Origin: Psammoneis japonica
Taxonomy: Eukaryota
Reading direction: 5' to 3'
Assembly: GCA_008632985.1 (NCBI GenBank)
Contig: QPGO01000114.1
Location: 62,001-126,000, forward strand
Length of the DNA: 64,000 nt
In this document: one piece after another, positions 1-64,000 of the stretch
Position numbering within the stretch: position 1 is the first letter of the stretch
How the letters are laid out: each line of letters starts with the position of its first letter
Translations under genes and position numbers: made by a program
Notes under the pieces: generated by a model
Told to the model about the DNA's origin: nothing
Database searches by the model: none
What the model saw: only the letters and a program-made list of their open reading frames with translations

Positions 1-1
1 G

Positions 2-1114
2 TTGGCCGATGAAGACTTTTTAGTGGAACTTGTTATTCTGTGTATTAGAGGGTCTCGCCCTCTAGAATCGGAACTGCTCACAAAGGAGATTGCCCTGAAA
101 GTGGTCAAAAGAGACAGTGCCAACCTTTTCTACCTATCCGAGGCTTTTCAGGGTGATCGTGGATTTGTGTTGGAAGCTGTGAAACATTCTGGGTTGGCAC
201 TCTGCGCGGCCAGCGACGCATTGAAAGTCGATCGGGAAATTGTATTCGAAGCCGTCAAGCAGGATTGGCAAGCACTCAAGCATGCCCCAGATCAATTCAA
301 GAGTGACCGAGAGATCGTTGTAGAAGCTGTGAAACAGGACAAATTCATGTTTTTGGATGACTCCTGGAAGATGAACCGACTCATTGTGCTAGAAGCAGTG
401 AAACGTCATGGAAATTTACTTCACAGCGCTTTGCATCCACTGAGGGCTGACCACGAGATTGTCTTGGAGGCAGTCAAATTGAACGGGACGCAACTGGCAT
501 ACGCATCGACGGAACTTCGGGCCAATGCTGACATTGTTGTGGAAGCGGTCCGTCAAAATGGGAACGCTCTTGAGTTTGCTGCGGAGCGTCTGAGAGGCAG
601 CCGAGATGTTGTTTTGTCTGCTGTCCAGAATGAGGGTGAGGCAATCAAATATGCCCTCGATCCGGCTCGACTTGATCCTCATGTGCTTGCCGCCACTATC
701 CGGTCGTCCGAACGCTTCACGCTTCCGAAAGAAACCGAACGACTGCTTTCGACCGTCATTGCTGGTATTCGGTGGCAGCATCATGTCGGGGGTGGGGGAA
801 GAGCCGTCAGTTTCCACGATGCGGCCTACGAAAACGAAGGAACCGCTGCTAGAAAGTACGCAGAACAAGTGTGGAAGCATGGCCTCTACAAAAAAATCTG
901 GTCATTGAAGCAGAGAGTCCGAAATACAGGAGTGGATGACTACATTACGGGATCTATCCTGGAGTGTGCAGTCAAGGAAGAGTTTCACCTTGCCAATGAG
1001 CTCGTTCGTCTTTCTCCTATTTTTGCGGCGTTCGCGCACCGAGGAATCAACTGGGACGGGATTCTCTTTGCGTTGGAGATGCTCGAGGAAGGTGTGTTCT
1101 ATGTTCGATTATAA
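2..1114 (+). CDS. DUF4116-repeat protein (5' end probably outside window)
   Basis: Repeated 'D(R/H)EIVLEAVKQxGxAL.YA...L' units (DRGFVLEAVKHSGLAL, DREIVFEAVKQDWQAL, DHEIVLEAVKLNGTQLAYAS). Open from the window edge to TAA at 1112-1114. Confidence 0.8.
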   Translation: MADEDFLVELVILCIRGSRPLESELLTKEIALKVVKRDSANLFYLSEAFQGDRGFVLEAVKHSGLALCAASDALKVDREIVFEAVKQDWQALKHAPDQFKSDREIVVEAVKQDKFMFLDDSWKMNRLIVLEAVKRHGNLLHSALHPLRADHEIVLEAVKLNGTQLAYASTELRANADIVVEAVRQNGNALEFAAERLRGSRDVVLSAVQNEGEAIKYALDPARLDPHVLAATIRSSERFTLPKETERLLSTVIAGIRWQHHVGGGGRAVSFHDAAYENEGTAARKYAEQVWKHGLYKKIWSLKQRVRNTGVDDYITGSILECAVKEEFHLANELVRLSPIFAAFAHRGINWDGILFALEMLEEGVFYVRL

Positions 1115-1479
1115 TGGAACAGCAGAAGTGGACGCCAGATCGTATGTGCAAGCGTCCACCGGGTTTGCCCAGGGGATGAATTGGTCATTGTATTTTTTTT
1201 CAACAAGACATTGATCATCAGGAAACCATAAGAAAGAGCATTTTGGGTAATTTATAGATTATACAATAAAGGCCAAAATATGGCGACACTACTCATTCAG
1301 TAGTAGGTACCGGTAGCACCATTTCCAGGTACTGTAGCACCATTTCCAGGGAGCAGGGAGCGACGAGTTCACCATCCATAACCCTGAAATTCGGCCCCGC
1401 CGAAAAAGTACAGAATCAGCTCCCCTGGAAGCTCATGATTTCGATGATAATATCCAAATCGCCCTCAAGAAACTTGATT

Positions 1480-3000
1480 TATTGATTCAATGGTGGCGAC
1501 CACTTGGGGGGCAAGACAGCTCGTCGAAGCAAGCGTAAAAATAAGTCAAGCTGGTCGTCGTGCGCGAGAGCATTGGAATGTATCAAGTGCGGAGCTCGTC
1601 GGCCTTCCACTCGACTCGACTGTGTCTGTACTACCGCATTGTCCGGCTCGTCAAAGCATTTGACAATCTCTGTCAGGTTCAGACCTTCCGTGCCTTTTTC
1701 TAACTCATCTTTGCACCGGATCACGGCCGGGATTGAACATAACACACGCGAACATAGGAAGAACAGGGTCCAACAAACACTCGCTTGCAACGAAGCCACC
1801 CATAAGAATTCCCCAAGTCTTCAAGGGAACTTTGGGCATACACGGCACCTCCAGTCTGCGAGACCAAGCCAAGAAATGACGACGCTTGCTGCGACGTCGT
1901 GTCGGAGGCTGGTTCAATACCGGGTCTGTACACCACGAGTTGCGATGGGTACTAGCCCCAGAAAGTCCTGCCACATTCTGTAGGAGCGGGCTCAAATCAA
2001 CTTTGTTCTTGTTATTAGCAAGGTCATGCTCGTCACGGGACCTTGGAGCATGTACCTTAACAAGTTTGTCCAATACGCTGCATTTCGTGTCACGGACAAG
2101 AACCAGTTAGAAACAAAAATGAGAAGTGAAAGAAAGGGGAGGCTAGCTAGCCGTGACATGACTCACCCCAGACCCACCCGTTAGCCGTTAGGCATCGAAT
2201 CGACAGTAGTCAAGAACCCCATGAGAATGACTGAAAGAATGATGTTAATCCAGCTTTTCCGTTCGTTTGCGCTTTTTTCGTTTGGGTCGCCAAAGCACAC
2301 AGCTGTCCAGGACTCATAATGACAAAGTTTGCAATGAAAGTTACCAACAAGAAGTAACCTTCTCGATTCCCATCGCGATCAACGACAACGAAATAGTAAA
2401 ACGACACAAAACATAAGGCATGCGTTCAACATGTGGAAAGAAATATCCGCCAATGACATGCCAAGCCCATACGACACGAGAATCTAGAATATACCGGTAT
2501 GCCGGACACAGTTTTTCTGTAAAGGACAGCTCGGTCTTCCACAAGAGGAATTGCCCCCGCTGCAATGGAATGACAAGGATGAACACAAAGAAGAAAACAG
2601 CTCCCATGAAGGACACCGCTCCCGAACCGCTATCTGTCTTATTGCCAAAGAAGAGGATCCTGACGGCTCAGGCACCGGGAGACAACATTACTTCGTGCAT
2701 CCATTCGCGCAGGCACATTGACGACCCAACGCAACAAATTACCGTAGGCGCATGAATGAATTGCCAAAAAGATTGAACAAAAGGCACAACGTGAGCACTA
2801 GAAAAGGGCGAAGCGCTCCTCCATACTTGTTCCTCGAGAGTTCTTCATGTTTACTTGGGTTTCGCCATTGAGTGATGATGTGTCGTTTGAAGAGAAAATA
2901 GCACCTCCATGATTGGGCTAATAGCACGCCGCACGCCCGGTGTCGCGGAGCTCGATATTCGTCTTATCTATCCCGATAGCGTCTTCAATCCGCTTTGCTA
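1480..3000 (-). pseudogene. ABCG-type ABC transporter, C-terminal membrane domain, frameshifted
   Basis: Motifs recovered across frames: KRHIITQWRNP, MGAVFFFVFI, PLVEDRAVLYRKTVSG, LADISFHMLNA, GYFLLVTFIANFVIMS, ILSVILMGFL, AYWTNLLRYMLQG. GT donor near 2166. Several frameshifts; boundaries approximate. Confidence 0.7.
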
Positions 3001-3816
3001 TTTCGTCCTCCTGAGTCGACGTTTCGAACGCAGCGACTGAAGTATCAATCGAGACAGAAGTGAGGCACTTCAAACCAGTATTCTACTTCCTTCAATTTTT
3101 GCCCGCGGGCGAGACGCTGTCCCAGGTGGTATGTTCACACCTAAATAGTAGTTGTCGGCGATGATTTTTTCTCCCGCGGGTGAGACGCATATTGATGCTG
3201 CTTGGGATTGTCGCTCCGTTATCCATACGTTCTTATCGTAAGGTACTTTTCCCCAGGACGCACCCTTGACCTTACGGTAAGTATCGTTTACTCGACTCCT
3301 CACTCTCGATAGGACTTTTGTACTGTAGGTCTTGTTCCTTTGCGCGAGAATCATCAAGGCTAGACTATGCAGTAGTTGCCAGAGCGCTCTAGAGAGTAGA
3401 CAAGAGCATCATGTATGCAATCCTAATAGATTCGAAATTGAAATCCGAGATTGTACCGGTACCATAGTCTCTAGCTACTAGAGAGAGAGTGCGCGTGGCG
3501 CGTCGACGAAGCTCGCTATCATCGCACATGATTCCCTCGTCATGAATACTCTCTAGACTATCGCACCTCTTTTGTATCTGAAATCCGTTCTTGCCCTTTC
3601 CATGAAGAATGACGAACATAACATATTAGAATAACATTCAGAGATCCTACGATTGCGTCTAACGCTGTACACGAGAATTGAAAAGCTACAGCTGAGTAAG
3701 CTAGTAGAGAGAGAAATTACAATATTCTTTCACGATGTAATCCTCTAGTAGCCCTAGCTAGAGATTAACAATTTTAATCCTAGAAATAGTGCCGTCAGCA
3801 AACGAGTCTCGCCATC

Positions 3817-4288
3817 CTAATCCATCTTGCCCTTGCCGGTATACAATCGGTAATGTCCAACGCACAACTGGATCGTTCCCACCGCCACGAGACCGGCACC
3901 CACCAAGGCTACCCCCATGTCACCGGGTTGCTTGAGCCACGTGGGGTTCTTCTCACCCTGGCAGACACCACCCGCCATTTGAATCTTTTTGATTTCCATC
4001 ACCTAAAGAATTGAATTACAAAAGAGTGAGACGCTCATTGAGCACAACAACAACTCGACCTTATTATCACCGCATCGCCCATTTTCACCGTGCGTTTGCG
4101 TGCCGTGTCGGTACAAAAACACTGTACAAATCTACGCAGCAGCAATAACGACAACCGAATATACATACCTTGTCGGGATAATTGGTAAGGTAATCAATGA
4201 TTCCACGGCGTTGCTGATGTTGTACATTACCACGTCGTGCCACCGTGAGTGCAGCACGAGACGCGACCGTCTTGGTAGGGAGCATCAT
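3817..4288 (-). CDS. Small mitochondrial protein, cytochrome c oxidase subunit VIIa-like (2 exons: 4288-4169, 4002-3817)
   Basis: Arg/Ala-rich presequence MMLPTKTVASRAALTVARRG. Phase-0 GT-AG intron 4168-4003. 'KKIQ...PTWLKQPGD' followed by one TM helix and C-terminal GKGK. Confidence 0.7.
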
Positions 4289-4924
4289 GGTTGCGACGTG
4301 TGTTGCGTGTGTCTCGGCCCGGAATGCGAATTTTCGCCGACGGATGAGATTGTGTAGAGAATTGAACGAGTTGTATCGTACTGGTGTTTCCACTGGATTA
4401 GCTCGCATTTTCGTTTTGGTACGGTACGACGTTCCAGTACAAAAGTCTGCTTCAACCATCGAGGGAGCTCCAAGCGACGATGTCGAGACCTCAATGTGAA
4501 ATATACATTTTCTGTGCGTGTCAAGCCGGCAAAAGCGTTCCTCGTAGATTTCTACGTGCTTTCCGTACATCGAAAAAAGAATGCCCGTTCATAATTGAAT
4601 CTCAACATGATGACGTAACCTTCTTTCAAAATGACTCGGTCCCTAGCTATTAAAATTTCTCGTCATAAGTGTATGATAAGTTACACCTAATTCTGTAAAA
4701 GCTAAGGAAATGTAGCCTCGTTTACACGATTGTTTTTGTACGAGTGCCTACGTGCGGAGAAACGTGAAGCACTTTGTGCCAGAGGGCGGAAGTTTATGTA
4801 CCGGTAGCATCAGAGCAGCAACACTGCTTGTGTTGTGTTTGTTGTCATTTACGCAGGAGTCAGTCTCTTTATTTTACAACATTTGCGATTAACTCTATTG
4901 ATATTGAAACGAATATCGACCAAG

Positions 4925-7900
4925 ATGAACTGGACGGAACGAAAAAGCAGTCGTCCACGGGCAGCCGTCGCATGGTGTTGTATGTGCGTGTTTGCTTGCC
5001 TGATTCGCTTCAATGCTGCACAGACACTGGGTGACGCTGAAAATTGCACATGCGATGAAAATGGTGCCGCACTTCCCTTTTCAGGAGTCACCATTAATGT
5101 ATTGGGCCGTAGCTTTGGAGATGCCTATTTCAAGTCAAAAGTTGCCGAGTGGGAGCAGATTTCTGGGGCCAAGGTGAACATACCGTATGTTGCCACGAGC
5201 GGATCTGAGCTGAATGCGCTGACTTATGAAGACATGCAGACGGGGGCTAACTTTTACGACGGATACATTGCCACCAATCAGAATGTGCCGACCCTGGCGC
5301 ATTCGGAGATGGACCAGGAGTCATGGATTCTCAAGCTGGACACCTTGGTGAAAGAGAGTGATAATGACTCACTCGACTGGCCTGGAATTCATGGTATTTT
5401 TCGCGAGTACTTGTGCCTGTACAATGAGAATATCTACACTCTTCCCTTTGATGGAGATCAGTTCTTTTTGTATTACCGCCGAGACTTGCAACAACGAGAT
5501 GGATGGGAAGTTCCCAAGACGTGGGACGAACTTATCGAAGTTGCAGAGCTATACGAGAATGAAGATCTCAACGGTGATGGTGTCCCGGATTATGCCATGT
5601 GCCAGCCCAACCGAGGTGATTTAGCCTTTTATTCTCTGTATTCCCCCCTTATCAGTTTACTACAGACGCATCCCAAGGGTGACACTGCCGTCCGGAAGCG
5701 GATTTTCCCCAAGCGCCACGGGGTCTTTTTTGACCTTAAGGAGGATGGACTGGCTCCGCTCGTCAACAATGCGGCCATGCGACGTGTCCTTCCTTTGATG
5801 AAGCGTATCTACGAGCTTGGTCAGAGCGATGACATTGATCTGTGCTGCAGTACCAAGGATGAAGGTGCCGAGAGGAATTCTGGGCACGGCCTCTTTCGCA
5901 CCGGAAGATGCGCCTTTTACTTTAGCTTCCCTTCGGTGGGAACCAACTCGATTGTCGAAACGACCAACGAATTGAACGAGACCACGTTTCCCTACCAACA
6001 TGGACGCATGGGCACGGCCGAACTACCAGGATGGACGGACTACCTGGACCGCGACACGGACACACTCAAGCCTTGCGATTCGGCCGAATGCCCCGCCGCT
6101 GTGCCTCTTGCCAACGATACGAGTCGGTATCTGAATCGTGCAAGTTGGTTTGCCAATGGAGGCATGGGCAGTGTGATTAATGCCCGGACCACTAAGGTTA
6201 AGCAAGAAGCGACGTTTTCGCTCTTTGCTTACTTTTCCAAGAACCTCGAGACCACGCAAGCGGGAGTGCCATACAATCCTTTTCGTGATCCGGAGCATTT
6301 CAATGTTACCAAGTACTATGAAGCGGGATGGAACGAAATCGATGCTAATCAATACGTTGATACTGCCAAGGTATCTCTGGAGAACAAGAACGCGGCTATG
6401 GACCTGCGAGTTCCCTATGTCATCAAGGGGAACAACAACAGCCGCGGATTCTTCCTTTCCTATTCGCATCACTTCAACGAGTACTACCGCGACCCGTCTT
6501 CGTCCACCGATAGAGTGATTCGCAATCTCGATGCAGAAATAAAGGACTGGATTGCCGTTCACGACACACGGGTCGCCTCCTCAGATGCATACTGGACTGG
6601 GACGATTGAACAAATCTACCGGCGCAGCATGAGCATACCACTACGAGCACCACCAAACGAGCAAAATTATGCGTCCATTGAAGAAGTTCGTTGGGTTGGA
6701 TGGACTTTTGCGATTATCATTATCCTTGTTTCGCTTGTGTTTGGAATTTGGATTTATGCCAAGAGGAGTAGTCGAGTTGTGCGGGCGTCTCAGCCGATTT
6801 TCCTCATTATGATTGCTACAGGAACCCTGGTAATGGTACGTTTTGATCTGCAGTTCCGTTTCCTGTTTTGCTCTGTGTGCATCATGCTAATATGAGTTCG
6901 CTGTGCGTCTTTCAGGGTTCTGCCCTATTTCCATTGGGCATTGATGATACCATTGCCTCCTTTCGGGGTTGCGATATCGCGTGCATGGCGTGGCCATGGT
7001 TACTTGCCTGTGGCTTTACCATTTCATTTTCGGCACTCTTTAGCAAGCAGTGGCGCATCAACAAGATCTTCCACAATGCGCGCTTCAAGAGAATAAAGGT
7101 GACCGTGGTGGACGTTATTGTCCCGTTTCTCTCCATGATGTCCCTTAACGTCATTTTTCTGACGGCGTGGACTATTGTTGATCCACTCAGGTGGGAGATT
7201 GTTCAAGAGGACTTGTTAAACTCATACGGACGATGTGCTCCCGAAGGGAACGGCACCGCGGCTGCTGTGTTTATGGCACTCATTGCCGCGGTTAACATTA
7301 GTGCATTGGTGCTTGCCAATGTGCAGGCTTACCGTGCGCGCATGATTAGCGATGAGTTTAGCGAGAGCAAGTATATTGGCCTTTCGATGTTTGCCATGAT
7401 GGAGGTGCTTTTATTTGCTGTACCGATATCTTTCCTCGTTTATGACACCCCGTCAGCGAGATTCATGGTATTCACGGGAATTGTTTTCGCGATTACCATG
7501 TCGCTGCTCTTGCTTATTTTCGTTCCGAAGCTCAAGCTCGTTCGAAAGTTTGCCAATGCACACCCGAGTGGATCATCGACACAACGCAATATCCAGCTTG
7601 CTCGGCGCCAGAGTTATGGGGATAGGGGAATTGCAATCACGACGGTGAGTATCTACAATGCGATGCAAAACGAACCACCCGGAACTCATGCCTCACTGCC
7701 TCGTTTGTTGATCCCATGCTGATATTATTTAGGCAACTGTCACGGAAAAATCCGATGACTATAGGGAAAAACTGACAATACTGAAAAAAGCACTTGAAAG
7801 CGATGGCATTGATACCTATAGTTTCTACAAGAAGGCAGGGTTGGAGACAGAGGTTGATTTTGATTTAATGAATTCGAGGGCTCACGAAGAACGTGTTGCT

Positions 7901-8086
7901 AATGTGACCTTTGCTCGAGATAGCAGTGTTAGCTTTGCTGAAGAGGACAATGTCGTGGCTGAAGCGGCAGCAAAGAAGTTTGGTTCAACAGAAATGCATC
8001 CTGTCAAAGAGGCTCATAATGGCGTTGCTAATCCCGAGCAGAATCCAGAAGAAAAGCCACCTTCGGCTGCCGAGGAAAACGTATGA
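4925..8086 (+). CDS. Class C (7tm_3, GABA-B-like) GPCR with bacterial-type extracellular solute-binding ectodomain (introns ~6836-6915, ~7645-7732)
   Basis: Signal peptide. SBP motif 'IYTLPFDGDQFFLYYRRDL...VPKTWDELIEVA'. 7tm_3 motifs 'VVRASQPIFL', 'LFSKQWRINKIF', 'FSESKYIG', 'LLLIFVPK'. Both GT-AG introns restore frame. Confidence 0.88.
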
Positions 8087-8313
8087 GAAAGGACATCTCT
8101 GACGGAGAGCATGAAGCCTGCCAGCCACGCCTTCTCCTCTAGCGAACTGCCAAAATTTATCTGCTTGCAGATCGGGGGGCGGATGGCAAGCGAGAATGAT
8201 GAGTTGTCGGTGTCAGCGCCATAACCGAAAACCATGTACGCCGTGAACGTTCTGTCACAATTGATAGATACCCGTTTTATGTACTAGTTATTTTTGTTAA
8301 GTTATCTCCAGTT

Positions 8314-10917
8314 TTATCGACGCCTCCTTGTCGTTGCCTTCGTCATACTGTTCGCAGCTAGCAATTGTTGCAATGACCTTTCGAGATCTTCTCTTTTGGA
8401 GGTCTCTGCCCGAAGTGCAGCAGCCATGCGACGAAATCGGTGGTCCATAACTGCCAAGTCATATTTAACATCGTGCGGAAGGAACTTTTCGTCGATATCT
8501 TCCTTGTTTGCCGAGTAGTACTCACGCTCAAGAATGTGCCAAGGGGTGTAAGTGACGGGGCGGAAAGAGTTGATAGGAGCCAACAAGTCAGGCCGTCTGG
8601 GCTCGCCATCCTTCTTGGTTTTCGTCATGGCTTCCATGTGGCGGTAAAGCAAATACCACAAGAAGAATGCCCAAGCAGTGACAATACTCCCAAAAAGGAG
8701 AAAAGGCAACTCGAAGAACACACCAAAGAGAACGGGCCCTAGAAACCCCGTCAGCATGTTGCCAAGCCTTCGTAACCACTGACCAATGCCCTGATATTTT
8801 GAAAATTTGTTTGCCGGTATCGACGTGGCAATAAGTTCGTTCAGGAATGTCACCGACAAGTCGTTGATAGACGACATTATCATTTGAAACACGATGGCAA
8901 CAGCATATTCATCAGCGGCGAAGCCCATGCAAGAAACTCCGAGAACGATTAGTACAATAGGCACGTGCAGAGGCCGGGAGAGCAGTACCGTAAAAAAACC
9001 GGCATCCTTGCCTTCTGGGTCAACTTCAAAGTTGCTCAAGCGCTTGTTGAAAACACCCAAGACAAAGATGACAAGGGCCCCAAGTCCCTCCCCTATGCCT
9101 AGTAACAGCCCTACCGTGCCAGTGTCTACACCAAATTTCTCGGTATACAAAAGAAGCGCAGTCGACAGAAAGGTTCCGATGCACAATGCCATAACGGCTT
9201 GCGTCAGAACAACGACCTTCATGTACGGCCAAACAACACGGACGGCGGTGAGCCGTGCCGATCCAAACAAAGAGAGAAACACGCGGGGCGCCAGGTACGC
9301 CACAAACTCCCTCTCTGACACGTATCCGTCTCTATCGGTATCCATAATGAGCAGGGCGACCTTCGCAAAGTCTAGGTCGTTGAGGCCGCCTCTACGTGAA
9401 GTTTGAGCACTCTTGTTGAGGCTTTGGAACTGCGTCAGCATCTTATTTAGAGGGGCAGACGCAATAATGCTTTGTCTGTGTCGTTGCCGTGGCATGGATG
9501 GCGCTCTTCCCAAACCATTTTCTTCCTTCCTGATCTCTACCGGTCGTGGAAGCACGCTGGGATTATCAAAGAAGGCGCGATGGAGCTTTTTGAGAGACTC
9601 AGTCAATATGGCGTCTTTTCTCGCATCTCGGTACGCGTCAACCAAGCCCGGTTCTTCCACTCCCAAATGCATGGACGTTCTATGCGTTTCTCTCTCTATG
9701 ACATGCATGGCCTGTATTCTATAACCGATAGATCGTAGCAACTGCCTGCCACTGTAACCAAGGCGTTGCGTGTCTTCTTCCCAGTCTTGGTGTCCACAAA
9801 AAAATACAAATGTCCCCATGAGTTGTGCTACTTGACACCCTACCCCCGTCACGGCGACGGCTTGAAAGCCGTATTGCGTGTACAAATTTCCACCCAAAAT
9901 ATAAGCGACAAACGACCCAGCTGACACTGCCGCATACTGTGATCGGAGCCGGCTTGCCAAGACGCCCGAATCTGCCACGTGAGCCGGAGATTCAAATTGC
10001 GTTTCAGTAATAAGTGCAGTTTGCAGATTGACAATCACTTCGCCAAGGCCGACACCACAAAGTGCCAAGAGAGGCCACACGCCTTCTGCAATCGAAAATT
10101 CAACATTGACACTTAAAAATACCCAACCAGCAAGTCCGCAGAGAACCAAAGGTAGCTGCAGTCGAGTTATCGGGCTCTCGCCACCAAAGTAACTAATCAT
10201 GGCATTGGCTATCGCTCGACAGGTCTGGTAGGCACCCAACACAATACCAGCCTGCGTAAGGCTACCGCCCTTTTCTTCTACCACTTCGAGTGATACGCTG
10301 ATAAAAGGAAGCCGGGTGGAGACCGAGTAAAAGAGTGGCAGCACCCATGTCAGTATGAATAATGTAAAATGTTGAAATTTTGTTCGCTCTCTCCGTGAAA
10401 ACAAGAGCGAATAAAGCTTTTCCCGGTCTAGATTGTCCGTGTCTTCTCCAGCCGCATCGACAATGAGTCTTCCAAATTTCCGATCTCCAATGACTTTGAG
10501 GCCGTTCACAAGATCATCTGTTGACAGAGTTCCTGTATTGTCGACATCAAGGTACTTGAACAGAGTATCAACTGTTTCCCATTCCTGAGAAAGGCGTTCT
10601 GTGCTGACTCTTCTCATCTTTCTTCGCTTGGTCTGATCCTGTTGTTGTGGCTCCACTTCTTCTTTCTCTTCCTCTTCTACTTCCTCTGCAAATTCTTCTG
10701 GAATTGCATGAGTTACCCCACTCTCCAACAAGTTCATCTTGCTGGTTTCTTCGTCAACATCGCTTACGCTTACATCTTCCCAGTCTTCTGTAATTGACTC
10801 CACGGCAATCGACGAAAACGCCACGGACTGACGTAGTCGGCTTCGGTTTAATCGTTGCCGATGGCTATTGTTGTTGTTGCTGCTACTACTGCTGCTTTGT
10901 GTTGATCGTCTCTGCAT
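8314..10917 (-). CDS. Major facilitator superfamily transporter with EF-hands
   Basis: 867-aa ORF with two hydrophobic multi-TM bundles. EF-hand loops DVDNTGTLSTDDL (N-terminal) and DTDRDGYVSEREF (central loop). Confidence 0.8.
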   Translation of the reverse strand: MQRRSTQSSSSSSNNNNSHRQRLNRSRLRQSVAFSSIAVESITEDWEDVSVSDVDEETSKMNLLESGVTHAIPEEFAEEVEEEEKEEVEPQQQDQTKRRKMRRVSTERLSQEWETVDTLFKYLDVDNTGTLSTDDLVNGLKVIGDRKFGRLIVDAAGEDTDNLDREKLYSLLFSRRERTKFQHFTLFILTWVLPLFYSVSTRLPFISVSLEVVEEKGGSLTQAGIVLGAYQTCRAIANAMISYFGGESPITRLQLPLVLCGLAGWVFLSVNVEFSIAEGVWPLLALCGVGLGEVIVNLQTALITETQFESPAHVADSGVLASRLRSQYAAVSAGSFVAYILGGNLYTQYGFQAVAVTGVGCQVAQLMGTFVFFCGHQDWEEDTQRLGYSGRQLLRSIGYRIQAMHVIERETHRTSMHLGVEEPGLVDAYRDARKDAILTESLKKLHRAFFDNPSVLPRPVEIRKEENGLGRAPSMPRQRHRQSIIASAPLNKMLTQFQSLNKSAQTSRRGGLNDLDFAKVALLIMDTDRDGYVSEREFVAYLAPRVFLSLFGSARLTAVRVVWPYMKVVVLTQAVMALCIGTFLSTALLLYTEKFGVDTGTVGLLLGIGEGLGALVIFVLGVFNKRLSNFEVDPEGKDAGFFTVLLSRPLHVPIVLIVLGVSCMGFAADEYAVAIVFQMIMSSINDLSVTFLNELIATSIPANKFSKYQGIGQWLRRLGNMLTGFLGPVLFGVFFELPFLLFGSIVTAWAFFLWYLLYRHMEAMTKTKKDGEPRRPDLLAPINSFRPVTYTPWHILEREYYSANKEDIDEKFLPHDVKYDLAVMDHRFRRMAAALRAETSKREDLERSLQQLLAANSMTKATTRRRR

Positions 10918-11486
10918 ATTATTTACAAAATTTTCTTATACCAACTCTGATCAGCAACGACACAACATTGACTTGCGCGTGTGTGTCAACAGTCGCCCTT
11001 GTCCCCCCAAAGGTCGCAATGCGGCCAAATGAACAACGATGAAGCGGAAGCAGAAACCAGACACAAAATGCCTGGTTTGGAAAATTCGTGGACGTGTCCG
11101 GTGGGTAGATAACGAGTGCCTACAACAAATGAACACCTAAGTTTATGAAGAAGTTTATAACGCCTGTTACGGACAATTCTTGGATCAACGGAAACTCTTG
11201 GGCCATGATGGTACCGTACAGTGCTGGTCCCTATGTATGTTACGTAATTCTACGTATGATACTACATACAGCACCAACATACCGGTACGGGACTGGTGTA
11301 TTGCCCGCCAAAAATTCAGTCGCGTGAATTTTTGCGCCAAAATTTCAAGGGGTCGGTCGCGCGTCGGCGGTCCGGCTGATGATGCGCGATCCCATTTTCA
11401 ATTCTCGGTTTGCATTCGTCAGCGCTTATCCTCCAGCCAAATAAAATACAGTACTGGGAGTCTATTGCAGTTCCCAGAGCTTCAAA

Positions 11487-12992
11487 ATGAAACGGATCCT
11501 GCCTTTTGTAACTGGCTTATCGTATTGTTATCTATCAACAGCTTTCGGCCCTACATTTACTTCAGAAACAACAAGAACAGCAAGTCGACAGCAATCGTTC
11601 CGGCTGAGATATCGAAACAACAACAACAATGATGAGAGTAGGGACGGCGCTCGAAGAATCCGACAACGGGGCTTGACCATTCCACTTATTGGTCCCATAC
11701 CTAATCAAGGACCTCTTTTACTGGGATCTGAGCTCTTGTTAGATCCTCCTACACCGTTGCAATGGTTGGCGTTAGAAGAAAGTGTCACGTTGTATGAGCT
11801 TTCTCTATCGGATGAAAACGTCACTGCCATTGATGCGGCGCCGATTGTGGCTATTATTGATGATGTGAGCGCGAAAAAGTACGTCTCATGGTGAATCTAT
11901 ATTGTGTGATTTTGACTCTATGAAGGGGTTTCAGTTTTAACCAACGTGCTGTTCTTTTGGTGTTTTCTCAGCCAAGACGTTGCCAATCAGAATGAGGGGA
12001 GATACGCCACAGTAGCAGCAGTGGTTGGTATTTCGTCCTCTACCACGAGTAACAAAAATCACATTGATACATCGGATGAAACCAGTTTTATGGAAAGCAT
12101 CATGGACCTTTCCGCCGATGGCTCGAAAATTAAACCCATGTCGAGTCGGATTCGTTTGATTGGCATTGGCCGCGCTCTCCTGAGTGATTTCTTTCAGCAA
12201 TTGCCAACGACGTCGAGTCATTCCAGCAGTACAGAAGAAGAAGCCGTTCCCATTGTCATGGCTGAATTTCAAATGCTGTACGATTCGTCCGAAAATGTTC
12301 ACGCCACAAATGAAAATCTAGGAAGCAAGGGTGCACCCAGTAGGTTCATGTCTCCGGTGCACGCGCTGGCAAAGGCGAATTCCGTTTCACATCGTGTCGA
12401 CTTTTTACATGAATCACGCAAACGACTCGTCAATGGTTTGCATGCCGCTAAGGCGAGGCTGCATTACATACAAGAAGAAAATGAAGAATTGATTGATCAT
12501 GATGGATTGGGATTGTTGTTTGGCTACAATGATGCGGATGAGTTCGAAATGGAAAATGACAAAATGACGCTTGATGAATTCCTTGCGCAATTCAAAAGCG
12601 CCTTGGACGATGGCGAAATGGTGGATGAGTGCACTGTCAGCGACACGCGGTGTGCAACACTTGACAATTTTGGTCTGGGGTACGGTCCGGCGTTTTCAAC
12701 ACTAAACGACTTGACTAGAGTAGCGCTCCAGTCTCTGAAACCCTACTACAGTCGAGACATGCGGGACACGGAAGAGTACGAGTTGTACGTCAAGTCCTTT
12801 GTTGCCTTCGCATGCCTTGAGGGGTATTGTTTGCCTCAAGATGCGGCTTGGGCGCTACAATGTACCAACGGTGTCGACCGCTTGAATCGAGCGTACAACA
12901 TCATGTACCGACACATGATGGAGTTGGAAGAACTTGCAAAAGAATTTGCCTGTCGACTGAGAGATTGCGGTGATGAATGCACATATTTTTGA
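11487..12992 (+). CDS. Hypothetical, probably plastid-targeted protein (intron 11879-11971)
   Basis: Signal peptide ending in STA-FGP (ASAFAP-like), then a Ser/Thr/Arg-rich transit-like region. A GT-AG intron joins ORFs 11487 and 11946 in frame. Confidence 0.7.
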
Positions 12993-14395
12993 TAGAGATA
13001 TTTTAGAATGAAGTATTAGAAGCATCGACTTGTGCGAAGGCACTGGCTCCGACAGCGCGGCGTTAGCTGCCAATTATGAAGCACTTGGGTGTAGAGTGCT
13101 GTGACGGATGTACGTGTTGTTAATACAGTAAGCTAGAGTGGATCCAAGGTTGTAAGCTGCCGGTAGCTACCTAAGAGGGAGTTCTACTCTCCATAGTTGC
13201 ACTGTAATTACTTCTAGTACAGCCCCCCCAGAGAGCGCTGCTTCTCTAGAGAGAGTATAGTAGGTAGAGTTTTGACCTGAAGACAATCCTATCTATTCGC
13301 GTCTGCTTCGCGTCGCTGTCCACTTGAACACAGAGTTCCCGCAAGTGAGTGCGTGTCAAACGGTTGCCGGCGAGACTTAAGATTGCACTGTCCAACTTAC
13401 CCAATCACGTTGACATGCGCTCACAATAATGACGGGGCGCATTGTCCCAACGTCATAGCCACCCATCACTCGTGAGAAGATTCATCAGCATCCATTCCCA
13501 AACCACTCTCAAGTAGATTTTGCGGCTGGCTAACTTAAAGTTCTACGGTAGTCGTCCCTCGCTAGCCCCCCGCATTCCTTTTGCTTCCATCTCCGAACCC
13601 CGCATCATTTACACCTTCCATAGACTACCTACGGCAAGTGTTGTCTCTTGTTTGGGCGACGACTGTCGCCATCCTCGCTATTCGAATGCTTCTTCCTCCC
13701 CTCAGACGTGTGCCACACCTTGAAAACCCACGCGGCCAACTGACTAGAAGTAAGAACGCCCTTGCAGAGAACCTTGCTTAGGCTGTCTCTTGTGCAGCTA
13801 AGCGCTTCAGGTGCTTTCCCAACGTGATTATGGTTTGACCAGAAAACCAAGCACGAAGCGCCCCCAAGATGGCCTGCACGTTGCGACGTAGTGCCGTCCT
13901 ACTCTCTTCTGGTTCACGTTCATCTGTCTTTGTAACAACAATATATGTAGTGTCGTCAACCCAAACGAGCTAGTAGTCTCCAATGCCAGACAAACAACCA
14001 TTGATGTATCGTGTGTCGACAATCGTATCAATGCCGCAAGCACGATAGGTGAACTCTTTTGACATGCCTAACTTCAACGGTCCATTGCAGGGTAATCAAG
14101 ATCGATTGTGGACAGGCCATTAAGAAGAATGTTTGGCATTGACATTAGAGGATGCGCAATGGGGTGTCTTTTCGTAAAACGAAGGAGAAGACACAAGCAA
14201 TGCTGTACCGACCTTGTTGCGTCCAAAACAGCGTCTAACGTCTTGGCCCAAAGCCGCGTTTGGAAGAATCGTCTTGTGCGAAAGACACACCCGACTCGTT
14301 TGATGCGTCTGGATCAACGATGAAGAAGATGAAGAGGAATAGTTTGTATTTGTATAAAGCTAGAGCTACAACTCGTGACCATGGGTTCTGCCAGC

Positions 14396-14880
14396 TTAAA
14401 GCCCTGCTGCTTTGTGCAGATTTTCCACCATGGTATGCAACTCTTCTTGTGTATTCTTTGTGAAAGAACCTTCCGACATGAATGGTCCAAAAATGTGTTT
14501 CTCTAGAGGTTTTCTATCCAGGTAAAAGGCTTCACCCTCCAAGTTTTTGCTTTCAGTTGCCATTAGCCACGCAATACCTTCTGTGCCCTGCCACGGCTCA
14601 CGCATTGGTTCAAGATACTTTTTTAGCCCTCCCAGCGAGGAATCCACCACAGGTGTGCCGGTCCATCTAGGACGACATGACACCCAAGTAGGCGCTCCGG
14701 AAAACTTTTTCATCCACTCTTCAGCCAACAGAGCCTAAAGAAGCGAGAACGAGGATAGGGATTTTGTTTTACACCGTGGCTCTTTCCCACGACAGCGACG
14801 ACGGCGACAATGTCGGACGACTCAACCTGTCCTCTCTTTGCATACGCAAATTGACCATCATACTTCTTTGTGCTGTCCTT
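14396..14880 (-). pseudogene. Short-chain dehydrogenase/reductase (DHRS12-like) C-terminal fragment
   Basis: YDGQFAYAKRGQV (YxxxK region with a deletion), degenerate HPGW..TP (CRPRWTGTP), EGIAWL, FYLDRKP. No N-terminal Rossmann motif seen. Confidence 0.65.
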
Positions 14881-16473
14881 CGCGCTAGTCATCATCGTCG
14901 TCATCCTTATCATTCGCCTGCGACTCTCGTCCGATGAATCTGAATCAAAAAGATGCTGGGTCTAAAACGTTCAACCTATATATCACGGATATTCTTGCAC
15001 AAGGTCGCAAAATTGGTACCCGTCATGAAAGCATCAAACTCGGCCTCGGACTCTTGTGTCGACAAGGGAGCTTCGCCATTTCCTTGGTTGATGAAATATA
15101 ATCAAGAAGTGCTCACTCGAAAGGACTTTTGTATCGTACACGACGGGAAAGGAATCGTGGTCAAGTCTTTTGGTCTCCTCGTATGAGTCGGACAGCTTTT
15201 GTCAATGAAAGTGCGTAAACATAAACATCAAATCCACCCATCCATTATGAAACACAATTGGAACTTGGCGTCCAGTCCTTGTTACGGATGCTTCGTGTTC
15301 CAAATCAATCTCGCTTGCTTCCGAAACGAGCTCGACAGAATTTGCCTAGTGTAGGCCTCGGCAGGCATTGGAGAGTGCATAAAAGACACGCCAAAAGCCC
15401 ACTTGTTCCAACATGAAAATTTCCCACTTTTACTTGGCGAGTAGGGAGTCGGATACAACGTTGTTCTTGCTGCTCAAGTCGGGGTATTCGGATTGAATCG
15501 ACTCTTAGAGGGAACGACGAAGAAATGAAGATTGGCCATGCCCGCGCAAAAAATCTGATATCATCAAGTCGTGTCAGTACCACCTTGCGGCGATTCTTGC
15601 CGTTGGATATGGGCGACTCTTCTCCCTCGGCCTCTCATTATTTCAACTGAATCAATTCCTTGATGTGCTTTGACATGAACGTCTCGGCTCGCACCAGCTA
15701 TCCCGATTGTTGGCGAGCTTCTTTCAAAATTGCTTGTAGAAGGTGCGACGGGGTTAATGCAGTAGGCGTTGGACATTGTAGTCTACAAAATAGAATCCCC
15801 AGGAGCCGTTTTTTGCCATCATCCATCATCGTCGAAATCAAATTTCGCCGACACACCGTGTAGTAGTATGGGAGTCGCGTGTCACGAGTCACGACGGGAA
15901 ATGAACAACTTCTTCGCATTCCTTTTCGATTCGTCGTCGCTTCCGAACTCGGGAATTTCTCCTGATCAATCTTAACGAGAAGCTGAAAAAAAAGACAAAC
16001 ACAGAAAAACTAAAATGACAGTGCCAGCGACGCGAGAAGCACACAAATAACAAAAAGTGCTTGTTCAGCTAGAGGATTGCCCTGCTCCTGTGACGTGTTT
16101 GTTCCTGCTATTCTTGAACGATAATCTGGATCCACATAGCGTTCAAGACTCGGATGAAACAAACTACGAATGTCCACAGCAGTGAAAGACGTCACGCTCA
16201 TTCTTCTCGACGTCTAGTAGAAGTAGAAGCGCTTCTTCTGCACGGTAGATTCCTTCTCCTTCATACATGAGAAACGACACAATAACCAACACAGTTCTTA
16301 GGCCACAACGGATTGCTTTGCTCGTCTTCCAACTCGTGTTGATGAGTTATACAGTAGAAGGCAACGAATGAATCAACCGCATCGTGTTATTCAGAGGTAC
16401 GAAAGCGATGCTTTTCCCGGTGCCGGTAGGTCTCGAGGTCCACTGCTGCTTTGAAAAAACCGATGGACCGATG

Positions 16474-16567
16474 GACCTCGCGAAAAAACCGTTGGACCTC
16501 GCGAAAAAGCATTAGACCTCGCGAAATAGTAGCATTAGACCTCGCGAAAAAAGCATTAGACCTCGCG
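16474..16567. repeat. Five tandem ~20-23 bp units with core GACCTCGCGAAAAA
   Basis: Directly visible. Inverted copies of the core (cgaggtc) flank it at ~16434 and ~16595. Confidence 0.85.
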
Positions 16568-16629
16568 GCTTGCTCGCTCGCTCGCGGGTGAGTTGCGAGG
16601 TCTGAGGTCCAGACAAAAACCATTAACGA

Positions 16630-17637
16630 TGAACAAGGAACAAGCACCGCATAGCACCATGGCCATGGCGCTGGAATTCACAACAACACTGTCGGCAGTC
16701 GGCAGTCTTGAGGAATTTGCTCAAGACGGCCCACTTGCAAAAGGATATTTACTTTTCAGGCTTTTTTCACACTGGAACTTTCTCGATTTCTTTGATCAGC
16801 AAATAGGAGTAGGAGCATCCTAACAAGAGCTGACGAATACCGTCTTGACTTAAGCGCTCGATCCTCGTGCTCCAAGTCGTCTCCTTGGAGGAGCCATTCA
16901 CGCACTTATTCACTTGGGTTATGCTTGTGAGCTCGTCACAAAGGAACCAGAAACGGCTCGACTTTTGTTGATTGAGGCCTTGGCCATGCAGTGTACGACT
17001 AAAAATCAATCTAGACGGCTATCGAATCTCTCAAGCATCTGGACGAGGTCAACAAAATGGAACCGCCACTGGAAACGTCTGGCGGAAATCGCGTCTTGCA
17101 TGTATTGAGTGCCATGAGTGCTGACCCGGCGCTGGTAGATGTGCCGACACGAGACACTCCCGATAAGGTCGACTAAAACATTTCTCGTTCGACGCGATGC
17201 AAAAGTACTACAACATGTTTCCCGTGACAGACGTCCAAACTGCCTTTGAACATATATTCCTTGGAGCATTGGCAATTGTATTTGGTACCATTTCTGCCAC
17301 TCCTGGCAAGGAGCAATTTCCCTCCAAGACAATAGCAACGTTGCTGCTGCCACATTGTGCCGATATCACTGTAGCCATGTTGGCATGGCATCGTGCTCGT
17401 GGCTACCCTACCATTGACATTGCAAACATCATGAATCAACCGGCAGACTTGGATTGGAACGAATGCGAGTTGCAACTTCGTGCGAATCCTGCCTTGGAGG
17501 TTCGCAGTCTCAATGTGTTGCGAGCGCTTGAATTGGCCAAGTCCGAATTTTTGGATGTCGATGCAATCAAGAGAGGTCTACTGCCCGGAGCTGACGAACG
17601 AGTTTGGCTCATTTGTGCGAACATCCTATTCAAGTAG
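16630..17637 (+). pseudogene. Questin oxidase-like (DUF4243/HypA-type) gene, frameshifted
   Basis: FLDFFDQQI ... GGAIHALIHLGYACE ... LLIEALA match the family signature HxLIHLGY. C-terminal ORF 17197-17637. Pieces lie in different frames. Confidence 0.6.
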
Positions 17638-17691
17638 ATTGATATTGGAGCGATAGGTGGGATTATTATGGTGGTAGCTAATAAACGCCGT

Positions 17692-18070
17692 GCTCGACCT
17701 ATTGACACTACAGTGTGTACGTTGGATGTTTGCAGGTACAGTATGGGCACGGGCGGCAGCTGTTTTTCCAGAGGAAAAGTAGCTACAGTAATCTAGAGAG
17801 GTGAGATTACAAGTGCATGCAGTACATTTTCGTTATTCCTTGTTGTACGTACGAGTACTGTACCTCTAAAGATTCATTACGTTGCATGCCATGCTCGACC
17901 TACCAACCTGACAGTGTGTACGTTGGATATTACTCTAATAGGTATGGATACAAGGAGCAGCGCTTTTTCTCTAGTGGATGAAAGTAGCTCTCTAGAGCTA
18001 GGTGCGAGATTACAGATACGCGCCGTACATTTTCTTTATTCGATATTGTGAGAGGTACCTCTGAAGATTC
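17692..18070. repeat. Degenerate ~200 bp tandem duplication
   Basis: gctcgaccta..cagtgtgtacgttggat..aaagtagct..gagattaca..gtacattttc..ttattc occurs at ~17692 and ~17893. Confidence 0.7.
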
Positions 18071-18200
18071 ATATTGTTCTCAAGAAACTTTGCATGTTCA
18101 GCAGCGGACGTGGACAACGACTTCGGTTGCGTACAAAGGAGACAAGGAAACTTTATTCTGTAGAAAGTTAAGAAGGTCCCTTTAAATTTAACTTTCAATA

Positions 18201-20192
18201 TCAAGCCCTCTCTCGTGTAACTTTACCTTTGAAAACATCATAGTGTGGTGCAGGCTCAGAGAGCAGAACTCGGCTGCCCCGCTCATACATTGGTGCTGCT
18301 GGCCTAATTGCGTTGCACGGTGGTTGCATCAAGGGCAAAGAGTTAGCTTGGGGAGTGTCTTTCAATGCTTTCATGGCGATGTGCATAGCCACGTGTGGGT
18401 GAAGTTCATAGAATTGGGCCTGAGCGTTGAAAGCGCCAATCACCCCACCGTTGTCTAAAACCGCTTTCAACAATGTCTGCGCAACAGCATTCTTGCCCTT
18501 GAAGCTGGAGAAACTCTTGTATTTTCGTCGGAAATCAGCAGCCAACATACGAAACCTTTTGTTGCCTGGATGGCTAACATTGCTACCCACGTTGACTATA
18601 ACATCCTTGTCTCTTGCTCCACGTTGAAGGAAACCCCCTCTTCCGTTCTCGACGGGTCGGTCGCCAGTCCACGTTGACGGTGGTTCCGCAAAATCTTTTC
18701 CAAACTGTCGAACTCTATCCAAGGCCATTGGGACTCGCAATTCCACATCAGGGCGAGGCTCAAGCTGCTGCTTTTCTGATTGGCTCTTGTTTGCGGTACG
18801 CATACTGATCCAATCTACCCACTCCTTGCTGCGTAGTTGTAAGTGGTGAGCATCCTTCCGAAAGCCGCGACTAAACGCCTTCGGGCTGAGACGTTGCAAA
18901 CAGACTCGAAGCTTGGTCGGTATGGCTGTACATTCACCCAAAGAGTGATGATAAGACATTCCATGCAGCCATGTCACAAGCTCCGATGGATTGTCCAGAA
19001 TCTTTTCCTCAAGAATCAGCTTGGGAGGGTCAAAATCTCTTGATGTACCTGTTGTAGACTGTTCTTCTCGTCCATGACAGAAACGGCATTGAAGCTTCAT
19101 TCGAAGGTGTTTTGGAGTATGCACATCCGAGCGCGTCTCGGTTTCAGCCGCGGTAGGAATCTTTTCCGTAATCTCCCAACAATCCAACATGCGCGAAACA
19201 AAGGGAGATTCAACTGTGCATTCAGACCACGGAATCTCATTCAAAGTACATACAGCACGTTCTTCAATCCCATTGACTTCATCACGGCGCTTCAGAACTG
19301 CCGATACGACAGCCTCTTGCAGTTCTTGAAAATATTCGTCAGGAATTTCTGGAGGAGCCACTACAGGGGGTGGTTGCACCCTAGGTGATGGCAACACAGG
19401 ATTAATTTCTTGGTTAAAGCCAAAGAGCCGGTACGAATTGCAATACCATCGAACGAATTGCTCTAACGGTATCATGGGATGCTTCGACGATGTCGTTGAT
19501 GCCTTTAACAGTTCGTTTTTGTTGTAATCATCAACAAATGGACAACCGTCTTGGTGCTTTGCGATGCTTTCAAGCGCATTAAGCAAGGATGCACGATCAT
19601 TCGCGAAGCAGGTCGAACCTGGTATCGCATATGCCTTTGGTAGAGCTGAACAGTAATTGCACCTTACTCCCAGAACGGACGAGAAGTTCTTGAGAAACAA
19701 GGATCGCATAGCCTGAGTCATGGTTGTGCAACAGAAATGGGCTTCTGCCGTCATCCCATTCTGAACATTCACTTCTTGGGGATGTCTACTCCGGAACTGA
19801 AATTTCACGAGCTGCACATTCTGAATCAATGAAGCGTTGCGGTTCGATAGCTGGTGAAGATACTGCACGTGCAGCGAGGTTGGGTTTCTGCTGGTAGGGA
19901 ACATGCAGCAATGCGTTGGCATGGCATCCAAAATCCACATATTGTCGTTTTGAGGATTGGTGTTCTGTAGTCGAGAGTTAAGATGAGAATAAGGATGCCG
20001 CAGAAGTGGCTGGCGATTGCTATTGACTGTTGGAATATACCCCTGATTCGAGTGCTTCCGAAGAGCTCCGTTTTTTTCCATTGTTGGTGTGCAGTATCTC
20101 TCCTTATTGTTATCACCTCGTTGCAACAAACTATGCAAGCTTACAGTATGGGAGGCTGAAGGATGATGGCCGATGGCTGGTGAGAGCGACAA
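18201..20192 (-). CDS. DUF6824-domain protein (start may be the ATG at 20081)
   Basis: Long ORF. C-terminal 'DVIVNVGSNVSHPGNKRFRMLAADFRRKY...K..VAQTLLKAVLDNGG' is the DUF6824 signature; CxxC/H clusters upstream. Confidence 0.78.
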   Translation of the reverse strand: MSLSPAIGHHPSASHTVSLHSLLQRGDNNKERYCTPTMEKNGALRKHSNQGYIPTVNSNRQPLLRHPYSHLNSRLQNTNPQNDNMWILDAMPTHCCMFPTSRNPTSLHVQYLHQLSNRNASLIQNVQLVKFQFRSRHPQEVNVQNGMTAEAHFCCTTMTQAMRSLFLKNFSSVLGVRCNYCSALPKAYAIPGSTCFANDRASLLNALESIAKHQDGCPFVDDYNKNELLKASTTSSKHPMIPLEQFVRWYCNSYRLFGFNQEINPVLPSPRVQPPPVVAPPEIPDEYFQELQEAVVSAVLKRRDEVNGIEERAVCTLNEIPWSECTVESPFVSRMLDCWEITEKIPTAAETETRSDVHTPKHLRMKLQCRFCHGREEQSTTGTSRDFDPPKLILEEKILDNPSELVTWLHGMSYHHSLGECTAIPTKLRVCLQRLSPKAFSRGFRKDAHHLQLRSKEWVDWISMRTANKSQSEKQQLEPRPDVELRVPMALDRVRQFGKDFAEPPSTWTGDRPVENGRGGFLQRGARDKDVIVNVGSNVSHPGNKRFRMLAADFRRKYKSFSSFKGKNAVAQTLLKAVLDNGGVIGAFNAQAQFYELHPHVAMHIAMKALKDTPQANSLPLMQPPCNAIRPAAPMYERGSRVLLSEPAPHYDVFKGKVTRERA

Positions 20193-20718
20193 CGGCGGGC
20201 TGATACGCTACTGTACGTATGGTATGATGCCATGGCGCTTACTCAGCTTTTACCGTACTTGAACCAGAACGAAGAACGAACGACGAACGAGATGGAGTTT
20301 TATTATTTTATTTTTTTATTTTCAGTTTTCAGAGTCAATCCTTCGACCGTCACCTAGTCGATTGATTCGAATAGTGATTCTGATTATTCGAGCTCTCCAA
20401 ACGAGCTTTCCGCTAAATGGAAAATCTGGAAAATTGACGATTGACGGTTGACGGTCAAACAAAAATCTTGCAGCACCAGCCAGCGAGCGCAGCGCCAGGC
20501 ACGCACCAGGCACCAGCGCAGCTAGCCACAAAACAACTCTTGGCGGTGCACTTGACACTAAAGACTAGACCTAATCGCAAGGAAGCTCTCCGTTGGATAA
20601 TCACCGATTAAAGCGAACGTTGACAAAGTCGTAGGTAACGGCAAAACGGGAAACAAGAAACGGAGAGTGGTGAACTTGAGCGTCGCACAATTTCAGAGTC
20701 ACCCTCACACCACACACT

Positions 20719-22110
20719 ATGAAGTTTTCTGGCCTATTGGTACTTTTGTTCACAACTTCAAAAGTATTGCCTGATCCTTCATCCAGGCCTTATGTTCCAT
20801 TTAGAACATCACCTTTTGATCAGTTTGTCGATCATGAAGTAGAGTATACTGCCAATCAAGCAAGACGCAGAGTTCGAAAACACAGTCGCAGCATGCTTCA
20901 GAAGGGCATGAGGAGGGTCCTCTGCAGTTAACTCTCGGCGTCTCAAAACGGTCCCACCACAATCACAATTTTGATGACAGAAAGAAGAAAGATACACCCC
21001 AGTCATTTATCCCGTCTATCCTTCTTGGGGGGGGGGGGCGGCAAGTTCTGTATTCATATGCTACCCAATAAGAGCATTTGGCTTGGATTTGCTCACACCA
21101 GCGTCTGCGGCACAGTTCATGTCTAACTCTGCAACGACTAAGAGTGTAAAGGAAGGTCTGGCGCAACAAGAGGACTTTCCGCCACTGTTCGAATCGAGCT
21201 CTTTTCATGCTTCTCCCATTGTACATGACATTAATGACAACGGGATCAAACCGATGGATGGAATCGAGACTCAATGAAACACTACAGCATAGCGAGGGCC
21301 ACGAGAGCGTCACGGTTGATGAAAAGGATCCTTGCCATTTTTATTAATATTTTGTATACTCTACAAACACCAATCATGACAAAATATTGCGAGGAGTGAC
21401 AGCCAATCTTATAATGGGGCAAGATAACGCTGACCTTAAGGGGTTGGAAGAGCGACGGAAACGCACGGTCCATCACAATCGCTCGCAAGAGGGAAGCAGT
21501 CACGTTGAAGCTGACCTTGAACAGAAAAATGATTTCGAGGGTCACCACCAAGAGGACCACCGTTTAGAAAGTGAGCAGCACCAAGAGGAAGCCCGGTACG
21601 CTCGACGGATGCAAGAGCAAGATATAAGAGGGGGGCATGACCATGGTGAACACGACAGCGCCTTAATTGATGAACATAGAACCGTGGACGAAGTAATGGG
21701 TAGATGATGATATTGAAAATGAAAGGAACCCCTACCGAGACGATGACTTGGTCATTGCCAATCATCATTATGAGGATGAGAACGAGGAGGCCTCTGGCGA
21801 AGACAAGCCGCCGGATGAACACCATGACATGCATCTCATGGACGACGATTATTGTAGCGTGTATGACGACATGTGCATGGGGGCGCACGATGATTTCTAC
21901 GGAGGTGGACACACAAGTGGATTGCTACGATGAGGAGCATTACGTTCGCACCCCACCGCATGTTCTTTGCGACCCTATCTTGGTCGAGATGCTCAAACCT
22001 TACGCCAGGGATTTAAATGAATACTTTGGTGTCTGTATCGTTGCTGTCAGCTATTACCTGGATGGGGATGAGTACGAAGGTCACTGGATGAGGATGAGTA
22101 CGAAGGTCAC
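20719..22110 (+). pseudogene. DEX1-like (FG-GAP repeat) gene fragment
   Basis: FPPLFESSSFHASPIVHDINDNG and YVRTPPHVLCDPILVEM...IVAVSYYLDGDEYEG resemble DEX1 family motifs. Stops and frameshifts lie between the pieces. Confidence 0.6.
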
Positions 22111-22690
22111 TTCTCCTACAAGCGCTTTAAAAATACCGAACGCGGAGACGAAACAGAGACTCAACTCGAAAAACGCGCAATTGTTTGCCGAATTTTCACC
22201 AACACCGACGACGACACAACGAGAGATACTTTCTCTCCCCTTCGATAGCAAGAAGGGTAGAGCGGTGGCGAAACAACAACACAAGGTGAGACTACATCAT
22301 GATTGTCGTGATTTATTGCTGCCGCCAACTCGCTGGTAGTGAAGCGATGCGCGGCTGAAGTAGAGGCGAGCTCTGCTTTAATTTGTTGTTTGTGATCTTG
22401 TCTTTGGTGATTCTGGTTTTCGCTGTTGGTATCAAGAAAACTCGCTACAACTACAGCTCAAAGAGAGCAGCCGCAATAAGGTACGTGTATCCCATGAAAA
22501 TTCTCCAAACCAAGGAATCCGACACTGCTTGACGCTCGCCCAAGACGGATCGCCACTATTTTGCTGGAGACAAGCGCTCGTCACCGATCGAAAGGATGAA
22601 GCAAGCTGCGAGATAGTCGTTGCCGCAACCGCCTTACACTCGACTACAGACGCGCCCTCAGCCGTTGCCTCATCTCTTCACTCAAATACC

Positions 22691-24615
22691 ATGAATGCGC
22701 CTGCAGTATCTCATGTCAATTTTTTCTCTTTCATTTCTTCACCATCCTCAAGCCACCAGCGCCAATCTGCACCAGCTCCAAGCCATTTCTATCACCGTCG
22801 ACTCAGTCATCATGCCTCGCGAAATTGTCTACAGGGCCTATCAAATAGAGCCGTACAAACAAAAAGTCCGGGATGCAAGAGACCACGGAGAGGCACCGCC
22901 AAAGACCTTTACCGTCACCAATGGCAACGCAAAGGAAAAGATTATTATCTTCAAAAAGACAGGGCCGATTACCGTGTAGAAGAAGACACTGATCGCCTCT
23001 ACAATGGATTTGTCACCGACCTTTCCTCCTGCGAGCTTGATGAACCCTACTGCTGTCTCTCCAAAGACTATGAAGAAGACCACACCCTTTTGAAAGCTAT
23101 ACGCTGAAGCAATGTGGTCACCATCCAAATCTTGCAGCAAATCTGATTGCCAATAGCAATTTGAAAAGACACTACGGGCCCTGTGGCTGGCTCGTTTCGA
23201 CTCGTCACCCTCGGCCTTTTTGGAGACGTGGGACCACAAGGCCTTTGCCAATCTTTTGCAGCGTACATGGATCAGTGTGTCCAGGGCAAGACCAGGGAGG
23301 AGCTCCTTTCCGTACAGCAGGGGCTTATCGACAACAATATCCGCCTGAAGTTGGATGCAACCAACGAAAGCCTTTGTACGATGAAGGACCAGCTTGTGCT
23401 AACTAAATCTCAGTTCCAAGACTTCGTTACATTGCAAGAAAAACGGGTCTCCGCACTGGAAGAAGGGCTTGCTGGATCGGAGGGGCGTGTCACTGGAGTG
23501 GAGGGACGTGTCACTGGATTGGAGGGGCAGATGTCAGCGGTCCAGCATACCCAAGACGAGCATGCACGGTATTTGAAGGTCTTGCAGGAGCAGATCAACG
23601 AAATCCTTGCTGGCCAAGCTCATCCCCGTCTGACTGATACCAACATTCAAGATGATGGCGATGATATAGAGTCTTCGGCTGGTGAAGTCAATATCTTGGA
23701 AATGGCGTAGGACCACAATGTGCAAGAGATTCTCGCCCAGTACCGATTCGATGAGCTATGCAGCGACGAATACACCGATACACTTGTGACTCCTTCGGTT
23801 GGCAATGGTCCAGGTAGTCACGGTGCTGCTCTCCGGACTCTTCGGGATGGAGTGTGGTTGAACGACGCAGTCATCGATTCCTTCCTTCACCTACTGTCCG
23901 TGTGGTGCGGGGAAACGGAGTCGGATTTGGCTGTCAACAGCAAATTCTTTTCGATCTTCTTCTATTCTTGTCTGACTGATGGTAAACCGAACAGCACCAA
24001 GTCATTCGACTATGAAAAAGTGAAGCTTTGGACCAGAGGAAAGAAGAGTAAGGATTCAGAAGTCAATTGTATTTGCCTTTCTGATTGTTGTCTTTTTTCT
24101 TACCAATTTTGCAATTTTCTTCTCAGGCGTCCTTGACAAGGATATTGCTTTGGTGCCACTCAACATTAGCAGCATGCACTGTATCTTGGCCGTCATCAGT
24201 CTCGCACAGAAGAACATCCAGATCTATGATTCGTTGGGTGGACGTTATCCTAATATTCTCGTCAATCTCAAAAAAAAAACCTGAAACTAGAGTACTTGGA
24301 CAAGACGCAAGCCGTCATGCCAACTCCGCGAGCGTGGCAACGAATCGAATCCACAGCAGACACGCCGCGGCAGAGCAATGGTAAGCAAAAGATTGCACAA
24401 AAGTGTTGTCATTGTTGGCTGGAGCTAAATTTGACGTCTCGGATATTGTAGGATACGATTGTGGTGTCTTTGTGTGCATGAATGGATACGCTTTGTCGAT
24501 GGGAAAAGATCCTAAACAGTTCGATACTGAGTGGATCGACAGGGAGGGTCGAAAGTTTATCGCCGCGTCTCTCTTGAAGGGCACTCTCTTGAATGTATCG
24601 CCATTCCGTGACTAG
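22691..24615 (+). pseudogene. Coiled-coil + Ulp1/C48 SUMO protease gene with in-frame stops
   Basis: WLNDAVIDSF, FFSIFFYSCL, VPLNISSMHCILAVI..IQIYDSLG, Q.N|GYDCGVFVCM (intron 24381-24451). In-frame TGA at 23105, two more TGA before 23183, TAG at 23708, and a frameshift in the poly-A at ~24270. Confidence 0.75.
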
Positions 24616-24939
24616 ACCGAGAGAGGGCAGTGTATCATGCGAGGGTTCTTTGGTTTTGCTGGGTTCGGTTGAGTATGCTTGCGGTATCCTACTTCTGCAG
24701 CCACCATCATTCCAAGCAACCACCAAACAACGAAATACATACGCAGTTGGAATCAAGACAAGTCGAGTCTTCAATCAAGTCATTGCAAAGTCGGTCTTGA
24801 CCGGGAAACACACACACCAAACTGCCTAGATCATACTTCGAAGTAACAAAATCAAACAATGTTCACACGTATTCCTCCTTATCATCGTTCGAATTAGCTG
24901 AACGAAGCAGTGTTGGATCTCGTCGCAGCAGCAGAAACG

Positions 24940-26500
24940 TCAGCTCAACGTCCCCATGTTCACTGTGCGCGGCTTGCTGAAACGGGTACAGCTTGGTGCA
25001 ACCATCCCTCGATGCAAAGTGCCTGGGTGATGTTCCAGCCGAGCCTCTTCATCCTTGAGAGCATTGTCATCTGGCGATGAGATTCCCTGCAGCTTGTCTT
25101 GGCGTCGCCTTTCTTGTGTGTGTGCAATCGCGACATGCAAAGGAAGGCGACCGGAAGCGTCCGAAACCCTGCACGCCTCGGGAAATTTCGAAAGAAGAGA
25201 GGGGTCTGGCGAGCTCCCGTTGATGTTAGTCGGGTTACCTGTCACTCCTGCAGGAAAACTCTGGTGACATTCTCGTCGACTGGCAGCAAAATGCAGTGGC
25301 GACCGTCCGGTCCTTGGGTCTCTGATTTTCAAGAGTTCTGGATGAGCCTCGACAGCAAGGCCAACCAAAGCCAGAGGACAAATTGACAGCGCAAGCGGAG
25401 TGAAGTGCAGGGATTTTGTTTTCAGTGGTGTCAAGTTCCACATGAACATCACCACCGTCCAGCTGCTCAAATTGGAGCAGAACCATGATTGGCAATTGCA
25501 TGTGCAGTCGATCAATCAAATCATTGCATTGGACTTTAGTCACTTGACAAGCACTCATTTCAAGAAGTTTGCCTTTGCTCAAACATCGCCTCGAAACTTG
25601 TGTCTTTCCATGAACAATGCAGTGATGAAACATCACCAAGAGACATTGAGTGGAAGGCCAGATGAGTTGGTGACAAATTGAACCCACATCAAGTCCAATG
25701 GAAGAGGTCTTTTACATCTGGCACATTCACACATCTTGGCTCTTCTTCCACCAAGAGCTGCCTTGTGACAGCAATTGAGGCATTGAATGCAGCTGCAATG
25801 ATGTGTGGAGGCATCTCACAATGATGACACATCACCACTTTGTGGCACAAGTTGACTCCCTTGGCCCTGCTTGCTTCAATGAGAAGTTGTGCCATTTCAA
25901 ACCCCCTTCCACAGAGAATGGCACATGCCAGGGGACTTGTTGGAACGCCATCACCATGTGGAAAATCTGGTTGGGTGAAGTGGCAGTTTTGGATTGAAAG
26001 TGACATGTTCAAGGCAGTCTTCAAAGCACTGTGACAGATCATCGATTTTGCTTCAGAAGCAGGAGCTGCGCCATTCCACAAAGGAATTTCCTGTTTGCAC
26101 CTCCTTCCAACAGGATTGTCTTCCAGTCTGGGGACAAGCAGAAGTGGAGTCAAAGGTGCATTGCTGTCTGCATCAATTTGCAAGACACAGCATGGATGTT
26201 GCCTGACCATGTGCTTGAAAGCCCTCTTGTTGGCACTGCTTGCTGCTTGGCCAAGATTGAAACCTTGGACAATGCTGCCCACCATGTGATGCAGTGCTGG
26301 AAGTCTTCCCAGCTCATCTTTTCCAGCAAACATGATGGTGCAGGGCAGGCACATCTCTTTACAAACAACAAGTGTTTTGAGGGTGGTTGGCTGCCACTGT
26401 TTTTGGCTTGAATTCTGCCACACAGCTCATGTTTTGCATCATTTTTCCTGAATTTCACAGTGCTTTGCCATGGTGAAAACATCAAGCCACAAGTCTGTGA
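24940..26500 (-). pseudogene. Ankyrin-like repeat gene, TpA-converted
   Basis: AHPELLKIRDPRTGRSPLHFAA, FPEACRVSDASGRLPLHVAI, DELGRLPALH. AHPE stands where AYPE is typical; almost no TA dinucleotides. Confidence 0.6.
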
Positions 26501-26812
26501 CAGATGTGGTCCATCTCCAAACTCTCATTTGTGTCATGTTCTTTGTGCATCAAAGATCTCATGCACATGAAAAGTTTGAGGACCACAAGCTGTGTTTTTG
26601 AGAAACATCAATGATTGTCATCATGGTTGTGCTTTGATCGTGGTGAATGATGTTCTCATTTTGGACTTCATGGGCAATCTCGTCCAAACAACAAGAGTGT
26701 TGTTTGCATTCAAAAATGGACACCAACAAACAACCTCACTTGAATGCCAAGGTGATTTTAGGACAAACATGAGGATGACCCCCCTTGAGAGGCACAACAA
26801 TTGTGCCACAAA

Positions 26813-27112
26813 TGTCGCGGAACATGACTCAGGCGGGACTCAGATGATTGGGTCCCGTTCACGAATGAAGAGTCACGTGATTTCTGGTCACAAGAATCAC
26901 GGCGAACCGGGATGTTTGCGATCCAGGGACGATGGTCCCCCGTGATGTTTGACGTGACGTTTGGACGTGTTACTTTGAGTTTGACAGGACTGTAATTCAG
27001 AAGAAGTAGAAAAGTAGATTATAATTTAGCGAGAGAAAAGTGAAGACCATTAATTTTAGTTTTGTGTGCTGCTGACAAGGTGTTAGTAGCATCGGCATCT
27101 GGTTGTCCAACA
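26813..27112 (+). repeat. 5' LTR (300 bp)
   Basis: TGTCGCGG...CCAACA; aligns to 32245-32548 with 8 substitutions and one 4-bp indel. Confidence 0.95.
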
Positions 27113-27171
27113 CGATATATGTCGACAGTTTGTGGCAACACTACATTCGAGAGTAGTAAGTGAGAGAAGCG

Positions 27172-28233
27172 ATGAGCAAGGAAGAACAGACCTACGAGAC
27201 TTCTTTGTCGTGGAGCGGCAAGAGAGAAGACTTCGAGATTTTTTTGGTGAAATTCGAGGCGTTCGAGAGCGACCACGGTTGTGACGAAGCAACCGATGTG
27301 GATCTAGGAGATAAGCTTCTCACCAAGGCGGAATACGTGAATGGAAAGAAGAAAGTAACGCAAGCTAATGGTACAGAGACCGAAGAAGACCTCACAAAGG
27401 AGGACAAGAGGTTGTACAAGCTGAATGCGAAATCATTTTCGAAGATCATCCGTGCGTTGCCTGAAAACTTGATCAAGGCCTGCAAGAACCAAGGTGGACC
27501 CAAGAAGTCCGTTTATTTGATCAAGGAGTATCTCAAGAAACACTACTCGGAGCAGAATGTGGTAGATGATTACCAAAACCTCTACAAGAAGAGGTTGGAG
27601 CTAGAACCTGGAGAGTTCGAGATAGCGCTGTTCTATTTCAACGAGTTGGAGGATATTAACTCCAAGTTGGGAAAGATTGATGAAAAGTATCGCTTAGACG
27701 AGCTTCAGTTGAAGACTGATATCTATTCAAAAGTCCCGGATCAAGGTAACTGGTCCTCTTTCAAGTCCGAGTATCGCAAGGACGGCGCGATGGAGAACAT
27801 TGCCTACAGTGCGTTCAAGCAGCACTATGAACGGGAGTGGAAAGCTCATGGTCCACCAGGAGGATCTACTACATCTATAGATCGATCTTCTGGAGAGGAT
27901 AAGACCCTAACTATGAAGGTACAGGGCAGCAAGTTTTTCCCGGGTAATTGTGGGAAGTGTGGCAAGAAAGGTCACAAGTCAAAATTTTGTCCTGACAAGA
28001 AGAACGCCAAGACGAAGAAATTCGATGGCGATTGCTTTTATTGCGGCAAGCATGGACATAGAGGGAGCGACTGCTTCAAGAAGAAGAAGGATGAAAAGGA
28101 GAAAGACGAAGAAACGAACGAGGTTACACTCGGAGTGTTCGATTCCGTCGACTTGGTTGAGGAGGGTAAGGACCCTATTCCAGACTCCTTCTTCGATACC
28201 TTCGATACTAAGCCCTGCAGTTCGAGACGATGA
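27172..28233 (+). CDS. gag: Gag with two CCHC zinc knuckles
   Basis: CGKCGKKGHKSKFC and CFYCGKHGHRGSDC. Intact ORF with normal Tyr content (15 Y). Confidence 0.9.
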   Translation: MSKEEQTYETSLSWSGKREDFEIFLVKFEAFESDHGCDEATDVDLGDKLLTKAEYVNGKKKVTQANGTETEEDLTKEDKRLYKLNAKSFSKIIRALPENLIKACKNQGGPKKSVYLIKEYLKKHYSEQNVVDDYQNLYKKRLELEPGEFEIALFYFNELEDINSKLGKIDEKYRLDELQLKTDIYSKVPDQGNWSSFKSEYRKDGAMENIAYSAFKQHYEREWKAHGPPGGSTTSIDRSSGEDKTLTMKVQGSKFFPGNCGKCGKKGHKSKFCPDKKNAKTKKFDGDCFYCGKHGHRGSDCFKKKKDEKEKDEETNEVTLGVFDSVDLVEEGKDPIPDSFFDTFDTKPCSSRR

Positions 28234-31200
28234 GTTCGAGAGAGAGCTTAAGAGGTGGGATACTCGGTCTGGACTGGGTTACGGCTACGATAGTAGCGGC
28301 GAACGCGCGCTGTCATGGTACGAATGGAGCGAGATGGCGGACGATGAGGACGAAGAAGACGATGACGGCATGAGTATGCCGGAGCTAGAAGGTCCTTTTA
28401 TTTCAGATAAGGTCGAGGATGAAAGTATCCCGCCCTTGGAACCGCGATATGATTCCGACAGCGATTCGGATGATGACGAGTCATTGGAGCTGATCGGCTC
28501 TCAACGCAAGTGCACCAACTGTGACGGGCCTGGACATGTCTATCGAGGCTATCGCACAACGAAGAAAGTTCAAGACGAGGACAAGGGAGACGAGGAAGAC
28601 AGTATCCCGCCCTTAGTATCTCGTGGCGGTTATGATAGCGACTCGAGCGATGACGAGTCGGTTGAATTCGAGGTTGTTTGCTCGTATTGCGGACAGCCTG
28701 GACACGAATTCTGCACTCCTTTCCAAGAGTTTTGGAATAACCCGGATGAAGAGAGCGATGATGACAGTATTCCGACTCTAGAGAGTGGTATGGACTCGGA
28801 TAGTGATTCAGAGTCCGAGTTTGATTACGATTCGGACGACGACTATGACGAAACACTGATGTCCGGTGCGCAGTATGAACCAGAACGTGGCGGTGTAAGG
28901 CTACTATTGGACTCTGGCTCGACAGCACATACTAAGAGGTCTGGTGAAGGGATGCGGAACCTCAAGGAAGTGAACAAAGTCATGAAGGACGCACACGACG
29001 GGAGTTCGATAGAGAAGCTCCAAGGAGATTTTCCATTTACGCGTCAGAATGGGGACGGTACAGTAGTTATTACTGAGATGTACGTCCAGCCAAATTTTTC
29101 ACATAACATTGTGAGTCTGACGAAGCTATTTGAGAAAAATTGCAAGCTGAGTCCGAAGACTGATCCCAAACGAGCCATTGTTCTCGAGTGCCCTGATGGC
29201 ACGGAATTAATTTTCGAAAAATCAGCGAAAGATGGGCTGTTTTATATGGAAGTTGACTCGCTGACGGATGTGTCCGAAATGACCGCAGACGTTTCTGATG
29301 GACAGAAAGCTGGACAAAAAGAGTCGGACAAGAAAGTCCATGTGAACCGCGCACACATTTTGCTGAACCACATGGGAGAACGCGCGATGAAAATGGCGGC
29401 AGCAGATCTCGGTTGGAAATTGACCGGCATACCCAAGACCTGCGAGTTCTGTGTCAAGGCAAAGGCTACAGCAAAGCCAACCGTGAAGGCTAGCGATAAG
29501 AAAGCAACCAAGCCTGGTCAGCGGCTCTGCCCAGACACGTCAGGACCATGCAAAGCGACGCGCGGCAAGAATCGATGTCATGCGATGACAGTCGATCAAC
29601 TTACAGATCGACTTTGGTCGATGTTCCAAGCAAAGAAAAATGGTTTTACGGACGATGTCAAAGCTTTGTTGACTAAGCTGAAGGGTCAGGGGTGCCCAGT
29701 CGAGTTCTCACAGATCGACAACGCTCCGGAGTGGGGTGCACTCAAGCCAATTTGTGATGAGCATGGGATCACGATCGAGCACACCTCCCCGAATGCTCTG
29801 CAGTTCAACGCGGCAGTCGAGAGAGCGTTCCCAACAGTGCGCAATGTGGCGTGCGCGGTGCTGAAAGCATCCGATTTCGACGACGCAGAGCAAAGTCGGC
29901 AGTGGGCGAATGCGCTGCAGCGCTGCACTGTCGTTCGTAACTTGGTCCCACGTGGGGACTGGAGCCGAAGACCTGGTAGAGTTTGGCGCAAAGGGGTGGA
30001 TGGCCAAGAGAAACAAGATCAAGGCCAAGTTTCAAGATCGTGCCGAGGAGGTTCGTCGCGTGGGATGCACTGAGAATCACTCGAGCGACACGTGTGTCGT
30101 TCAAAAGTTGTCCAATCGTCGTTGTGTGTTGACACGCAACGTGGCATGGGAGTCTAAAAGACGACATGATCACCTAGACCCCGAGACAGTGGTCGAAAAG
30201 CAAACTCCGCGAGTGACTTGGGCGGACGACGCAAGACCGTCAACAGTGGTTGAAGAGATGTCACGCCCCTCTCAGTCATCCGCAGATGACCCCGACTTTC
30301 ATGATTCTCATTCACAAATTGAGGAGGGAGAAGAGAGTGCAACAGACGGCGAGGAACCAACGGATGGCGAAGAAAGTGACTCCGAGATGGGTGTGCCACC
30401 TGATGGACCAGGACAGACGGATGAAGAATCAGCTGTGAACAGTCGATTGGAGTGCGAGTTGAGCAAGCTGAGGACTTCTTGTGACCCAGCTGGTCTCCCA
30501 AGCAACGACGAGGACGAGGCAGAAGCGGTGAATGTGGTCGCAGGACATGTTGATCCTGAGAATGATCGCGAAGCGATGACAGGCAACGAAGCTGACGAGT
30601 GGCGGAAGGGTCCAGTCACAGAGTGCGATGGATTTTTCGACTTGAGAACTTGGACACTGGTCAAGGAAGCCGAATTGAAAGGCAAAAAGACATCCAAGCC
30701 GCTGTCAACGAAGAACGTCTGCAAAAAGAAGTTACACGCGACAACAAAAGAGGTGCGGCATCGCGTGCGCAACTGCACTCGGGGGTTCGATGTGACACCC
30801 GGAGTTCATTTCGATGAATCTTTTGCACCTGCTCCGACGGATCACACTGTGAGACTCATGTTGGCGATGTCATTGTGGATGCTGGAACAGTTGGAAGTCG
30901 ATGATGTTGACGAAGCCGAGAAGGAGTGGATTGTCGGGCATTTGTTCGATGTTGTGCAGGCATTTCTGAACTCAGAGATGACTGGACCACCTGTGCATGT
31001 GCATCTTCCCCCTGTGTGGAAGGAGTGTTGCGAACACAAAGGTTGGGAGTGCAACGAGAACGATCTTGTTTTGCTCGGAAAGGCGCAATGTGGGCAAGTC
31101 GATGCCGCGAAGCACTGGATTGATGTGTTTGTCAGAATCATGACTGAAAAGGGCGGCGTCGAGCTTAAACGAAGCAAGACTGACCCTTGTGTGTTGCACC

Positions 31201-32244
31201 GTCATGATGACAAGGGGCAGTTGGAGACTGTCATTTTGATTTGTGTGGACGATGGTTTCATGTGTGGGAAGCCGGAAGTCGTCAAGGAAGCCAAGGACCA
31301 TCTGGCGAAGAGAGTTAAGATGCTGGACATTGGACGAATCGACACTCATTTGGGAATTGATTGTGAGTTGAAGAAAGACGAACACGGTTGGTGCTTCGAG
31401 TGCAGCACGCGCAAGTGCGTGGAAAAGATGGTTGCGGAGTGCGAACAAGGCTTCAACAAGACACTTGAGGATTGCGAGACACCTGGGGAGCCAGGGAAGA
31501 CATTGATGAAGGCGGACGAAGACCATGAGCCAGTCGAGCAAAACGGATGTCGAGCCTTCGTCGGAAAGATCCTGCATGCGATGTTGAAGGTCTTGCCTGA
31601 TTGCGCGAATGCGATTAGAGCGCTGACAATGCATTTGACGGATCCAACTGGGGATCACTGGCACGCGCTGGACAGACTTGTGGGACATCTGAAATTTCAC
31701 TGTCAGCCGTTGAAGTTGAGGTCACCTTTGGAATTAAGGAGCACAGGGATGTTCGACGCTGAGTGGGGGACGGACAAGAATGACAGAAAGAGCATTTCGA
31801 GTGACATTTCCACACTGGGCGGTGCGTCGTTGACCAATTGGCAATCGAAGAAGCAGACCTCTGTGGCGCTGAGCAGTTGTGAAAGTGAGACCATGGCGGG
31901 CACGGTGTGCGCGCAGAGCATGCAATTCCAGAATCATTTTGTTGGAAGAGCTGGTGGGTGCGGACATGTTGAAGATGCCGAGTCACGCGGTGCGGAGACA
32001 ACGCCGCATCACTGTTTCTGGCTGTCAACAACCAAGTGGGACAGCGGACGAAACACACTCACATTCGTGACAGATGTTTGGGCGAGTTGGTTCAACGTGG
32101 AGAAATTGAACCACGTCATGTCAGTGCGGAGAAGAACCCGGCAGATGTCAACACCAAGAACGCGAAGATCGAAACGCACAAGAGACTAGCTCAGAACCTG
32201 CACGACGGATTCGTGATGGTTGAACTTGAACCAATCAAGGAGGG
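28221..32244 (+). pseudogene. pol: Pol (protease, integrase, RT, RNase H), hypermutated and frameshifted
   Basis: PR LLLDSGSTAH; IN H-x4-H..CEFC, RLCPDTSGP, QFNAAVERAF; RT FDVVQAFLNS, KAQCGQ, ILICVDD; RH DAEWGTD..DRKSIS, WQSKKQTSVALSSCESE, RTKH. Frame changes at ~29960 and ~31940. Confidence 0.93.
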
Positions 32245-32548
32245 TGTCGCGGAACATGACTCAGGCGGGACTCAGATGATTGGGTCCCGTTCACGAATGA
32301 AGAGTCGCGTGATTTCTGGTCACAAGAATCACGGCGAACCGGGATGTTTGCGATCCAGGGACGATGGTCCCCCGTGATGTTTGACGTGACGTTTGGACGT
32401 GTTGCTTTGAGTTTGACAGGACTGTAATTCAGAAGAAGTAGAAAAGCAGATTGTAATTTTGCGAGAGTGAGAAAAGTGAAGACCATTGATTTTAGTTTTG
32501 TGTGCTGCTGACAAGGTGTCAGCAGCATCGGCATCTGGTTGTCCAACA
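32245..32548 (+). repeat. 3' LTR (304 bp)
   Basis: Preceded by a polypurine tract; matches the 5' LTR. Confidence 0.95.
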
Positions 32549-32639
32549 CACAAACTTGGTTGTTGTTTGTTTGCTGATGTTGAAGACAAGTGTGGTGCAC
32601 ATGAATTTAATTCTTGCACTGCAGAGCTTGCACACAGAA

Positions 32640-35300
32640 TTCTGCAGGGCCAATGTCACATGGAGTCCCACCCACTGGGACTGGAACATGTCTGGTGCTG
32701 TCCTGTTAATCTGGAGCTGGGAATTTCAAATCTCTCTCTTTTCTGGCATGGATGAAGTGACTTCTTGGCACCACAACTGCACCAGATGGGCCTTGTGCAA
32801 TGCTCAGCCACAAAACTCTCACATTGTTCCTTGGCGGGTCACACCACGGTGTCCTTTCACTCTTGAGTTGAGAGCTTCAAGTCTTGCTGTTTTTCTGGTG
32901 GGGACAGAGTGATTTGGTGACAAAGTTGCACCAAATGAGCCACATGAAGTGGCTCAGCCAAAATTCTTGAGGTGTTCCCTGGGTTCCAAGAGCCCCCCCC
33001 CCCCCCCCCCAACACCCTCTGCCTGCAGTTGTTGAGTTGGTTGGCCACATCAGAGCTCCAAGTCTCATCCTGAGTGACTGGAGGGCACAGCTGCGCCAGA
33101 GGGAGGAGCCTTGAATCACTCAGCTGTCATTGTCACAGCATTCCCTGTGCACGACCAGAGACCATCAATGCCCTCAGCCTGCAGTTGTTGTGATGGTCAC
33201 TTGGTGGCATCAGAGTCTCCTTGCATTCTGGAGTTGGGAACTTCAACTGTCATCATGCCATGGACAAAGTGAGCGGGGTCAGCCAACCTTCTCAAAGTGT
33301 TCCCTGGGCTCCACCAGAGACCCACAATGCCCCCAGCCTGCAGCTGTTGTGTTGGTTGGTGGCATCAGAGTTTCCTTGCACTCTGGACTTGGGAGCTCTT
33401 TGTCAACTCTCATCCTGGCATGGATGAAGCAACTGGGGGGCACAGCAGCTGCTCAAGAGTGCCTTGCAACACTCACACATCACTCTCAAAGTGTTCCCTG
33501 GGCATGACCAGAGACCCTCAATGCCCTCAGCCTGCATCAGTCATTGTGTTGGTTGGTGGCACCAGGGCATCCTTGCTCTCAAGAGTTGGAAATTTGTTTG
33601 GCTCTCATTCTGACAGGGATGAAGCAACTGGGGGGCACAACTGTGCCAGGTGAGCCTTGCAACACTTGGCTGCCATTCTCAAAGTGTTTTTCCCTGGGCT
33701 CCACCAGATGTCCTCAATGCCCTCAGTCTGCAGTTGTTGTGTTGGTTGGCAGCATCAGGATGTTCTTTCACTCTGGAGTGTTGATGGGAACTCAAGCTCA
33801 TCTCATTCTGCTGGTGTGGGTGAAGAGACTGGGGCCACAGCTGTGCCAGATGGGCTTTGCAACACTCAACTCATCGCACTCAAAAAGTGTTCCTCTGGCT
33901 TCACAAAGAGACCCTCAGTGTTCCCAGCTTGCATTGGTTGTGTTGGTTGGTCACATTGCAGGGTGTCCTTTTGTTCTGGGACTTGGGAATTTTGGCTCTA
34001 ATTTTTGTGTAGATCAAGTGACCAGAGGCCACAACTGCACCAGGTGAGTCTTGCAACACTCAACCACCATTCTCAAATTGTTCCCTGTGCTCCACCAGAG
34101 ACCTTCAATGCCCTCAGCCTGCAATTGTTGAGTTGGATGGTGGTGCAACTGTGTCCTTTCACTCTGGAGTTGGAACCTCAACTCTCATCCTGGCATGGGG
34201 AAAAAGTGACTGGGCGCAAACTCCACCAGACCAGCCTTGCAAAACTCAGCCACCACTGCCACCCCCCAAAGCATTCCCTGGATTTCACCAAAGACCTGCA
34301 GTCCCTCAGCCTGCATTTGTTTGGTTGATTCTTGGCAGTGTCAGAGCATTCACTCACTCTTGAGTGTGGAGCCTTGTCTCAGCTGTCACTCTGGTGTGGA
34401 TGAAGCAACTGGTGGGGGGCACAGCTGCACCACATGACTTGTGGAACACTCAACCACCATTCTCACAGTGCTTCCTGGGTTCCACAAGAGATCCAAAATG
34501 CCCTTGGCCCACAGCTGTTGCTTGCATTGATTGATGGCATCATGGTGTCCTTTCACTCTGGAGTTGGGAGCTTCAACTCTCATCACCTGGAATGGGGATG
34601 AAGTGGCTGGGGACCAAAGTTGTGCCAGATCTGCACAGATTTGCAAGCACGTGTCATGCAAGACATGACATGAACAACTTGGGTGCACCAGCTTCAATCA
34701 GGTGAGAAACATGTCACTGAATGCAAACAAACAAGGGCAAAATGGATTTGGGCAGCTGCATGTTCCACAAACAGGTGCGTGTCAGGCATGTCAATTGTTG
34801 CATTTAAGTTGGAAAATGAAAAACAACACGAACATGTTGGGGGGCAGCATTCGGGTGAACGATGAATGTGGGCATGTGCAAATGAATTAAAAAGGTGGGG
34901 CAACAATGAGAGACCATGCAAATCAACAAGTGAAGGGGACGACGGAACATGCAAAGAAGTGCGCCCAACAGTTGACAGTGGGGGATGACATGACCTGTGA
35001 TTCATGTGGCTCTTTTGCCTCTCTGATGGCCCAGCTCTCACTCTGATGTGAGTGAAGCAACTGTGGGAGCCACAACTGCTGTGCACCACATGAGTTGTGG
35101 AACATGCAACCACCATTCTCAAAGTGCTCCCTTGGTCCCGCCAGAGACCAAAAATGCACTCAGCCTGCATTTGTTGTGTTGATTGGTGATTGGCGGCATC
35201 ATGGCATCCCTTCACTCTGGAGTTGGGAGCTTCAACTCTCTCATCTCCTGGCATGGGGTTGAAGTGACTGGCAGCCAAAGCTGTGCCAGACAAGCCTTGC
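32640..35300. repeat. Degenerate tandem array of ~160-200 bp units (>=10 copies), TA- and CG-depleted
   Basis: Recurring ccctcagcctgcagttgttgtgttggttgg..cactctggagttggga..ggatgaagcaactgggg..caaccaccattctcaaagtg at ~33175, 33335, 33528, 33725, 33925, 34115, 34307 and 35161. Confidence 0.8.
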
Positions 35301-36244
35301 ATGAAAGGAGGAAAGAGAAGCAGCTCAGGAGCATGCCACTCTCTGGATTGCAGCACAACTTGAGATCAAGTCTCAGCTCAAGAGGAGCCTTGAGCAAATC
35401 AGTCAGAGAGAAAGTGTGGCCGTGCTTTGGCACAACAAAAAGACTGCCTGTGGGGCTTTTGTGCCAACTCTTCAAATGCAAGGGCTTGCTGGTGCTTGCT
35501 GTGTGAGAAGAGTGACTCATGATGAGGCACATCAGTGCCCAATGACAGTTGCTGCAGCTCTCTGGCTGGGGTGTTGTGCTGGGTGGCACACATGACTCTG
35601 CCCACTTTGTGGAGCACCAGCACATGCAAAGCTGGTGGTGTGTCTGCGCCCACTTGGCATGCTGGATGGCACACACTCAACCTGCACAGACACACAGATG
35701 TGGCACTGAGACAGCAAAAAAAAAGTCTCTGCTGGAGTCCACAACCTTCCAAGACATGGCTGGAAAGATTGAACAAAAAAGCAGTGTTTGGTCAACTGTC
35801 AGAAAAGATCTTGTGAGATTGGCCTCTTGGCGGTGACCGTGATGCCAAGCACCTCAGCAAGGAAGTCCCCTCTGCCACTTGGTGCCTCTCGCATGCAGTG
35901 ACAGGTTCAGCCACTCAGATCCTGCTCCCCCCCTCCAAGTGCCAAGCTCCCACAAAACATGAAAAGAGTCCACAGCGGCATTGGCGCAGGCACTGTGCCC
36001 GCCCGCCCGCCCGTCCGTCCATCCGTCCGTTGAGAACATTCGTGACGAGCGTAGTATGTCTTGCATCGCGATTGGGAACAGATTGCAAGCACCGTAGTCC
36101 GACTACCGTACAAAAGGATACAGAACTATGCGCTCTCTTCATTGTTCGTTTGAACGCATTTCTGAAAGCAAGATGATTTATAAGCATTACGCATTCTTCT
36201 TCTAAAACAACATTACACAGAACTGACTCCACCACTGCGGCAGT

Positions 36245-37665
36245 TTACCAACACTCTGTGCAGCACGTGTCCGTGGGACACGTCACCTCTTTGCAATCCG
36301 CAGTGAGCGACTTTTTATCATAATCAATACTCTTGACAACTTGACAAATCGCTTCCGGCATTTCTCCCTGAAAGGCATTGTCATGGGTTTCAAAATTCTC
36401 CAGTCGCTTCAAATTCCCAATTTCCTTGGGAATGGTTCCACCAATGCCATTGGTATAAATCCAGAAACGTCGCAAACCCGTCAAATTGCCAATCTCGGAA
36501 GGCAACGTCCCGCCCAAACCCGCGTCGGTAAGCGAAAGGGACGCCAATCCCGTCAATTGTCCAATTTCGGTGGGAATTCCTCCTTGAATATTGTTGGAAT
36601 CCAACCAAAGTGCAAAGAGGTGCCTCATCTCGCCGATTTTTAACCAATTCAAATCCATGGTGAGGGCGTTTCGCCTCATGTAGAGATAAACTGTGGTGAG
36701 AGTAGAACGGTACAATGCGTTAGTTCTTGTTTAGCATAAAACCCATGGCAATTTCAACAGAAACCAAAAAAAAACTCACCCAAATTATCCCGCTCTCCCA
36801 TCACGGCCGGAAAGGCTCCCGTCAAAAAGTTGGATTCGATTTCCAAATGCGTCAGTTTGCCCAAGTTTTCCAGAACGCCATTGTTGAGCGGTCCCGACAT
36901 GAGGTTGTATGATAAGACTAACTTTTTTAGCTCGACCAAGTTTCCCAAACTCTCGGGCAAACCACCATCGGTGACAATGTAGTTGTCATCGGCTTGAAGG
37001 GTATGCAAGTTTTTGAAAACACCCAGCACATCGAGTGCGTCGGGTCCTTCCAAATACAACTTGTTGGTAGTGACATCGATGTACTTCAACTCAGTCAACC
37101 AAATCATTTCGGGTGGAAATCGTCCCGTCAAGTCATTGTCTTGTAGAGAAATCTCGGTAATTTCTTCCTCGTCGTTGCACGACAATCCTAGCCAAACGCA
37201 CTCGGTTTCATCGTACGAGAGCCAATCACGAGCATTCTTCCAGGAGGGCCCGTCCTTGCTGTATGCCGTTTTGACGCCGTTCGTCGAGTAGTAAAAAGTA
37301 GCCAGAGCGAACAGTTGCAACTTTTTCGCGTGCGTCAACGAATTGTGCTTGGGATACCGGCGAAGCCATTCAAACGCCTTGTTCTGCGGAGAATCCTTCA
37401 CATCGAGTTGATTCTTATCGAGCAAGTGAAAATCGGAGCGATCGTACGTATTGATCAGCTCCACCTTGAGCACACCATTGTCTGTGGGCGCGGCTCTGTC
37501 GCCATTCGAAGAACCACCCGGAACCAAGACAGCAATGGGGATGATGATGACACATAAAACCACCACAATGATTCCAGCCACGAGTGCGTTGCGACGGGTC
37601 CACAGAGACCGAGTCACCACCGAATGCTCCGTGGAAGAATTGTGCAGGTTGATATCTTCCATCAT
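36245..37665 (-). CDS. Single-TM leucine-rich repeat receptor-like protein (intron 36779-36691)
   Basis: N-terminal TM; 'SPQNKAFEWL..QLFALATFYYSTNG..W..ECVWLGLSC' cap; plant-type LRRs (L..N.L.G.IP.EIG.L); Cys-rich C-cap ADC..V.C...CCTECW. Confidence 0.9.
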
Positions 37666-38459
37666 GGTTTCGGAAAGCAGACTTGTATGGCAGAACAAAC
37701 AAGCTTAGGTCAGATTGTGGTAAGCAAGAAGCTTATGGCAGGCAACAACAACAACAGCAACATACAACTACTACTCTTGCTGCATTGATCTGGTGTAGCG
37801 TGAAAAATGACTCGTCCTGACGTTGAACGCTTCGGATTTCAATTATGTTTTTTCTCCATGCACTTTGAATTTGAATGAAATGGGATTCTAGTTTAGAGAT
37901 ATAATATAATCAAATACTACTCTATGCAAACCTTCAATCTTTATAAAAATGAAATACATTAAGTATCGACTCAACGCTTCTCGTCAATGAATATTGTTTG
38001 TTTAACAATGTAGGATATCGCTCGATGCATTTTATTCGTGTGCTTTTTTTGAAATTTTTGTCCAACGCGTATTCAATCACGTACTTTATTTATCATTGTA
38101 ATTCCCGCGCATTTTTTTGAAAATTTGAGTTTTCAACCGTTGCTTAGAGTCGTCTCTCCATCGAGCGGCGACCGACTTTGATGATGGTGCCAACCCTATT
38201 CCTTACTACCTACTACAACAGTGTCTGTTGCCTGTTGCTGTTGCTCGACTCAACAATCAAGTTTGTGGTTTCTTAGACCAAGCTGTTCAACTGGCAAACG
38301 AGGGCAAGCTTGCTTCTGCCCACCCCCTGCGCCTGTGTGAAACCTCAGCACGTATCGTCTGCAAGCAGGAGCTCGCGATACGGCAATGAAAGAGAGAGAG
38401 AGGATGCAAAAAACAAACTAGCCTGTATTTCGAAGTCACAATACAAAAACTATTCTTTC

Positions 38460-41266
38460 CTAAAAGCACCCCGTGCAACAATCACAAAGCAACCGGCAGT
38501 CAGCATACAAGCCCTTTTCTAAAAACCCAAACGTGGTCAACTGGCACATGGGAGGTGGCATGCGTCCCTTGAGAGAATTGCCTTGGACTTCGAATTTACC
38601 TATAGACACGAAAAAGAGGAGTACGTGTTGTTAGAATCATGATTTACTTTATGGAAACGACACGAAAGTGATGCGCCCACAACGAACTTACGCAAGAAAT
38701 CCATATTTCCCAATTCAGATGGTAGACTTCCTGTCAATTGGTTGTCGTACAGCCACATTTGTCCTACAAATCAAAACAAAACAAACACAAGAATGAGACA
38801 AAATCGCAACAAGTTTGCGCATTAGTATCAAAAGACGTACTCATGTTGGTGAGCCGTCCCAACTCGGTCGGGATCGAGCCACGAAAGCTGCATTCCGTCA
38901 ACGACAAACTCCCTACGAAAATTTTAAGAACCAAAATAAATTGAATTGTGTGAGAGAAAAGATTCATGGCTTTTGTATACCGCAGCTATCAATATACGAC
39001 CTCAACGTACGTAGTGTTGTTTTGTCGCCAAGAGTTGTAGGAATGCTTCCACCAAGCTGACGGTTTCCATCTAGCCACATTTCGACTGCGTAGCAAGAGA
39101 AACAAACATAGTGAGGAACGCTTGTTTATTTTTTCTTAAAGGATGAATGCACAGCACATCGTTTTCTTTTCTTACAAATCTTGTTCATATTTTGGACAAA
39201 GTCAATGGTACCAGTCAAGCGAGCCCCTTCACAATAAAAATGTTCTGAAAAAGCATGTTAAGGATTTTGCTACAACAGCGATTGTGGGTATATCCTCGAG
39301 CCGACTTACCGAGATTGGGTAGATTGGAAATTTCATCTGGAATGGATGAAGAATACTTGTTGCCTCCCATGGAAAGAGTTCCTGTTCATACCAAGATGGT
39401 CAAGGTAATTAGACATTCGCAGAATGAAAACGGTACACAAGACAGGATCGACAAACTTACGAAGTTTCCATAGCCTACGAAATATGCTGCCATTTATGGG
39501 TCCAGAAAATCGAGAATTGGCAATATCCAAATACTCTGAGATTAACCACAAAAATGAGTTGTTGAGATGAATTGGTCATGCAGAAAAGTGTGGACGTCAT
39601 TATTTTCGAATGCCAGATACACCTACCGAGATTGGAAAGTTTACCAATCGCTTTTGGAATTCCTTCGTGCTCAAAGTTACTCGAGCTCACATCCAGGTGA
39701 GCTGCAATGGTAAAAAGGACACGATTGCAAAACAATGAGATATAGTCTAGGGACCATTCTGAGAGCATTACACATCAGAAACTCACTTAGTTGCTGTAAG
39801 TCACGTAGAAAGTTAGTACCATCAAACGCATTGTGAAGAGTGTTGTTTCTCACGTCAAAATGCACCAGGGATTCCGAAAGCAGAGTAATCTCATTCGGAA
39901 TCTTGCCAGAAAGCTCATTGGACGCAAGCATGATCTTTGCCACGTTCCTATCGGCATCGCAGTATACACCAAGCCAAGCGCACTCGTGTGCATTGGTCAT
40001 CCAATTGTCCTCTCGATTCCATTTCGGAATAAAATTCTGACCGTCAACGACTTGAAAGGTATACTTGTTGGGAATCTTGTATGTGTTAATGTAGATACAA
40101 GCAAGAACGTATCGCTGAATCAACTGTTTCTCTGAGTAGTCGTCAATGTTTCGGTTCTTCTCCAAAAGCCACACAAGAGCCCGAGATTGATAGCTACTTG
40201 GGTGCTCGAACTCTTTGCCGCGTTGGAGCGCAATCTTCTCAATGGTTGCACGCACAAAGTTCGTCGACGTGGGTCTCGCGGTCGAGGTTGGCGAATACGT
40301 TGGTTCTTTTTCCGTTGGAGCTGGCGTCATGGTCGGGGCCGCGGTCGCAACTGGAGACGGAGTAAGCGGAGCAAACCCCGGTTGCTCTTCAGAAGTTTTG
40401 GGATAGGTCGCTTCAAATTTTGTTACTTGTTGGGTTCCAAACTCGCCACCCTTGGCAATTACGTCAATGGGAGGAGGGTTGACCGATCGCGAGCCATAGT
40501 AGACTCGGTAATACCCCTCTCCGTTGTGGCAGCACAAGCCGTCATGGTGGGTATCTGTAATGGTGAAGATGCATTGTGCTCCCTCTTCGACAATGAATGT
40601 TTTGGCTATCTCCTTTTTGGCCTCCTTGTAAGTGCCAGGAAGTGCTTCTTCGAACGTGTAAAGGCTGTTGGTGTTTACCCCGTCATCACAGATAAGAGAC
40701 CAGCCTGTCTCTTGTGGAAGATCGTCAAGTCGAATATTGACAGAGATTGGGAATGGATGAAACACAATGTTGGGAATGGGCTCTTCACCCTCGCCGTCGC
40801 CTTTGTTGCCAACGCTCACAGTGATACCAATCACGGCTCCCAAGATAACAACCAAGGTGATTGCGGCAGCAACAATGAAACGCTTGCGGTGACTTGCTAA
40901 ATGAAAATCTTGCGTCTTGGTAGCTGGAGGAGACGACGAATCTTCCTGCTCTTGAGGTGTGTCTCGGTTTTCCTCTTCATTCTCTTTCTTGAGAACACCG
41001 TAAGCGCCCTCAAAGTCATAAGCTTCATCTTGTTCAGGAGCCTCGTTACCACCCATGACCGATGGTTCAATCTGTTCTTCATCTTCCTCTCCCGGAGTCT
41101 TGTCCACAAGGAGCATCGAAGACAAGTCGTCTAATTCCCTTTCGTCGTCTCTGGAAGAAAGAGAGGTCATTCCGGCATCGTACATCGTTCGACGAGGTTC
41201 CGACATTTCGGCCAAGTCAACTTGTATGTGTTTGTTTCCGTCCTCTGGAGGAGGAACGTCCGCCAT
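38460..41266 (-). CDS. Single-TM LRR receptor-like protein, multi-intron
   Basis: TM, DGLCC..GEGYY domain, Pro/Thr stalk, QRYVLACIY cap, NELSGKIPNEI. Short LRR exons between 38460 and 39790; last exon ends ADCRLLCDCCTGCF*. Confidence 0.85.
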
Positions 41267-41949
41267 GTTGATTATTCGAACCAAAGTCTTGCTTGTGTCT
41301 CGGGAACAAAGTGGCCGTGTACTGCAATTTTGTGTTCCCGTCGGTTGGATCACATTTTTGTGAAGCGTTCTCACGATAGAATTTCTAACATTTTATAAAC
41401 ATATTCAGTTTTTAAATGCTAGGAACGTATTCAAACTATATGTAATGGATAATTTTCATATTCAAATCGAAATTTTGAAATTTTTTGCGAACCGCTGCGT
41501 GTGCAACCCTTGCTTTTACAGTACGTTGACTCCTCTATGTACTCTAGCTAGAAGTACTCTAGAGAGAGTAACTAGCTAAAAGAGTAGTTTCTAGCTACTA
41601 GTAGCTAGAGTTGGCAGTGGCTGTCAAACAACCTGCCCAGCTTTCAAATGCACAGCAAAAAACAAATGCAATGGAACAGCTGTCAATTGGGCACACCAGC
41701 ACACACCCCAGCAACTCACATGTGTTGTCCTCAGTGATCGACTCAAGGCCAGCCTTTTCGGAACTTTTTCGCTAAGCAGTGGCTCCTGAAGAACAGATGT
41801 GGATCTGCCTGGTCAGCTTGAGCACTGCCATGCTGCACTTTACTAACAACACCAGTGCGCTTTCCCTTTTCTCATGCTCAATGTGTGTAAAGCCACTGCA
41901 TTGCCTCTTGCTCTCCATCGGCATGTTTCTCCTTTTATGAGAACCAGCC

Positions 41950-43291
41950 GTGCAACGTCTTCTTACCCCATCTGAGATCTTTGGACGGTATCGACGACGA
42001 AGCAGCGTCGCAGCTCAAGCTCGATGAAGCTCAAGCCCGTGAAATGGCAGATTAGAAGTATTTGTGGGAGGAAGTGCTTCCGAAACTTACAATGGAAATT
42101 CAAGAATCCCCTGGACATCAGCTACACACTGATGGAAGGAATCGTACGGACACAATACAGCAGCGTGGCATCAATTGTTGATATCTAGGACGGCTGCAGC
42201 CTTGGCTTTGCTCGAAGAAAAGAGCGATCGTGAGGTTCTAAAGAACGTTTAGTCTGGAAAGTTGAAGCAAGCACCACGTCGCACGATGCCTTTGAGCTGG
42301 CTAGAAATCTTGGAGTGTGAAATGGTGGCGCGAGCAGCGAAGCACGTTCTCGACGGTTATCTAACAGCGAACGGCGGGGCAGCTGCTGGTCAACCGGCCC
42401 AAACAGTTGCCTTGTTTCTGAGTGCAATCATGACGAAAGAGGAAGAGACAGCAAGAGACATGGAAAGGAGGACGGAATCCGAAGAAAAGTCGGATTCAGA
42501 TTTTGTAGATGAGGACGACTTAAATGCCCTTACGATGTTTGATACCGGAGGGACGGAGGTGCTGTTCCGCCTACTGTTCGTTCAAGGGCGCAGGTATGGG
42601 AAGACATTCAGTCGGAAGTTGGACGTCGCTTCCGATACGATCTAACTCTATACAACAACCCCGGAAGTGGTGCTCGTTCTTTGTGTATCCCTCTTTTGAG
42701 GAGGGTGTGCCACAGAAACGGAGTGCGACTCGTTGCAAGAAATTACGACGTCGGAGGCAAATGTCGCTGCAGCGAAGGAAATACGACATGCGGCAGAACA
42801 ACGCATTCCTACCCGGTCTTTCCGCTTGACGTTCTTGATGTCGTTCCGCTTGTCAAACATGCTGCGGCTCAAGGGGGTGAAGGTTTTGCTCCGTACCGGT
42901 ATCACACGAGACCAAGCGTGGAACCTCCTTCGCTTCATATCCTTCTGCCCATGCCAAAGCCACACTCGAAGCTGCCCATCTCCACTTCAGCATTCATACT
43001 CTATTGAAGGCATTAGAACTTGTCCAAGAAGCTATGAACCTCTACCAGCGGGTAACAGACACACCACTCCATTCCATGGTAGCGACATGTCTAGATTTGA
43101 TTGCTGCAATTTTGATTAAAGTGAACGAGCCCCATCTTTCAGCGGCCAACACCGCACGCTCGGTTTGGTTGTTCAGCTGGGTAGTTTTTGACTGCTCGGA
43201 GGCTCTGACGGCCCGCACGTCACTGTCGCACATCATATGTAAGTCCGGAGCGTATGCAGACGGCGTCAAGCATTTCAGAGCCGCAATGTAG
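41950..43291 (+). pseudogene. Clustered mitochondria protein (CLU/eIF3 p135) internal fragment
   Basis: RGINC*YLGRL, LECEMVARAAKHVL, IPLLRRVC..GVRLVARNYD, LDVVPLVKH, then TPR-like ALELVQEAMNLYQRV. Contains stops and frameshifts. Confidence 0.78.
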
Positions 43292-43899
43292 GCAAGACAT
43301 TTAAAGTCTTGTTTGTGCTACAGGTGTATTGTACATTTGTAAACCTTCTAGCAATACGTACCCTTTAGAATAATGAAGCGGCGAACTTACAGGTGAAGCT
43401 TTCAATGGTACAAAGAATGTCTACTGTCAGAAGTCTACGACTACAGCAGGCCAACAATGGGGGGAAGGTGAGGACGCTCTCTACGCAGTGGTACACTACG
43501 GCAAGGAGTGACTATAGAGCAGTTGCAGCTGGCTCTCTGTGTTCAGTGTACGATATTCTATTACTCTCAACAATTTGTTTTTTCTCCTCCGAAATCGTCA
43601 TCGTCGTTGGCTTATTGGAGACGACGCGGCTTCGACGAGGTTCGAGCTTTACGACCAATCTTCAGCCATGGAGATATGGCTGTTCCTTTTCTGTTACTAC
43701 TAAAGCCTACAGACTATAGTTTATCCGACTCCCAACATAATCGACATCGTGTACACTAGGGAAGTGTTTTTTTGTTTCGCAATTTGAACTTGCTCCTATT
43801 ACTACATTTTCAATCTACTGTCTGGCTACCAGTGCTCTGTGCCCCATCCACAAGTCTAGTTAGCCCGTCGCATAATTGCCAATTGCATTTACGCACGAT

Positions 43900-45560
43900 G
43901 CTGGTCCCGTCCCAATGCGCTACCTTTGGCTTTACGAACTTGGAGATCGACGAAGCGCCTGCCTTTGAGTCCGGAATCAGCAAACACGCACCAGCCGGTG
44001 TAACCTACCACATCCGCGTATACTCACTTCTCGCCGTTTTTGAAGCGGGTGGCAACTGGCGTTTGCTTCGAAGCAACGCCCTTGAAGTCCTCTCTCTCTG
44101 CGTCGCGCCATTCATCGTTTTCGAGCACCGCGCCGTGAGGCGGAGCTGCCGACTGGTCCGCCATCACGTGGTCTAACTCATCTGCATGTTTGGTCCATAC
44201 AAAGCAACAAACAAACAAGGATCAGAAGCAAACAAAAAGAAAAAACAAAATAAAGCCATAAAACTTACTGTCCCGAACATGGACTCCCGCCCTCGTCGCA
44301 CCAGTGCTCTCGTTTTCGAGCACCGCGCCGTGAGGCGGAGCTGCCGACTGGTCCGCCATCACGTGGTCTAACTCATCTGCATGTTTTGTCCATAAAAAGC
44401 AACAAACAAACAAACAAGGACCAGAAGCAAACAAAAAGAAAAAAAAAAACAAAATAAAGCCATAAAACTTACTGTCCCGAACATCGACTCCCACCTTCGC
44501 ACCAATATTCTCGAGATGGGGCATCATGGTTCTCATGAACAAGAAATGAGACTCCTGCAGAGCCCGCAAACCAGCAAGCGTGTGCCCGTCAGTTTCATCG
44601 ACTTTTCCCCATCACCTTCGTGCCAGTTTCATTGACTTTTTTCACCAGCTCTTCATGGTGACAGTCGGCATCAACTCCCATCCCCGCAAGCTGGCCGCTC
44701 AGATTGCGGACACTGCTGTCAAGCTGGCCACCTGTTTTGTCCAATTCCTTCTTCACCACTTTTTGCACTGACCCAATGAGAATGCGAGCATCGGGAGACA
44801 GGTTCACAGACCTGTCCGTGGTGGAAGAGCTGGCTGCAGATGCCGGAGACACAAGTTGGTCTGTCTCCTTCCATGTCTCCCCCACATTTGCCGCAACGAC
44901 AAAGGGATCAAAATTGAGTTCACCCATTTGAATTATTTCCTCCAGCTTTTGAAGAAAACTGCACAGGCATCAGTGAAGCATTCAGATTTTTCTTTCACAC
45001 AAAGGTCAGCAATGAGGGTTCCACACCCCACAAAGGTGGAAAAAAGAGTTAAGAACTTGCACCAGGTTTTGATGACACTTGGGGTGCAAGTTGCCCAAAC
45101 AAAGTTTTTCTTTCACATGAACAAATGCAAGCACAGATGCAATGTTAAGCAAGCCCACTTTGTCATTCATTGCAACAGCTGGGCAGTGGTCATCAGCTGA
45201 CAACAGGCTGCAGGGAGCAGCTTCATTGAGTTGGATGAGCCACTCCTGCTTTTTTTCCATCCTCACACTGCACGAGCGCTTGACCTCTCTCTCCTGTTTT
45301 GCAAAGATCTTTGAGTTTCTCAATTTTCTCCATGACAAAGTGCTCACTTGCTTGAGTGGGCTTGTTTTCTTTGACCAATGCATTGGCGAAGCACATCAGC
45401 ATGGCACAAAATCCAGCACAAGGCTCGTCTGGCAGGAGCTCCAGCTGGTTGAGCCCTTCCAGCACCACGGAGCAGTCAACTTTGACAGAAGCAGCCTTTG
45501 TGGTGTTGTTGTTTGATGTGTTGTCAGTTGAATGCATCTGGCAGGTGATTGCAGATTCTG
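43900..45560 (-). pseudogene. Hypothetical protein; 5' part TpA-converted, 3' part not
   Basis: Protein-like ORF pieces 45223-45591, 45006-45383, 44595-44927 and 44222-44569 are collinear on the minus strand. No family recognised. Confidence 0.4.
44115..44492. repeat. Tandem duplication, period 195 bp, covering one intron-exon unit of a minus-strand gene
   Basis: tcgttttcgagcaccgcgccgtgaggcggagc...aaaacttactgtcccgaacat at 44115 and 44310. On the minus strand each copy has GTAAGT...GCAG. Confidence 0.9.
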
Positions 45561-48500
45561 TGGTGAACACAGGCAGCAAGGCAGGGGACAAACAAAAAGG
45601 TCAGCATGAAAGCACTGACAACAATCATGACATGAGCGGCAAGTCGAGAACGCAATGAAACATGCACAGGATGGACATGAAACAAATGCCTTTGGCATGG
45701 ACACATGGATGAAGTTAATCCAGCACCACTGGTTTTTTGGTTGCTGCCCACCATGTCTTCCATGAGTCTCGTTTTGTCGACGCTGTTCTGACACAACAAT
45801 TTGCCTGCCTTTGTCGCAGACAGTCAAAAGTGTTTGTCAAGAGCACACAATGCAACACGCAGTTGCTGTGGCTCCTCTGCTGGATTGCTGTCAATGATCA
45901 ATGAGCTGCTCTCTGCTCTGCTCTCAAGCTCTGGCTCTGCATTCTGCGTTCTGCCGTGTGTCGATCTGTCCCAACAAAAAATTTTGAATCATTTCGATTT
46001 TTTCACTTTCCCCCTTAATTTCCCTTTTTCGATCCATTTTCACAGTTTTGCTTGATTTGCCTTTCTTTTTAGTCTGTTTTTATCTGATGCAGAAAATTGC
46101 CACCCGATTCCAAAAAATGCTGCTCTCCCGCAAAGACTCGCAATGAACCCGCCTGGCCACGCAAGATCCAATCCAGTCTGTAAGTGGCGCGGAAGAGGGA
46201 AAGAGAAGACCTCCCACAGATCGTAGCTGACACATTGCTGTGCCACCAGGCTAACTGGCAAAGCTTGAAAAAATCGCCCCGTGCAATTTTTTTGGTTCCT
46301 GGTGCAAAAACGAGAAATTCTGCACAGAATTTGTGCAGCCACCATGGCAAATTTGTGTTGTGCCCACCGTCGTTGTCAACATTTTGCAAAATGTGAGTCA
46401 CTTGGGATGTTGTCGGCATTTGTCTGCAGTGCCATCATGTGTTGGCGCAATTTTGACAAGCGTCGCTCTGTGCAAGAATGTTGATTTTGACTTGTTCAGT
46501 GTGTGAGTCTGCTGCTGTTGTTGTCGTTTTGGCATGTTTTGTCAAGTTTGTTGTTGTTTCCCTCCTTTCATCCTGTGACTTGTGCCTCAATCATTTCACA
46601 ACACATGTGGATAAAAGGGGCTGATGTGTGGGGCACCTTTGGAGTGTTTGAAACGAGCTCTGGATGTCGGCACGTGTTTGGTGTGTTTCCAACACACATT
46701 GGCAGTCCGGCACTCACTCTGCTTGTTTCTTGGTCCACAAGCAGATTCTTCCCTGCTGCAAAATGGCCTGATGTTTTACTTTGTTGAACATGTTGACGAC
46801 ACTGGCTGTGGTGCTTGTGGATCACATGCATGCAGGGATTTTGAGTTCTCTGCCAAACTTCATGGCATCTTTTTTTAATTTCTCATGGTGGTGTCAGCAA
46901 GACCTTAAAAGGCATCTGTCTCTTGAAGGATGCCTTTGCGGGTTGCAACAATGGCGTTCTCAATTCATGGTGGATCAGTTGGTTTCAAGGAATGCAGGTG
47001 GGAAAGTCTGGGACATTGGAGTGAGCCAAATCCATCAGCATGATGCTGAGCTCAGTCAAGGTGCAGCAGTGGATCAAAACCTTTCCCGGGACCTTTGCCG
47101 ATTGGGGCGTCATTTGGATTTTTGCCGTTTGCTTTCTAACTGCTGATGCTGCAGTGGAGTTTTCAAATGTGCTTGCAATTCTGACGGCGCACGTGGTGGC
47201 CCACCTCCAGACCAAGGCAAGCTGCACGTCACATGCTGTTGTTGTCGGAGGTGCAAAGCAGCGCGCAACTGGCCGGGTTTTTGTCACACAGCGCACTCCA
47301 TTCGATGAGCAGTGTCAATTTTTTGCATCTGCTCAAAGTCACCTTGGAATTGAGCTGGTGTCTTTTCACAGTTTTGTCACAATTCTTTGAAACACTGGGC
47401 TCAGCTCTTTGTTTGTTCTGTCATCTCATTGACCTCTTTTTGACAAGCTTTTGACTTCAGCCCCAGAGGCCCCCCAGACTGCAAGCATGGTGTTGAGGAG
47501 GTGTCGACTCCTTGCACCGGGTTTCCCGAATTGAGAGAATGCAAAATCTTGTCACACTTCACATTGGGGTGGAGGGCGGTCGTTTTGCAGTGTGGCAGGG
47601 CTGCATGATTTGTGCAAGGCACAGAGAAATTGTGCAGAAATCTGTCTGGTCTGCCGGAGTGCTTGAAACCCAAAACGCACTGTCCCAGTGAAAAATGCTT
47701 GCAAACTTTTTTCAGGATGTCCTCACAGACCCCACATGACCCACATGCATCAGGAGAAAGCTCGCAAAGAGCTCTTCAAGATGAATTGTGTCTCATGTTA
47801 AATGGACATCTCTGGGATGCTTTGACCTTCTCTCAAAGTGTTGGGATTTCCCAAGTGACAACAACTGTTGCTTGTTGAATGGCGACAGATTTTTTGTGTT
47901 CTGATGAGCATGCACACATTGTGGCATCTTGATGCACATGACGACATTTCTCTCTTAGAGCTTGCAATGTTTGCACAAACTTGCATGTCGCGCAAATGCT
48001 TGAGGACAAAAAGTTGTTGCCAATTTGCATGGGATCTGAGGGTCTCACCATGACGAAACTCAAAAATTGACTTTCGTCATGTCACACAGCAGAGTGTCCT
48101 GTGTGAAGTGACGAAAGCCAATTTTTGATTTTGTCTTTCATTCTTGAGATTTTGCATGTGCAAAAAAGGTTCACAAATTTTTTCAATGGGACGGCAGGAT
48201 GCACAGATGCAGAGCCTCATGGCTGCACCATTTCGGAGCTGTTGGGGGTTGGCATTCATTTTGCCATTTTGTGAGTCTCGTCATGTGCTTTTCTCATGGT
48301 GTTGTCTGGAGTCAACAGTGCAGCTGTGTTGGAAGTCGAACAAAAGTGCACGCTTGCAAATGGAGCCAACATTGCGGCCGCGGAAGTCAAGCTCAACTCT
48401 CTGAGGATAGACTGGCACTTTGATTTGCCACAGCCAGACTGCTTTCTCATGCCGACAGAACACTGGCTCCGGCATCAAGAGGTCCAAGGAGTTGGGGGCA

Positions 48501-50696
48501 CACCACGGGAGCTCAAGCGCAGTCACAGCCACAAAGGAGGCACAACTGCACAGGAAGAATTGGAGGGAGTTGATGCAGCGCAACTGTGTTTTGATCTGAC
48601 TCCAGCAAATCACAACAAATGCTGAGTCTGCTGATGAGGCACACAAGACCAGCCACACAAAAAGGCGCCAATGGGCGCTCTCGAGCTCCCAAAATGTTCA
48701 TTGAGAAAAAGCATGCTGAGCGCAATCACATGACAAACAACCGTTCTTAACGTGCAAACACACTTTGCAACAAATTGTTTTGACCATTGAAACATTTTGC
48801 TGGCCTCCATTCATTGGGAAATGGGAATTGATGAACAACACATGCATGGCTAAAAAGTGCTCAACGAGAGCTTTTGGTCGGTGTCCACACCTGAAAATCA
48901 ACCATTCAAGCCATTTCAAGCTCCGTCAGTGCCTTTTCATGTGGCCAGTCTTGCATGAAGGTTTTGATGTTCCGAGAATGCCAGATGAATTTGAGAAGAC
49001 ATGTGGGCTTCTTGTGCCATTCGCCTGCATCAAAACCCATCGAAAAACTTTGGAGTGAATCACTGTGTTGATGGCGAGATGGCTGCCTCCTGATGGCAGT
49101 GTCCTCCTGCACCCAGAAATTTTGTTTTCAAAGACAGGCATGGTCTGTGATCCCAACTTGATTCAACATGTGTTTCAGAGCACCAAAACCACCAGCTCCT
49201 TCAAGATCTCTGTTGTGGATGCTTTTTGATGTTGGCCTGCTGGCCATTCCTCTTCTTTGTTGGATGCATTTGCAAGTGGTTCTTTTCCATTTTCCATTCC
49301 TTGGACAGTCGGTGGCATTCTGTGTGCAACTGCACTTCCAGGCAGATTGAACAAGAGGCAAGCACTTGAAAGCAAAACAGTGGGGGTGGGCAGTTGCAAA
49401 ATTCTGAACGCTTCACCAAGACCTCCTCTTTGCCCTTTCACCACTCTGGGGCTCACACGTTGTGCTCAACTTGGGTGCAAGGGTGCTTGTCAGCTTGCCC
49501 ACTGGGAGCCTTGGGCAGCTGCAGGTCTGGGCCAAAACAAATGCCAAGATTGGCCTTTGTGAACCTTTGAGCACATCATTGCCAATGAAGCTGCTTTGAG
49601 TGAGTCCGCTGCAATCCAATCATGACTTTGAGACAGCTTGACTGCACACTGATGCTGTCGCAGGACTTGATTGAAGTGTGGCTTCAATCCATTTGCTTTC
49701 AGCACCTGCAGCAATTGCCTGCATTGCAATGAAAAAGAAGATCTCTGTGGAAAACTCCATGTGTTGCACAAAAAAATGATCTCGGACATGCTGAGAATGG
49801 CGCAGTGTCGTCAGCAAAAACTGACACGACAAACATGCAGCCAAGTTGCTGTTGAAACTCTCCATCTCCGTCCCGCAGAGCCACTCTCTCTGCAGCGCCG
49901 GTGGCTCTGGGGAGAGAGAGAGAGAGAGAGAGGCAGACAGATGTTCTGATCTTTGGCAGACCAGAGGGAGAGCATCGTGGAGCCAGCTGGCTTTGCTGCC
50001 AGAGATGCCCTCTAGAGTGGAGAGCAGTGGAGAGCAGCCACTCTCTGCTCCAGAGAGTGGCTCTCTGCCGGCAGCTAGAGAGTTGCTCTAGAGAGTGGCT
50101 CTCGAGCTAGAGAGCAGCTGCTGCTGCTCTCTGCTGCAGCAGAGAGAGTGGACAGTCGAGTGAAGCAGGGCACTGCAGAACAAGCGACGGCGACGCGGCC
50201 GCATGCATGACGCACGCAACGAAAATCTCAAACTGCGCAACGCACGCACGCGACGCATCCATCATCATCAGGAATGCTGCGAATTGCTGGACAATTGCGC
50301 GATTCACGTGCCCGGACAATGATTGTTGCTTCAGGCACGAAATTCGAGCTTCGCGCACATGGAGACCATAGAAAATGTGCCAACGTTCGAGAATGTCCGA
50401 TTTGTGTAGATCACGTGTGACAGCACCACGCAGGTCATTTAAAGAAATTACAACGACGACTCATGCGACTGCAATGAGATTTTAATGCCACAAGCTGTGT
50501 AGAATGGACATCTGCGCGAAGGGAGATTGTTGCTTCGGGCAACGATGTTCGACCTTCGGGCACATGAATCGTGCAATTGTTTGGCAATTCGTGCAGTGGT
50601 GACAACGATGAGAGTCCTTGTCCGAGGAGTCGTCCACACCGCAAACATTTTCATGTCCTTTTCAAGTCCTTTTCACATCATGCTTCTACAAGCAAA

Positions 50697-51830
50697 ATGG
50701 CCAACAAAATGACAGCACGAGACGACGACGAAGATGAGGCCTTGTTCAACATGGATGTCACCATGGCTGTGGTGGCCAAAAAGAGGGGCCCAAAAAAGGA
50801 AAAGAGGAGGAAACAACTCATTGACACAACGCCGACTGTGCATGAGCGAAAAGCAGAAAAGGAAGAACAAAAGGTCTCCAATCAAGCCTTTCGTGATTTT
50901 CTGCAGGGAGCTGTGGTGTGTGGTCTGTGTTTGACTCTCCCCACCTTGTTGGGGTTCACAGCAAGATTTCCCAAATTGCTTCAACAACGACATGCCGGCC
51001 TGGTTCTGGAAGAGCCACAAGATGCACTGGAAGTTGAGAGCTGCCATGCATGCCATTGCAACATGGCGAGTGACTGTCGCACTGTGGCGAGTGGCCATCT
51101 GTGCACAAGCTGGGGACACACAAGTTGGTGCTTGCCAGATTCTGCTTCAGAGGAACAAGAAGACTTGGTTGCACACTCAACACGACTTCTGCCGCATCGG
51201 ATGCCATGCTGGTTTCCATTCTGAGCTTGTCCATGGCGGTCATTTGGATTTTGCTTGTGCACGCTCTCATTCCGCAATGCGGCACTTGGAGAGTTCATCA
51301 AGACTTGAAGCCTTGGTGCGAAGCAAGTTGATGCACTTGCTTTCAAGCTCTTGTTTGCCAACACCCAAGAGCAGTGAGGATGATCAAATGAATCGTGAAT
51401 TTCCTCACGAATCTCTGCCGCCTCTCCCATTTGACGCGAAAGAAGAAAAGAGAAACAAGCCGAATCCAGAACCAGCTTCGGAGTTGGATGATCAAGACTG
51501 GATTGTCTCTCTCAGCCGCAGTGCCAGTCGATCCTCCCTTTTGGCCTTGGGGCATGACCTTGATGACGAAGCGAACAAGGATGATGGTAAAACACAGAGC
51601 GACTCTCACAAACGACATCAAGACAAACCAAAAACTCGTTTGTTTGCTGCGCCACGACATGCCACAGCCATCTTTCGATTGGGGTGCAGCGCTGCTGCAT
51701 GCACATGTGCTTTGCTTTGGTTTCGAAACGCCAGCTTTTGGCCTCCGCACGCAGGGGGAAACATGGGACAATCGACTCGTAATTGTTGGGATTTAAGAGG
51801 GGGCTTTGGCGGTGATGTTGCGGTGCAGAC
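50697..51830 (+). pseudogene. TLC-domain (LAG1/ceramide synthase-like) gene, TpA-converted and truncated
   Basis: PRHATAIFRLGCSAAACTCALLWFRNASFWPPHAGG..STRNCWDL, with H/C at positions where Y is expected; N-terminal TM segments. Confidence 0.55.
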
Positions 51831-52366
51831 TCTTCAGTCGTGATCCGTTTGCATGACAACGGACCAGCAGCAGTTGGGCGAATGCAGCAGTTGTTCCCGC
51901 CGGTGGAAAACAATGTGTCAAGCATGAAACAAGAAACGCAGCACCAGCACAAAATGTTTGCGGTCAAGAACTCAGAACAAGAGGCAGAATCCTCGGCTGA
52001 AGAAGAAGAAGACCAGGTCTTCAGATGAAGAGCTCTTTCAATTGAAGCACCCTCATCAAAAGAGCAAGACTGAGTCGACTGGAGCAATCCTGAAGCAGCA
52101 ACAACGACACTCCTCCAACTCCACAGGCACCCTTCTGGCTCCGACAACGATGAACTCATCTTTCTTCTGATGCCCGCAGCAATGATGATGTGTCCGCTTT
52201 CCAGTCGAGATGACTGTGCCGCTGCGCAAAGGTCACTCAATGCAAGCAAGCTCCGCCCATTGTGAGTCACAGTCCTTCCACACGTGTTCGTGTGCACTGT
52301 GCTCATGAAGCTGCGGCTGCTCGACACTGCAGCAGGAATCGGGTGAATGCCAAAAGCATTGGTTGT

Positions 52367-52490
52367 TCAATCCATCAACCCCACAATGGCGTCAAGGATT
52401 TTGTCGCGAGTTTTGTTGCTCTTGTTGCGCTCAAAGGGTGTCTCACCCAAGACGAGTTCCAAGGTGAGCACGCCAAGCGACTGCAAATTC
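52367..52490 (-). pseudogene. Ser/Thr protein kinase fragment (subdomains IX-X)
   Basis: LQSLGVLTLELVLGETPF...TRDKIL resembles DxWSLGVLxYELxxGxxPF. Confidence 0.5.
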
Positions 52491-52879
52491 CTTGCAGTGA
52501 GCATTTGGAGACTTGTTGGTGGTGCTCGACATCGCATTCCAAGACGAGATGGAGGTGGGTCGAATCCTGAAAGCAGCCACAACAATCCAGAATGAGCGGA
52601 TGATTGAGACTGCATGTTCAACACAGCAGCAGAAGAGGGGGGTGGGGGGCATGACAGGAGTGAGGAAGAAGGCATTCTGCAACTACACTGCCCTCCACAA
52701 TGGCTCCGGGACAAACACCAAGTTTCGCAGTTTCGTGACGACGGTGACAACGACACTCACCGACAATGAATTTCCATTTCCTGCGTGGAATTGCGGGTCA
52801 TTTATGAGCAGCTTTTGTTTGCAGAGTTGCTCAATGGCAACCGCTTGGTGCGTTGGAGATCGTGCCGCAAGTGTGGACT

Positions 52880-53410
52880 TCCCCTTGCCACGGAAACTGA
52901 GCCGAGCAGGAATCAGAGGACCCCTTTTTGGTCAAGCTGACTTCATCACACCCAAAGGATGCAATGATCACTTGGGTGTGCTTGCCGTGTCTTGCTTTGG
53001 TTGTGAAGAACCAGCTGCAATGCACAAAGCCGAGAATGACGATTGTTCCAAACTCATGTGTCAAACCGTTTTGTTGGAGTCTTTGCGGAACACTTGCACC
53101 GACAGATGCATGTCGATTTGTGGGGCAATGCCAAGGACAAAAAGCTCGACGAGGCGGACTTGTTGAAGATCACACACGATGGGATTCGTCCTGCTCCAGG
53201 ACGCCAGTCACAACAGGATCACATGGAAAACACAACAATGTGGAGCACGATCAAGGCGAAGGAGTTGGCGGGCATTGAATTGAGCGAATCTCTCAGCACA
53301 GTGCAAGCAAGTCCTGTGTCGGCCTTGGCATTTGCCCACCCTGAATCTCAGTGCTTTGCGGTGGGACAGGTTTTGGCAAGGATCAAGTCGAAAGCCACTC
53401 AAAGAGGAAG
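52880..53410 (+). pseudogene. METH: B12-dependent methionine synthase, C-terminal activation domain fragment, TpA-converted
   Basis: ADFITPKG.NDHLG..AVSCFG, NDDCSKLM, FAEHLHRQM..DLWG, HDGIRPAPG..SQQDH, GIELSES..SPVSAL.FAHPESQCFAVG, KDQVE match MetH motifs, with Y>C/H. Confidence 0.85.
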
Positions 53411-53499
53411 GGTCTTGAGCTCGGCGTTGCCGAAAGATGGCTGTCTCCAGCATTGAACTGCCGGGTGCGAACGTGCTGCAGTGGACCATGCAGAAAATG

Positions 53500-54971
53500 G
53501 ACTTGTGAGCACATTCTTTGAACTCTTCATCCACTTGACACTGTCCAAGGAAACGCCAGAATGCACTTTCCAAAAATGCGAACCATGCGAACATTGTGTT
53601 CGTGAATCGGGCAAAGCGTGAAAGCATGGCAGCTGCCAATTTGGCACTCATCTTTGGGAGCCAGAATGGTCTTCAAAGAACAATGGGAATGCTCGCAGAC
53701 TTTCCTGCGTGCAATTTGCAACAGAGATTGGTTCCCTCAATGCACTCCTCTTGATTGATGTCTTCGGCATCGCCATCGTCATGTTCAACGACACCACCAC
53801 AAGAAACTTTTTTGAAGCACTTGGAAAATGGGACATTCGCCATGGGTTTCTCAGCTGTGTCTTTGGCTGGCATCTTGCCACCACCATTCTCGGAACCATC
53901 AGGAGCAGAGAGCAAAGTCTCCGTCTTCGCCGAGTCGGGTTTGTGAATCGGGTTTTTGGCCAGCATCTTGCCACGGCCATTCTCGGAAACGTCAGGAGTG
54001 GAGAGCAAAGTCTCCATCTTCACCAAGTCGGATTTCTGAATCAGGTTTTTGGCTGGCATCTTGCCACCGCCATTGTCGGAACCATCAGGAGCAGAGAGTG
54101 AAGTCTCCGTCTTCGCCGAGCCGGGTTTCTAAGTCGGGTTTTTGGCTGGCATCTTGCCACCGCCATTCTTGGAAACGTCAGGAGCAGAGAGCAAAGTCCC
54201 CATCTTCACCGAGTCAGATTTCTGAATCGGGTTTTTGGCTGGCATCTTGCCACCGCCATTCTTGGAACCGTCAGGAGCAGAGAGCAAAGTCCCCGTCTTT
54301 GCCATGGGTCTCTCATCCGTGTCTTTGGCTGACATCTTGCCACCACCATTCTCGGAACCACCAGGAGCAGAGAGCAAAGTCTCCGTCTTTGCCATGGGTT
54401 TCTCATCCGTGTTTTTGGCTGACATCTTGCCACTGCCATTCTCGGAACCGTCAGGAGCAGAGAGCAAAGTCTCTGTCTTCGCCGAGTCGGGTTTTTGATT
54501 CGGGTCTTTGGCTGGAGTCTCGCCACCGCCGTTCTCGGAACCGGCAGGAGCAGAGAGCAAAGTCTCCGTCTTCGCCATGGGTTTCTCATCCGTGTCTTTG
54601 GCTGGCATCTTGCCGCCGCCATTCTCGGAACCGTCAGGAGTGGACAGCAAAGTCTCCGTCTTCGCCATGGGTTTCTCATCCGTGTCTTTGGCTGACATCT
54701 TGCCACTGCCATTCTCGGAACCGTCAGGAGCAGACAGCAAAGTCTCCGTCTTTGCCGAGTCGGGTTTCTGATTCGGGTCTTTGGCTGGAGTCTCGCCACC
54801 GCCATTCTTGGGACTGTCAGGACTGGAGAGCAGTCCACACTCACTCGGGCTTGGAGGAGGAGAAGGAAAAGTCACCGTCTTCATCAAATCGTGAGCTCCA
54901 TTCAGCAATGCTTCCGACGACGTGTCCTTCGCACGCTTTGATGCATCAGGGTTTCGATTTTCACTGCCCAA
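53500..54971 (-). pseudogene. Repeat-rich protein with a C-terminal Tudor-like 'V.YDDGD.ED' motif, converted and frameshifted
   Basis: KCFKKVSCGGVVEHDDGDAEDINQEEC follows a tandem peptide repeat. Confidence 0.5.
53840..54825 (-). repeat. Coding minisatellite, ~11 units of 90/93 bp
   Basis: AKTETLLSAPDGSENGGGKMPAKD(TDEKPM/PNQKPDS) repeated; two unit types interspersed. Confidence 0.92.
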
Positions 54972-55848
54972 TGCAGGACCTTTCTTGGCTTCAGAGAGGC
55001 CCTGTCTGCCTCCATCCGGTCCACGCAGTGGAGAGAGGTGAAAAAAAGCAATGAACGAGTTAGGAAGATGGTGCGGAAAGAAAAGGAGTGGAGGTTGTTT
55101 GACTCACGATGGGATGAACAGACGATTTTTCGACATGATCTTCGGATCCGGTCTGCATTGCATGGAGACGAGAATGCAAGCATTGAAAGAATGAGAAACA
55201 TGGCACAAAGAGAAAAGGAGTGGACGTGATTTTTGTTGAAAAGTCCGTCACTCACGATGGGATGGATTCACGAATTTCCGTCGAGACCGGCGCCTTGTTG
55301 TTTTCTTCGTGTGAAAGCTTCATTGCAGTGAGATGCAGTCTCTTGTGCAATGGGGTGCACAAAGATGTCGGAGGTTGGCAGCAATGTCAACAGCAACAGA
55401 GACAAACAGACTTGTCAAAGTCGTTCTCTTGATATTGTGGCAAAAGTTCGTTGGTGATTTTGAAAAAGCGACTTGTTTTCGGCTGAATGAATCGACGAGT
55501 CTGGGTTGCAGTGGTCGTGTTCTGTCTGCGACCAAATGGCGTTGAATCATGACTGTCGTGACCCAACAAGAGTTCTTGCAAACAGGCATGGAAAATGTTG
55601 CAACATGCACTGAAGCCTGCGCAATGGAAAGGAAAATTGTGACCTGCTTTTTGAGGAGTCGAGGCGCATTGCGTCAATCAGAGGTCCGGAATGTGACCGA
55701 CTGAGACGACGTGTTGAAATGCTGCGAAGAGGGAATGACGAGGAAGAACTCAGTCGGTTGGCAGTTGAGTTGATGGGCTTGTCACATGAATCCGGAGTCC
55801 CCTGCGCCAGAGTGCATGATTCCTTGAACTTCGTAAGACGAGTTCACA

Positions 55849-56238
55849 GTGAGTGGTGACAACGATGTCCCCACAGCTCACCCCGAAGTCATTGATCTCA
55901 CGGGAACCGACAACGAAGTCATTGATCTCACCGAAGCCGACAACGACGTTGTTGATCTCACTGAAAGCGATGACCAAGAGGACAAAAGAGAACAAGAAGC
56001 GACGGAAACCAGACAAATGACGTTGGTTCTCTCCGCTGGAGTGTTTGTTGTGATCTGTGCCAACTTTCATTGTGGATGGTTTTTGTTGCGTGGAGTGGCG
56101 GTTTCATGTCCTTTTTGCCATGCAAAGTGGGCTCTCTTGCGCTCCAATGTCATTGCGCATTCCGTGGCGTCTAGCGGCAACTGTTGGGACCGGGGTTTCA
56201 TGCCGGCATTGCAGCCGACCACCCGAGTCCAAAATTGA
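55849..56238 (+). pseudogene. Fragment with three tandem SIM-like motifs and a Cys cluster
   Basis: EVIDLTG, EVIDLTE, DVVDLTE (30-bp period), then CANFHC..CPFC. Confidence 0.4.
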
Positions 56239-56699
56239 TTGACACGAGTGTTTGTCGTTTGTCGTTCCGCCCGGATCTCTGGGGCCACTGCCAGTTTGAA
56301 CACCTTGGCCGGGACACAAACATCTCTGTGGGATCCAGGCCATTGTGGAGAGATCTGAGCAGTGGCCACAGCTAACATCAGCTGTTGCAGATCATCAGCG
56401 ATGAGGTCGAGAGTTCAAGTCATTGGAATCGGCGGCCACTGCATCCCCGTCGATCCACGTTGTCACCGTCGCACTCAATCATTTGATCCAGTGGGTCAAT
56501 GGTCCACTCTCAGTCTGACTCAATGCCTTCACTGTCACGGACCGGATTGACAAATTCACCTTCCTCTGTCCCTTTGCCTGATCTCTGACCTGCGCTGCTC
56601 TCGTCAGACAAGGACCCGCCTTCAACCGGTGGACGACCTTTTTCTTTTCCACCAAAACTAAAAAAATGTTGCTTCCGTGAAATGAAAGTTCAATGAAAA

Positions 56700-58560
56700 G
56701 TGCTTGCGAGGACATCACTGTTGGACAAGGGGCATTCGATGCCTTCGTGGTGGTGATTCAAGACGCACCTTTTTCGTTTTCGACCAACGTGCTCCTGGGT
56801 TTTGCCCGTCTGCTGATGAGCGGTCGCTGCGGCGAAGTTGTCGAACCACCAGCAGCGTTGCAACTGCCACGACAGACAAGACTGTCGCTGCAACATGCAG
56901 CGCCCAATTGATGTTGCCCTTTCCACCACCTTTGCTGCAGACCGGCGCTGTGAAGGAATCAACATCTTTGGAAAGCTCTTGAATGCATGAGCCACACTGT
57001 TCTTTCAGGGGCAGCTCAACCACCATTTTTTGATGTGTTGAAAGTGTCGATCGTTTCTCCCTGGACTCTGATCTTGACATGCAGAGCTGCTTGGGACAGG
57101 TGTCAGAACAATGAGCGCACAATGCCGTCACTTTCACTGTCTGGCTCGTGCAGAAACTGCGAAACGACAAGAACGTCGTGAATGACGTGCACCTCCACTG
57201 GCAACTGCCGGTTCAAGACGGTCTTGGCAGCATGGTCAAAAGCTGCCTTGTCGGTTGAATCAGTCAGCTTCGTAAGAACATCCGCAAAGAGGAGTGTCAA
57301 GTCCACAGATGCCTCATGAAATTCTGCGGAGTTGGCTTTGGTTGGGCTGGGAATGCTTTGCTTGGGATGGAGCGGGTGTCAAGGGGGCTGTTGAAATTGT
57401 TGTTTGGTGGGTGAAGACGGGTGCAGGCTGGGAGCCGCAGATGGATTCGACAAACAGCCTTCCTCACTGGCGCTCGGTGCTGAAGAAACAGTCTCAACTC
57501 CAGAAGGTGCGTTTGAAGAACCCGCAGTGTGCATGATGCTGACGGTTGGTCAAGGGTTGGCAGATGGAAAAGCGCTTGGTGAAAGCTCATCGTCGGAGAA
57601 GCGCTGAATGATGGAACACCACTGGGTGCCGGGCCGCTCGATGGAGCTTGTGTTGCGACATGGTTGCCTGCCCATGGCATCCATTTCGTCGACCCAATTG
57701 CACTGGAGGGCGCCACACATGTGAGACACTGGCCATTGGCTTTGCTTTTTCTCCCAAAAATGGGCCCGCAATGTCCAACAGGACAAGCAATGCCCTCACA
57801 CCCACAGCGATTCGGTTGGAGCCCAATGATGCTGAGCACAGCACACAATGCCGGTGGAACTTCACCCACGAGACCAACGCCCAAGACTCGGAGAACTTCC
57901 AACGGAAATGCACCGAAGCATTGAGGAATCTCGCCATCAATGGATGTGTTTCCCGAAATGTCAAATGCAAGGAGCTTCGTTGGTTCAGGAATGAGAGAAC
58001 GTCGGGAATTGAACCAGAGAAGTTGCTTGCTGCCGATTCCAGATGAGCTCTTGCTCCCAGGATGAGGTCGGAAGGACCCCTGAAAGCCTCTTGTTGGAAA
58101 GATCAACGCTGGCAACAAAACCGTTTGCATCATGGACAACACCTGCGAAATCACAGCAATTGTCAATGGCGGGCCATTTGTGAAAGCTCTTGGACTGGTG
58201 ACACCCCACATTGTCAGAGTTGCAAAGGGCGTTTGGGGCCTCAATTTGGTCGAGTTCCTCGGGAGCCCAGGTTGCAGTCGTCGTGGGTGCCAGAAGACTC
58301 TGTGCTGCGCTCGGCATCAGAGCTTGCGGGAGTGGCGGCAGCTCGCACACATCACCTTCGCAGTGGACTGCAAGCAAGCCGGCCTCAACCTTGGTCAAAT
58401 TGGCGTCAACCAAGGGGTCAGCAGGCGATGCAATTGGGGCATGTTCCGAAAATGTGCCATGCCGACATCCAGTGGGATCATCCATCCATTCTGTTGTCTG
58501 TGGCTTCGTGAAGCGCAGATCCGCCTTTTCCATGTCTCAAGAGAATTCCCACACCTTTGA
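56700..58560 (-). pseudogene. LRR receptor-like gene, TpA-converted
   Basis: CCDFAGVV..VASVDLSNKRLSGVLP, FDISGNTSIDGEIP, LVGEVPPALC, CGCEGIACPVGHC..FGR, Pro/Ser/Thr stalk; frameshifted. Confidence 0.72.
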
Positions 58561-58770
58561 TTGCACCAGGCCTGCCGAGTGTCAGGGCATTTCAGCTTGA
58601 GTGCATTCAGTCTGGTGCTTCTAATCCGGGTCTGACTGCAAGTGCTTCTGCCGCTGTGTTGAATGTGTGCGTTGGAGGGAGTTTTTCCAAATCAAACTCA
58701 CGCAGAAGTCTGCGTCTTTTTCGCACTGCATGCACTGACCAGTCGAATCATCATTCAGCAAACCATCAAA

Positions 58771-58890
58771 ATGGGTTCAATCGCTGAGAGCCTGTTGACT
58801 GCTGCATCGTTCTTCCGCCTGAGTGAACGAGGCGCAGATGTCATCAGTGAAGTCCGTGCGGGCACTGCTTCCTTTCTGATGCTGAGCTGT
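58771..58890 (+). pseudogene. AzgA/NCS2 purine permease N-terminal fragment
   Basis: FFRLSERGADVISEVRAGTASFLMLSC matches the family start FFKL.E.G....TE.RAG..TFLTM.Y (terminal Y>C). Confidence 0.7.
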
Positions 58891-59400
58891 CGGCCCTGTT
58901 GCTGGTGTGCCTGCGGATTGTGGCTGAAGCTGGTGCTCCGGGAATTGGTCTCAGCGCTTTTCTGGCTTGTGGACTGGTCCAAACCGACGACTTTGCACTT
59001 GAACAGGCACATGAAATTTGTCCCAGAAGCGATCAAGCACGCAAGCGTTGTTGACATGACTGGTGTTGCAGCAACGCCTCGAACGACTCTAGCCGTGTGC
59101 AGCATGAAATCGAAGATGACAACATTGGCGATGAGGAACTTTGCGACTTTGACGGCCACAACGATGCCTGGGCTGTGCCGAAGAAGGACGGCAAGTCGAG
59201 CAAAGACGACAATGGGGTGAGCAAGTCAGCTGCTGTGACCATCAGACACGACGAAGAGAGCAACGCAAATGCTTGGGAAATCAAGAGAAAACAGTTCAAG
59301 CCAGGCTACGATCATTCCCCGAAGCCGGATGATGTGACCCCGGACTCTCCTGCTGCCCGTTTCGCTGCTTTGGTCGGCACTCCATGGGGCCAGCGACGCA

Positions 59401-59667
59401 TTGACATCAGATCGAGAAATTGCATTGAAAAGCATCAAGTGGGATTGGCAATCACTCAAGCATTCCCCAGATCAATTCAAGAGTGACCCGGAGATCATTG
59501 CAGACGCTGTCAAACAGGACAAATTCAGGTTTGTGGATGACTCCTGGAAGACGAACCGACTCATTGTGCTAGAAGCAGTGAAACGGCATTGGAGATTTAC
59601 TTCACAGCGCTTCGCATCCACTGAGGGCTGACCACGAGATTGTCTTGGAGGCAGTCAAATTGAACGG
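59401..59667 (+). pseudogene. DUF4116 fragment, paralogous to 221-486
   Basis: Clear nucleotide alignment (ccccagatcaattcaagagtgacc, ggatgactcctggaag, ctgagggctgaccacgagattgtcttggaggcagtcaaattgaacgg) with a 1-bp frameshift near 59590. Confidence 0.9.
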
Positions 59668-61679
59668 ACAGTTGATGCGGGTCGCAGCCGATTCTGCAAT
59701 TACATCAGCAATCTGATTCACATTCGAGAAGGACTTAAAAACATCGCATGCGACACACTAAAGCAATGCACTGCCAAGGCTTCACGACAAGCTCGTACAC
59801 TCTAACTCATGACAAACAGAAGTGAGCTCGAGCTGGAAACTCCTTAGATCCATGGATGTAATTGGCCCAGAAAGCTCGGGATTATAGACAACAGCGGATC
59901 GACTGGCTCAATCGTGTGCGCTTGTGACCATTTTCCCTAAGAAGAGGCCAATGATGATTGCAATGGACACTTTCAAAAATACATTGATTCGGAGAGAGAA
60001 CTCGAACCAATCCACTACGGACTCCTCAAGATCGGAAATTCAAGCCCGTTCACAGAAAGGATGCCTGCCTAAGTTTGCAGGCCAAGTCGGCAGCTGCACA
60101 TTCCGTGCTCGCACTTGTTTTCATCTTGCTGAATAGTTTCATCCTTCAGTCCTCCTTCACGAGAGTCTAACCCTTCGAGAAGATTTGCACTAACAAACAA
60201 GAACAAGCATTCGATTAGGTTCAACATTTCACAGAAATCTCGGACGTCATTGCAAATGGCAACAATTTCGAGAAGAGTGGTTGCGCCCGCTCCAACAAAG
60301 ATTTCCGCTATATCCAACACAGTGGCAGTGGTTCCCTTAGTGGCAAAAGCTGTTTTACTGGCGCATCCAGGTGTCCATCGTCTCCACGAAACTGAGCCTT
60401 AGTAGAAAACTCCAGCGTTGGAATTTGGAATCCATGGATCGACGACATTGTTGAATCCTTTTGAGATTCGAGCACTGCACCAGCTTCAGAGCTAATCTCG
60501 TCACCCGTTGTGCCGACGCCACAGGTCGATAGCAAGCCAGGAGGAATCGATGAAGGTGGCTTTTAGATTCTCCGCAGATGTTACATGGTAGTTACTGAGC
60601 ATCTGATAGTCGTGTGATGCAGTGACATTTTCAAAATATCCTGCGGAGGTTTGTCATGCGCAAGCCACCACTGTGATTTGGAGGCTTGACGTTTTGTAGC
60701 AAATTCCTTGTTCGCACGTACCCGCCCCTCTATCAGCAGCCTCTGGGGTTCCTCTTGCGCGGCTATTCACACTGACAAGAGAGACAAAGAAGTCAATAGA
60801 GAGATCTTTTATTAGAGCTTGCGTCTGTCAGGAAACACAGGCGGAGGTGAACCAGAGGGGCAAGCAACAACAAATACCTCGACTGGTTGGCCAACAAAAT
60901 GAGCAGATACTGGAGAAAACCTCGGTTCAGTTGACAATGCTCCTTGCATTTGAAGCCCTCTCGCCTGTTGGAGTTCGACCTCGTCCACCTCAACTAGCTC
61001 GATCGCGAAATCTATCAGATCGACAAGTTGTCGCATGGCACCACGGAGTGAGAAACAAGCATTGGCATCTACTCTACTTACTAACTCGCCGTTGTCCTTC
61101 CCGTGCCACAGAGAGGGACATAACAAATGTTGTCATCGCGAGGGACGTCCTCAACATGTGAGTAGACGCCATGGTGTTGAAGATTCTGCCAAGACTAGGT
61201 GCCACCGAGGCAATAGGATCTACAACACTTTGACCCATTGCACTGCTTGTCACACGATGACTTCTCTCCTTGGCATCACATACAGTAACCGGGACCCACG
61301 ACATTGGATGAGAACGGTGCGCCAATGTCAAGACCTTTCCGAGCAACCATTTTTTCGACAACCAAGCACGCACTGCCTATCACGGGTAACTTTGGGCTCT
61401 CATCAATCATCAAAGCGCGCGTGAGCTCAAAAGTCCATTGTCGAATCCGTACGTCAGATCGTAATCGACTCCTTTTATCAAACACAACGACAAAGTCTCG
61501 CTCACGCTCCCTTCATTCAAACTCCCGTAAACGATTCACTTCATAGATTACGCGCACCACATTCCTTACACGCACGTCCTTGTCGAAACGAGCGATTCCA
61601 ACTCTTGCTCGTATCCCTCGTTGCATTGTTGGATACTTCGAATGAGTTTGGCTTGCATGGCCAAGGAATCCTTGGGTGA

Positions 61680-62205
61680 TTATGTGTTGAGAATGTACGA
61701 GTCGCAATCTTGCCCAAACGTTACAAAGCCCACAACAGCAATGGAAAAGTACACGACGGCAGTCAAACCGAACGAGTAGAAAACGACTTGGCCAAATCGA
61801 GGAAGGCTGGCGTCCTTGAGTTCGGCGTAAAAGCGTGGACTATTGTAGTGCGTGTCAAAACTTGTGTGCCATGCAAACAAAGGGTAAGACACTAGTCGAA
61901 TACCAAGGCGATGTTCTTTTCCCAAAGGGATCTCGTGAAATGCTGCTCTCGGCATCGTATTGACCACCCGATTGATAGGAACCGTCCATGTATCGCACAA
62001 GCATGGCACCCACGGCACAAAGGACCGCCGCCGTGCCCATGGCGTAAAAGGGTGCCAGTGCATTTAAATTTTTAAAGAGGCACAGGGGTAAAACGCCAAT
62101 TCACGTGACGACAAGGAGGCACACCACGACGGACCAACAGACATTGATTCCTTCCAGCAAGAGCTGCAAGGATTGAGACAAGATGGATGCGTTGGCAAAG
62201 CAACC
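61680..62205 (-). pseudogene. Amino acid transporter (Aa_trans/AAAP) fragment
   Basis: THYNSPRFYAELKDASLPRF..VV..SFG.....Y......GF.TFG......ILN; upstream PLCLFKNL motif in another frame. Confidence 0.72.
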
Positions 62206-63009
62206 TGATGCAAATTAGGGAAAGGAGTAGTTAGCTAGAAAAGTTTGTCAAGAGTCGTTTCAACAAGAATACGTACATCATACTCTTGTCTACAATGATC
62301 CTAAGCACATTTCGCTTCCAGGACTAGAGCACCTACGTAGCAACGGATCAAGAGTACTGGCTATTCCCACAGTCAATCGTCCTTTATGCCCAACCGTTCG
62401 TTCCTCGTTCCCAACACTCACGGTATAGTTAGCCTAAATTAGATGAAATTCCAATTCTGTAGAGGAATGAAAAATTGCATGAGTATTGACGGCAGCAAGT
62501 GATTTTTTGTATGACCTGTATCCACCAATTTGTATAACTCACAGTAAACAAAAATACCCAAAAATGGCTCCCAGCACGACAGTCCACCCTACATCGTTGA
62601 ACACACATGGTGGGAACACAACATGACAACAAACGCTGACGCTGATGCCGTTGGCTGGTTCAATAACTGGGAATAAAATAGCATTAGTGTCGGTCGACAG
62701 GGTTGGCCTTTTCCGCTATCTCGGTCCCTTGTTTCCCCCGTTCAGCGGTCGCCCCACCATTTTCACTTCAGCTTTTTCTCAAAGGGAATGCGTCTGCCCT
62801 CCATCAGTCTTCAGTTTTAATAAGGTGGACCAGGTCGGAGGGAGAATTTCTGATTTCGAAATTTGTATATTTTATTGTATGTCCCCGTATATCGTATATC
62901 CTGAAAGACCTCGTCAGTACTGGGCCAACTCGTACGCTTCTACTGAACTGAAATCAAAATGAAATGGTAAAAAACGTACGAAGAGCTACACAGTCGAATT
63001 GCTGTACCT

Positions 63010-63230
63010 TCAGTAGCTAGCTAGAGTGCGAGCCTCTCTCTTAGAGGGCCCTACCGGTACTCTAGAGTCTAAGTAGCTAGCTCTAGCTACTAGAGAGAGA
63101 GAGAGAGAGAGAGAGTAGGGGTCTAGTGGGGGTCTAGTAGAGCTAGCCTCTCTCTCTCTAGAGTAGAGGGTAGAGGGCCCTCTCATCTCTACTCTAGCTA
63201 GAGTAGCGCAGAGAGCTTAGATTGGCTAGA
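63010..63230. repeat. CTAG/TAG/(GA)n-rich low-complexity tract
   Basis: tagctagctagag, ctctagag, (ga)n. Similar tracts at ~3360-3490, 3680-3790, 13130-13270 and 41530-41610. Confidence 0.8.
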
Positions 63231-64000
63231 CAAATCTCGCGCAGACAGCACCTTCAACTTTTCAGCATCCACCATGAAACCAGTCACCAGTCCAAAGTCC
63301 AAACATCTCTTGAGAGGAGAGAGGAGTTGAGGAGCTGGAGATAGTGAAGCGAATAAGAGGTCGCCAGTGGGTTAAATTTGATTTACGACGCCTTGCTCCA
63401 ATCCTTTTATCCACACCGACACCAAAGAACACGAAGCAGCCTTTCAGCAGCAAATGCCCGGGGAGATGACGACTCGTTCCGTGTTGCCTCACATCTGCAT
63501 TCAAATGTTTTGTCTTTTCTGCACATCTTGTTTTGGTGAGCCACAAAATTTGAAGTTGTGCTGAACAATTGCTTTTCTCCCAGTGACCATCCAAATGCGC
63601 AATTTCCATGTCGCAACCAACCCCCTGAGGTTGATTGGAAGACCCATTTCCAATCATTTCGGAGACTTGTCCAGCTGCGGGCATCTGGGAGAACCAGGTT
63701 AAGCTCCATGCGCTTTATAGTCCTCAGGCACAAGAACTAAAGCTTTATAATGACAAGCTCGGCACCAACAGAGCCATCTTTATAGTGTGGTTGCAATGCA
63801 GCATTTCACAACATGCTCGGTTATGAACATCAAGCTTCGTCGCACCGACCGCCTTCACTGCTCTAGAGAGTATTGGTGCAGAAAAGCCGAGATCCGTATT
63901 TTTCCAACTTATAACTGAGGAGCTTATTGCGAACAAAACTCTAGAGCATTTCGTAAAACTCAACAAAAGTCACCATGACACGATTGTCAATGTTGGACGG

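Follow-up and report, generated by a model that had tools for sequence, protein, structure and literature searches.

Three stretches of the window, by which we mean the whole 64,000 nucleotides of Psammoneis japonica DNA analyzed here, have lost nearly all of their TA dinucleotides, and we confirm that this regional signature of TA>TG/CA change is real. We put at roughly 60% the probability of the full explanation, that these stretches are silent-DNA islands where a locus-restricted process turned 5'-TA-3' into TG or CA by A>G change on either strand. An earlier, sequence-only reading knew of no such system; one has in fact been described, as a 2026 bioRxiv preprint measured A/T>G/C hypermutation exclusively at TpA in Bigelowiella natans (Mettrop et al., 10.64898/2026.01.13.699255).

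The TA-poor stretches (24.9–26.97, 29.7–36.05, and 44.5–59.3 kb) together cover 23,213 bp. They contain 73 TA compared with 972 expected when the density of the window's 40,278 bp of normal sequence is applied to them, a loss of 92.5% (3.1 versus 41.9 TA/kb). In per-kb composition, observed/expected TA was 0.00–0.14 at 25–27, 30–36, and 45–59 kb, with 0.19 at 50–51 kb, and 0.37–0.94 in the remaining kilobases, while TG and CA reached 1.5–2.0 within the depleted stretches. The longest TA-free gaps were 1349, 1327, and 1292 bp in the domains and at most 292 bp outside them; at the TA rate of the outside sequence, a gap of at least 1000 bp has a probability of 2e-19. Domain edges were 100–700 bp wide, and the list of TA positions places them at 24895|24987, 26759|26971, 36052, 44506, and 59307–59570. 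The near-saturating regional loss described by the sequence-only reading is therefore borne out. Per kb, depleted parts changed by −38.8 TA, −17.3 CG, +32.3 TG, and +21.2 CA.

One domain edge runs through a Copia element flanked by a target-site duplication. Its features, all on the plus strand, are as follows.

26808..26812, plus strand: left copy of the target-site duplication ACAAA, read directly and identical to 32550–32554
26813..27113, plus strand: Copia 5' LTR (repeat search, alignment, TA list)
26971..29497, plus strand: Copia 5' part with R/U5-like LTR end, gag zf-CCHC, and Pol_BBD (Pfam, composition)
29498..30175, plus strand: graded edge within Copia, 7 TA in ~680 bp (TA list, 100-bp counts)
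30176..32244, plus strand: Copia RT/RNase H part, RVT_2 E=3e-21 (Pfam), TA nearly absent, with CVDD and KAQCG
32245..32549, plus strand: Copia 3' LTR (alignment, TA list)
32550..32554, plus strand: right copy of the target-site duplication ACAAA, read directly

The Copia 5' part has normal TA (40.8/kb), and positions 29700–32240 have 3.9 TA/kb. CpG is intact in the 3' part (68.9/kb compared with 62.3/kb in the 5' part), so the loss is not CpG decay, and TA loss is independent of CpG. The 5' LTR contains no TA in its first 158 nt and 11 TA in its last 143 nt, compared with four TA kept in the 3' LTR; six of the eight substitutions between the LTRs are TA in the 5' copy and TG or CA in the 3' copy. 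Because the target-site duplication is intact and the LTRs differ in this way, conversion acted after insertion, and because the satellite and gene relics described below are not retroelements and are depleted equally, it acted at the DNA level. The R/U5-like end of the 3' LTR is only 64% converted between two saturated neighbors; the Copia 3' half may therefore have arrived in mutated form, as chimeric cDNA, instead of acquiring its changes at this site. Paralog contigs carry TA where the window reads TG or CA at 29550, 30096, 30165, 30260, and 30906 (five of the nine rows listed for that part; a further 953 rows lay beyond the listing).

Protein comparisons point in the same direction. Copia pol has no Tyr among 774 residues, while seven homologs have 2.8%–4.9% Tyr. 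The 16 conserved-Tyr columns now read Cys (11), His (3), Phe (1), and Arg (1), that is, Cys or His in 14 of 16, and together with the LTR substitutions they uphold the direction TA>TG/CA. Two Tyr>Arg cases in the protein alignments (TAY>CGY) need a second, off-context change. Among the motifs that had been cited for this direction, CVDD (nt 31242), KAQCG (nt 31080), SQCFAVG, and DDCSK were all located; the AzgA motif was not found, and stop-to-stop ORFs of at least 60 aa overlapping the domains had no permease Pfam match at E<=0.01. Tyr codons and repeat columns show either product, TG and CA being intermixed, as A>G on both strands predicts. Conversion of TA to TG/CA on both strands of genomic DNA is thus supported.

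The remaining depleted sequence is of diverse origin.

24896..26812, no strand: depleted domain 1, 7 TA in 2071 bp, CG 27.5/kb, edge 24895|24987
32555..36051, no strand: depleted domain 2b, a ~195-bp satellite-like repeat array (repeat search, composition)
44507..59306, no strand: depleted domain 3 (14.8 kb), 46 TA in 14,791 bp
46772..47387, plus strand: 1,3-beta-glucan synthase relic fragments in two frames (Pfam PF02364 E=9e-5 and 7e-7, both below cutoff)
52501..53453, plus strand: methionine synthase activation domain (MetH) relic, frameshifted (Pfam PF02965 E=8.8e-28 and 7.8e-6)
53836..54852, no strand: 93-bp tandem array, ~11 units (TRF)
57300..58316, minus strand: LRR receptor-like gene relic (phmmer best E=2.2e-27, 124 hits)
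59338..59667, plus strand: DUF4116 fragment at the right edge of domain 3 (Pfam E=1e-20, alignment)

Domain 1 is the left portion of an old island, poor in both TA and CpG, that received the Copia insertion; the minus-strand ORFs of this domain gave only a weak Pfam match (Ank_4, E=1.9e-4, below cutoff). The satellite array (32550–36050) has 1.7 TA/kb and 9.4 CG/kb, with CG observed/expected of 0.06–0.15 at 33–36 kb, and its summed contig depth is 144–1527 compared with 59 in unique parts. Its copies alternate between CA and TG in 8 of 20 double-difference column pairs. In the 93-bp units, two dinucleotide columns alternate likewise (CA/TG 8:3 and 10:1) and retain neither TA nor CG, and CpG columns are still mostly CG. 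Since repeat copies carry CA versus TG at the same dinucleotide, conversion occurred in situ after amplification. A 138-aa piece of the MetH relic lacks Tyr, and the five Tyr of the human chain PDB 2o2k (E=6e-22) align to N, H, R, A, and C. The LRR relic has no Tyr in 339 aa compared with 1.9%–2.7% in homologs; its phmmer hits carry LRR_1, LRR_8, and LRRNT_2. The right edge of domain 3 is diffuse, reaching 59570, and the DUF4116 fragment there is an old paralog of 192–486 with 14 transversions among 30 differences, uninformative for the spectrum. Overall, the depleted targets are the 3' half of a Copia, a satellite, and relics of host genes (MetH, glucan synthase, LRR, DUF4116).

Could the missing TA reflect sequencing, base calling, or assembly, as when a modified base in the TpA step is misread as another letter? 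Contigs built from 31-mers of the public run X1 (depth 59–80, 59 in unique parts; longest 315 kb) show the same depleted sequence, including two of 1004 and 870 nt that match 44464–46308 with one and two other letters at depth 66–80. An assembly artefact is unlikely because these short-word contigs repeat the depleted sequence. This agreement does not amount to independent confirmation: X1, the one run found to contain the sequence, may be the assembly's own source sample, and the platform of both is not on record. The relics also contain frameshifts and truncations, as real decay would leave, and if an artefact affected the reading of both strands, the clean choice of TG or CA per site seen at Tyr codons and repeat columns would not be expected. 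We give this whole class of explanation very little credence. We find it extremely unlikely that the islands owe their composition to foreign or viral origin or to selection against TA, with no mutation of resident sequence. Integrated viruses are targets in B. natans (10.64898/2026.01.13.699255), but here ORFs of at least 60 aa overlapping the islands contained no viral Pfam domain. Moreover, conserved Tyr positions hold Cys or His, one Copia flanked by a target-site duplication is half normal and half depleted, and TA+CG loss (56/kb) is balanced by TG+CA gain (53.5/kb).

Surviving sites reveal a context rule, TAY > TAG >> TAA. TA survival was 46% at TTAA and at most 5% at sites with TAY on one strand or the other (chi-square 108.7, 9 df, p=3e-19); the reference for the surviving island sites was a different set of sequence, the normal parts. 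Depletion followed the order TAT > TAC > TAG >> TAA, with fitted doses by +1 base of 2.42 (T), 1.81 (C), 1.04 (G), and 0.41 (A).

This rule bears on RNA-level A-to-I hyperediting of dsRNA by ADAR- or ADAT-like enzymes, fixed by reverse transcription of edited transcripts. ADAR favors a 5' U, and U-A is a favored context of both ADAR and ADAT (10.64898/2026.01.13.699255). The TA-free 158 nt opening both LTRs and the depleted 3' half would fit cDNA from 3'-edited or 3'-mutated RNA. As a general cause, however, hyperediting has weighing strongly against it the equal depletion of satellite and host-gene relics without retroelement structure and the divergence of the LTRs by TA>TG/CA after insertion. 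Differences of CA versus TG between repeat copies arose in situ, and the order of preferred +1 bases, T>C>G>A, departs from that of ADAR, which prefers a 3' G. We consider this explanation highly improbable.

Targeting looks positional, by domain rather than by repeat, because the boundary runs through a multi-copy element and the largest domain holds host-gene relics. The sequence-only reading had proposed targeting of transposable elements and duplications, for which these data give no demonstration: the edge cuts a multi-copy Copia whose 5' 2.5 kb keeps normal TA, and the largest domain contains relics of host genes, not transposable elements. RIP-like recognition and mutation of duplicates, with islands lying merely where repeats lie, would account for the multi-copy Copia, the high-copy satellite, and fragments that are necessarily duplicates of functional genes, as well as for a paralog contig of a normal LRR gene (37356–37449) with four TA>TG/CA and four CG>TG/CA among 10 differences. 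We think it quite unlikely: just one partner of that LRR pair is mutated, and the Copia keeps 40.8 TA/kb across its 5' 2.5 kb although this part is multi-copy (depth 217 versus 59), with positions 27262–28844 differing from a depth-217 paralog contig by 10 letters and one gap in 1582 nt. The main target in B. natans is also single-copy (10.64898/2026.01.13.699255).

In the mechanism we propose, the process appears to act on chromosomal DNA once sequences have arrived there, far faster than CpG decay and to near saturation, favoring A before a pyrimidine. It appears to be targeted by position, to a chromatin-like domain with sharp edges, and not by copy number. Because conversion makes no stop codons and removes all Tyr and many Ile, Leu, Val, Asn, and Lys codons, proteins are inactivated by missense. 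CpG loss in older parts is a separate overlay of ordinary 5mC decay. A TadA/ADAT2-like enzyme recruited to silent chromatin would deaminate adenine in DNA, yielding hypoxanthine; we regard this as the most likely chemistry, at about even odds. The enzyme, its direction to chromatin, and a role in defense are our inferences. To our knowledge, the natural target of TadA and ADAT2/3, A34, always follows U33 in a U-A step; this step, and the UAC read by native TadA, fit the TAY rule. We know of no ADAT2/3 anticodon substrate with U35, that is, with U at +1, whereas here TAT is the most depleted, and the +1 preference T>C mismatches those substrates. The B. natans preprint cites reports that ADAT2 of amphioxus and of trypanosomes is active on DNA (10.64898/2026.01.13.699255).

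Thymine-directed chemistry fits the sequence equally, because A>G on one strand is indistinguishable from T>C on the other. A TET/JBP-type dioxygenase acting in silent chromatin would oxidize the thymine of (R)TpA, producing 5-hydroxymethyl- or 5-formyluracil; pairing of these bases with G would give T>C on either strand, hence TA>CA and, via the other strand, TA>TG, and the context rule reads equally as a purine before T. In dinoflagellate DNA, TpA and TpC are the preferred sites of 5hmU, and 5-formyluracil promotes T>C mutation. The Discussion of the sole experimental precedent favors adenine deamination, also without proof (10.64898/2026.01.13.699255), and we hold oxidation of thymine to be unlikely.

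The closest parallel comes from B. natans, whose integrated NCLDV and virophage DNA undergoes TpA hypermutation: 230 of 231 mutations in hypermutable regions there were TpA changes of the A>G or T>C type, at a rate of ~6e-7 per site per generation in mutation-accumulation lines, and where depleted CDS are enriched in RT and DDE domains (10.64898/2026.01.13.699255). As that preprint describes it, TpA alone is hit there too, the products are TpG and CpA, the change is regional and against the genome's normal AT bias, and the long-term trace is clusters poor in TpA and rich in CpA+TpG. Targets there are mainly viral and still hold TA (rho 0.45 in the NCLDV region), whereas here TA o/e is ~0.05 and the targets are one half of a Copia, a satellite, and relics of host genes. 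TA makes up 4.2% of dinucleotides in normal parts here and 6.0% genome-wide in B. natans, and the long, uninterrupted ORFs of this window also count as a difference, as do its nearest MFS clusters, which are mostly from Bacillariophyta; the organism is thus probably not the same. The +1 context rule does not appear in the text of the preprint as available (10.64898/2026.01.13.699255). The process here appears to be of the same kind, seen as its long-term end state.

Other systems share the form of the pattern but differ in substance. Like RIP in filamentous fungi, it consists of regional, near-saturating, dinucleotide-specific transitions that disable repeats and form sharp compositional domains. 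RIP is C>T, mainly CpA>TpA, enriches TpA, creates stop codons, and mutates both copies of a duplication; here TpA is destroyed, stops do not arise, and a multi-copy segment is left unmutated, so that chemistry and outcome are opposite. Decay of 5mC at CpG in methylated transposons likewise yields TG/CA excess, and is overlaid in older parts here, but cannot remove TA, and the Copia 3' half lost TA with CpG untouched; the sequence-only reading was right to separate the pattern from both. ADAR and APOBEC3 also produce clustered transitions under a neighbor-base rule and inactivate mobile elements. ADAR acts on RNA and APOBEC3 on pre-integration cDNA, giving G>A/C>T, whereas here non-retroelement DNA is affected and the changes arose after integration.

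This diatom-like window is probably a second lineage with TpA hypermutation. Targeted DNA mutation of this kind is rare and, going by the preprint, has been reported so far in only one other alga.

TA loss was concentrated in three domains of the window, at 24.9–26.97, 29.7–36.05 and 44.5–59.3 kb, where the sequence-only reading had placed it. Per-kb ratios of observed to expected TA were 0.00–0.14 at 25–27, 30–36 and 45–59 kb, with a value of 0.19 at 50–51 kb, and 0.37–0.94 outside these islands in the 64-kb window; TG and CA rose to 1.5–2.0 times expectation within them. Pooled, the islands had ratios of 0.05 for TA, 1.59 for CA and 1.56 for TG. They contained 73 TA in 23,213 bp versus 972 predicted from the 40,278 normal bases (3.1 versus 41.9 per kb), and their longest TA-free gap was 1349 bp, compared with at most 292 bp elsewhere; given the outside TA rate, a TA-free gap of at least 1000 bp has a probability of 2e-19. 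Per kb, the islands lost 38.8 TA and 17.3 CG (56.1 together) and gained 32.3 TG and 21.2 CA (53.5 together), and this match indicates that TA and CG were both turned into TG and CA via transitions. G+C content rose from 47.5% in normal to 50.7% in depleted parts. CG was the sole dinucleotide besides TA to drop by more than 18%, and we rejected biased gene conversion since ApT dropped by just 18%.

Domain edges, located from the list of TA positions and from 100-bp counts, were 100–700 bp wide for the three domains in the 64-kb window.

Edges of the TA-depleted domains
24895/24987, edge
26759/26971, edge
29497–30175, graded edge, within the Copia retrotransposon
36052, edge
44506, edge
59307–59570, edge

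At the 36.0-kb edge, TA and CG both switch within 100 bp, on the 3' side of a leucine-rich repeat (LRR) gene. The window holds no tRNA and no Rfam family, and thus no boundary element of the tRNA type. Two direct repeats of about 200 bp (44115–44513; 90%–98% identical, A-rich) abut the left edge of the largest domain.

The islands contain a retrotransposon segment, tandem repeats and relics of host-type genes. We scanned every stop-to-stop ORF of at least 60 aa overlapping the islands with Pfam and searched the LRR relic ORF against 1.84 billion representatives.

Contents of the islands, with the Copia element
26813–32549, plus strand, Copia LTR retrotransposon, with LTRs of 301/305 nt and a purine tract ahead of the 3' LTR; its RT/RNase H half lies in the islands
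26808–26812 and 32550–32554, target-site duplication ACAAA
32550–36050, satellite of ~195 bp, summed contig depth up to 1527
46772–47387, glucan-synthase fragments
52501–53453, methionine-synthase activation domain (MetH relic), frameshifted
in islands, 93-bp tandem array
57300–58316, minus strand, LRR receptor-like relic (E=2e-27; LRR_1, LRR_8 and LRRNT_2 in the hits)
59338–59667, DUF4116 fragment

With TAA and TAG lost, the islands often show long open frames, which are no evidence of genes. The scanned ORFs showed no viral domain or hallmark, which argues against an intrinsically viral composition, and an AzgA motif named in the sequence-only reading was not found among them. Matches to DUF4116 are scattered across many protists and bacteria. 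A run of ~17–19 C lies within the satellite array at 32990–33010.

Conserved tyrosine positions indicate the direction of change. The Copia pol ORF (29865–32186; RVT_2, E=3e-21 in Pfam) has no Tyr in 774 residues, versus 2.8%–4.9% Tyr in seven homologs (43%–49% identity) with which it was jointly aligned. At the 16 columns with Tyr in at least 75% of the homologs, the window carries Cys in 11, His in 3, Phe in 1 and Arg in 1. Motif changes named in the sequence-only reading were confirmed here, with CVDD in place of YVDD/HVDD and KAQCG in place of KAQYG in Copia, and SQCFAVG in the MetH relic opposite SKYFAVG of human methionine synthase (2o2k, E=6e-22). The five Tyr of the human chain align with N, H, R, A and C of the relic. 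The LRR relic also lacks Tyr (0 of 339 residues; homologs 1.9%–2.7%), and its alignment had no column with Tyr in at least 70% of sequences, so there was no conserved-Tyr tally. Since TAY>TGY and TAY>CAY changes are interspersed along a single strand, A>G occurred on both strands, as had been proposed. Arg stands at two conserved Tyr sites, at 31986 (codon CGC) and in the MetH relic (PGY>PGR); such TAY>CGY changes alter both TA letters and need a second, off-context transition.

The Copia insertion and the tandem arrays place these changes in DNA. The LTR pair and its target-site duplication imply that the LTRs were identical when inserted. They now differ by eight substitutions and one 4-nt indel; at six of the eight, the 5' LTR has TA and the 3' LTR has TG (three) or CA (three), and the other two are TA versus TT and CA versus CG. 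TA counts are 11 in the 5' LTR and 4 in the 3' LTR, so that 7 of 11 TA sites have changed, versus one non-TA substitution in ~300 nt, an indirect sign of a raised de novo rate. In the 93-bp array, TA and CG are absent from two column pairs that read 8 CA to 3 TG and 10 CA to 1 TG, and CpG columns are mostly still CG. The 195-bp array has 20 column pairs in which the two most frequent states differ from each other at both positions; 8 of these are CA/TG, and every other type occurs at most twice. The array changes originated in place, in DNA without retroelement structure. RNA editing by ADAR or ADAT followed by retro-copying was rejected on these grounds: the LTRs differ at six TA sites, repeat copies read CA versus TG, and the satellite and gene relics are affected too.

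The pattern across the LTRs is puzzling. The last 146 nt of the 3' LTR are 64% converted, with saturated neighbours on either side. The first 158 nt of each LTR (26813–26970 and 32245–32402) have no TA, with ~6.6 expected, and differ from each other at one position; among the differences listed, paralog contigs depart from this start only at 26880. The start may be TA-free throughout the Copia family, either inherited in that state from a mutated master copy or as an adaptation. A cDNA with its 3' half and U3 from a mutated copy, followed by further conversion on site, would explain the LTR pattern, and uneven conversion in place would explain it as well.

TA loss was independent of CpG decay. 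The Copia 3' part (29700–32240) has 3.9 TA per kb and 68.9 CG per kb, compared with 62.3 CG per kb in the 5' part, which excludes 5-methylcytosine deamination at CpG as the cause of TA loss. In the satellite, both dinucleotides are lost (1.7 TA and 9.4 CG per kb); CpG decay is an older, separate overlay, present at 33–36 kb. Nor does the pattern resemble fungal RIP (repeat-induced point mutation), where C>T at CpA enriches TpA and depletes CpA and TpG, whereas here TpA is destroyed and CA and TG are enriched. The earlier view that neither RIP nor CpG decay produced these domains therefore holds.

Survival of TA sites depended strongly on flanking context. We classed sites by the base following A (+1) on each strand and took the fraction of expected TA that survives.

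TA survival by the +1 base of each strand
A and A (TTAA): 46% (18 of 39.2 expected)
A and G: 19%
G and G: 14.5%
A and C: 12%
C on either strand, other not A: at most 5%
T on either strand: at most 3%

Heterogeneity among contexts was significant (chi-square 108.7, 9 df, p=3e-19), and an additive two-strand model gave doses of 2.42 for T, 1.81 for C, 1.04 for G and 0.41 for A. Survival by +1 base thus defines the target as TAY > TAG >> TAA or, equivalently, T after purine. The rule predicts ~55% Cys (TG) at Tyr codons, and with the rule allowed for, the 11:3 ratio of Cys to His in Copia is a non-significant lean to the plus strand. This TAY context rule is new in the present analysis; flanking context is absent from the available part of the text of a preprint on TpA hypermutation in the alga Bigelowiella natans (Mettrop et al., bioRxiv 10.64898/2026.01.13.699255).

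Sequencing reads carry the depleted sequence. In the public run X1 (platform not recorded; possibly the assembly's own source sample), 79% of sampled words of 44400–54399 are present. Its 31-mer contigs (depth 58.7 in unique parts, longest 315 kb) include two of 1004 and 870 nt that match 44464–46308 apart from 1 and 2 letters, at depths of 66–80. Because these contigs reproduce the depleted letters, the reads themselves carry them, which argues against an artefact, with the proviso that X1 may be the assembly's source. Two further runs, X2 and X3, share the sample of X1; X3 yielded no contig on the window, and none of the listed runs with this sequence is recorded as RNA. X2 contigs do not cover 32.5–35.8 and 43.8–46.5 kb, a gap from which we infer nothing. 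One X2 contig skips 89 nt in the LRR gene (36691–36779, minus strand) with GT..AG ends on the minus strand; the gap has the appearance of a spliced intron, and X2 may thus be RNA-derived, though not recorded as RNA. A region resembling eIF3_p135/CLU at 41954–43290 is broken across several frames, and the X2 contig on it differs by 97 letters and 20 gaps, pointing to a diverged paralog or allele elsewhere.

Contigs from paralogs were compared with the window, with 40 of 993 differences listed. Those on the Copia 3' half are 4%–15% diverged from the window. Among nine listed differences in the depleted part of Copia, five have TA in the contig and TG or CA in the window, three have TG in the contig and CG in the window, and one is of another type. 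Ten listed differences between the TA-normal LRR gene (37356–37449) and a paralog contig comprise four TA>TG/CA, four CG>TG/CA and two others, which indicates that genes normal in the window have mutated copies elsewhere in the genome. Two comparisons within the window were discarded: the DUF4116 pair (192–486 versus 59372–59667) is too old for a spectrum, with 14 of 30 differences transversions and 3 TA in the left copy, and the intact LRR gene at 36757–37704 is not closely paralogous to the LRR relic.

Targeting looks positional. The sequence-only reading had proposed targeting of transposable elements or duplications; one half of Copia is indeed converted, but its multi-copy 5' part is not, and conversion extends to host-type gene relics (MetH, glucan synthase, LRR and DUF4116). 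The young, multi-copy 5' 2.5 kb keeps TA at 40.8 per kb. Compared over 1582 nt, a contig of depth 217 shows 10 differing letters and 1 gap, and two of the six differences listed have TG or CA in the window and TA in the contig. Copy number alone is therefore no trigger. The 29.5–30.2 kb edge sits within Copia, off any repeat boundary, and together with the unmutated multi-copy part this argues against a RIP-like duplication trigger, which would mutate every copy past a length and identity threshold.

The process is TA-specific, two-stranded, regional, transition-type and DNA-level, and far faster than background change and also than CpG decay. The leading candidate is adenine deamination in DNA by a putative TadA/ADAT2-like enzyme, which we put at about an even chance; such an enzyme would be recruited to silent chromatin. 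TadA/ADAT2-like enzymes naturally act at a U-A step (U33-A34), and native TadA recognises UAC. Thymine-directed oxidation is a rival chemistry that yields the same letters as adenine deamination. A DNA-acting deaminase of this class would carry the HxE/PCxxC motifs; the Pfam scan, which covered 71 of the 146 window ORFs of at least 110 aa and all island-overlapping ORFs of at least 60 aa, found no deaminase domain.

The sequence-only reading knew of no such system, and here it is superseded by the B. natans preprint. In the available part of that text, mutation-accumulation lines placed 231 of 302 nuclear mutations in integrated NCLDV and virophage sequence, 230 of these 231, each at TpA, were A>G or T>C, and the rate was ~6e-7 per site per generation (bioRxiv 10.64898/2026.01.13.699255). 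The genome has 124 TpA-depleted clusters enriched in CpA and TpG, its depleted coding sequences are enriched in RT and DDE domains, and an ADAT2-like candidate is proposed (bioRxiv 10.64898/2026.01.13.699255). As in B. natans, changes in the window fall at TpA and essentially nowhere else (6 of 8 LTR substitutions), yield TpG and CpA (11 Tyr>Cys and 3 Tyr>His; 3 TG and 3 CA in the LTRs) and are confined to regions (three domains in 64 kb, the rest TA-normal). The targets differ: mainly viral in B. natans and, in the window, half of Copia, a satellite and host-gene relics, with no viral domain in the scanned ORFs. Our literature search returned no further account of DNA hypermutation specific to TpA, and nothing on it in diatoms; PMC9258296, in its available part, is irrelevant to the subject.

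The window probably comes from an organism other than B. natans. TA makes up 4.2% of dinucleotides in its normal parts versus 6.0% genome-wide in B. natans, as the available text of the preprint has it. Window ORFs of 571–873 codons run uninterrupted and align with homologs along most of their length. Genes of B. natans are intron-rich. Protein searches, a cluster look-up and a first Atlas query returned no close relatives with a name; the nearest Atlas clusters of the window's MFS protein are mostly Bacillariophyta, a lead rather than proof. Two unusual intact genes lie at 4808–7719, joining an SBP_bac_1 solute-binding domain to a class-C 7TM receptor, and at 8317–10935, an 873-codon ORF with EF-hands and an MFS transporter domain.

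A first scan of metagenomes for unmutated Copia copies found none. A profile scan returned 10 distant loci (L001–L010; 33%–63% identity) with TA ratios of 0.24–0.59, none near 0.05, and too distant to be usable for a DNA spectrum. These loci have TG/CA ratios of 1.25–1.83 and reduced CpG. The lowest TA ratio, 0.24, is that of L002, a contig of 1536 nt, which might be a partly converted Copia copy in another organism.

The window is best filed as real TpA>TpG/CpA hypermutation, a further example of a kind described very recently. Chromosomal DNA was first known to undergo targeted A:T>G:C hypermutation from the 2026 preprint on one alga, and the window adds a clean, near-saturated end state in an apparently different, diatom-like lineage, targets beyond viruses (a retrotransposon, a satellite and dead host genes), independence from CpG decay and edges placed without regard to repeat boundaries. 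The TAY > TAG >> TAA rule is a constraint that any candidate enzyme must reproduce, the phenomenon can be sought across protists by a one-line scan of genomes for the ratio of observed to expected TA, and the rate could be measured on the young, half-converted Copia, which offers a natural substrate. In annotating such regions, pseudo-ORFs without Tyr and with few stops are to be expected, and a TA-specific natural DNA adenine editor, if it exists, would be of interest for base editing. A broader possibility, which we consider rather unlikely, is that DNA editing directed at TpA is an ancient means of defence or silencing, common across SAR lineages rather than peculiar to one chlorarachniophyte, and carried out by a putative chromatin-guided TAY adenine deaminase. 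Such an enzyme would irreversibly write off transposons, satellites, dead gene copies and viruses in silent domains, inactivating them by missense saturation without stop codons, and mobile elements may be adapting, as the TA-free 158-nt start of both Copia LTRs could suggest. If true, it would add a third kind to eukaryotic genome-defence mutagenesis, alongside RIP and APOBEC editing.

Follow-up and report, generated by a model that had tools for sequence, protein, structure and literature searches.

We report a Ty1/copia retrotransposon of the diatom Psammoneis japonica, lying in a 64-kb stretch of genomic DNA (hereafter the window), in which the dinucleotide TpA is almost erased from the 3' half and largely kept in the 5' half. 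We propose, with a probability of roughly 0.8, that this is a single copia insertion subsequently acted upon by a host mutator that converts TpA on both strands of chromosomal double-stranded DNA. The observations behind this proposal are the class and direction of the substitutions, the use of both strands, the gradient along the element, the retention of CpG and a target-site duplication (TSD) around the element. The changes are best read as having probably arisen in situ after insertion, as an earlier note on this DNA had claimed, because the TSD copies match, both LTRs have A at position 26880, unlike a sister contig with G, and the internal boundary is graded; the short-read contigs do not confirm the 3' alleles of this copy.

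Table 1. Features of the retrotransposon and its flanks (positions within the window)
Feature	Position	Strand	Remarks
Left TpA-erased flank	25000..26812	.	Decayed ankyrin-repeat sequence, then high-copy repeat from ~26400; TpA O/E 0.05, CpG 0.33
Left TSD copy, CACAAA	26807..26812	+	
5' LTR, TGTC...AACA, nearly unmutated	26813..27112	+	11 TpA, all within 26971-27088
TpA-free LTR start	26813..26970	+	Identical in both LTRs bar 26875; uninformative on the mutator
LTR difference	26875		A (5' LTR, CA) vs G (3' LTR, CG); only non-TpA substitution
LTR transitions, 5' to 3' LTR	26972 A>G, 27015 T>C, 27021 A>G, 27052 A>G, 27084 T>C, 27087 T>C		
TATA-like hexamer, TATAAT	27020..27025	+	TGTAAT in 3' LTR; putative promoter role
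LTR difference	27028		A>T (TA in 5' LTR, TT in 3' LTR)
gag with zinc knuckles	27172..28233	+	TpA essentially intact; Pfam zf-CCHC E 8e-4, below cut-off; tblastn of P0039
Acidic linker and protease region (LLDSG)	28234..29250	+	TpA intact; Pfam Pol_BBD E 5e-5, below cut-off
Transition zone within integrase	29251..29700	+	Kept and changed TpA interleaved; TpA O/E 0.28
Integrase end, reverse transcriptase, RNase H	29701..32244	+	TpA-erased; RVT_2 E 3e-21
Purine run, putative polypurine tract	32237..32244	+	Adjoins 3' LTR
3' LTR	32245..32548	+	6 TpA to TG/CA, 1 to TT, 4 kept
Right TSD copy, CACAAA	32549..32554	+	
Right TpA-erased flank	32549..36050	.	Remainder of high-copy repeat, then decayed array of ~194-bp units; TpA O/E 0.03, CpG 0.14

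The element shows the Ty1/copia order of gag, protease, integrase, reverse transcriptase and RNase H, with an RVT_2 match above the cut-off and colinear tblastn matches to the full-length protein P0039; its ends carry TG...CA LTRs, a 6-bp TSD and a putative polypurine tract. The TSD is perfect and had escaped the earlier note. Its intactness argues for a single insertion, and the identity of CACAAA on the two sides implies that the target already read CA-CA. Where a primer-binding site would be expected, the first TGG comes 20 bases past the 5' LTR. The HHCC and D-D-E residues of the integrase were recognised by eye, and a Pfam search of that region gave no match. The 774-aa frame of 29701..32244 is devoid of tyrosine with its CpG intact, and a short deletion relative to sister contigs lies at 29965. 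The nearest named relative is the Mayamaea pseudoterrestris protein GKY94003.1 (E 4e-161). An Rfam search gave no match, nor did a search for deaminase families in the 49 frames scanned in the window.

MAFFT and a global alignment exactly reproduce the 8 substitutions and one 4-bp indel that had been listed between the LTRs over ~300 bp, the indel being an insertion of ambiguous exact placement in a GA-rich run of the 3' LTR (32465-32471). Seven of the eight substitutions fall on TpA, whose bases constitute 22/301 of the alignment (binomial p = 8e-8), and six are TpA transitions (p = 4e-6), three to TG and three to CA. The TA state is on the 5' LTR side in 7/7 TpA differences (two-sided p = 0.016), and the TpA count is 11 in the 5' LTR and 4 in the 3' LTR. 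As the first 158 bp of either LTR (26813-26970) contain 0 TpA against ~5.5 expected (Poisson p = 0.004), all informative sites lie within the last 142 bp. The pair had been proposed as an internal before/after control, a description that requires slight qualification: the 5' half already has ~3/73 TpA mutated, and erasure in the 3' LTR (7/11 changed) falls short of that in the internal 3' half. Raw divergence of the LTRs is 8/301 (2.7%) and drops to 1/279 (0.36%) with TpA masked, a value that rests on one background substitution and has a 95% interval of 0.01-2.0%. Little background divergence and an inflation of LTR dating, here ~7-fold on that same single substitution, are thus borne out. 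Relative to background, TpA mutation is ~220-fold per base, with a lower bound of ~40-fold.

Along the body of the element TpA O/E falls from 0.67 (27113-29250) through 0.28 (29251-29700) to 0.07 (29701-32244), with a change point at 29250. Between 29314 and 29631, 7/12 TpA are lost, and the internal 3' half retains 10 TpA against ~113 expected. TA alone among the dinucleotides is lost from the erased half, where CpG O/E is 1.01 as opposed to 0.14-0.33 in the erased flanks, in keeping with the suggestion of a fast process that outpaces CpG decay. The 0.67 of the 5' half is host-like (0.61), without enrichment. Intact host genes have TpA O/E of ~0.6 against 0.03-0.07 in the repeat blocks, and decayed genes of host type likewise occur in the erased blocks; the Ank_4 match in the left flank is weak (E 2e-4, below cut-off). 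The retrotransposon interrupts a high-copy repeat, whose depth is seen on either side of it (summed short-read depth 4152 in bin 26323-26611) and for which a search for terminal inverted repeats gave a weak alignment only. The right erased flank terminates at a sharp edge at ~36050. We take the erased flanks to be older than the erasure of the element; in algae, methylation at CG does not necessarily make C more mutable (PMC11884799), and hence CpG loss is a weaker clock. The other repeat pairs of the window (the 93-bp array, the satellite, and 192-486 vs 59372-59667) are already TpA-poor in both copies and thus uninformative.

The direction of change, TA to TG/CA, was confirmed from two sources. 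Conserved-tyrosine columns 3' of 29250 (n=28) have 15 Cys, 7 His, 6 other residues, 0 Tyr and 0 Arg, i.e. Tyr to Cys/His in 22/28, versus 5/12 Tyr and 0 Cys/His in the columns 5' of it, which rest on 2 close homologues. Among the 40 of 258 window-versus-contig differences that were listed, 21 lie from 29314 on: at 14 of them the window has TG/CA and the sister contig TA, at 2 the window has GA and the contig TA, and 5 are of other kinds, with none reversed. Tyrosine polarity and sister contigs together imply that TA is ancestral. Both strands were used, as had been claimed: 23 polarised TpA mutations divide into 11 TG and 12 CA, in 15 strand runs against 12.5 expected. A TAY context is found in 18/23 against 58% expected (p = 0.035), a modest preference in part confounded by tyrosine codons, and TAC is the commonest mutated context (12/23). 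The metagenomic protein P0015 leans to His rather than Cys. Surviving TpA take the form YTAR in 43/77 cases in erased DNA versus 296/1557 in host DNA. In the front, 5/7 kept TpA have a TAY strand; hence, the front does not merely consist of protected sites.

Three other mutational modes were considered and rejected: a double TA>CG mutation (0 Arg in 28 columns), processive one-strand runs (the run count given above) and a polymerase-eta WA spectrum. Hypermutation of the last type would also strike ApA/TpT, for which O/E in erased DNA is 1.03-1.25 (AA) and 1.03-1.30 (TT).

The foremost rival accepts the mutator and regards the element as a chimera, produced when a sister copy donated an intact 5' half, or an erased 3' part, through gene conversion or a double crossover, or when the long-read consensus mixed several copies, in which case the LTR pair would not be a before/after control. 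We consider this unlikely, at about one chance in eight. The short reads were compared as assembled contigs, a procedure that loses minor variants. Sister copies do exist (depth 216.6 vs 68.8 for single-copy sequence; 474 contig records aligned, 195 at 90-95% likeness), and the best run contains 0.77 of the sequence words of 22700-32699, nearer to the rough lower bound of 0.73, expected if no 3' alleles of the element are present, than to the upper bound of 0.91, leaving those alleles without contig confirmation (run X2 was sparse and X3 matched 0 records). The junction contig extends 30 bases into the 5' LTR, so that the TA-rich part of the latter has no contig link to the left flank, and none of the listed contigs spans the right junction. 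One-base surpluses at 28213, 31937 and 31989/90, missing from every covering contig, suggest that the consensus within the element is imperfect and weakly polished; that at 28213 breaks the gag frame and is possibly a long-read error. Moreover, the LTRs also differ by the 4-bp indel and one non-TpA change, and PMC2806351 documents that members of a family have recombined in P. tricornutum. Nevertheless, the intact TSD rules out that two loci were joined by a single crossover or a mis-join. Nor does the 5' half represent the majority sequence, from which it differs by 10 substitutions in 1582 nt, 6 of them unrelated to TpA; divergence outside TpA is similar in magnitude in the 3' part (2 substitutions in 318 nt), and the boundary is graded across ~450 bp. 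Furthermore, an independent data set includes a second, partly erased copia protein, the metagenomic P0103. Two unrelated metagenomic copia proteins carry an erasure footprint, 2 among 146 related proteins from JGI/IMG assemblies; no erasure was found in the remaining 144 of these relatives with at least 5 scored tyrosine columns, a count that omits 4/150 relatives with fewer than 5 and in which cluster representatives may conceal mutated members. A metagenome scan yielded 1 locus from 184 pattern matches, and it is not erased (TpA O/E 0.48, tyrosines kept).

Considerably less probable still, the element might have received its erased 3' half from a parent that was itself half erased and was mobilised in trans, with local change confined to the 3' LTR. 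The U3 of a new copy derives from the 3' LTR of its parent; this, along with the TpA-free first 158 bp of both LTRs and an interior more erased than the 3' LTR, speaks for such a history. However, if U3 includes the TATA-like motif, as we infer, the eight TpA at 26971-27051 should have been lost; a sister contig over the LTR start, with one listed difference that is off TpA, suggests that the TpA-free start is family-wide; and the LTR differences would still require a post-insertion mutator. Miscalling of a modified base at TpA during assembly is a yet fainter prospect: many contigs do read TA inside the element where the window reads TG/CA, but the erased flanks are matched by single-copy contigs with 1 difference (24300-26459) and 0 differences (32621-32950), the amino-acid footprints recur in the 2/146 proteins from other assemblies, and a strand-specific miscall would not produce, in each of two data sets, a constant TG or CA at a given site; run X1 is perhaps from the same sample as the assembly. 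We reject as very nearly negligible both the opposite polarity, in which the TA vs TG/CA contrast between repeats, formally the pattern of RIP, would reflect CA/TG>TA in the 5' half, and ADAR- or APOBEC-like editing of the RNA or cDNA in the course of retrotransposition, as TA is ancestral by tyrosine columns and sister contigs, the host-like TpA content of the 5' half is not raised, and pre-integration editing predicts identical LTRs and one-strand changes rather than the strand balance found and would not reach the non-retroelement flanks, which are erased too.

Returning to a single insertion followed by in situ mutation, we envisage that the Ty1/copia element entered once a small repeat block already poor in TpA and CpG, whereupon TpA would have been changed to TpG or CpA site by site, on both strands, over many rounds. 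Erasure is now near saturation in the 3' 2.5 kb and ~60% complete in the 450-bp front and the 3' LTR, with the 5' LTR-gag-protease half barely touched. Targeting may follow the spread of silent chromatin out of the right flank, which carries the satellite, with the 5' promoter half shielded. Yet the 5' LTR is intact though it adjoins erased DNA, and erasure is weaker in the 3' LTR, beside the presumed source, than in the interior; hence, simple distance-dependent spreading fits poorly. A further observation against this reading is that at 28400, in the 5' half, the window has TA and a sister contig TG. The chemistry could be A-to-I deamination, carried out by an enzyme of the TadA/ADAT kind that prefers T-A-Y; we give this about an even chance, the alternatives being thymine modification, methyladenine deamination and an error-prone polymerase. 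Genome defence is the likely outcome: conserved tyrosine codons, among them the one preceding the catalytic aspartates of the reverse transcriptase, turn into Cys/His, and the 3' LTR loses its TATA-like motif. More tentatively, and at somewhat longer odds than even, diatoms, perhaps SAR protists widely, might possess a dedicated chromatin-guided DNA adenine editor as a mutational defence, which would take ~1e5 generations or less to spread across transposons that have just been silenced, outrunning CpG decay; active chromatin at the 5' LTR would delay it, erasure of the 3' LTR promoter would cause progeny to inactivate themselves, and the 158 bp without TpA in the LTR of this family would be an escape adaptation. 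Were this true, the 'ancient' LTR peaks of some diatoms would be partly a mutator artefact.

A TpA mutator biases LTR and copy-to-consensus dating, a standard method in diatoms that, in the dating section of bioRxiv 10.1101/2025.10.24.684338, uses the P. tricornutum mutation rate (4.77e-10; PMC6604790, for the rate itself). At that rate, by hand arithmetic, the element is ~2.8e7 generations old from raw divergence and ~3.8e6 (1e5 to 2e7) with TpA masked. The older LTR peaks reported there for F. crotonensis and P. japonica offer a direct test of this bias.

Among known systems, RIP of ascomycetes causes C>T at CpA and thereby creates TpA. The process seen here resembles it in that transitions at a specific dinucleotide strike both strands, stay within repeats and kill transposons. 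It differs in removing TpA and in sparing one of two linked 300-bp repeats, the 7/7 TpA differences leaving the 5' LTR as TA, where pairing-triggered RIP mutates both copies. The element is akin to the diatom CoDi (Ty1/copia) elements in the order PR-IN-RT-RH, LTRs >95% alike and a TSD, though the latter is 6 bp here versus 4 bp in Blackbeard (Maumus et al. 2009, PMC2806351); the passages of that paper on CoDi elements make no mention of TpA loss that we found. According to PMC12265680, UACG is the sequence recognised by TadA, and evolved forms of the enzyme favour TA; this resembles the prevalence of TAC among the mutated sites here in context only, the natural substrate of TadA/ADAT being tRNA.

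The closest parallel is the rhizarian alga Bigelowiella natans, for which a preprint describes TpA>TpG/CpA hypermutation, measured de novo, in NCLDV and virophage DNA that has become integrated, at a rate ~1000-fold above background (~1e-5 per TpA per generation, as we calculate from its figures) and in some lines only, with reverse transcriptase and DDE domains over-represented among TpA-poor genes and an ADAT2/3-like deaminase as the proposed enzyme (Mettrop et al., bioRxiv 10.64898/2026.01.13.699255). Its main text mentions neither diatom, LTR, retrotranspos- nor stramenopile. In a search of the literature outside subscription journals, it was the sole relevant item on a diatom or algal TpA mutator, hence the one prior report of TpA hypermutation found, and no such report emerged for diatoms or LTR elements. 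The two systems share region-restricted TpA>TpG/CpA change on both strands, far above background; here it is near-exclusive (6/8 LTR substitutions) and confined to regions of foreign or mobile DNA. They differ in host (stramenopile versus rhizarian), in targets (an LTR retrotransposon, a high-copy repeat, a satellite and dead host genes versus NCLDV/virophage DNA), in extent (near saturation at O/E 0.03-0.07 versus 0.45) and in the rate, measured in B. natans and deduced from sequence here; sharp domain edges, a front inside one element and a TAY preference further set the P. japonica locus apart. With its saturated erasure, its sharp bounds, an element caught half-way and a context preference, this diatom version of the signature offers a tractable route to the enzyme, which could be a natural double-stranded DNA adenine editor, and to its targeting.

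We observed that TpA falls to an observed/expected (O/E) ratio of 0.03-0.07, with raised TG/CA, in sharp-edged blocks at ~25000-26970, 29700-36050 and 44450-59500, the host DNA around them standing at ~0.6. TA is the only dinucleotide lost in these erased blocks, along with CG in the older ones; AA and TT are not depleted. An LTR retrotransposon (26813-32548) is erased along part of its length, with the best single TpA change point at 29250 (see table). This is a Ty1/copia element: RVT_2 is matched at E 3e-21 and zf-CCHC and Pol_BBD below threshold (Pfam), a full-length relative is colinear with it along its alignment, and the integrase residues can be made out, as can a tract of 8 purines. 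Its nearest named relative is a protein of Mayamaea pseudoterrestris, and that of a neighboring host gene comes from the diatom Thalassiothrix antarctica (39% identity), which makes a diatom host very probable. A perfect 6-bp target-site duplication (TSD), CACAAA, lies on both sides (26807-26812 and 32549-32554), where 5 bp is usual for copia. The TSD of Blackbeard is shorter, at 4 bp (PMC2806351). CpG O/E is 1.01 in the erased half of the element and 0.33 and 0.14 in its flanks; hence, the element appears to have inserted into an old erased block, with TpA loss running far ahead of CpG loss.

Features of the window, in order of position
Feature	Position	Remarks
Copies of one gene fragment	192-486 and 59372-59667	89% alike; each edges a TpA-poor stretch
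Host gene	4808-7722	bacterial-type solute-binding domain fused to 7tm_3 (class C GPCR) domain
EF-hand + MFS transporter gene	8314-10935 (-)	additional N-terminal domain PF00857 in some diatom relatives
5' LTR	26813-27112	
Element, 5' interior	27113-29250	TpA O/E 0.67
Long acidic gag-protease linker	28234-28870	repeated IPPL..YDSD units, additional zinc-knuckle-like motifs; direct repeat 28414/28591
Element, front	29251-29700	TpA O/E 0.28
Element, 3' interior	29701-32244	TpA O/E 0.07; 10 TpA left vs ~113 expected
3' LTR	32245-32548	
15-kb erased block	44450-59500	TpA O/E 0.06, CpG 0.65; decayed host-type genes
GA/CTAG-rich low-complexity tract	49960-50500	partly erased
Spared patch in block	50013-50500	10 TpA kept
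Met_synt_B12 match in block	52501-53163	E 8e-6; decayed
93-bp tandem-repeat gene in block	53836-54822	
LRR-like frame in block	57297-58316	by eye; decayed
GA/CTAG-rich low-complexity tract	63010-63230	intact

Alignment of the two LTRs reproduced exactly the 8 substitutions and one 4-bp indel that an earlier note had counted by hand. Seven of the eight fall within TpA, which makes up 22 of the 301 bases (p = 8e-8); six are TpA transitions, three to TG and three to CA, and at all seven TpA differences it is the 5' LTR that has TA. Its 11 TpA include 4 that are kept in the 3' LTR. The first 158 bp of either LTR (26813-26970, 32245-32402) hold no TpA (~5.5 expected, p = 0.004), so that the comparison is based on 142 bp. 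As a sister contig, from other copies of the family, has no TpA difference there among the differences listed, this part of the LTR may be TpA-free, and so mutator-proof, across the family. Masking TpA lowers LTR divergence from 2.7% to 0.36% (0.01-2.0%), which bears out the note's claims of low background divergence and of inflated LTR dating, the ~7-fold inflation resting on one background change, itself CpG-type. The per-base TpA excess over this background is ~220-fold, and at least ~40-fold. At an assumed B. natans-like rate of 1e-5 per TpA per generation, calculated in this analysis, 90% erasure would take ~2.4e5 generations, making the "recent, fast" process of the note plausible in a relative sense only.

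Sequence comparison identifies TA as the ancestral state. Tyr is absent from the 774-aa RT/RNase H frame; it forms 2.6-5.1% of 20 of 21 homologues. Among columns in which Tyr accounts for half or more of the aligned residues from 23 homologues, 28 lie 3' of 29250, and there the element has 15 Cys (TGY), 7 His (CAY), 6 other residues, and neither Tyr nor Arg; at the 12 that lie 5' of 29250, based on two close homologues, it has 5 Tyr and no Cys or His. Nucleotide polarity was read from contigs of a short-read run (X1), with 40 of 258 differences listed and classified. From 29314 on, 14 of the 21 listed are TG/CA in the window versus TA, 2 are GA versus TA and 5 are other; over 27262-28844, where an X1 contig has ~3x single-copy depth and ~70 TpA are kept (hand count), the 10 listed comprise 3 window TG/CA versus contig TA, 1 reverse and 6 unrelated. 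With TA ancestral, the process is not RIP.

Long-read miscalling is countered by single-copy X1 contigs that match the erased flanks, with 1 difference over 24300-26459 and none over 26549-26842 or 32621-32950, X1 possibly being the assembly's own sample. The sole difference, at 26070 (CG in the window, CA in reads), suggests ongoing CpG decay or heterozygosity. The left-junction contig extends just 30 bases into the LTR.

We consider the TpA erasure real, well polarised and probably in situ, with a probability of about 0.8. Origin after integration, as the note proposed, is favored by the TSD and by a graded front, which has lost 7 of 12 TpA over 29314-29631 and where 5 of the 7 TpA kept in 29251-29700 are in susceptible contexts; X1 contigs do not confirm this copy's alleles in the 3' half and 3' LTR. 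A distinctly less probable reading is a chimera, formed by an internal conversion tract or a mixed-read consensus. X1 contains 0.77 of the words of 22700-32699, close to the rough bound of 0.73 with none of the copy's 3' alleles and far below the upper one of 0.91, which counts against in-situ change; as minority variants in repeats are lost during contig assembly, a low share is expected either way. One-base surpluses in short runs at 28213, 31937 and 31989-31990, missing from every covering short-read contig, hint at an imperfect consensus; the breaks in frame that they cause may stem from misassembly, gag-protease then possibly being a single open frame. Against a chimera stand the intact TSD, the A at 26880 common to both LTRs (G in a sister contig), a 5' half that differs from the majority sequence, the graded front, and non-TpA divergence from sister contigs of similar order in both parts (6/1582 in the 5' half and 2/318 in the 3' part, among listed differences). 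A simple join of two loci is excluded by the TSD and a high-copy repeat on both sides. Inheritance of an erased interior from a parent copy is very improbable, because TpA around a TATA-like motif (27020) is intact in the 5' LTR, assuming that U3 includes this motif.

At the protein level, independent support comes from Tyr>Cys/His erasure in 2 of 146 scored relatives, both of them RT/RNase H proteins from JGI/IMG assemblies that belong to copia families other than that of the element. P0015 (53% identical) has no Tyr, with His or Cys in 10 of 11 conserved columns, the eleventh lying in a poorly aligned stretch; P0103 is erased in its first part and retains Tyr in its second. These two point to a mutator that is probably present in further organisms; the single DNA relative found showed no erasure.

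The 23 polarised changes divide into 11 TG and 12 CA, with 15 strand runs (12.5 expected), upholding the note's claim of changes on both strands and ruling out RNA or cDNA editing; hence, we posit repeated single events that hit either strand of chromosomal DNA. Oriented so that A becomes G, 18 of the 23 have a TAY context (58% expected, p = 0.035), including 12 TAC, and surviving TpA are YTAR in 43/77 cases in erased DNA versus 296/1557 in host DNA. Three TpA transversions (27028, 29344, 29791) may be by-products. A WA-type polymerase spectrum fails its test, AA and TT not being lost in erased DNA. A candidate TadA/ADAT-like deaminase would turn A into I at TpA; TadA targets UACG, and TA is preferred by evolved forms (PMC12265680). 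As TpA is palindromic, a T-directed chemistry preferring R-T-A would leave an identical pattern, and we put A-to-I deamination at roughly even odds. Silent chromatin might guide the mutator to its targets, as suggested by the shape of the erased domains, the coincidence of TpA loss with CpG loss, and the known methylation of diatom transposons, which depends on DNMT5 (PMC9998398). The 5' LTR adjoins erased DNA yet escapes erasure, which is also weaker in the 3' LTR than in the interior; putative protein-bound or open LTR chromatin could account for both.

A literature search with subscription journals outside its scope found nothing on a diatom TpA mutator. In integrated viruses of B. natans, TpA>TpG/CpA has been measured at ~1000-fold background, TpA-poor transposon-like genes have been observed, and TadA/ADAT-like deamination has been proposed (Mettrop et al., bioRxiv 10.64898/2026.01.13.699255); the portions of the preprint text covered here make no mention of diatoms or LTRs. 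The present locus contributes a TSD-bounded element caught part-way through erasure, puts TpA decay and CpG decay in order through its CpG-intact erasure, and exposes a concrete LTR dating bias. The erasure appears to work like the B. natans process, the sequence-level features of which it shares, and it is a variant of a kind of mutation barely described before. It matches neither RIP nor a WA-type polymerase spectrum.

Follow-up and report, generated by a model that had tools for sequence, protein, structure and literature searches.

Results

A Ty1/copia retrotransposon in the window

The window, which is the whole 64,000-nucleotide stretch of DNA analysed here, contains at 26813-32549 a Ty1/copia LTR retrotransposon, recognised by its direct LTRs, the 5-bp duplication that bounds them, and an RVT_2 domain encoded downstream of gag, protease, and integrase (Table 1). 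The two LTRs are 96% identical by self-BLAST, and the RVT_2 match in the RT frame is strong (E 3.2e-21; 76.5 bits, the cut-off being 31.6), while the zf-CCHC match in Gag (E 7.8e-4) and the Pol_BBD match in the protease/integrase frame (E 5.4e-5) both lie under their Pfam cut-offs, the curated one in the case of zf-CCHC, and Pfam gave no match to the integrase domain at E 0.001. Near 29964 the RT and integrase frames are offset from each other, and paralogous contigs have 38 extra letters at 29963/29965. Such paralogues are numerous, with 938 contigs matching 24900-36100 at 80% identity or more, and a scan of a viral contig collection for relatives found none. No RNA data set was among those listed as containing the element.

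Table 1. Features of the element and of the TA-poor tracts, in window coordinates.
Feature	Coordinates	Strand	Evidence
Left flank of the insertion, TA-poor (3.7 per kb), CpG-poor	24900..26812	.	
Left copy of the target-site duplication, ACAAA, 5 bp	26808..26812	.	Read directly
5' LTR, 301 bp, begins TG, 11 TA, not hypermutated	26813..27113	+	Self-BLAST, alignment
Gag ORF, 357 aa, CCHC knuckles, normal TA density	27160..28233	+	ORF, Pfam
Protease/integrase frame	27917..30073	+	ORF; weak Pfam match to Pol_BBD
TA-poor tract in the element, 4.8 TA per kb internally, 13.1 in the 3' LTR; CpG not depleted	29520..32549	.	
RT/RNase H frame, contains the Tyr-free ORF 29910-32189	29865..32189	+	Pfam RVT_2
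3' LTR, 305 bp	32245..32549	+	Self-BLAST, alignment
Right copy of the target-site duplication, ACAAA	32550..32554	.	Adjoins the 3' LTR end
Right flank, poor in TA (1.7 per kb) and very poor in CpG (9.4 per kb)	32550..36050	.	
Diverged tandem repeats in the right flank	33073-35300	.	
Second TA-poor block, 15.2 kb, 3.2 TA per kb, bounded sharply at 44506 and 59701	44510..59700	.	
MetH (methionine synthase) activation-domain fragment, two frames	52501..53456	+	Pfam Met_synt_B12, E 8.8e-28
93-bp tandem array, 10.5 copies, in the second block	53859..54822	.	
DUF4116 gene fragment at the edge of the second block	59372..59667	+	89% identity to 192-486

A Tyr-free Pol and sharply bounded TA-poor tracts

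The ORF at 29910-32189 encodes 759 residues with 29 Cys, 33 His, and no Tyr, whereas Gag (27160-28233) has 15 Tyr, 9 Cys, and 7 His in 357 residues. The protease/integrase ORF (27950-30073) holds 13 Tyr in the 523 residues before position 29520 and none in the 185 after it. Tyr makes up a median of 3.61% of the residues in the best 150 representative Pol relatives, or about 27 Tyr in a protein of 759 residues, and a single relative falls below 1%. At the DNA level, 29520-32240 contains 13 TA dinucleotides (8 YTAR, 3 YTAY, 2 RTAR, and no RTAY); the density of 41.1 TA per kb in the element's own 5' half would give about 112. An earlier note made from the sequence alone had set the Tyr-free ORF against the 15 Tyr of Gag and had estimated about 13 TA in 2.7 kb, roughly 8 of them YTAR and none RTAY; the Tyr counts are exact and the recount gave 13, 8, and 0. 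It had also described the TA surviving at 32.6-35 kb and 45-50 kb as mostly TTAA, CTAA, or TTAG, which agrees with 5 of the 6 TA in 32600-35000 being TTAA or CTAA and 13 of the 19 in 45000-50000 being one of the three.

The element's 3' part lies in one of several such tracts, which together amount to 23.6 kb and have 0-11 TA per kb, compared with 23-66 elsewhere in the window, with edges that are sharp within about 100 bp. The observed/expected ratio of TA in the tracts is about 0.05, with TG and CA in excess: in the 1-kb windows of 25001-27000, 30001-36000, and 45001-59000, the ratio is mostly 0-0.19 for TA and mostly 1.5-2.0 for TG and CA, and the gain of TG plus CA approximately equals the loss of TA plus the loss of CG. 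The tracts include non-element DNA. Region 24900-26459 is covered by a single contig with one difference and single-copy-like depth, and 33293-34120 by one contig of run X1, also with one difference. In the MetH fragment, alignment to 2o2k/9ssp places His, Cys, Arg, and Ala at conserved Tyr positions. In the 93-bp array some columns switch between TG and CA from copy to copy and others among CG, TG, and CA; the alternation of TG with CA implies an ancestral TA.

Selection against UpA in RNA was considered as a cause of the tracts and rejected, since they include noncoding and single-copy DNA and have sharp edges, one of them within a gene. An origin in intrinsically TA-poor foreign DNA was likewise rejected, being contradicted by the LTR pair and by the replacement of Tyr by Cys or His at conserved positions, both described below.

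TA sites changed in the chromosome, on both strands

The two LTRs of one element are identical at integration, and the pair records what happened afterward. There are 8 differences between them, 7 of which lie on the 22 bases of the 11 sites that are TA in the 5' LTR, compared with 1 among the 140 other A/T positions and none among the 139 G/C positions. Six of the 8 are changes of TA to TG or CA, so that 6 of the 11 sites read TG (3) or CA (3) in the 3' LTR, and the changes at TA sites comprise 6 transitions and 1 transversion. The change was thus specific to TA, affected both strands, and took place in the chromosome once the element had inserted. The 5-bp duplication, alike on both sides, speaks against a crossover between elements.

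The protein record of the conversion

Tyr codons are TAY and hence prime targets, turned to Cys (TGY) or His (CAY). In 25 columns Tyr is present in no fewer than half of 7 homologues; 14 of these columns read Cys in the window and 4 read His, and Tyr to Cys is the most frequent of the 205 differences found in 495 conserved columns. The Tyr of the RT YVDD box is also replaced by Cys (ICVDDG, 31239-31256). No stop codon can arise by A-to-G or T-to-C change, which is why the reading frame is still open despite many missense changes, and because genes are disabled by missense alone, dead elements are still predicted as intact genes.

A TA-poor Pol is present in 2 of 10 metagenomic relatives, L002 (TA observed/expected 0.05, no Tyr in 221 residues) and L007 (0.10). 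In addition, P0016, one of the best 150 representatives, is devoid of Tyr and 70% identical to L002, from which it differs in the Cys or His outcome at the same Tyr positions. Judged from these sequences, the TA-hypermutation signature recurs among the element's relatives, with three environmental ones carrying it.

Survival of TA sites varies with the flanking bases

Over the 23.6 kb of TA-poor DNA, the surviving TA comprise 2 RTAY, 32 mixed (RTAR or YTAY), and 45 YTAR sites, compared with 468, 792, and 294 in 36.6 kb of ordinary window DNA, the background (chi2 73.9, p 9e-17), which implies survival of about 0.7%, 6%, and 24%, respectively. An additive two-strand Poisson model, in which the rate depends on the base 3' of the A, gave rates of 0.41 for A, 1.03 for G, 1.80 for C, and 2.97 for T; it improves on a uniform rate with a likelihood-ratio chi2 of 93.8 (p 3e-20) and fits the data acceptably (goodness of fit p 0.24), though for the two non-element blocks the rates assume an ancestral NTAN make-up like that of the rest of the window. 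There is accordingly a hierarchy of contexts, TAT >= TAC > TAG > TAA, in which T at -1 is absolute and a pyrimidine, C not specifically, is favoured at +1. Tetramer-gain tables computed against the element's 5' half or the background were too noisy to separate a +1 from a -2 effect.

The skew persists under three different controls. For 29520-32240, the RTAY/mixed/YTAR counts of 0/5/8 differ from the 29/56/14 of the element's unmutated half (Fisher p 4.5e-4 for YTAR) and from the 128/175/27 counted in the corresponding Pol DNA of 8 metagenomic relatives that are unmutated (Fisher p 4.8e-6). Over all tracts it also holds under the null that every TA now present is a back-mutation from TG or CA, with the tetramer composition of the tracts' own TG and CA as reference (p 1e-11). 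Conversion in the order RTAY, mixed, YTAR had been predicted, and conversion independent of the flanks, which the earlier note named as the result that would contradict its proposal, is rejected by the own-5'-half, unmutated-relative, and back-mutation controls. The 5'-TAY-3' preference on either strand that it proposed is upheld in graded form, at about 3-fold in the pooled fit and not absolute, and the preference is apparently stronger in the element's young tract than in that fit.

The mixed-class sites reveal which strand was changed. The edited strand is the TAY strand at 18 of 22 informative sites, and at 13 of 14 within the window, as anticipated from the sequence; the share predicted by the model for the TAY side is 0.76. 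The mixed sites of the LTRs contribute 4 of 4, Ile/Val codons 2 of 2, the DUF4116 pair 2 of 3, and Tyr codons with a pyrimidine before them 5 of 5 in the window, 2 of 2 in L007, and 3 of 6 in L002, where 3 Cys and 3 His indicate that the preference is not strict. In a composition test, TAY-side products gained about twice as much as the others in the element and the second block and equally in the flanking block; made by 1-kb windows against the background, the test, a weak one, gave no significant difference (Mann-Whitney p 0.27).

Proposed explanation and alternatives

We consider it likely that a young Ty1/copia element entered a stretch of DNA that was already poor in TA and CpG, and that a regional DNA-level process with a preference for TAY subsequently turned most TA in the 3' 3 kb of the element to TG or CA. 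A TA site presents an adenine on each strand, and an A-to-G change at either destroys it. The rate on each strand would be set by the base 3' of the adenine (T >= C > G > A), with mixed sites edited mostly on the TAY strand. RTAY would be lost first because it is good on both strands, and YTAR would persist because it is poor on both. The change itself may come about by deamination of adenine to inosine, with a polynucleotide deaminase (TadA/ADAT2-like or of another kind) as the agent, and position or chromatin, and not sequence homology, would set the tracts. Of the window's ORFs, 41 were scanned with Pfam, and none showed a deaminase domain.

The sequence fits an attack on A or on its paired T alike, and one alternative is that the T of TA undergoes a modification such as oxidation and then mispairs, or that a repair or polymerase step is error-prone at TA. 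An A:T to G:C change can begin at either partner, and an A followed by Y on one strand is a T preceded by R on the other, so that the preference would become one for a purine on the 5' side of the T under attack. Each time inosine is replicated it pairs with C, and clean A-to-G transitions follow, whereas oxidised thymine opposite A is only weakly mutagenic. We regard this alternative as unlikely, given that the near purity of the transitions, both in the LTR pair and in mutation-accumulation lines of the alga Bigelowiella natans (230 of 231 mutations; Mettrop et al., bioRxiv 10.64898/2026.01.13.699255), fits deamination.

Enzyme preference could also be mimicked if the flank pattern reflected ancestral make-up, or if new TA arose by ordinary G-to-A or C-to-T mutation of the abundant TG and CA. 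In its favour, the ancestral states of three blocks (24900-26812, 32550-36050, and 44510-59700) are inferred ones, and the flanking block lacks the composition asymmetry. The survival of the skew under the three nulls described above, together with a strand choice (18 of 22) that needs no composition assumption, makes this explanation quite improbable.

The abrupt switch at about 29520 and the many paralogues might instead indicate a chimera, in which the 3' half and 3' LTR were copied from an older hypermutated element by gene conversion or template switching. Outside TA sites, however, the LTRs differ at 1 of 279 aligned bases, and are therefore sister copies rather than derivatives of diverged elements; the target-site duplication remains complete, the mutated half, unlike the old tracts, shows no CpG depletion, and the element's tract runs on continuously into the TA-poor right flank. 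We judge a chimera to be very unlikely.

A further concern is that a TA base modification in heterochromatin was miscalled as G or C by a long-read caller, or that the assembly is otherwise at fault. The contigs of run X1, which contains 0.62 of the element's sampled words, lack the window's letter, and have only the unmutated one, at 11 of 17 listed places in 29520-32549 (40 places were listed of 1,684 that differ, a mix of CpG-type and TA-type subfamily differences). That absence is expected if contigs drop single-copy variants among multicopy paralogues, as is known to happen with rare variants, and the mutated half is thus without independent read support. Contigs of the same run nonetheless match the TA-poor flanks over 24900-26459 and 33293-34120 with one difference each, and the signature is present in unrelated metagenome contigs and in a database protein, so that an artefact appears highly improbable.

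Editing of RNA or cDNA before integration, by an ADAR-like enzyme on genomic RNA or a deaminase on single-stranded cDNA and then fixed by reverse transcription, would account for the dominance of sense-strand changes at Tyr codons (14 Cys against 4 His) and for a T before the edited A, as ADARs favour a 5' U (bioRxiv 10.64898/2026.01.13.699255, Discussion), but is scarcely credible when the TA-site differences between the LTRs run to both TG and CA, both strands are hit, and non-element DNA (24900-26459, the MetH fragment, and the DUF4116 fragment) is equally affected.

Discussion

The TA hypermutation of the element and of about 20 kb of neighbouring DNA points to a genome defence that acts by DNA editing. 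In the literature on TpA hypermutation, in diatoms or elsewhere, the only report found was the 2026 B. natans preprint, which describes de novo TpA to TpG/CpA changes in the chromosomal DNA of mutation-accumulation lines, seen in only some lines, and hypermutation of integrated viral and other foreign DNA, with TpA-poor genes enriched in reverse-transcriptase and transposase domains and an ADAT2 homologue as the candidate enzyme (bioRxiv 10.64898/2026.01.13.699255). Its regions were delimited by two cut-offs, a rho of at most 0.43 for TpA and one of at least 1.52 for CpA+TpG, over three or more consecutive 1-kb windows (bioRxiv 10.64898/2026.01.13.699255).

Two features of the B. natans process were also found here, namely TpA-directed A:T to G:C transitions on both strands and multi-kb clusters in which TpA is lost while CpA and TpG are gained. 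The targets differ, being giant-virus and virophage inserts in B. natans and, in the window, an LTR retrotransposon, host-gene fragments, and single-copy flank; conversion is also nearer to saturation here, with a TA observed/expected ratio of about 0.05 compared with 0.45 in the B. natans NCLDV region. Flank preference and strand choice were worked out here, whereas the words "context," "flank," and "trinucleotide" do not occur in the available part of the preprint's text. From sequence comparison the window's organism appears to be a different one. Its ORFs are long and uninterrupted; the best match of an 873-residue host ORF in a collection of 5.8 billion proteins is 41% identical, and the signals of affinity are weak and diatom-like, the nearest Atlas clusters being mostly from Bacillariophyta, with one from Cercozoa. 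A DUF6824-like ORF had no usable hit in the Atlas, and the Pfam families DUF6824 and DUF4116 did not help to place the host.

Already known, as far as the available preprint text extends, is that TpA-directed A-to-G hypermutation of genomic DNA occurs; the single report concerns one alga and gives the dinucleotide as the only substrate rule. New are the action of the same process on a retrotransposon, apparently in a different organism, the proof of postintegration action by an LTR pair, and a quantitative flank rule, additive over two strands, that is a benchmark for candidate deaminases. New also is a search key, Tyr-free, Cys/His-rich, stop-free ORFs, which picked out the three hypermutated environmental relatives. 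We tentatively suggest, as a possibility that falls short of an expectation, that at least two distant algal lineages possess a natural DNA adenine editor which intrinsically prefers 5'-T-A-Y-3' and patrols DNA that is silenced or invading, in tracts set by position and not homology; the two would be the chlorarachniophyte of the 2026 preprint and the present host, probably a stramenopile. If so, eukaryotes would have a genome defence whose mechanism differs from those of RIP, APOBEC, and ADAR, the laboratory adenine base editors would have in its enzyme a counterpart that evolved naturally, and Tyr-free yet open reading frames would be its fingerprint at the protein level.

RIP, in Neurospora and other fungi, converts CpA to TpA by C-to-T change, creates stop codons, raises AT content, and needs duplicated sequence. 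It resembles the process seen here in being a postintegration, regional, dinucleotide-specific transition hypermutation that ruins transposons and is recorded by LTR pairs and paralogues, and the B. natans preprint also compares the two in its Discussion (bioRxiv 10.64898/2026.01.13.699255). Here, in contrast, TA is lost, GC rises, no stop codon can result, and a single-contig stretch is affected while the element's 5' half, although just as repeated, has escaped, which is not the fungal pattern of C-to-T change at CpA, TpA excess, and confinement to duplicated DNA.

The A-to-G change of an A with a T on its 5' side is shared with ADAR. ADAR acts on double-stranded RNA, so that only preintegration changes would be heritable, and prefers a U/T 5' and a G 3' of the edited A. 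Identical LTRs with only sense-strand A-to-G changes were not found: the LTRs diverged after integration, His at 4 Tyr columns records antisense changes, and TAG is a poorer site than TAY, which also counts against the RNA-editing alternative.

APOBEC3 deaminates C in minus-strand cDNA before integration and leaves strand-biased G-to-A changes. It too is a source of context-specific hypermutation recorded in integrated retroelements, driven in its case by a deaminase, but the changes here are A:T to G:C, on both strands, and later than integration.

TadA and ADAT2 target A34, which follows an invariant U33, and in bacterial tRNA-Arg the next base is C. The resulting U-A-C-G is a T-A-Y-like context, a likeness that is an analogy only, and early TadA-derived adenine base editors prefer YAC, a preference that three reviews examined for it do not state. 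In eukaryotes, ADAT2/3 takes tRNAs whose base after A34 is G, A, or C, and a preference for a 3' pyrimidine is therefore not characteristic of the family; the fitted +1 rates of 2.97 for T and 1.80 for C favour a pyrimidine here, compared with the C of tRNA-Arg.

The element and its TA-poor surroundings

The tyrosine-free ORF belongs to a Ty1/copia-type LTR retrotransposon, of which it is the RT/RNase H part (Pfam RVT_2, E 3.2e-21). The tracts of the window in which TA is depleted have a TA observed/expected ratio of about 0.05, TG and CA ratios of 1.5-2.0, and boundaries that are abrupt on a scale of about 100 bp. TA density is normal in the 5' LTR (36.5/kb) and in the element's 5' 2.4 kb (41.1/kb).

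Features of the window bearing on TA conversion, with neighboring genes and repeats
Feature	Position	Description
DUF4116 copy	192-486	Part of an apparently intact gene at the window start; stretch 151-800 mildly TA-poor, 12 TA/kb
Receptor sequence	4808-7722	SBP_bac_1 (periplasmic-binding-protein-like), then class C GPCR 7tm_3 (E 5.3e-30), in two overlapping frames; probably a single receptor gene with an intron or frameshift
TA-poor tract	24900-26812	One side of insertion site; strongly CpG-poor too
Ty1/copia-type LTR retrotransposon	26813-32549	LTRs 301 and 305 bp, 96% identical
Target duplication		5 bp, ACAAA, both sides of element
Gag ORF	27160-28233	357 aa, 15 Tyr
TA-poor tract	29520-32549	3' half of element; CpG normal
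Pol ORF	29910-32189	759 aa; 0 Tyr, 29 Cys, 33 His
Former YVDD box of RT	31239-31256	ICVDDG, Tyr now Cys
TA-poor tract	32550-36050	Other side of insertion site; strongly CpG-poor too
TA-poor tract (15-kb block)	44510-59700	
Methionine synthase activation-domain fragment	52501-53456	Two frames, inside 15-kb block; Pfam E 8.8e-28; aligned to 2o2k
93-bp tandem array	53859-54822	10.5 copies, 85% match
DUF4116 gene fragment	59372-59667	Edge of 15-kb block; 89% identical to the copy ~59 kb away

In the old tracts the gain of TG and CA roughly equals the combined loss of TA and CG, so that these dinucleotides were fed there by two processes, TA-to-TG/CA conversion and CpG decay. The CpG observed/expected ratio is 0.06-0.15 at 33001-36000 and 0.35-0.49 at 25001-27000, and about 1.0 in the hypermutated half of the element, a contrast which suggests that the insertion flanks are old methylated DNA and that the element's tract is recent. 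Adjoining the insertion site, 26396-26769 and 32380-32753 have summed contig depths of 4653 and 2895, whereas that of the neighboring single contig is about 69; the element apparently landed within or next to a highly repeated short sequence. At 29963-29965 paralogous contigs carry 38 extra letters, and the coincidence of this gap with the offset between the integrase frame (to 30073) and the RT frame (from 29865) indicates that the polyprotein of the window's copy is interrupted there. Contigs match the adjoining tracts almost letter for letter; within 29520-32549 the window's own letter is without independent contig support at 11 of 17 places among those listed, a comparison limited by the tendency of contigs to drop rare variants.

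Loss of tyrosine and timing of the change

A recount returned exactly the tyrosine counts of Pol and Gag that had been claimed in the earlier note from the sequence. The overlapping protease/integrase frame has 13 tyrosines among 523 residues upstream of 29520 and none among the 185 downstream. Since the median tyrosine content of the 150 best representative relatives of Pol is 3.61%, with only one of them below 1%, the tyrosine-free protein lies far outside the range of its family. When Pol was aligned to seven homologues of 44-49% identity, the window had Cys at 14 and His at 4 of the 25 columns in which at least half of the homologues have Tyr, and Y-to-C was the commonest of 205 differences over 495 conserved columns.

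The LTRs of a retroelement are identical at integration, and those of this copy now differ at eight aligned positions, seven of which affect the 11 TA sites of the 5' LTR, 22 bases in all (three TA-to-TG, three TA-to-CA, and one transversion), with one difference among the 140 remaining A/T and none among the 139 G/C positions. The change is thus TA-specific, occurred after integration, and affected both strands. The near-identity of the LTRs outside TA speaks against the 3' half having come from a diverged copy and indicates that the tract formed fast relative to ordinary substitution. The base attacked may be adenine, by deamination, or the paired thymine, as the sequence fits both.

Flanking bases and the rate of conversion

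At 41.1 TA/kb, the density of the element's own 5' half, about 112 TA would be expected in 29520-32240, where 13 are present: eight YTAR, three YTAY, two RTAR, and no RTAY, in agreement with the approximate counts of the earlier note. Its description of survivors elsewhere was also borne out, with TTAA or CTAA at five of six sites at 32.6-35 kb and TTAA, CTAA, or TTAG at 13 of 19 at 45-50 kb. From these it had predicted a conversion order of RTAY > mixed (YTAY or RTAR) > YTAR, and this is the order found: the 79 TA surviving in 23.6 kb of tracts comprise 2 RTAY, 32 mixed, and 45 YTAR sites, against 468, 792, and 294 in 36.6 kb of ordinary window DNA (chi2 73.9, p 9e-17), corresponding to approximate survival of 0.7%, 6%, and 24%. 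Controlling for ancestral composition does not remove the skew, as independence from the flanks is rejected in three ways. The 0/5/8 (RTAY/mixed/YTAR) of 29520-32240 differs from the 29/56/14 of the element's own 5' half (Fisher p 4.5e-4 for YTAR) and from the 128/175/27 of homologous Pol DNA in eight unmutated metagenomic relatives (Fisher p 4.8e-6), and if all TA now present had arisen by back-mutation from TG or CA, 18/41/19 would be expected where 2/32/45 is observed (p 1e-11).

A Poisson model was used in which the base 3' of an adenine determines how fast that adenine is lost, the rates of the two strands being added. Applied to the ten NTAN classes (TA with both flanking bases), it fits (goodness of fit p 0.24), and better than a uniform rate (chi2 93.8, 3 df, p 3e-20), with fitted loss rates of 0.41 for A, 1.03 for G, 1.80 for C, and 2.97 for T. 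With ancestral states inferred for the two non-element blocks, the results therefore support a graded preference for TAY, adenine followed by a pyrimidine, in which the contributions of both strands add. The contrast looks stronger in the element's young tract, where 7 YTAR sites remain against about 6-13 expected, 3 mixed against about 40, and no RTAY against about 29 (expectations scaled from the control counts given above).

Survival alone cannot separate "pyrimidine after A" from "purine before T", since either one, read on the opposite strand, becomes the other, but the products at mixed sites do so: the TAY rule gives YTGY or RCAR, and the purine-before-T rule gives the opposite. The edited strand follows the TAY side at 18 of 22 informative sites (binomial p 0.004), as the earlier note had expected, and at 13 of 14 inside the window; the survival fit predicts a share of 0.76. 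The sites are mixed LTR sites (4/4), tyrosine codons with a preceding pyrimidine in the window (5/5), inferred Ile ATA and Val GTA codons (2/2), the DUF4116 pair (2/3), and tyrosine codons in two metagenome loci that encode Pol relatives, L002 (3/6) and L007 (2/2). Two RTAR columns of the 93-bp array have CA:TG copy counts of 8:2 and 9:1, though they were excluded from this count because the copies are not independent. A composition-only test of strand choice was weak and was weighed as neutral. The array copies differ mostly at columns alternating TG/CA or CG/TG/CA, indicating that both decay processes acted after amplification.

Targeting and coding consequences

The pattern does not look like targeting by homology, a point that is suggestive only, because contig depths are not copy numbers. 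The element is multi-copy: in the one sample that contains it, 938 contigs match 24900-36100 with at least 80% identity. Summed depth is similar in the spared 5' half (217-530) and the mutated half (281-764), and a single contig, with one difference, covers the TA-poor flank 24900-26459. The methionine synthase fragment appears to be a partial, defunct copy of a host gene, and together with the DUF4116 fragment it indicates that host-derived DNA within the 15-kb block was converted as well. At one site of the DUF4116 pair, one copy has CA and the other TG.

Since A-to-G and T-to-C changes cannot turn a sense codon into TAA, TAG, or TGA, the mutated reading frame has remained uninterrupted. The density of stop trinucleotides that contain TA is 2.7 per kb on each strand of the tracts (24900-36050 and 44510-59700), down from 18.1, and this accounts for the large number of long ORFs that overlap one another on either strand, meaningless frames that gene callers would list as proteins.

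Recurrence in relatives and comparison with known systems

Among ten metagenome loci with relatives, Pol is TA-poor in two of the closest, L002 (TA observed/expected 0.05; 221 aa with 0 Tyr, 10 Cys, and 11 His) and L007 (0.10), the other eight having ratios of 0.35-0.63. A third tyrosine-free relative, the representative protein P0016, is 70% identical to L002, and the two differ in Cys/His outcome at the same ancestral pair of tyrosines, so that the hits are independent. The signature is therefore not peculiar to the window's assembly. The TA-poor part stops near the end of the Pol match (L002 1-720, L007 1-500) and the remaining contig has intermediate TA density, which places tract edges near or within elements there too.

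Full-text literature searches yielded one description of such a process, in Bigelowiella natans, where the text of the preprint reports 231 de novo mutations across two regions of integrated viral DNA, 230 of them A-to-G or T-to-C changes that all fell on TpA. Its authors also describe 124 clusters poor in TpA and rich in CpA+TpG and name an ADAT2 homologue as the candidate for the enzyme; that text contains no flanking-base analysis (Mettrop et al., bioRxiv 10.64898/2026.01.13.699255). The window seems, on weak evidence, to belong to another organism: among 5.8 billion proteins, none related to an 873-aa host ORF exceeds 41% identity to it, and host ORFs are long and uninterrupted, with nearest Atlas clusters mostly from diatoms. 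TA hypermutation in the window is a further instance of a kind described once. It is unlike RIP, which runs in the opposite direction, makes stops, and requires repeats; unlike APOBEC, which edits C on one strand before integration; and unlike ADAR, which edits RNA and favors G as the 3' neighbor. Bacterial TadA edits the U33-A34-C35 loop, which the T-A-pyrimidine context of the window may be said to resemble, but as eukaryotic ADAT2/3 tolerates other 3' neighbors, this likeness is one of analogy only. What the window adds to the process described in B. natans is the substrate rule, a graded TAY preference, and a practical search key.
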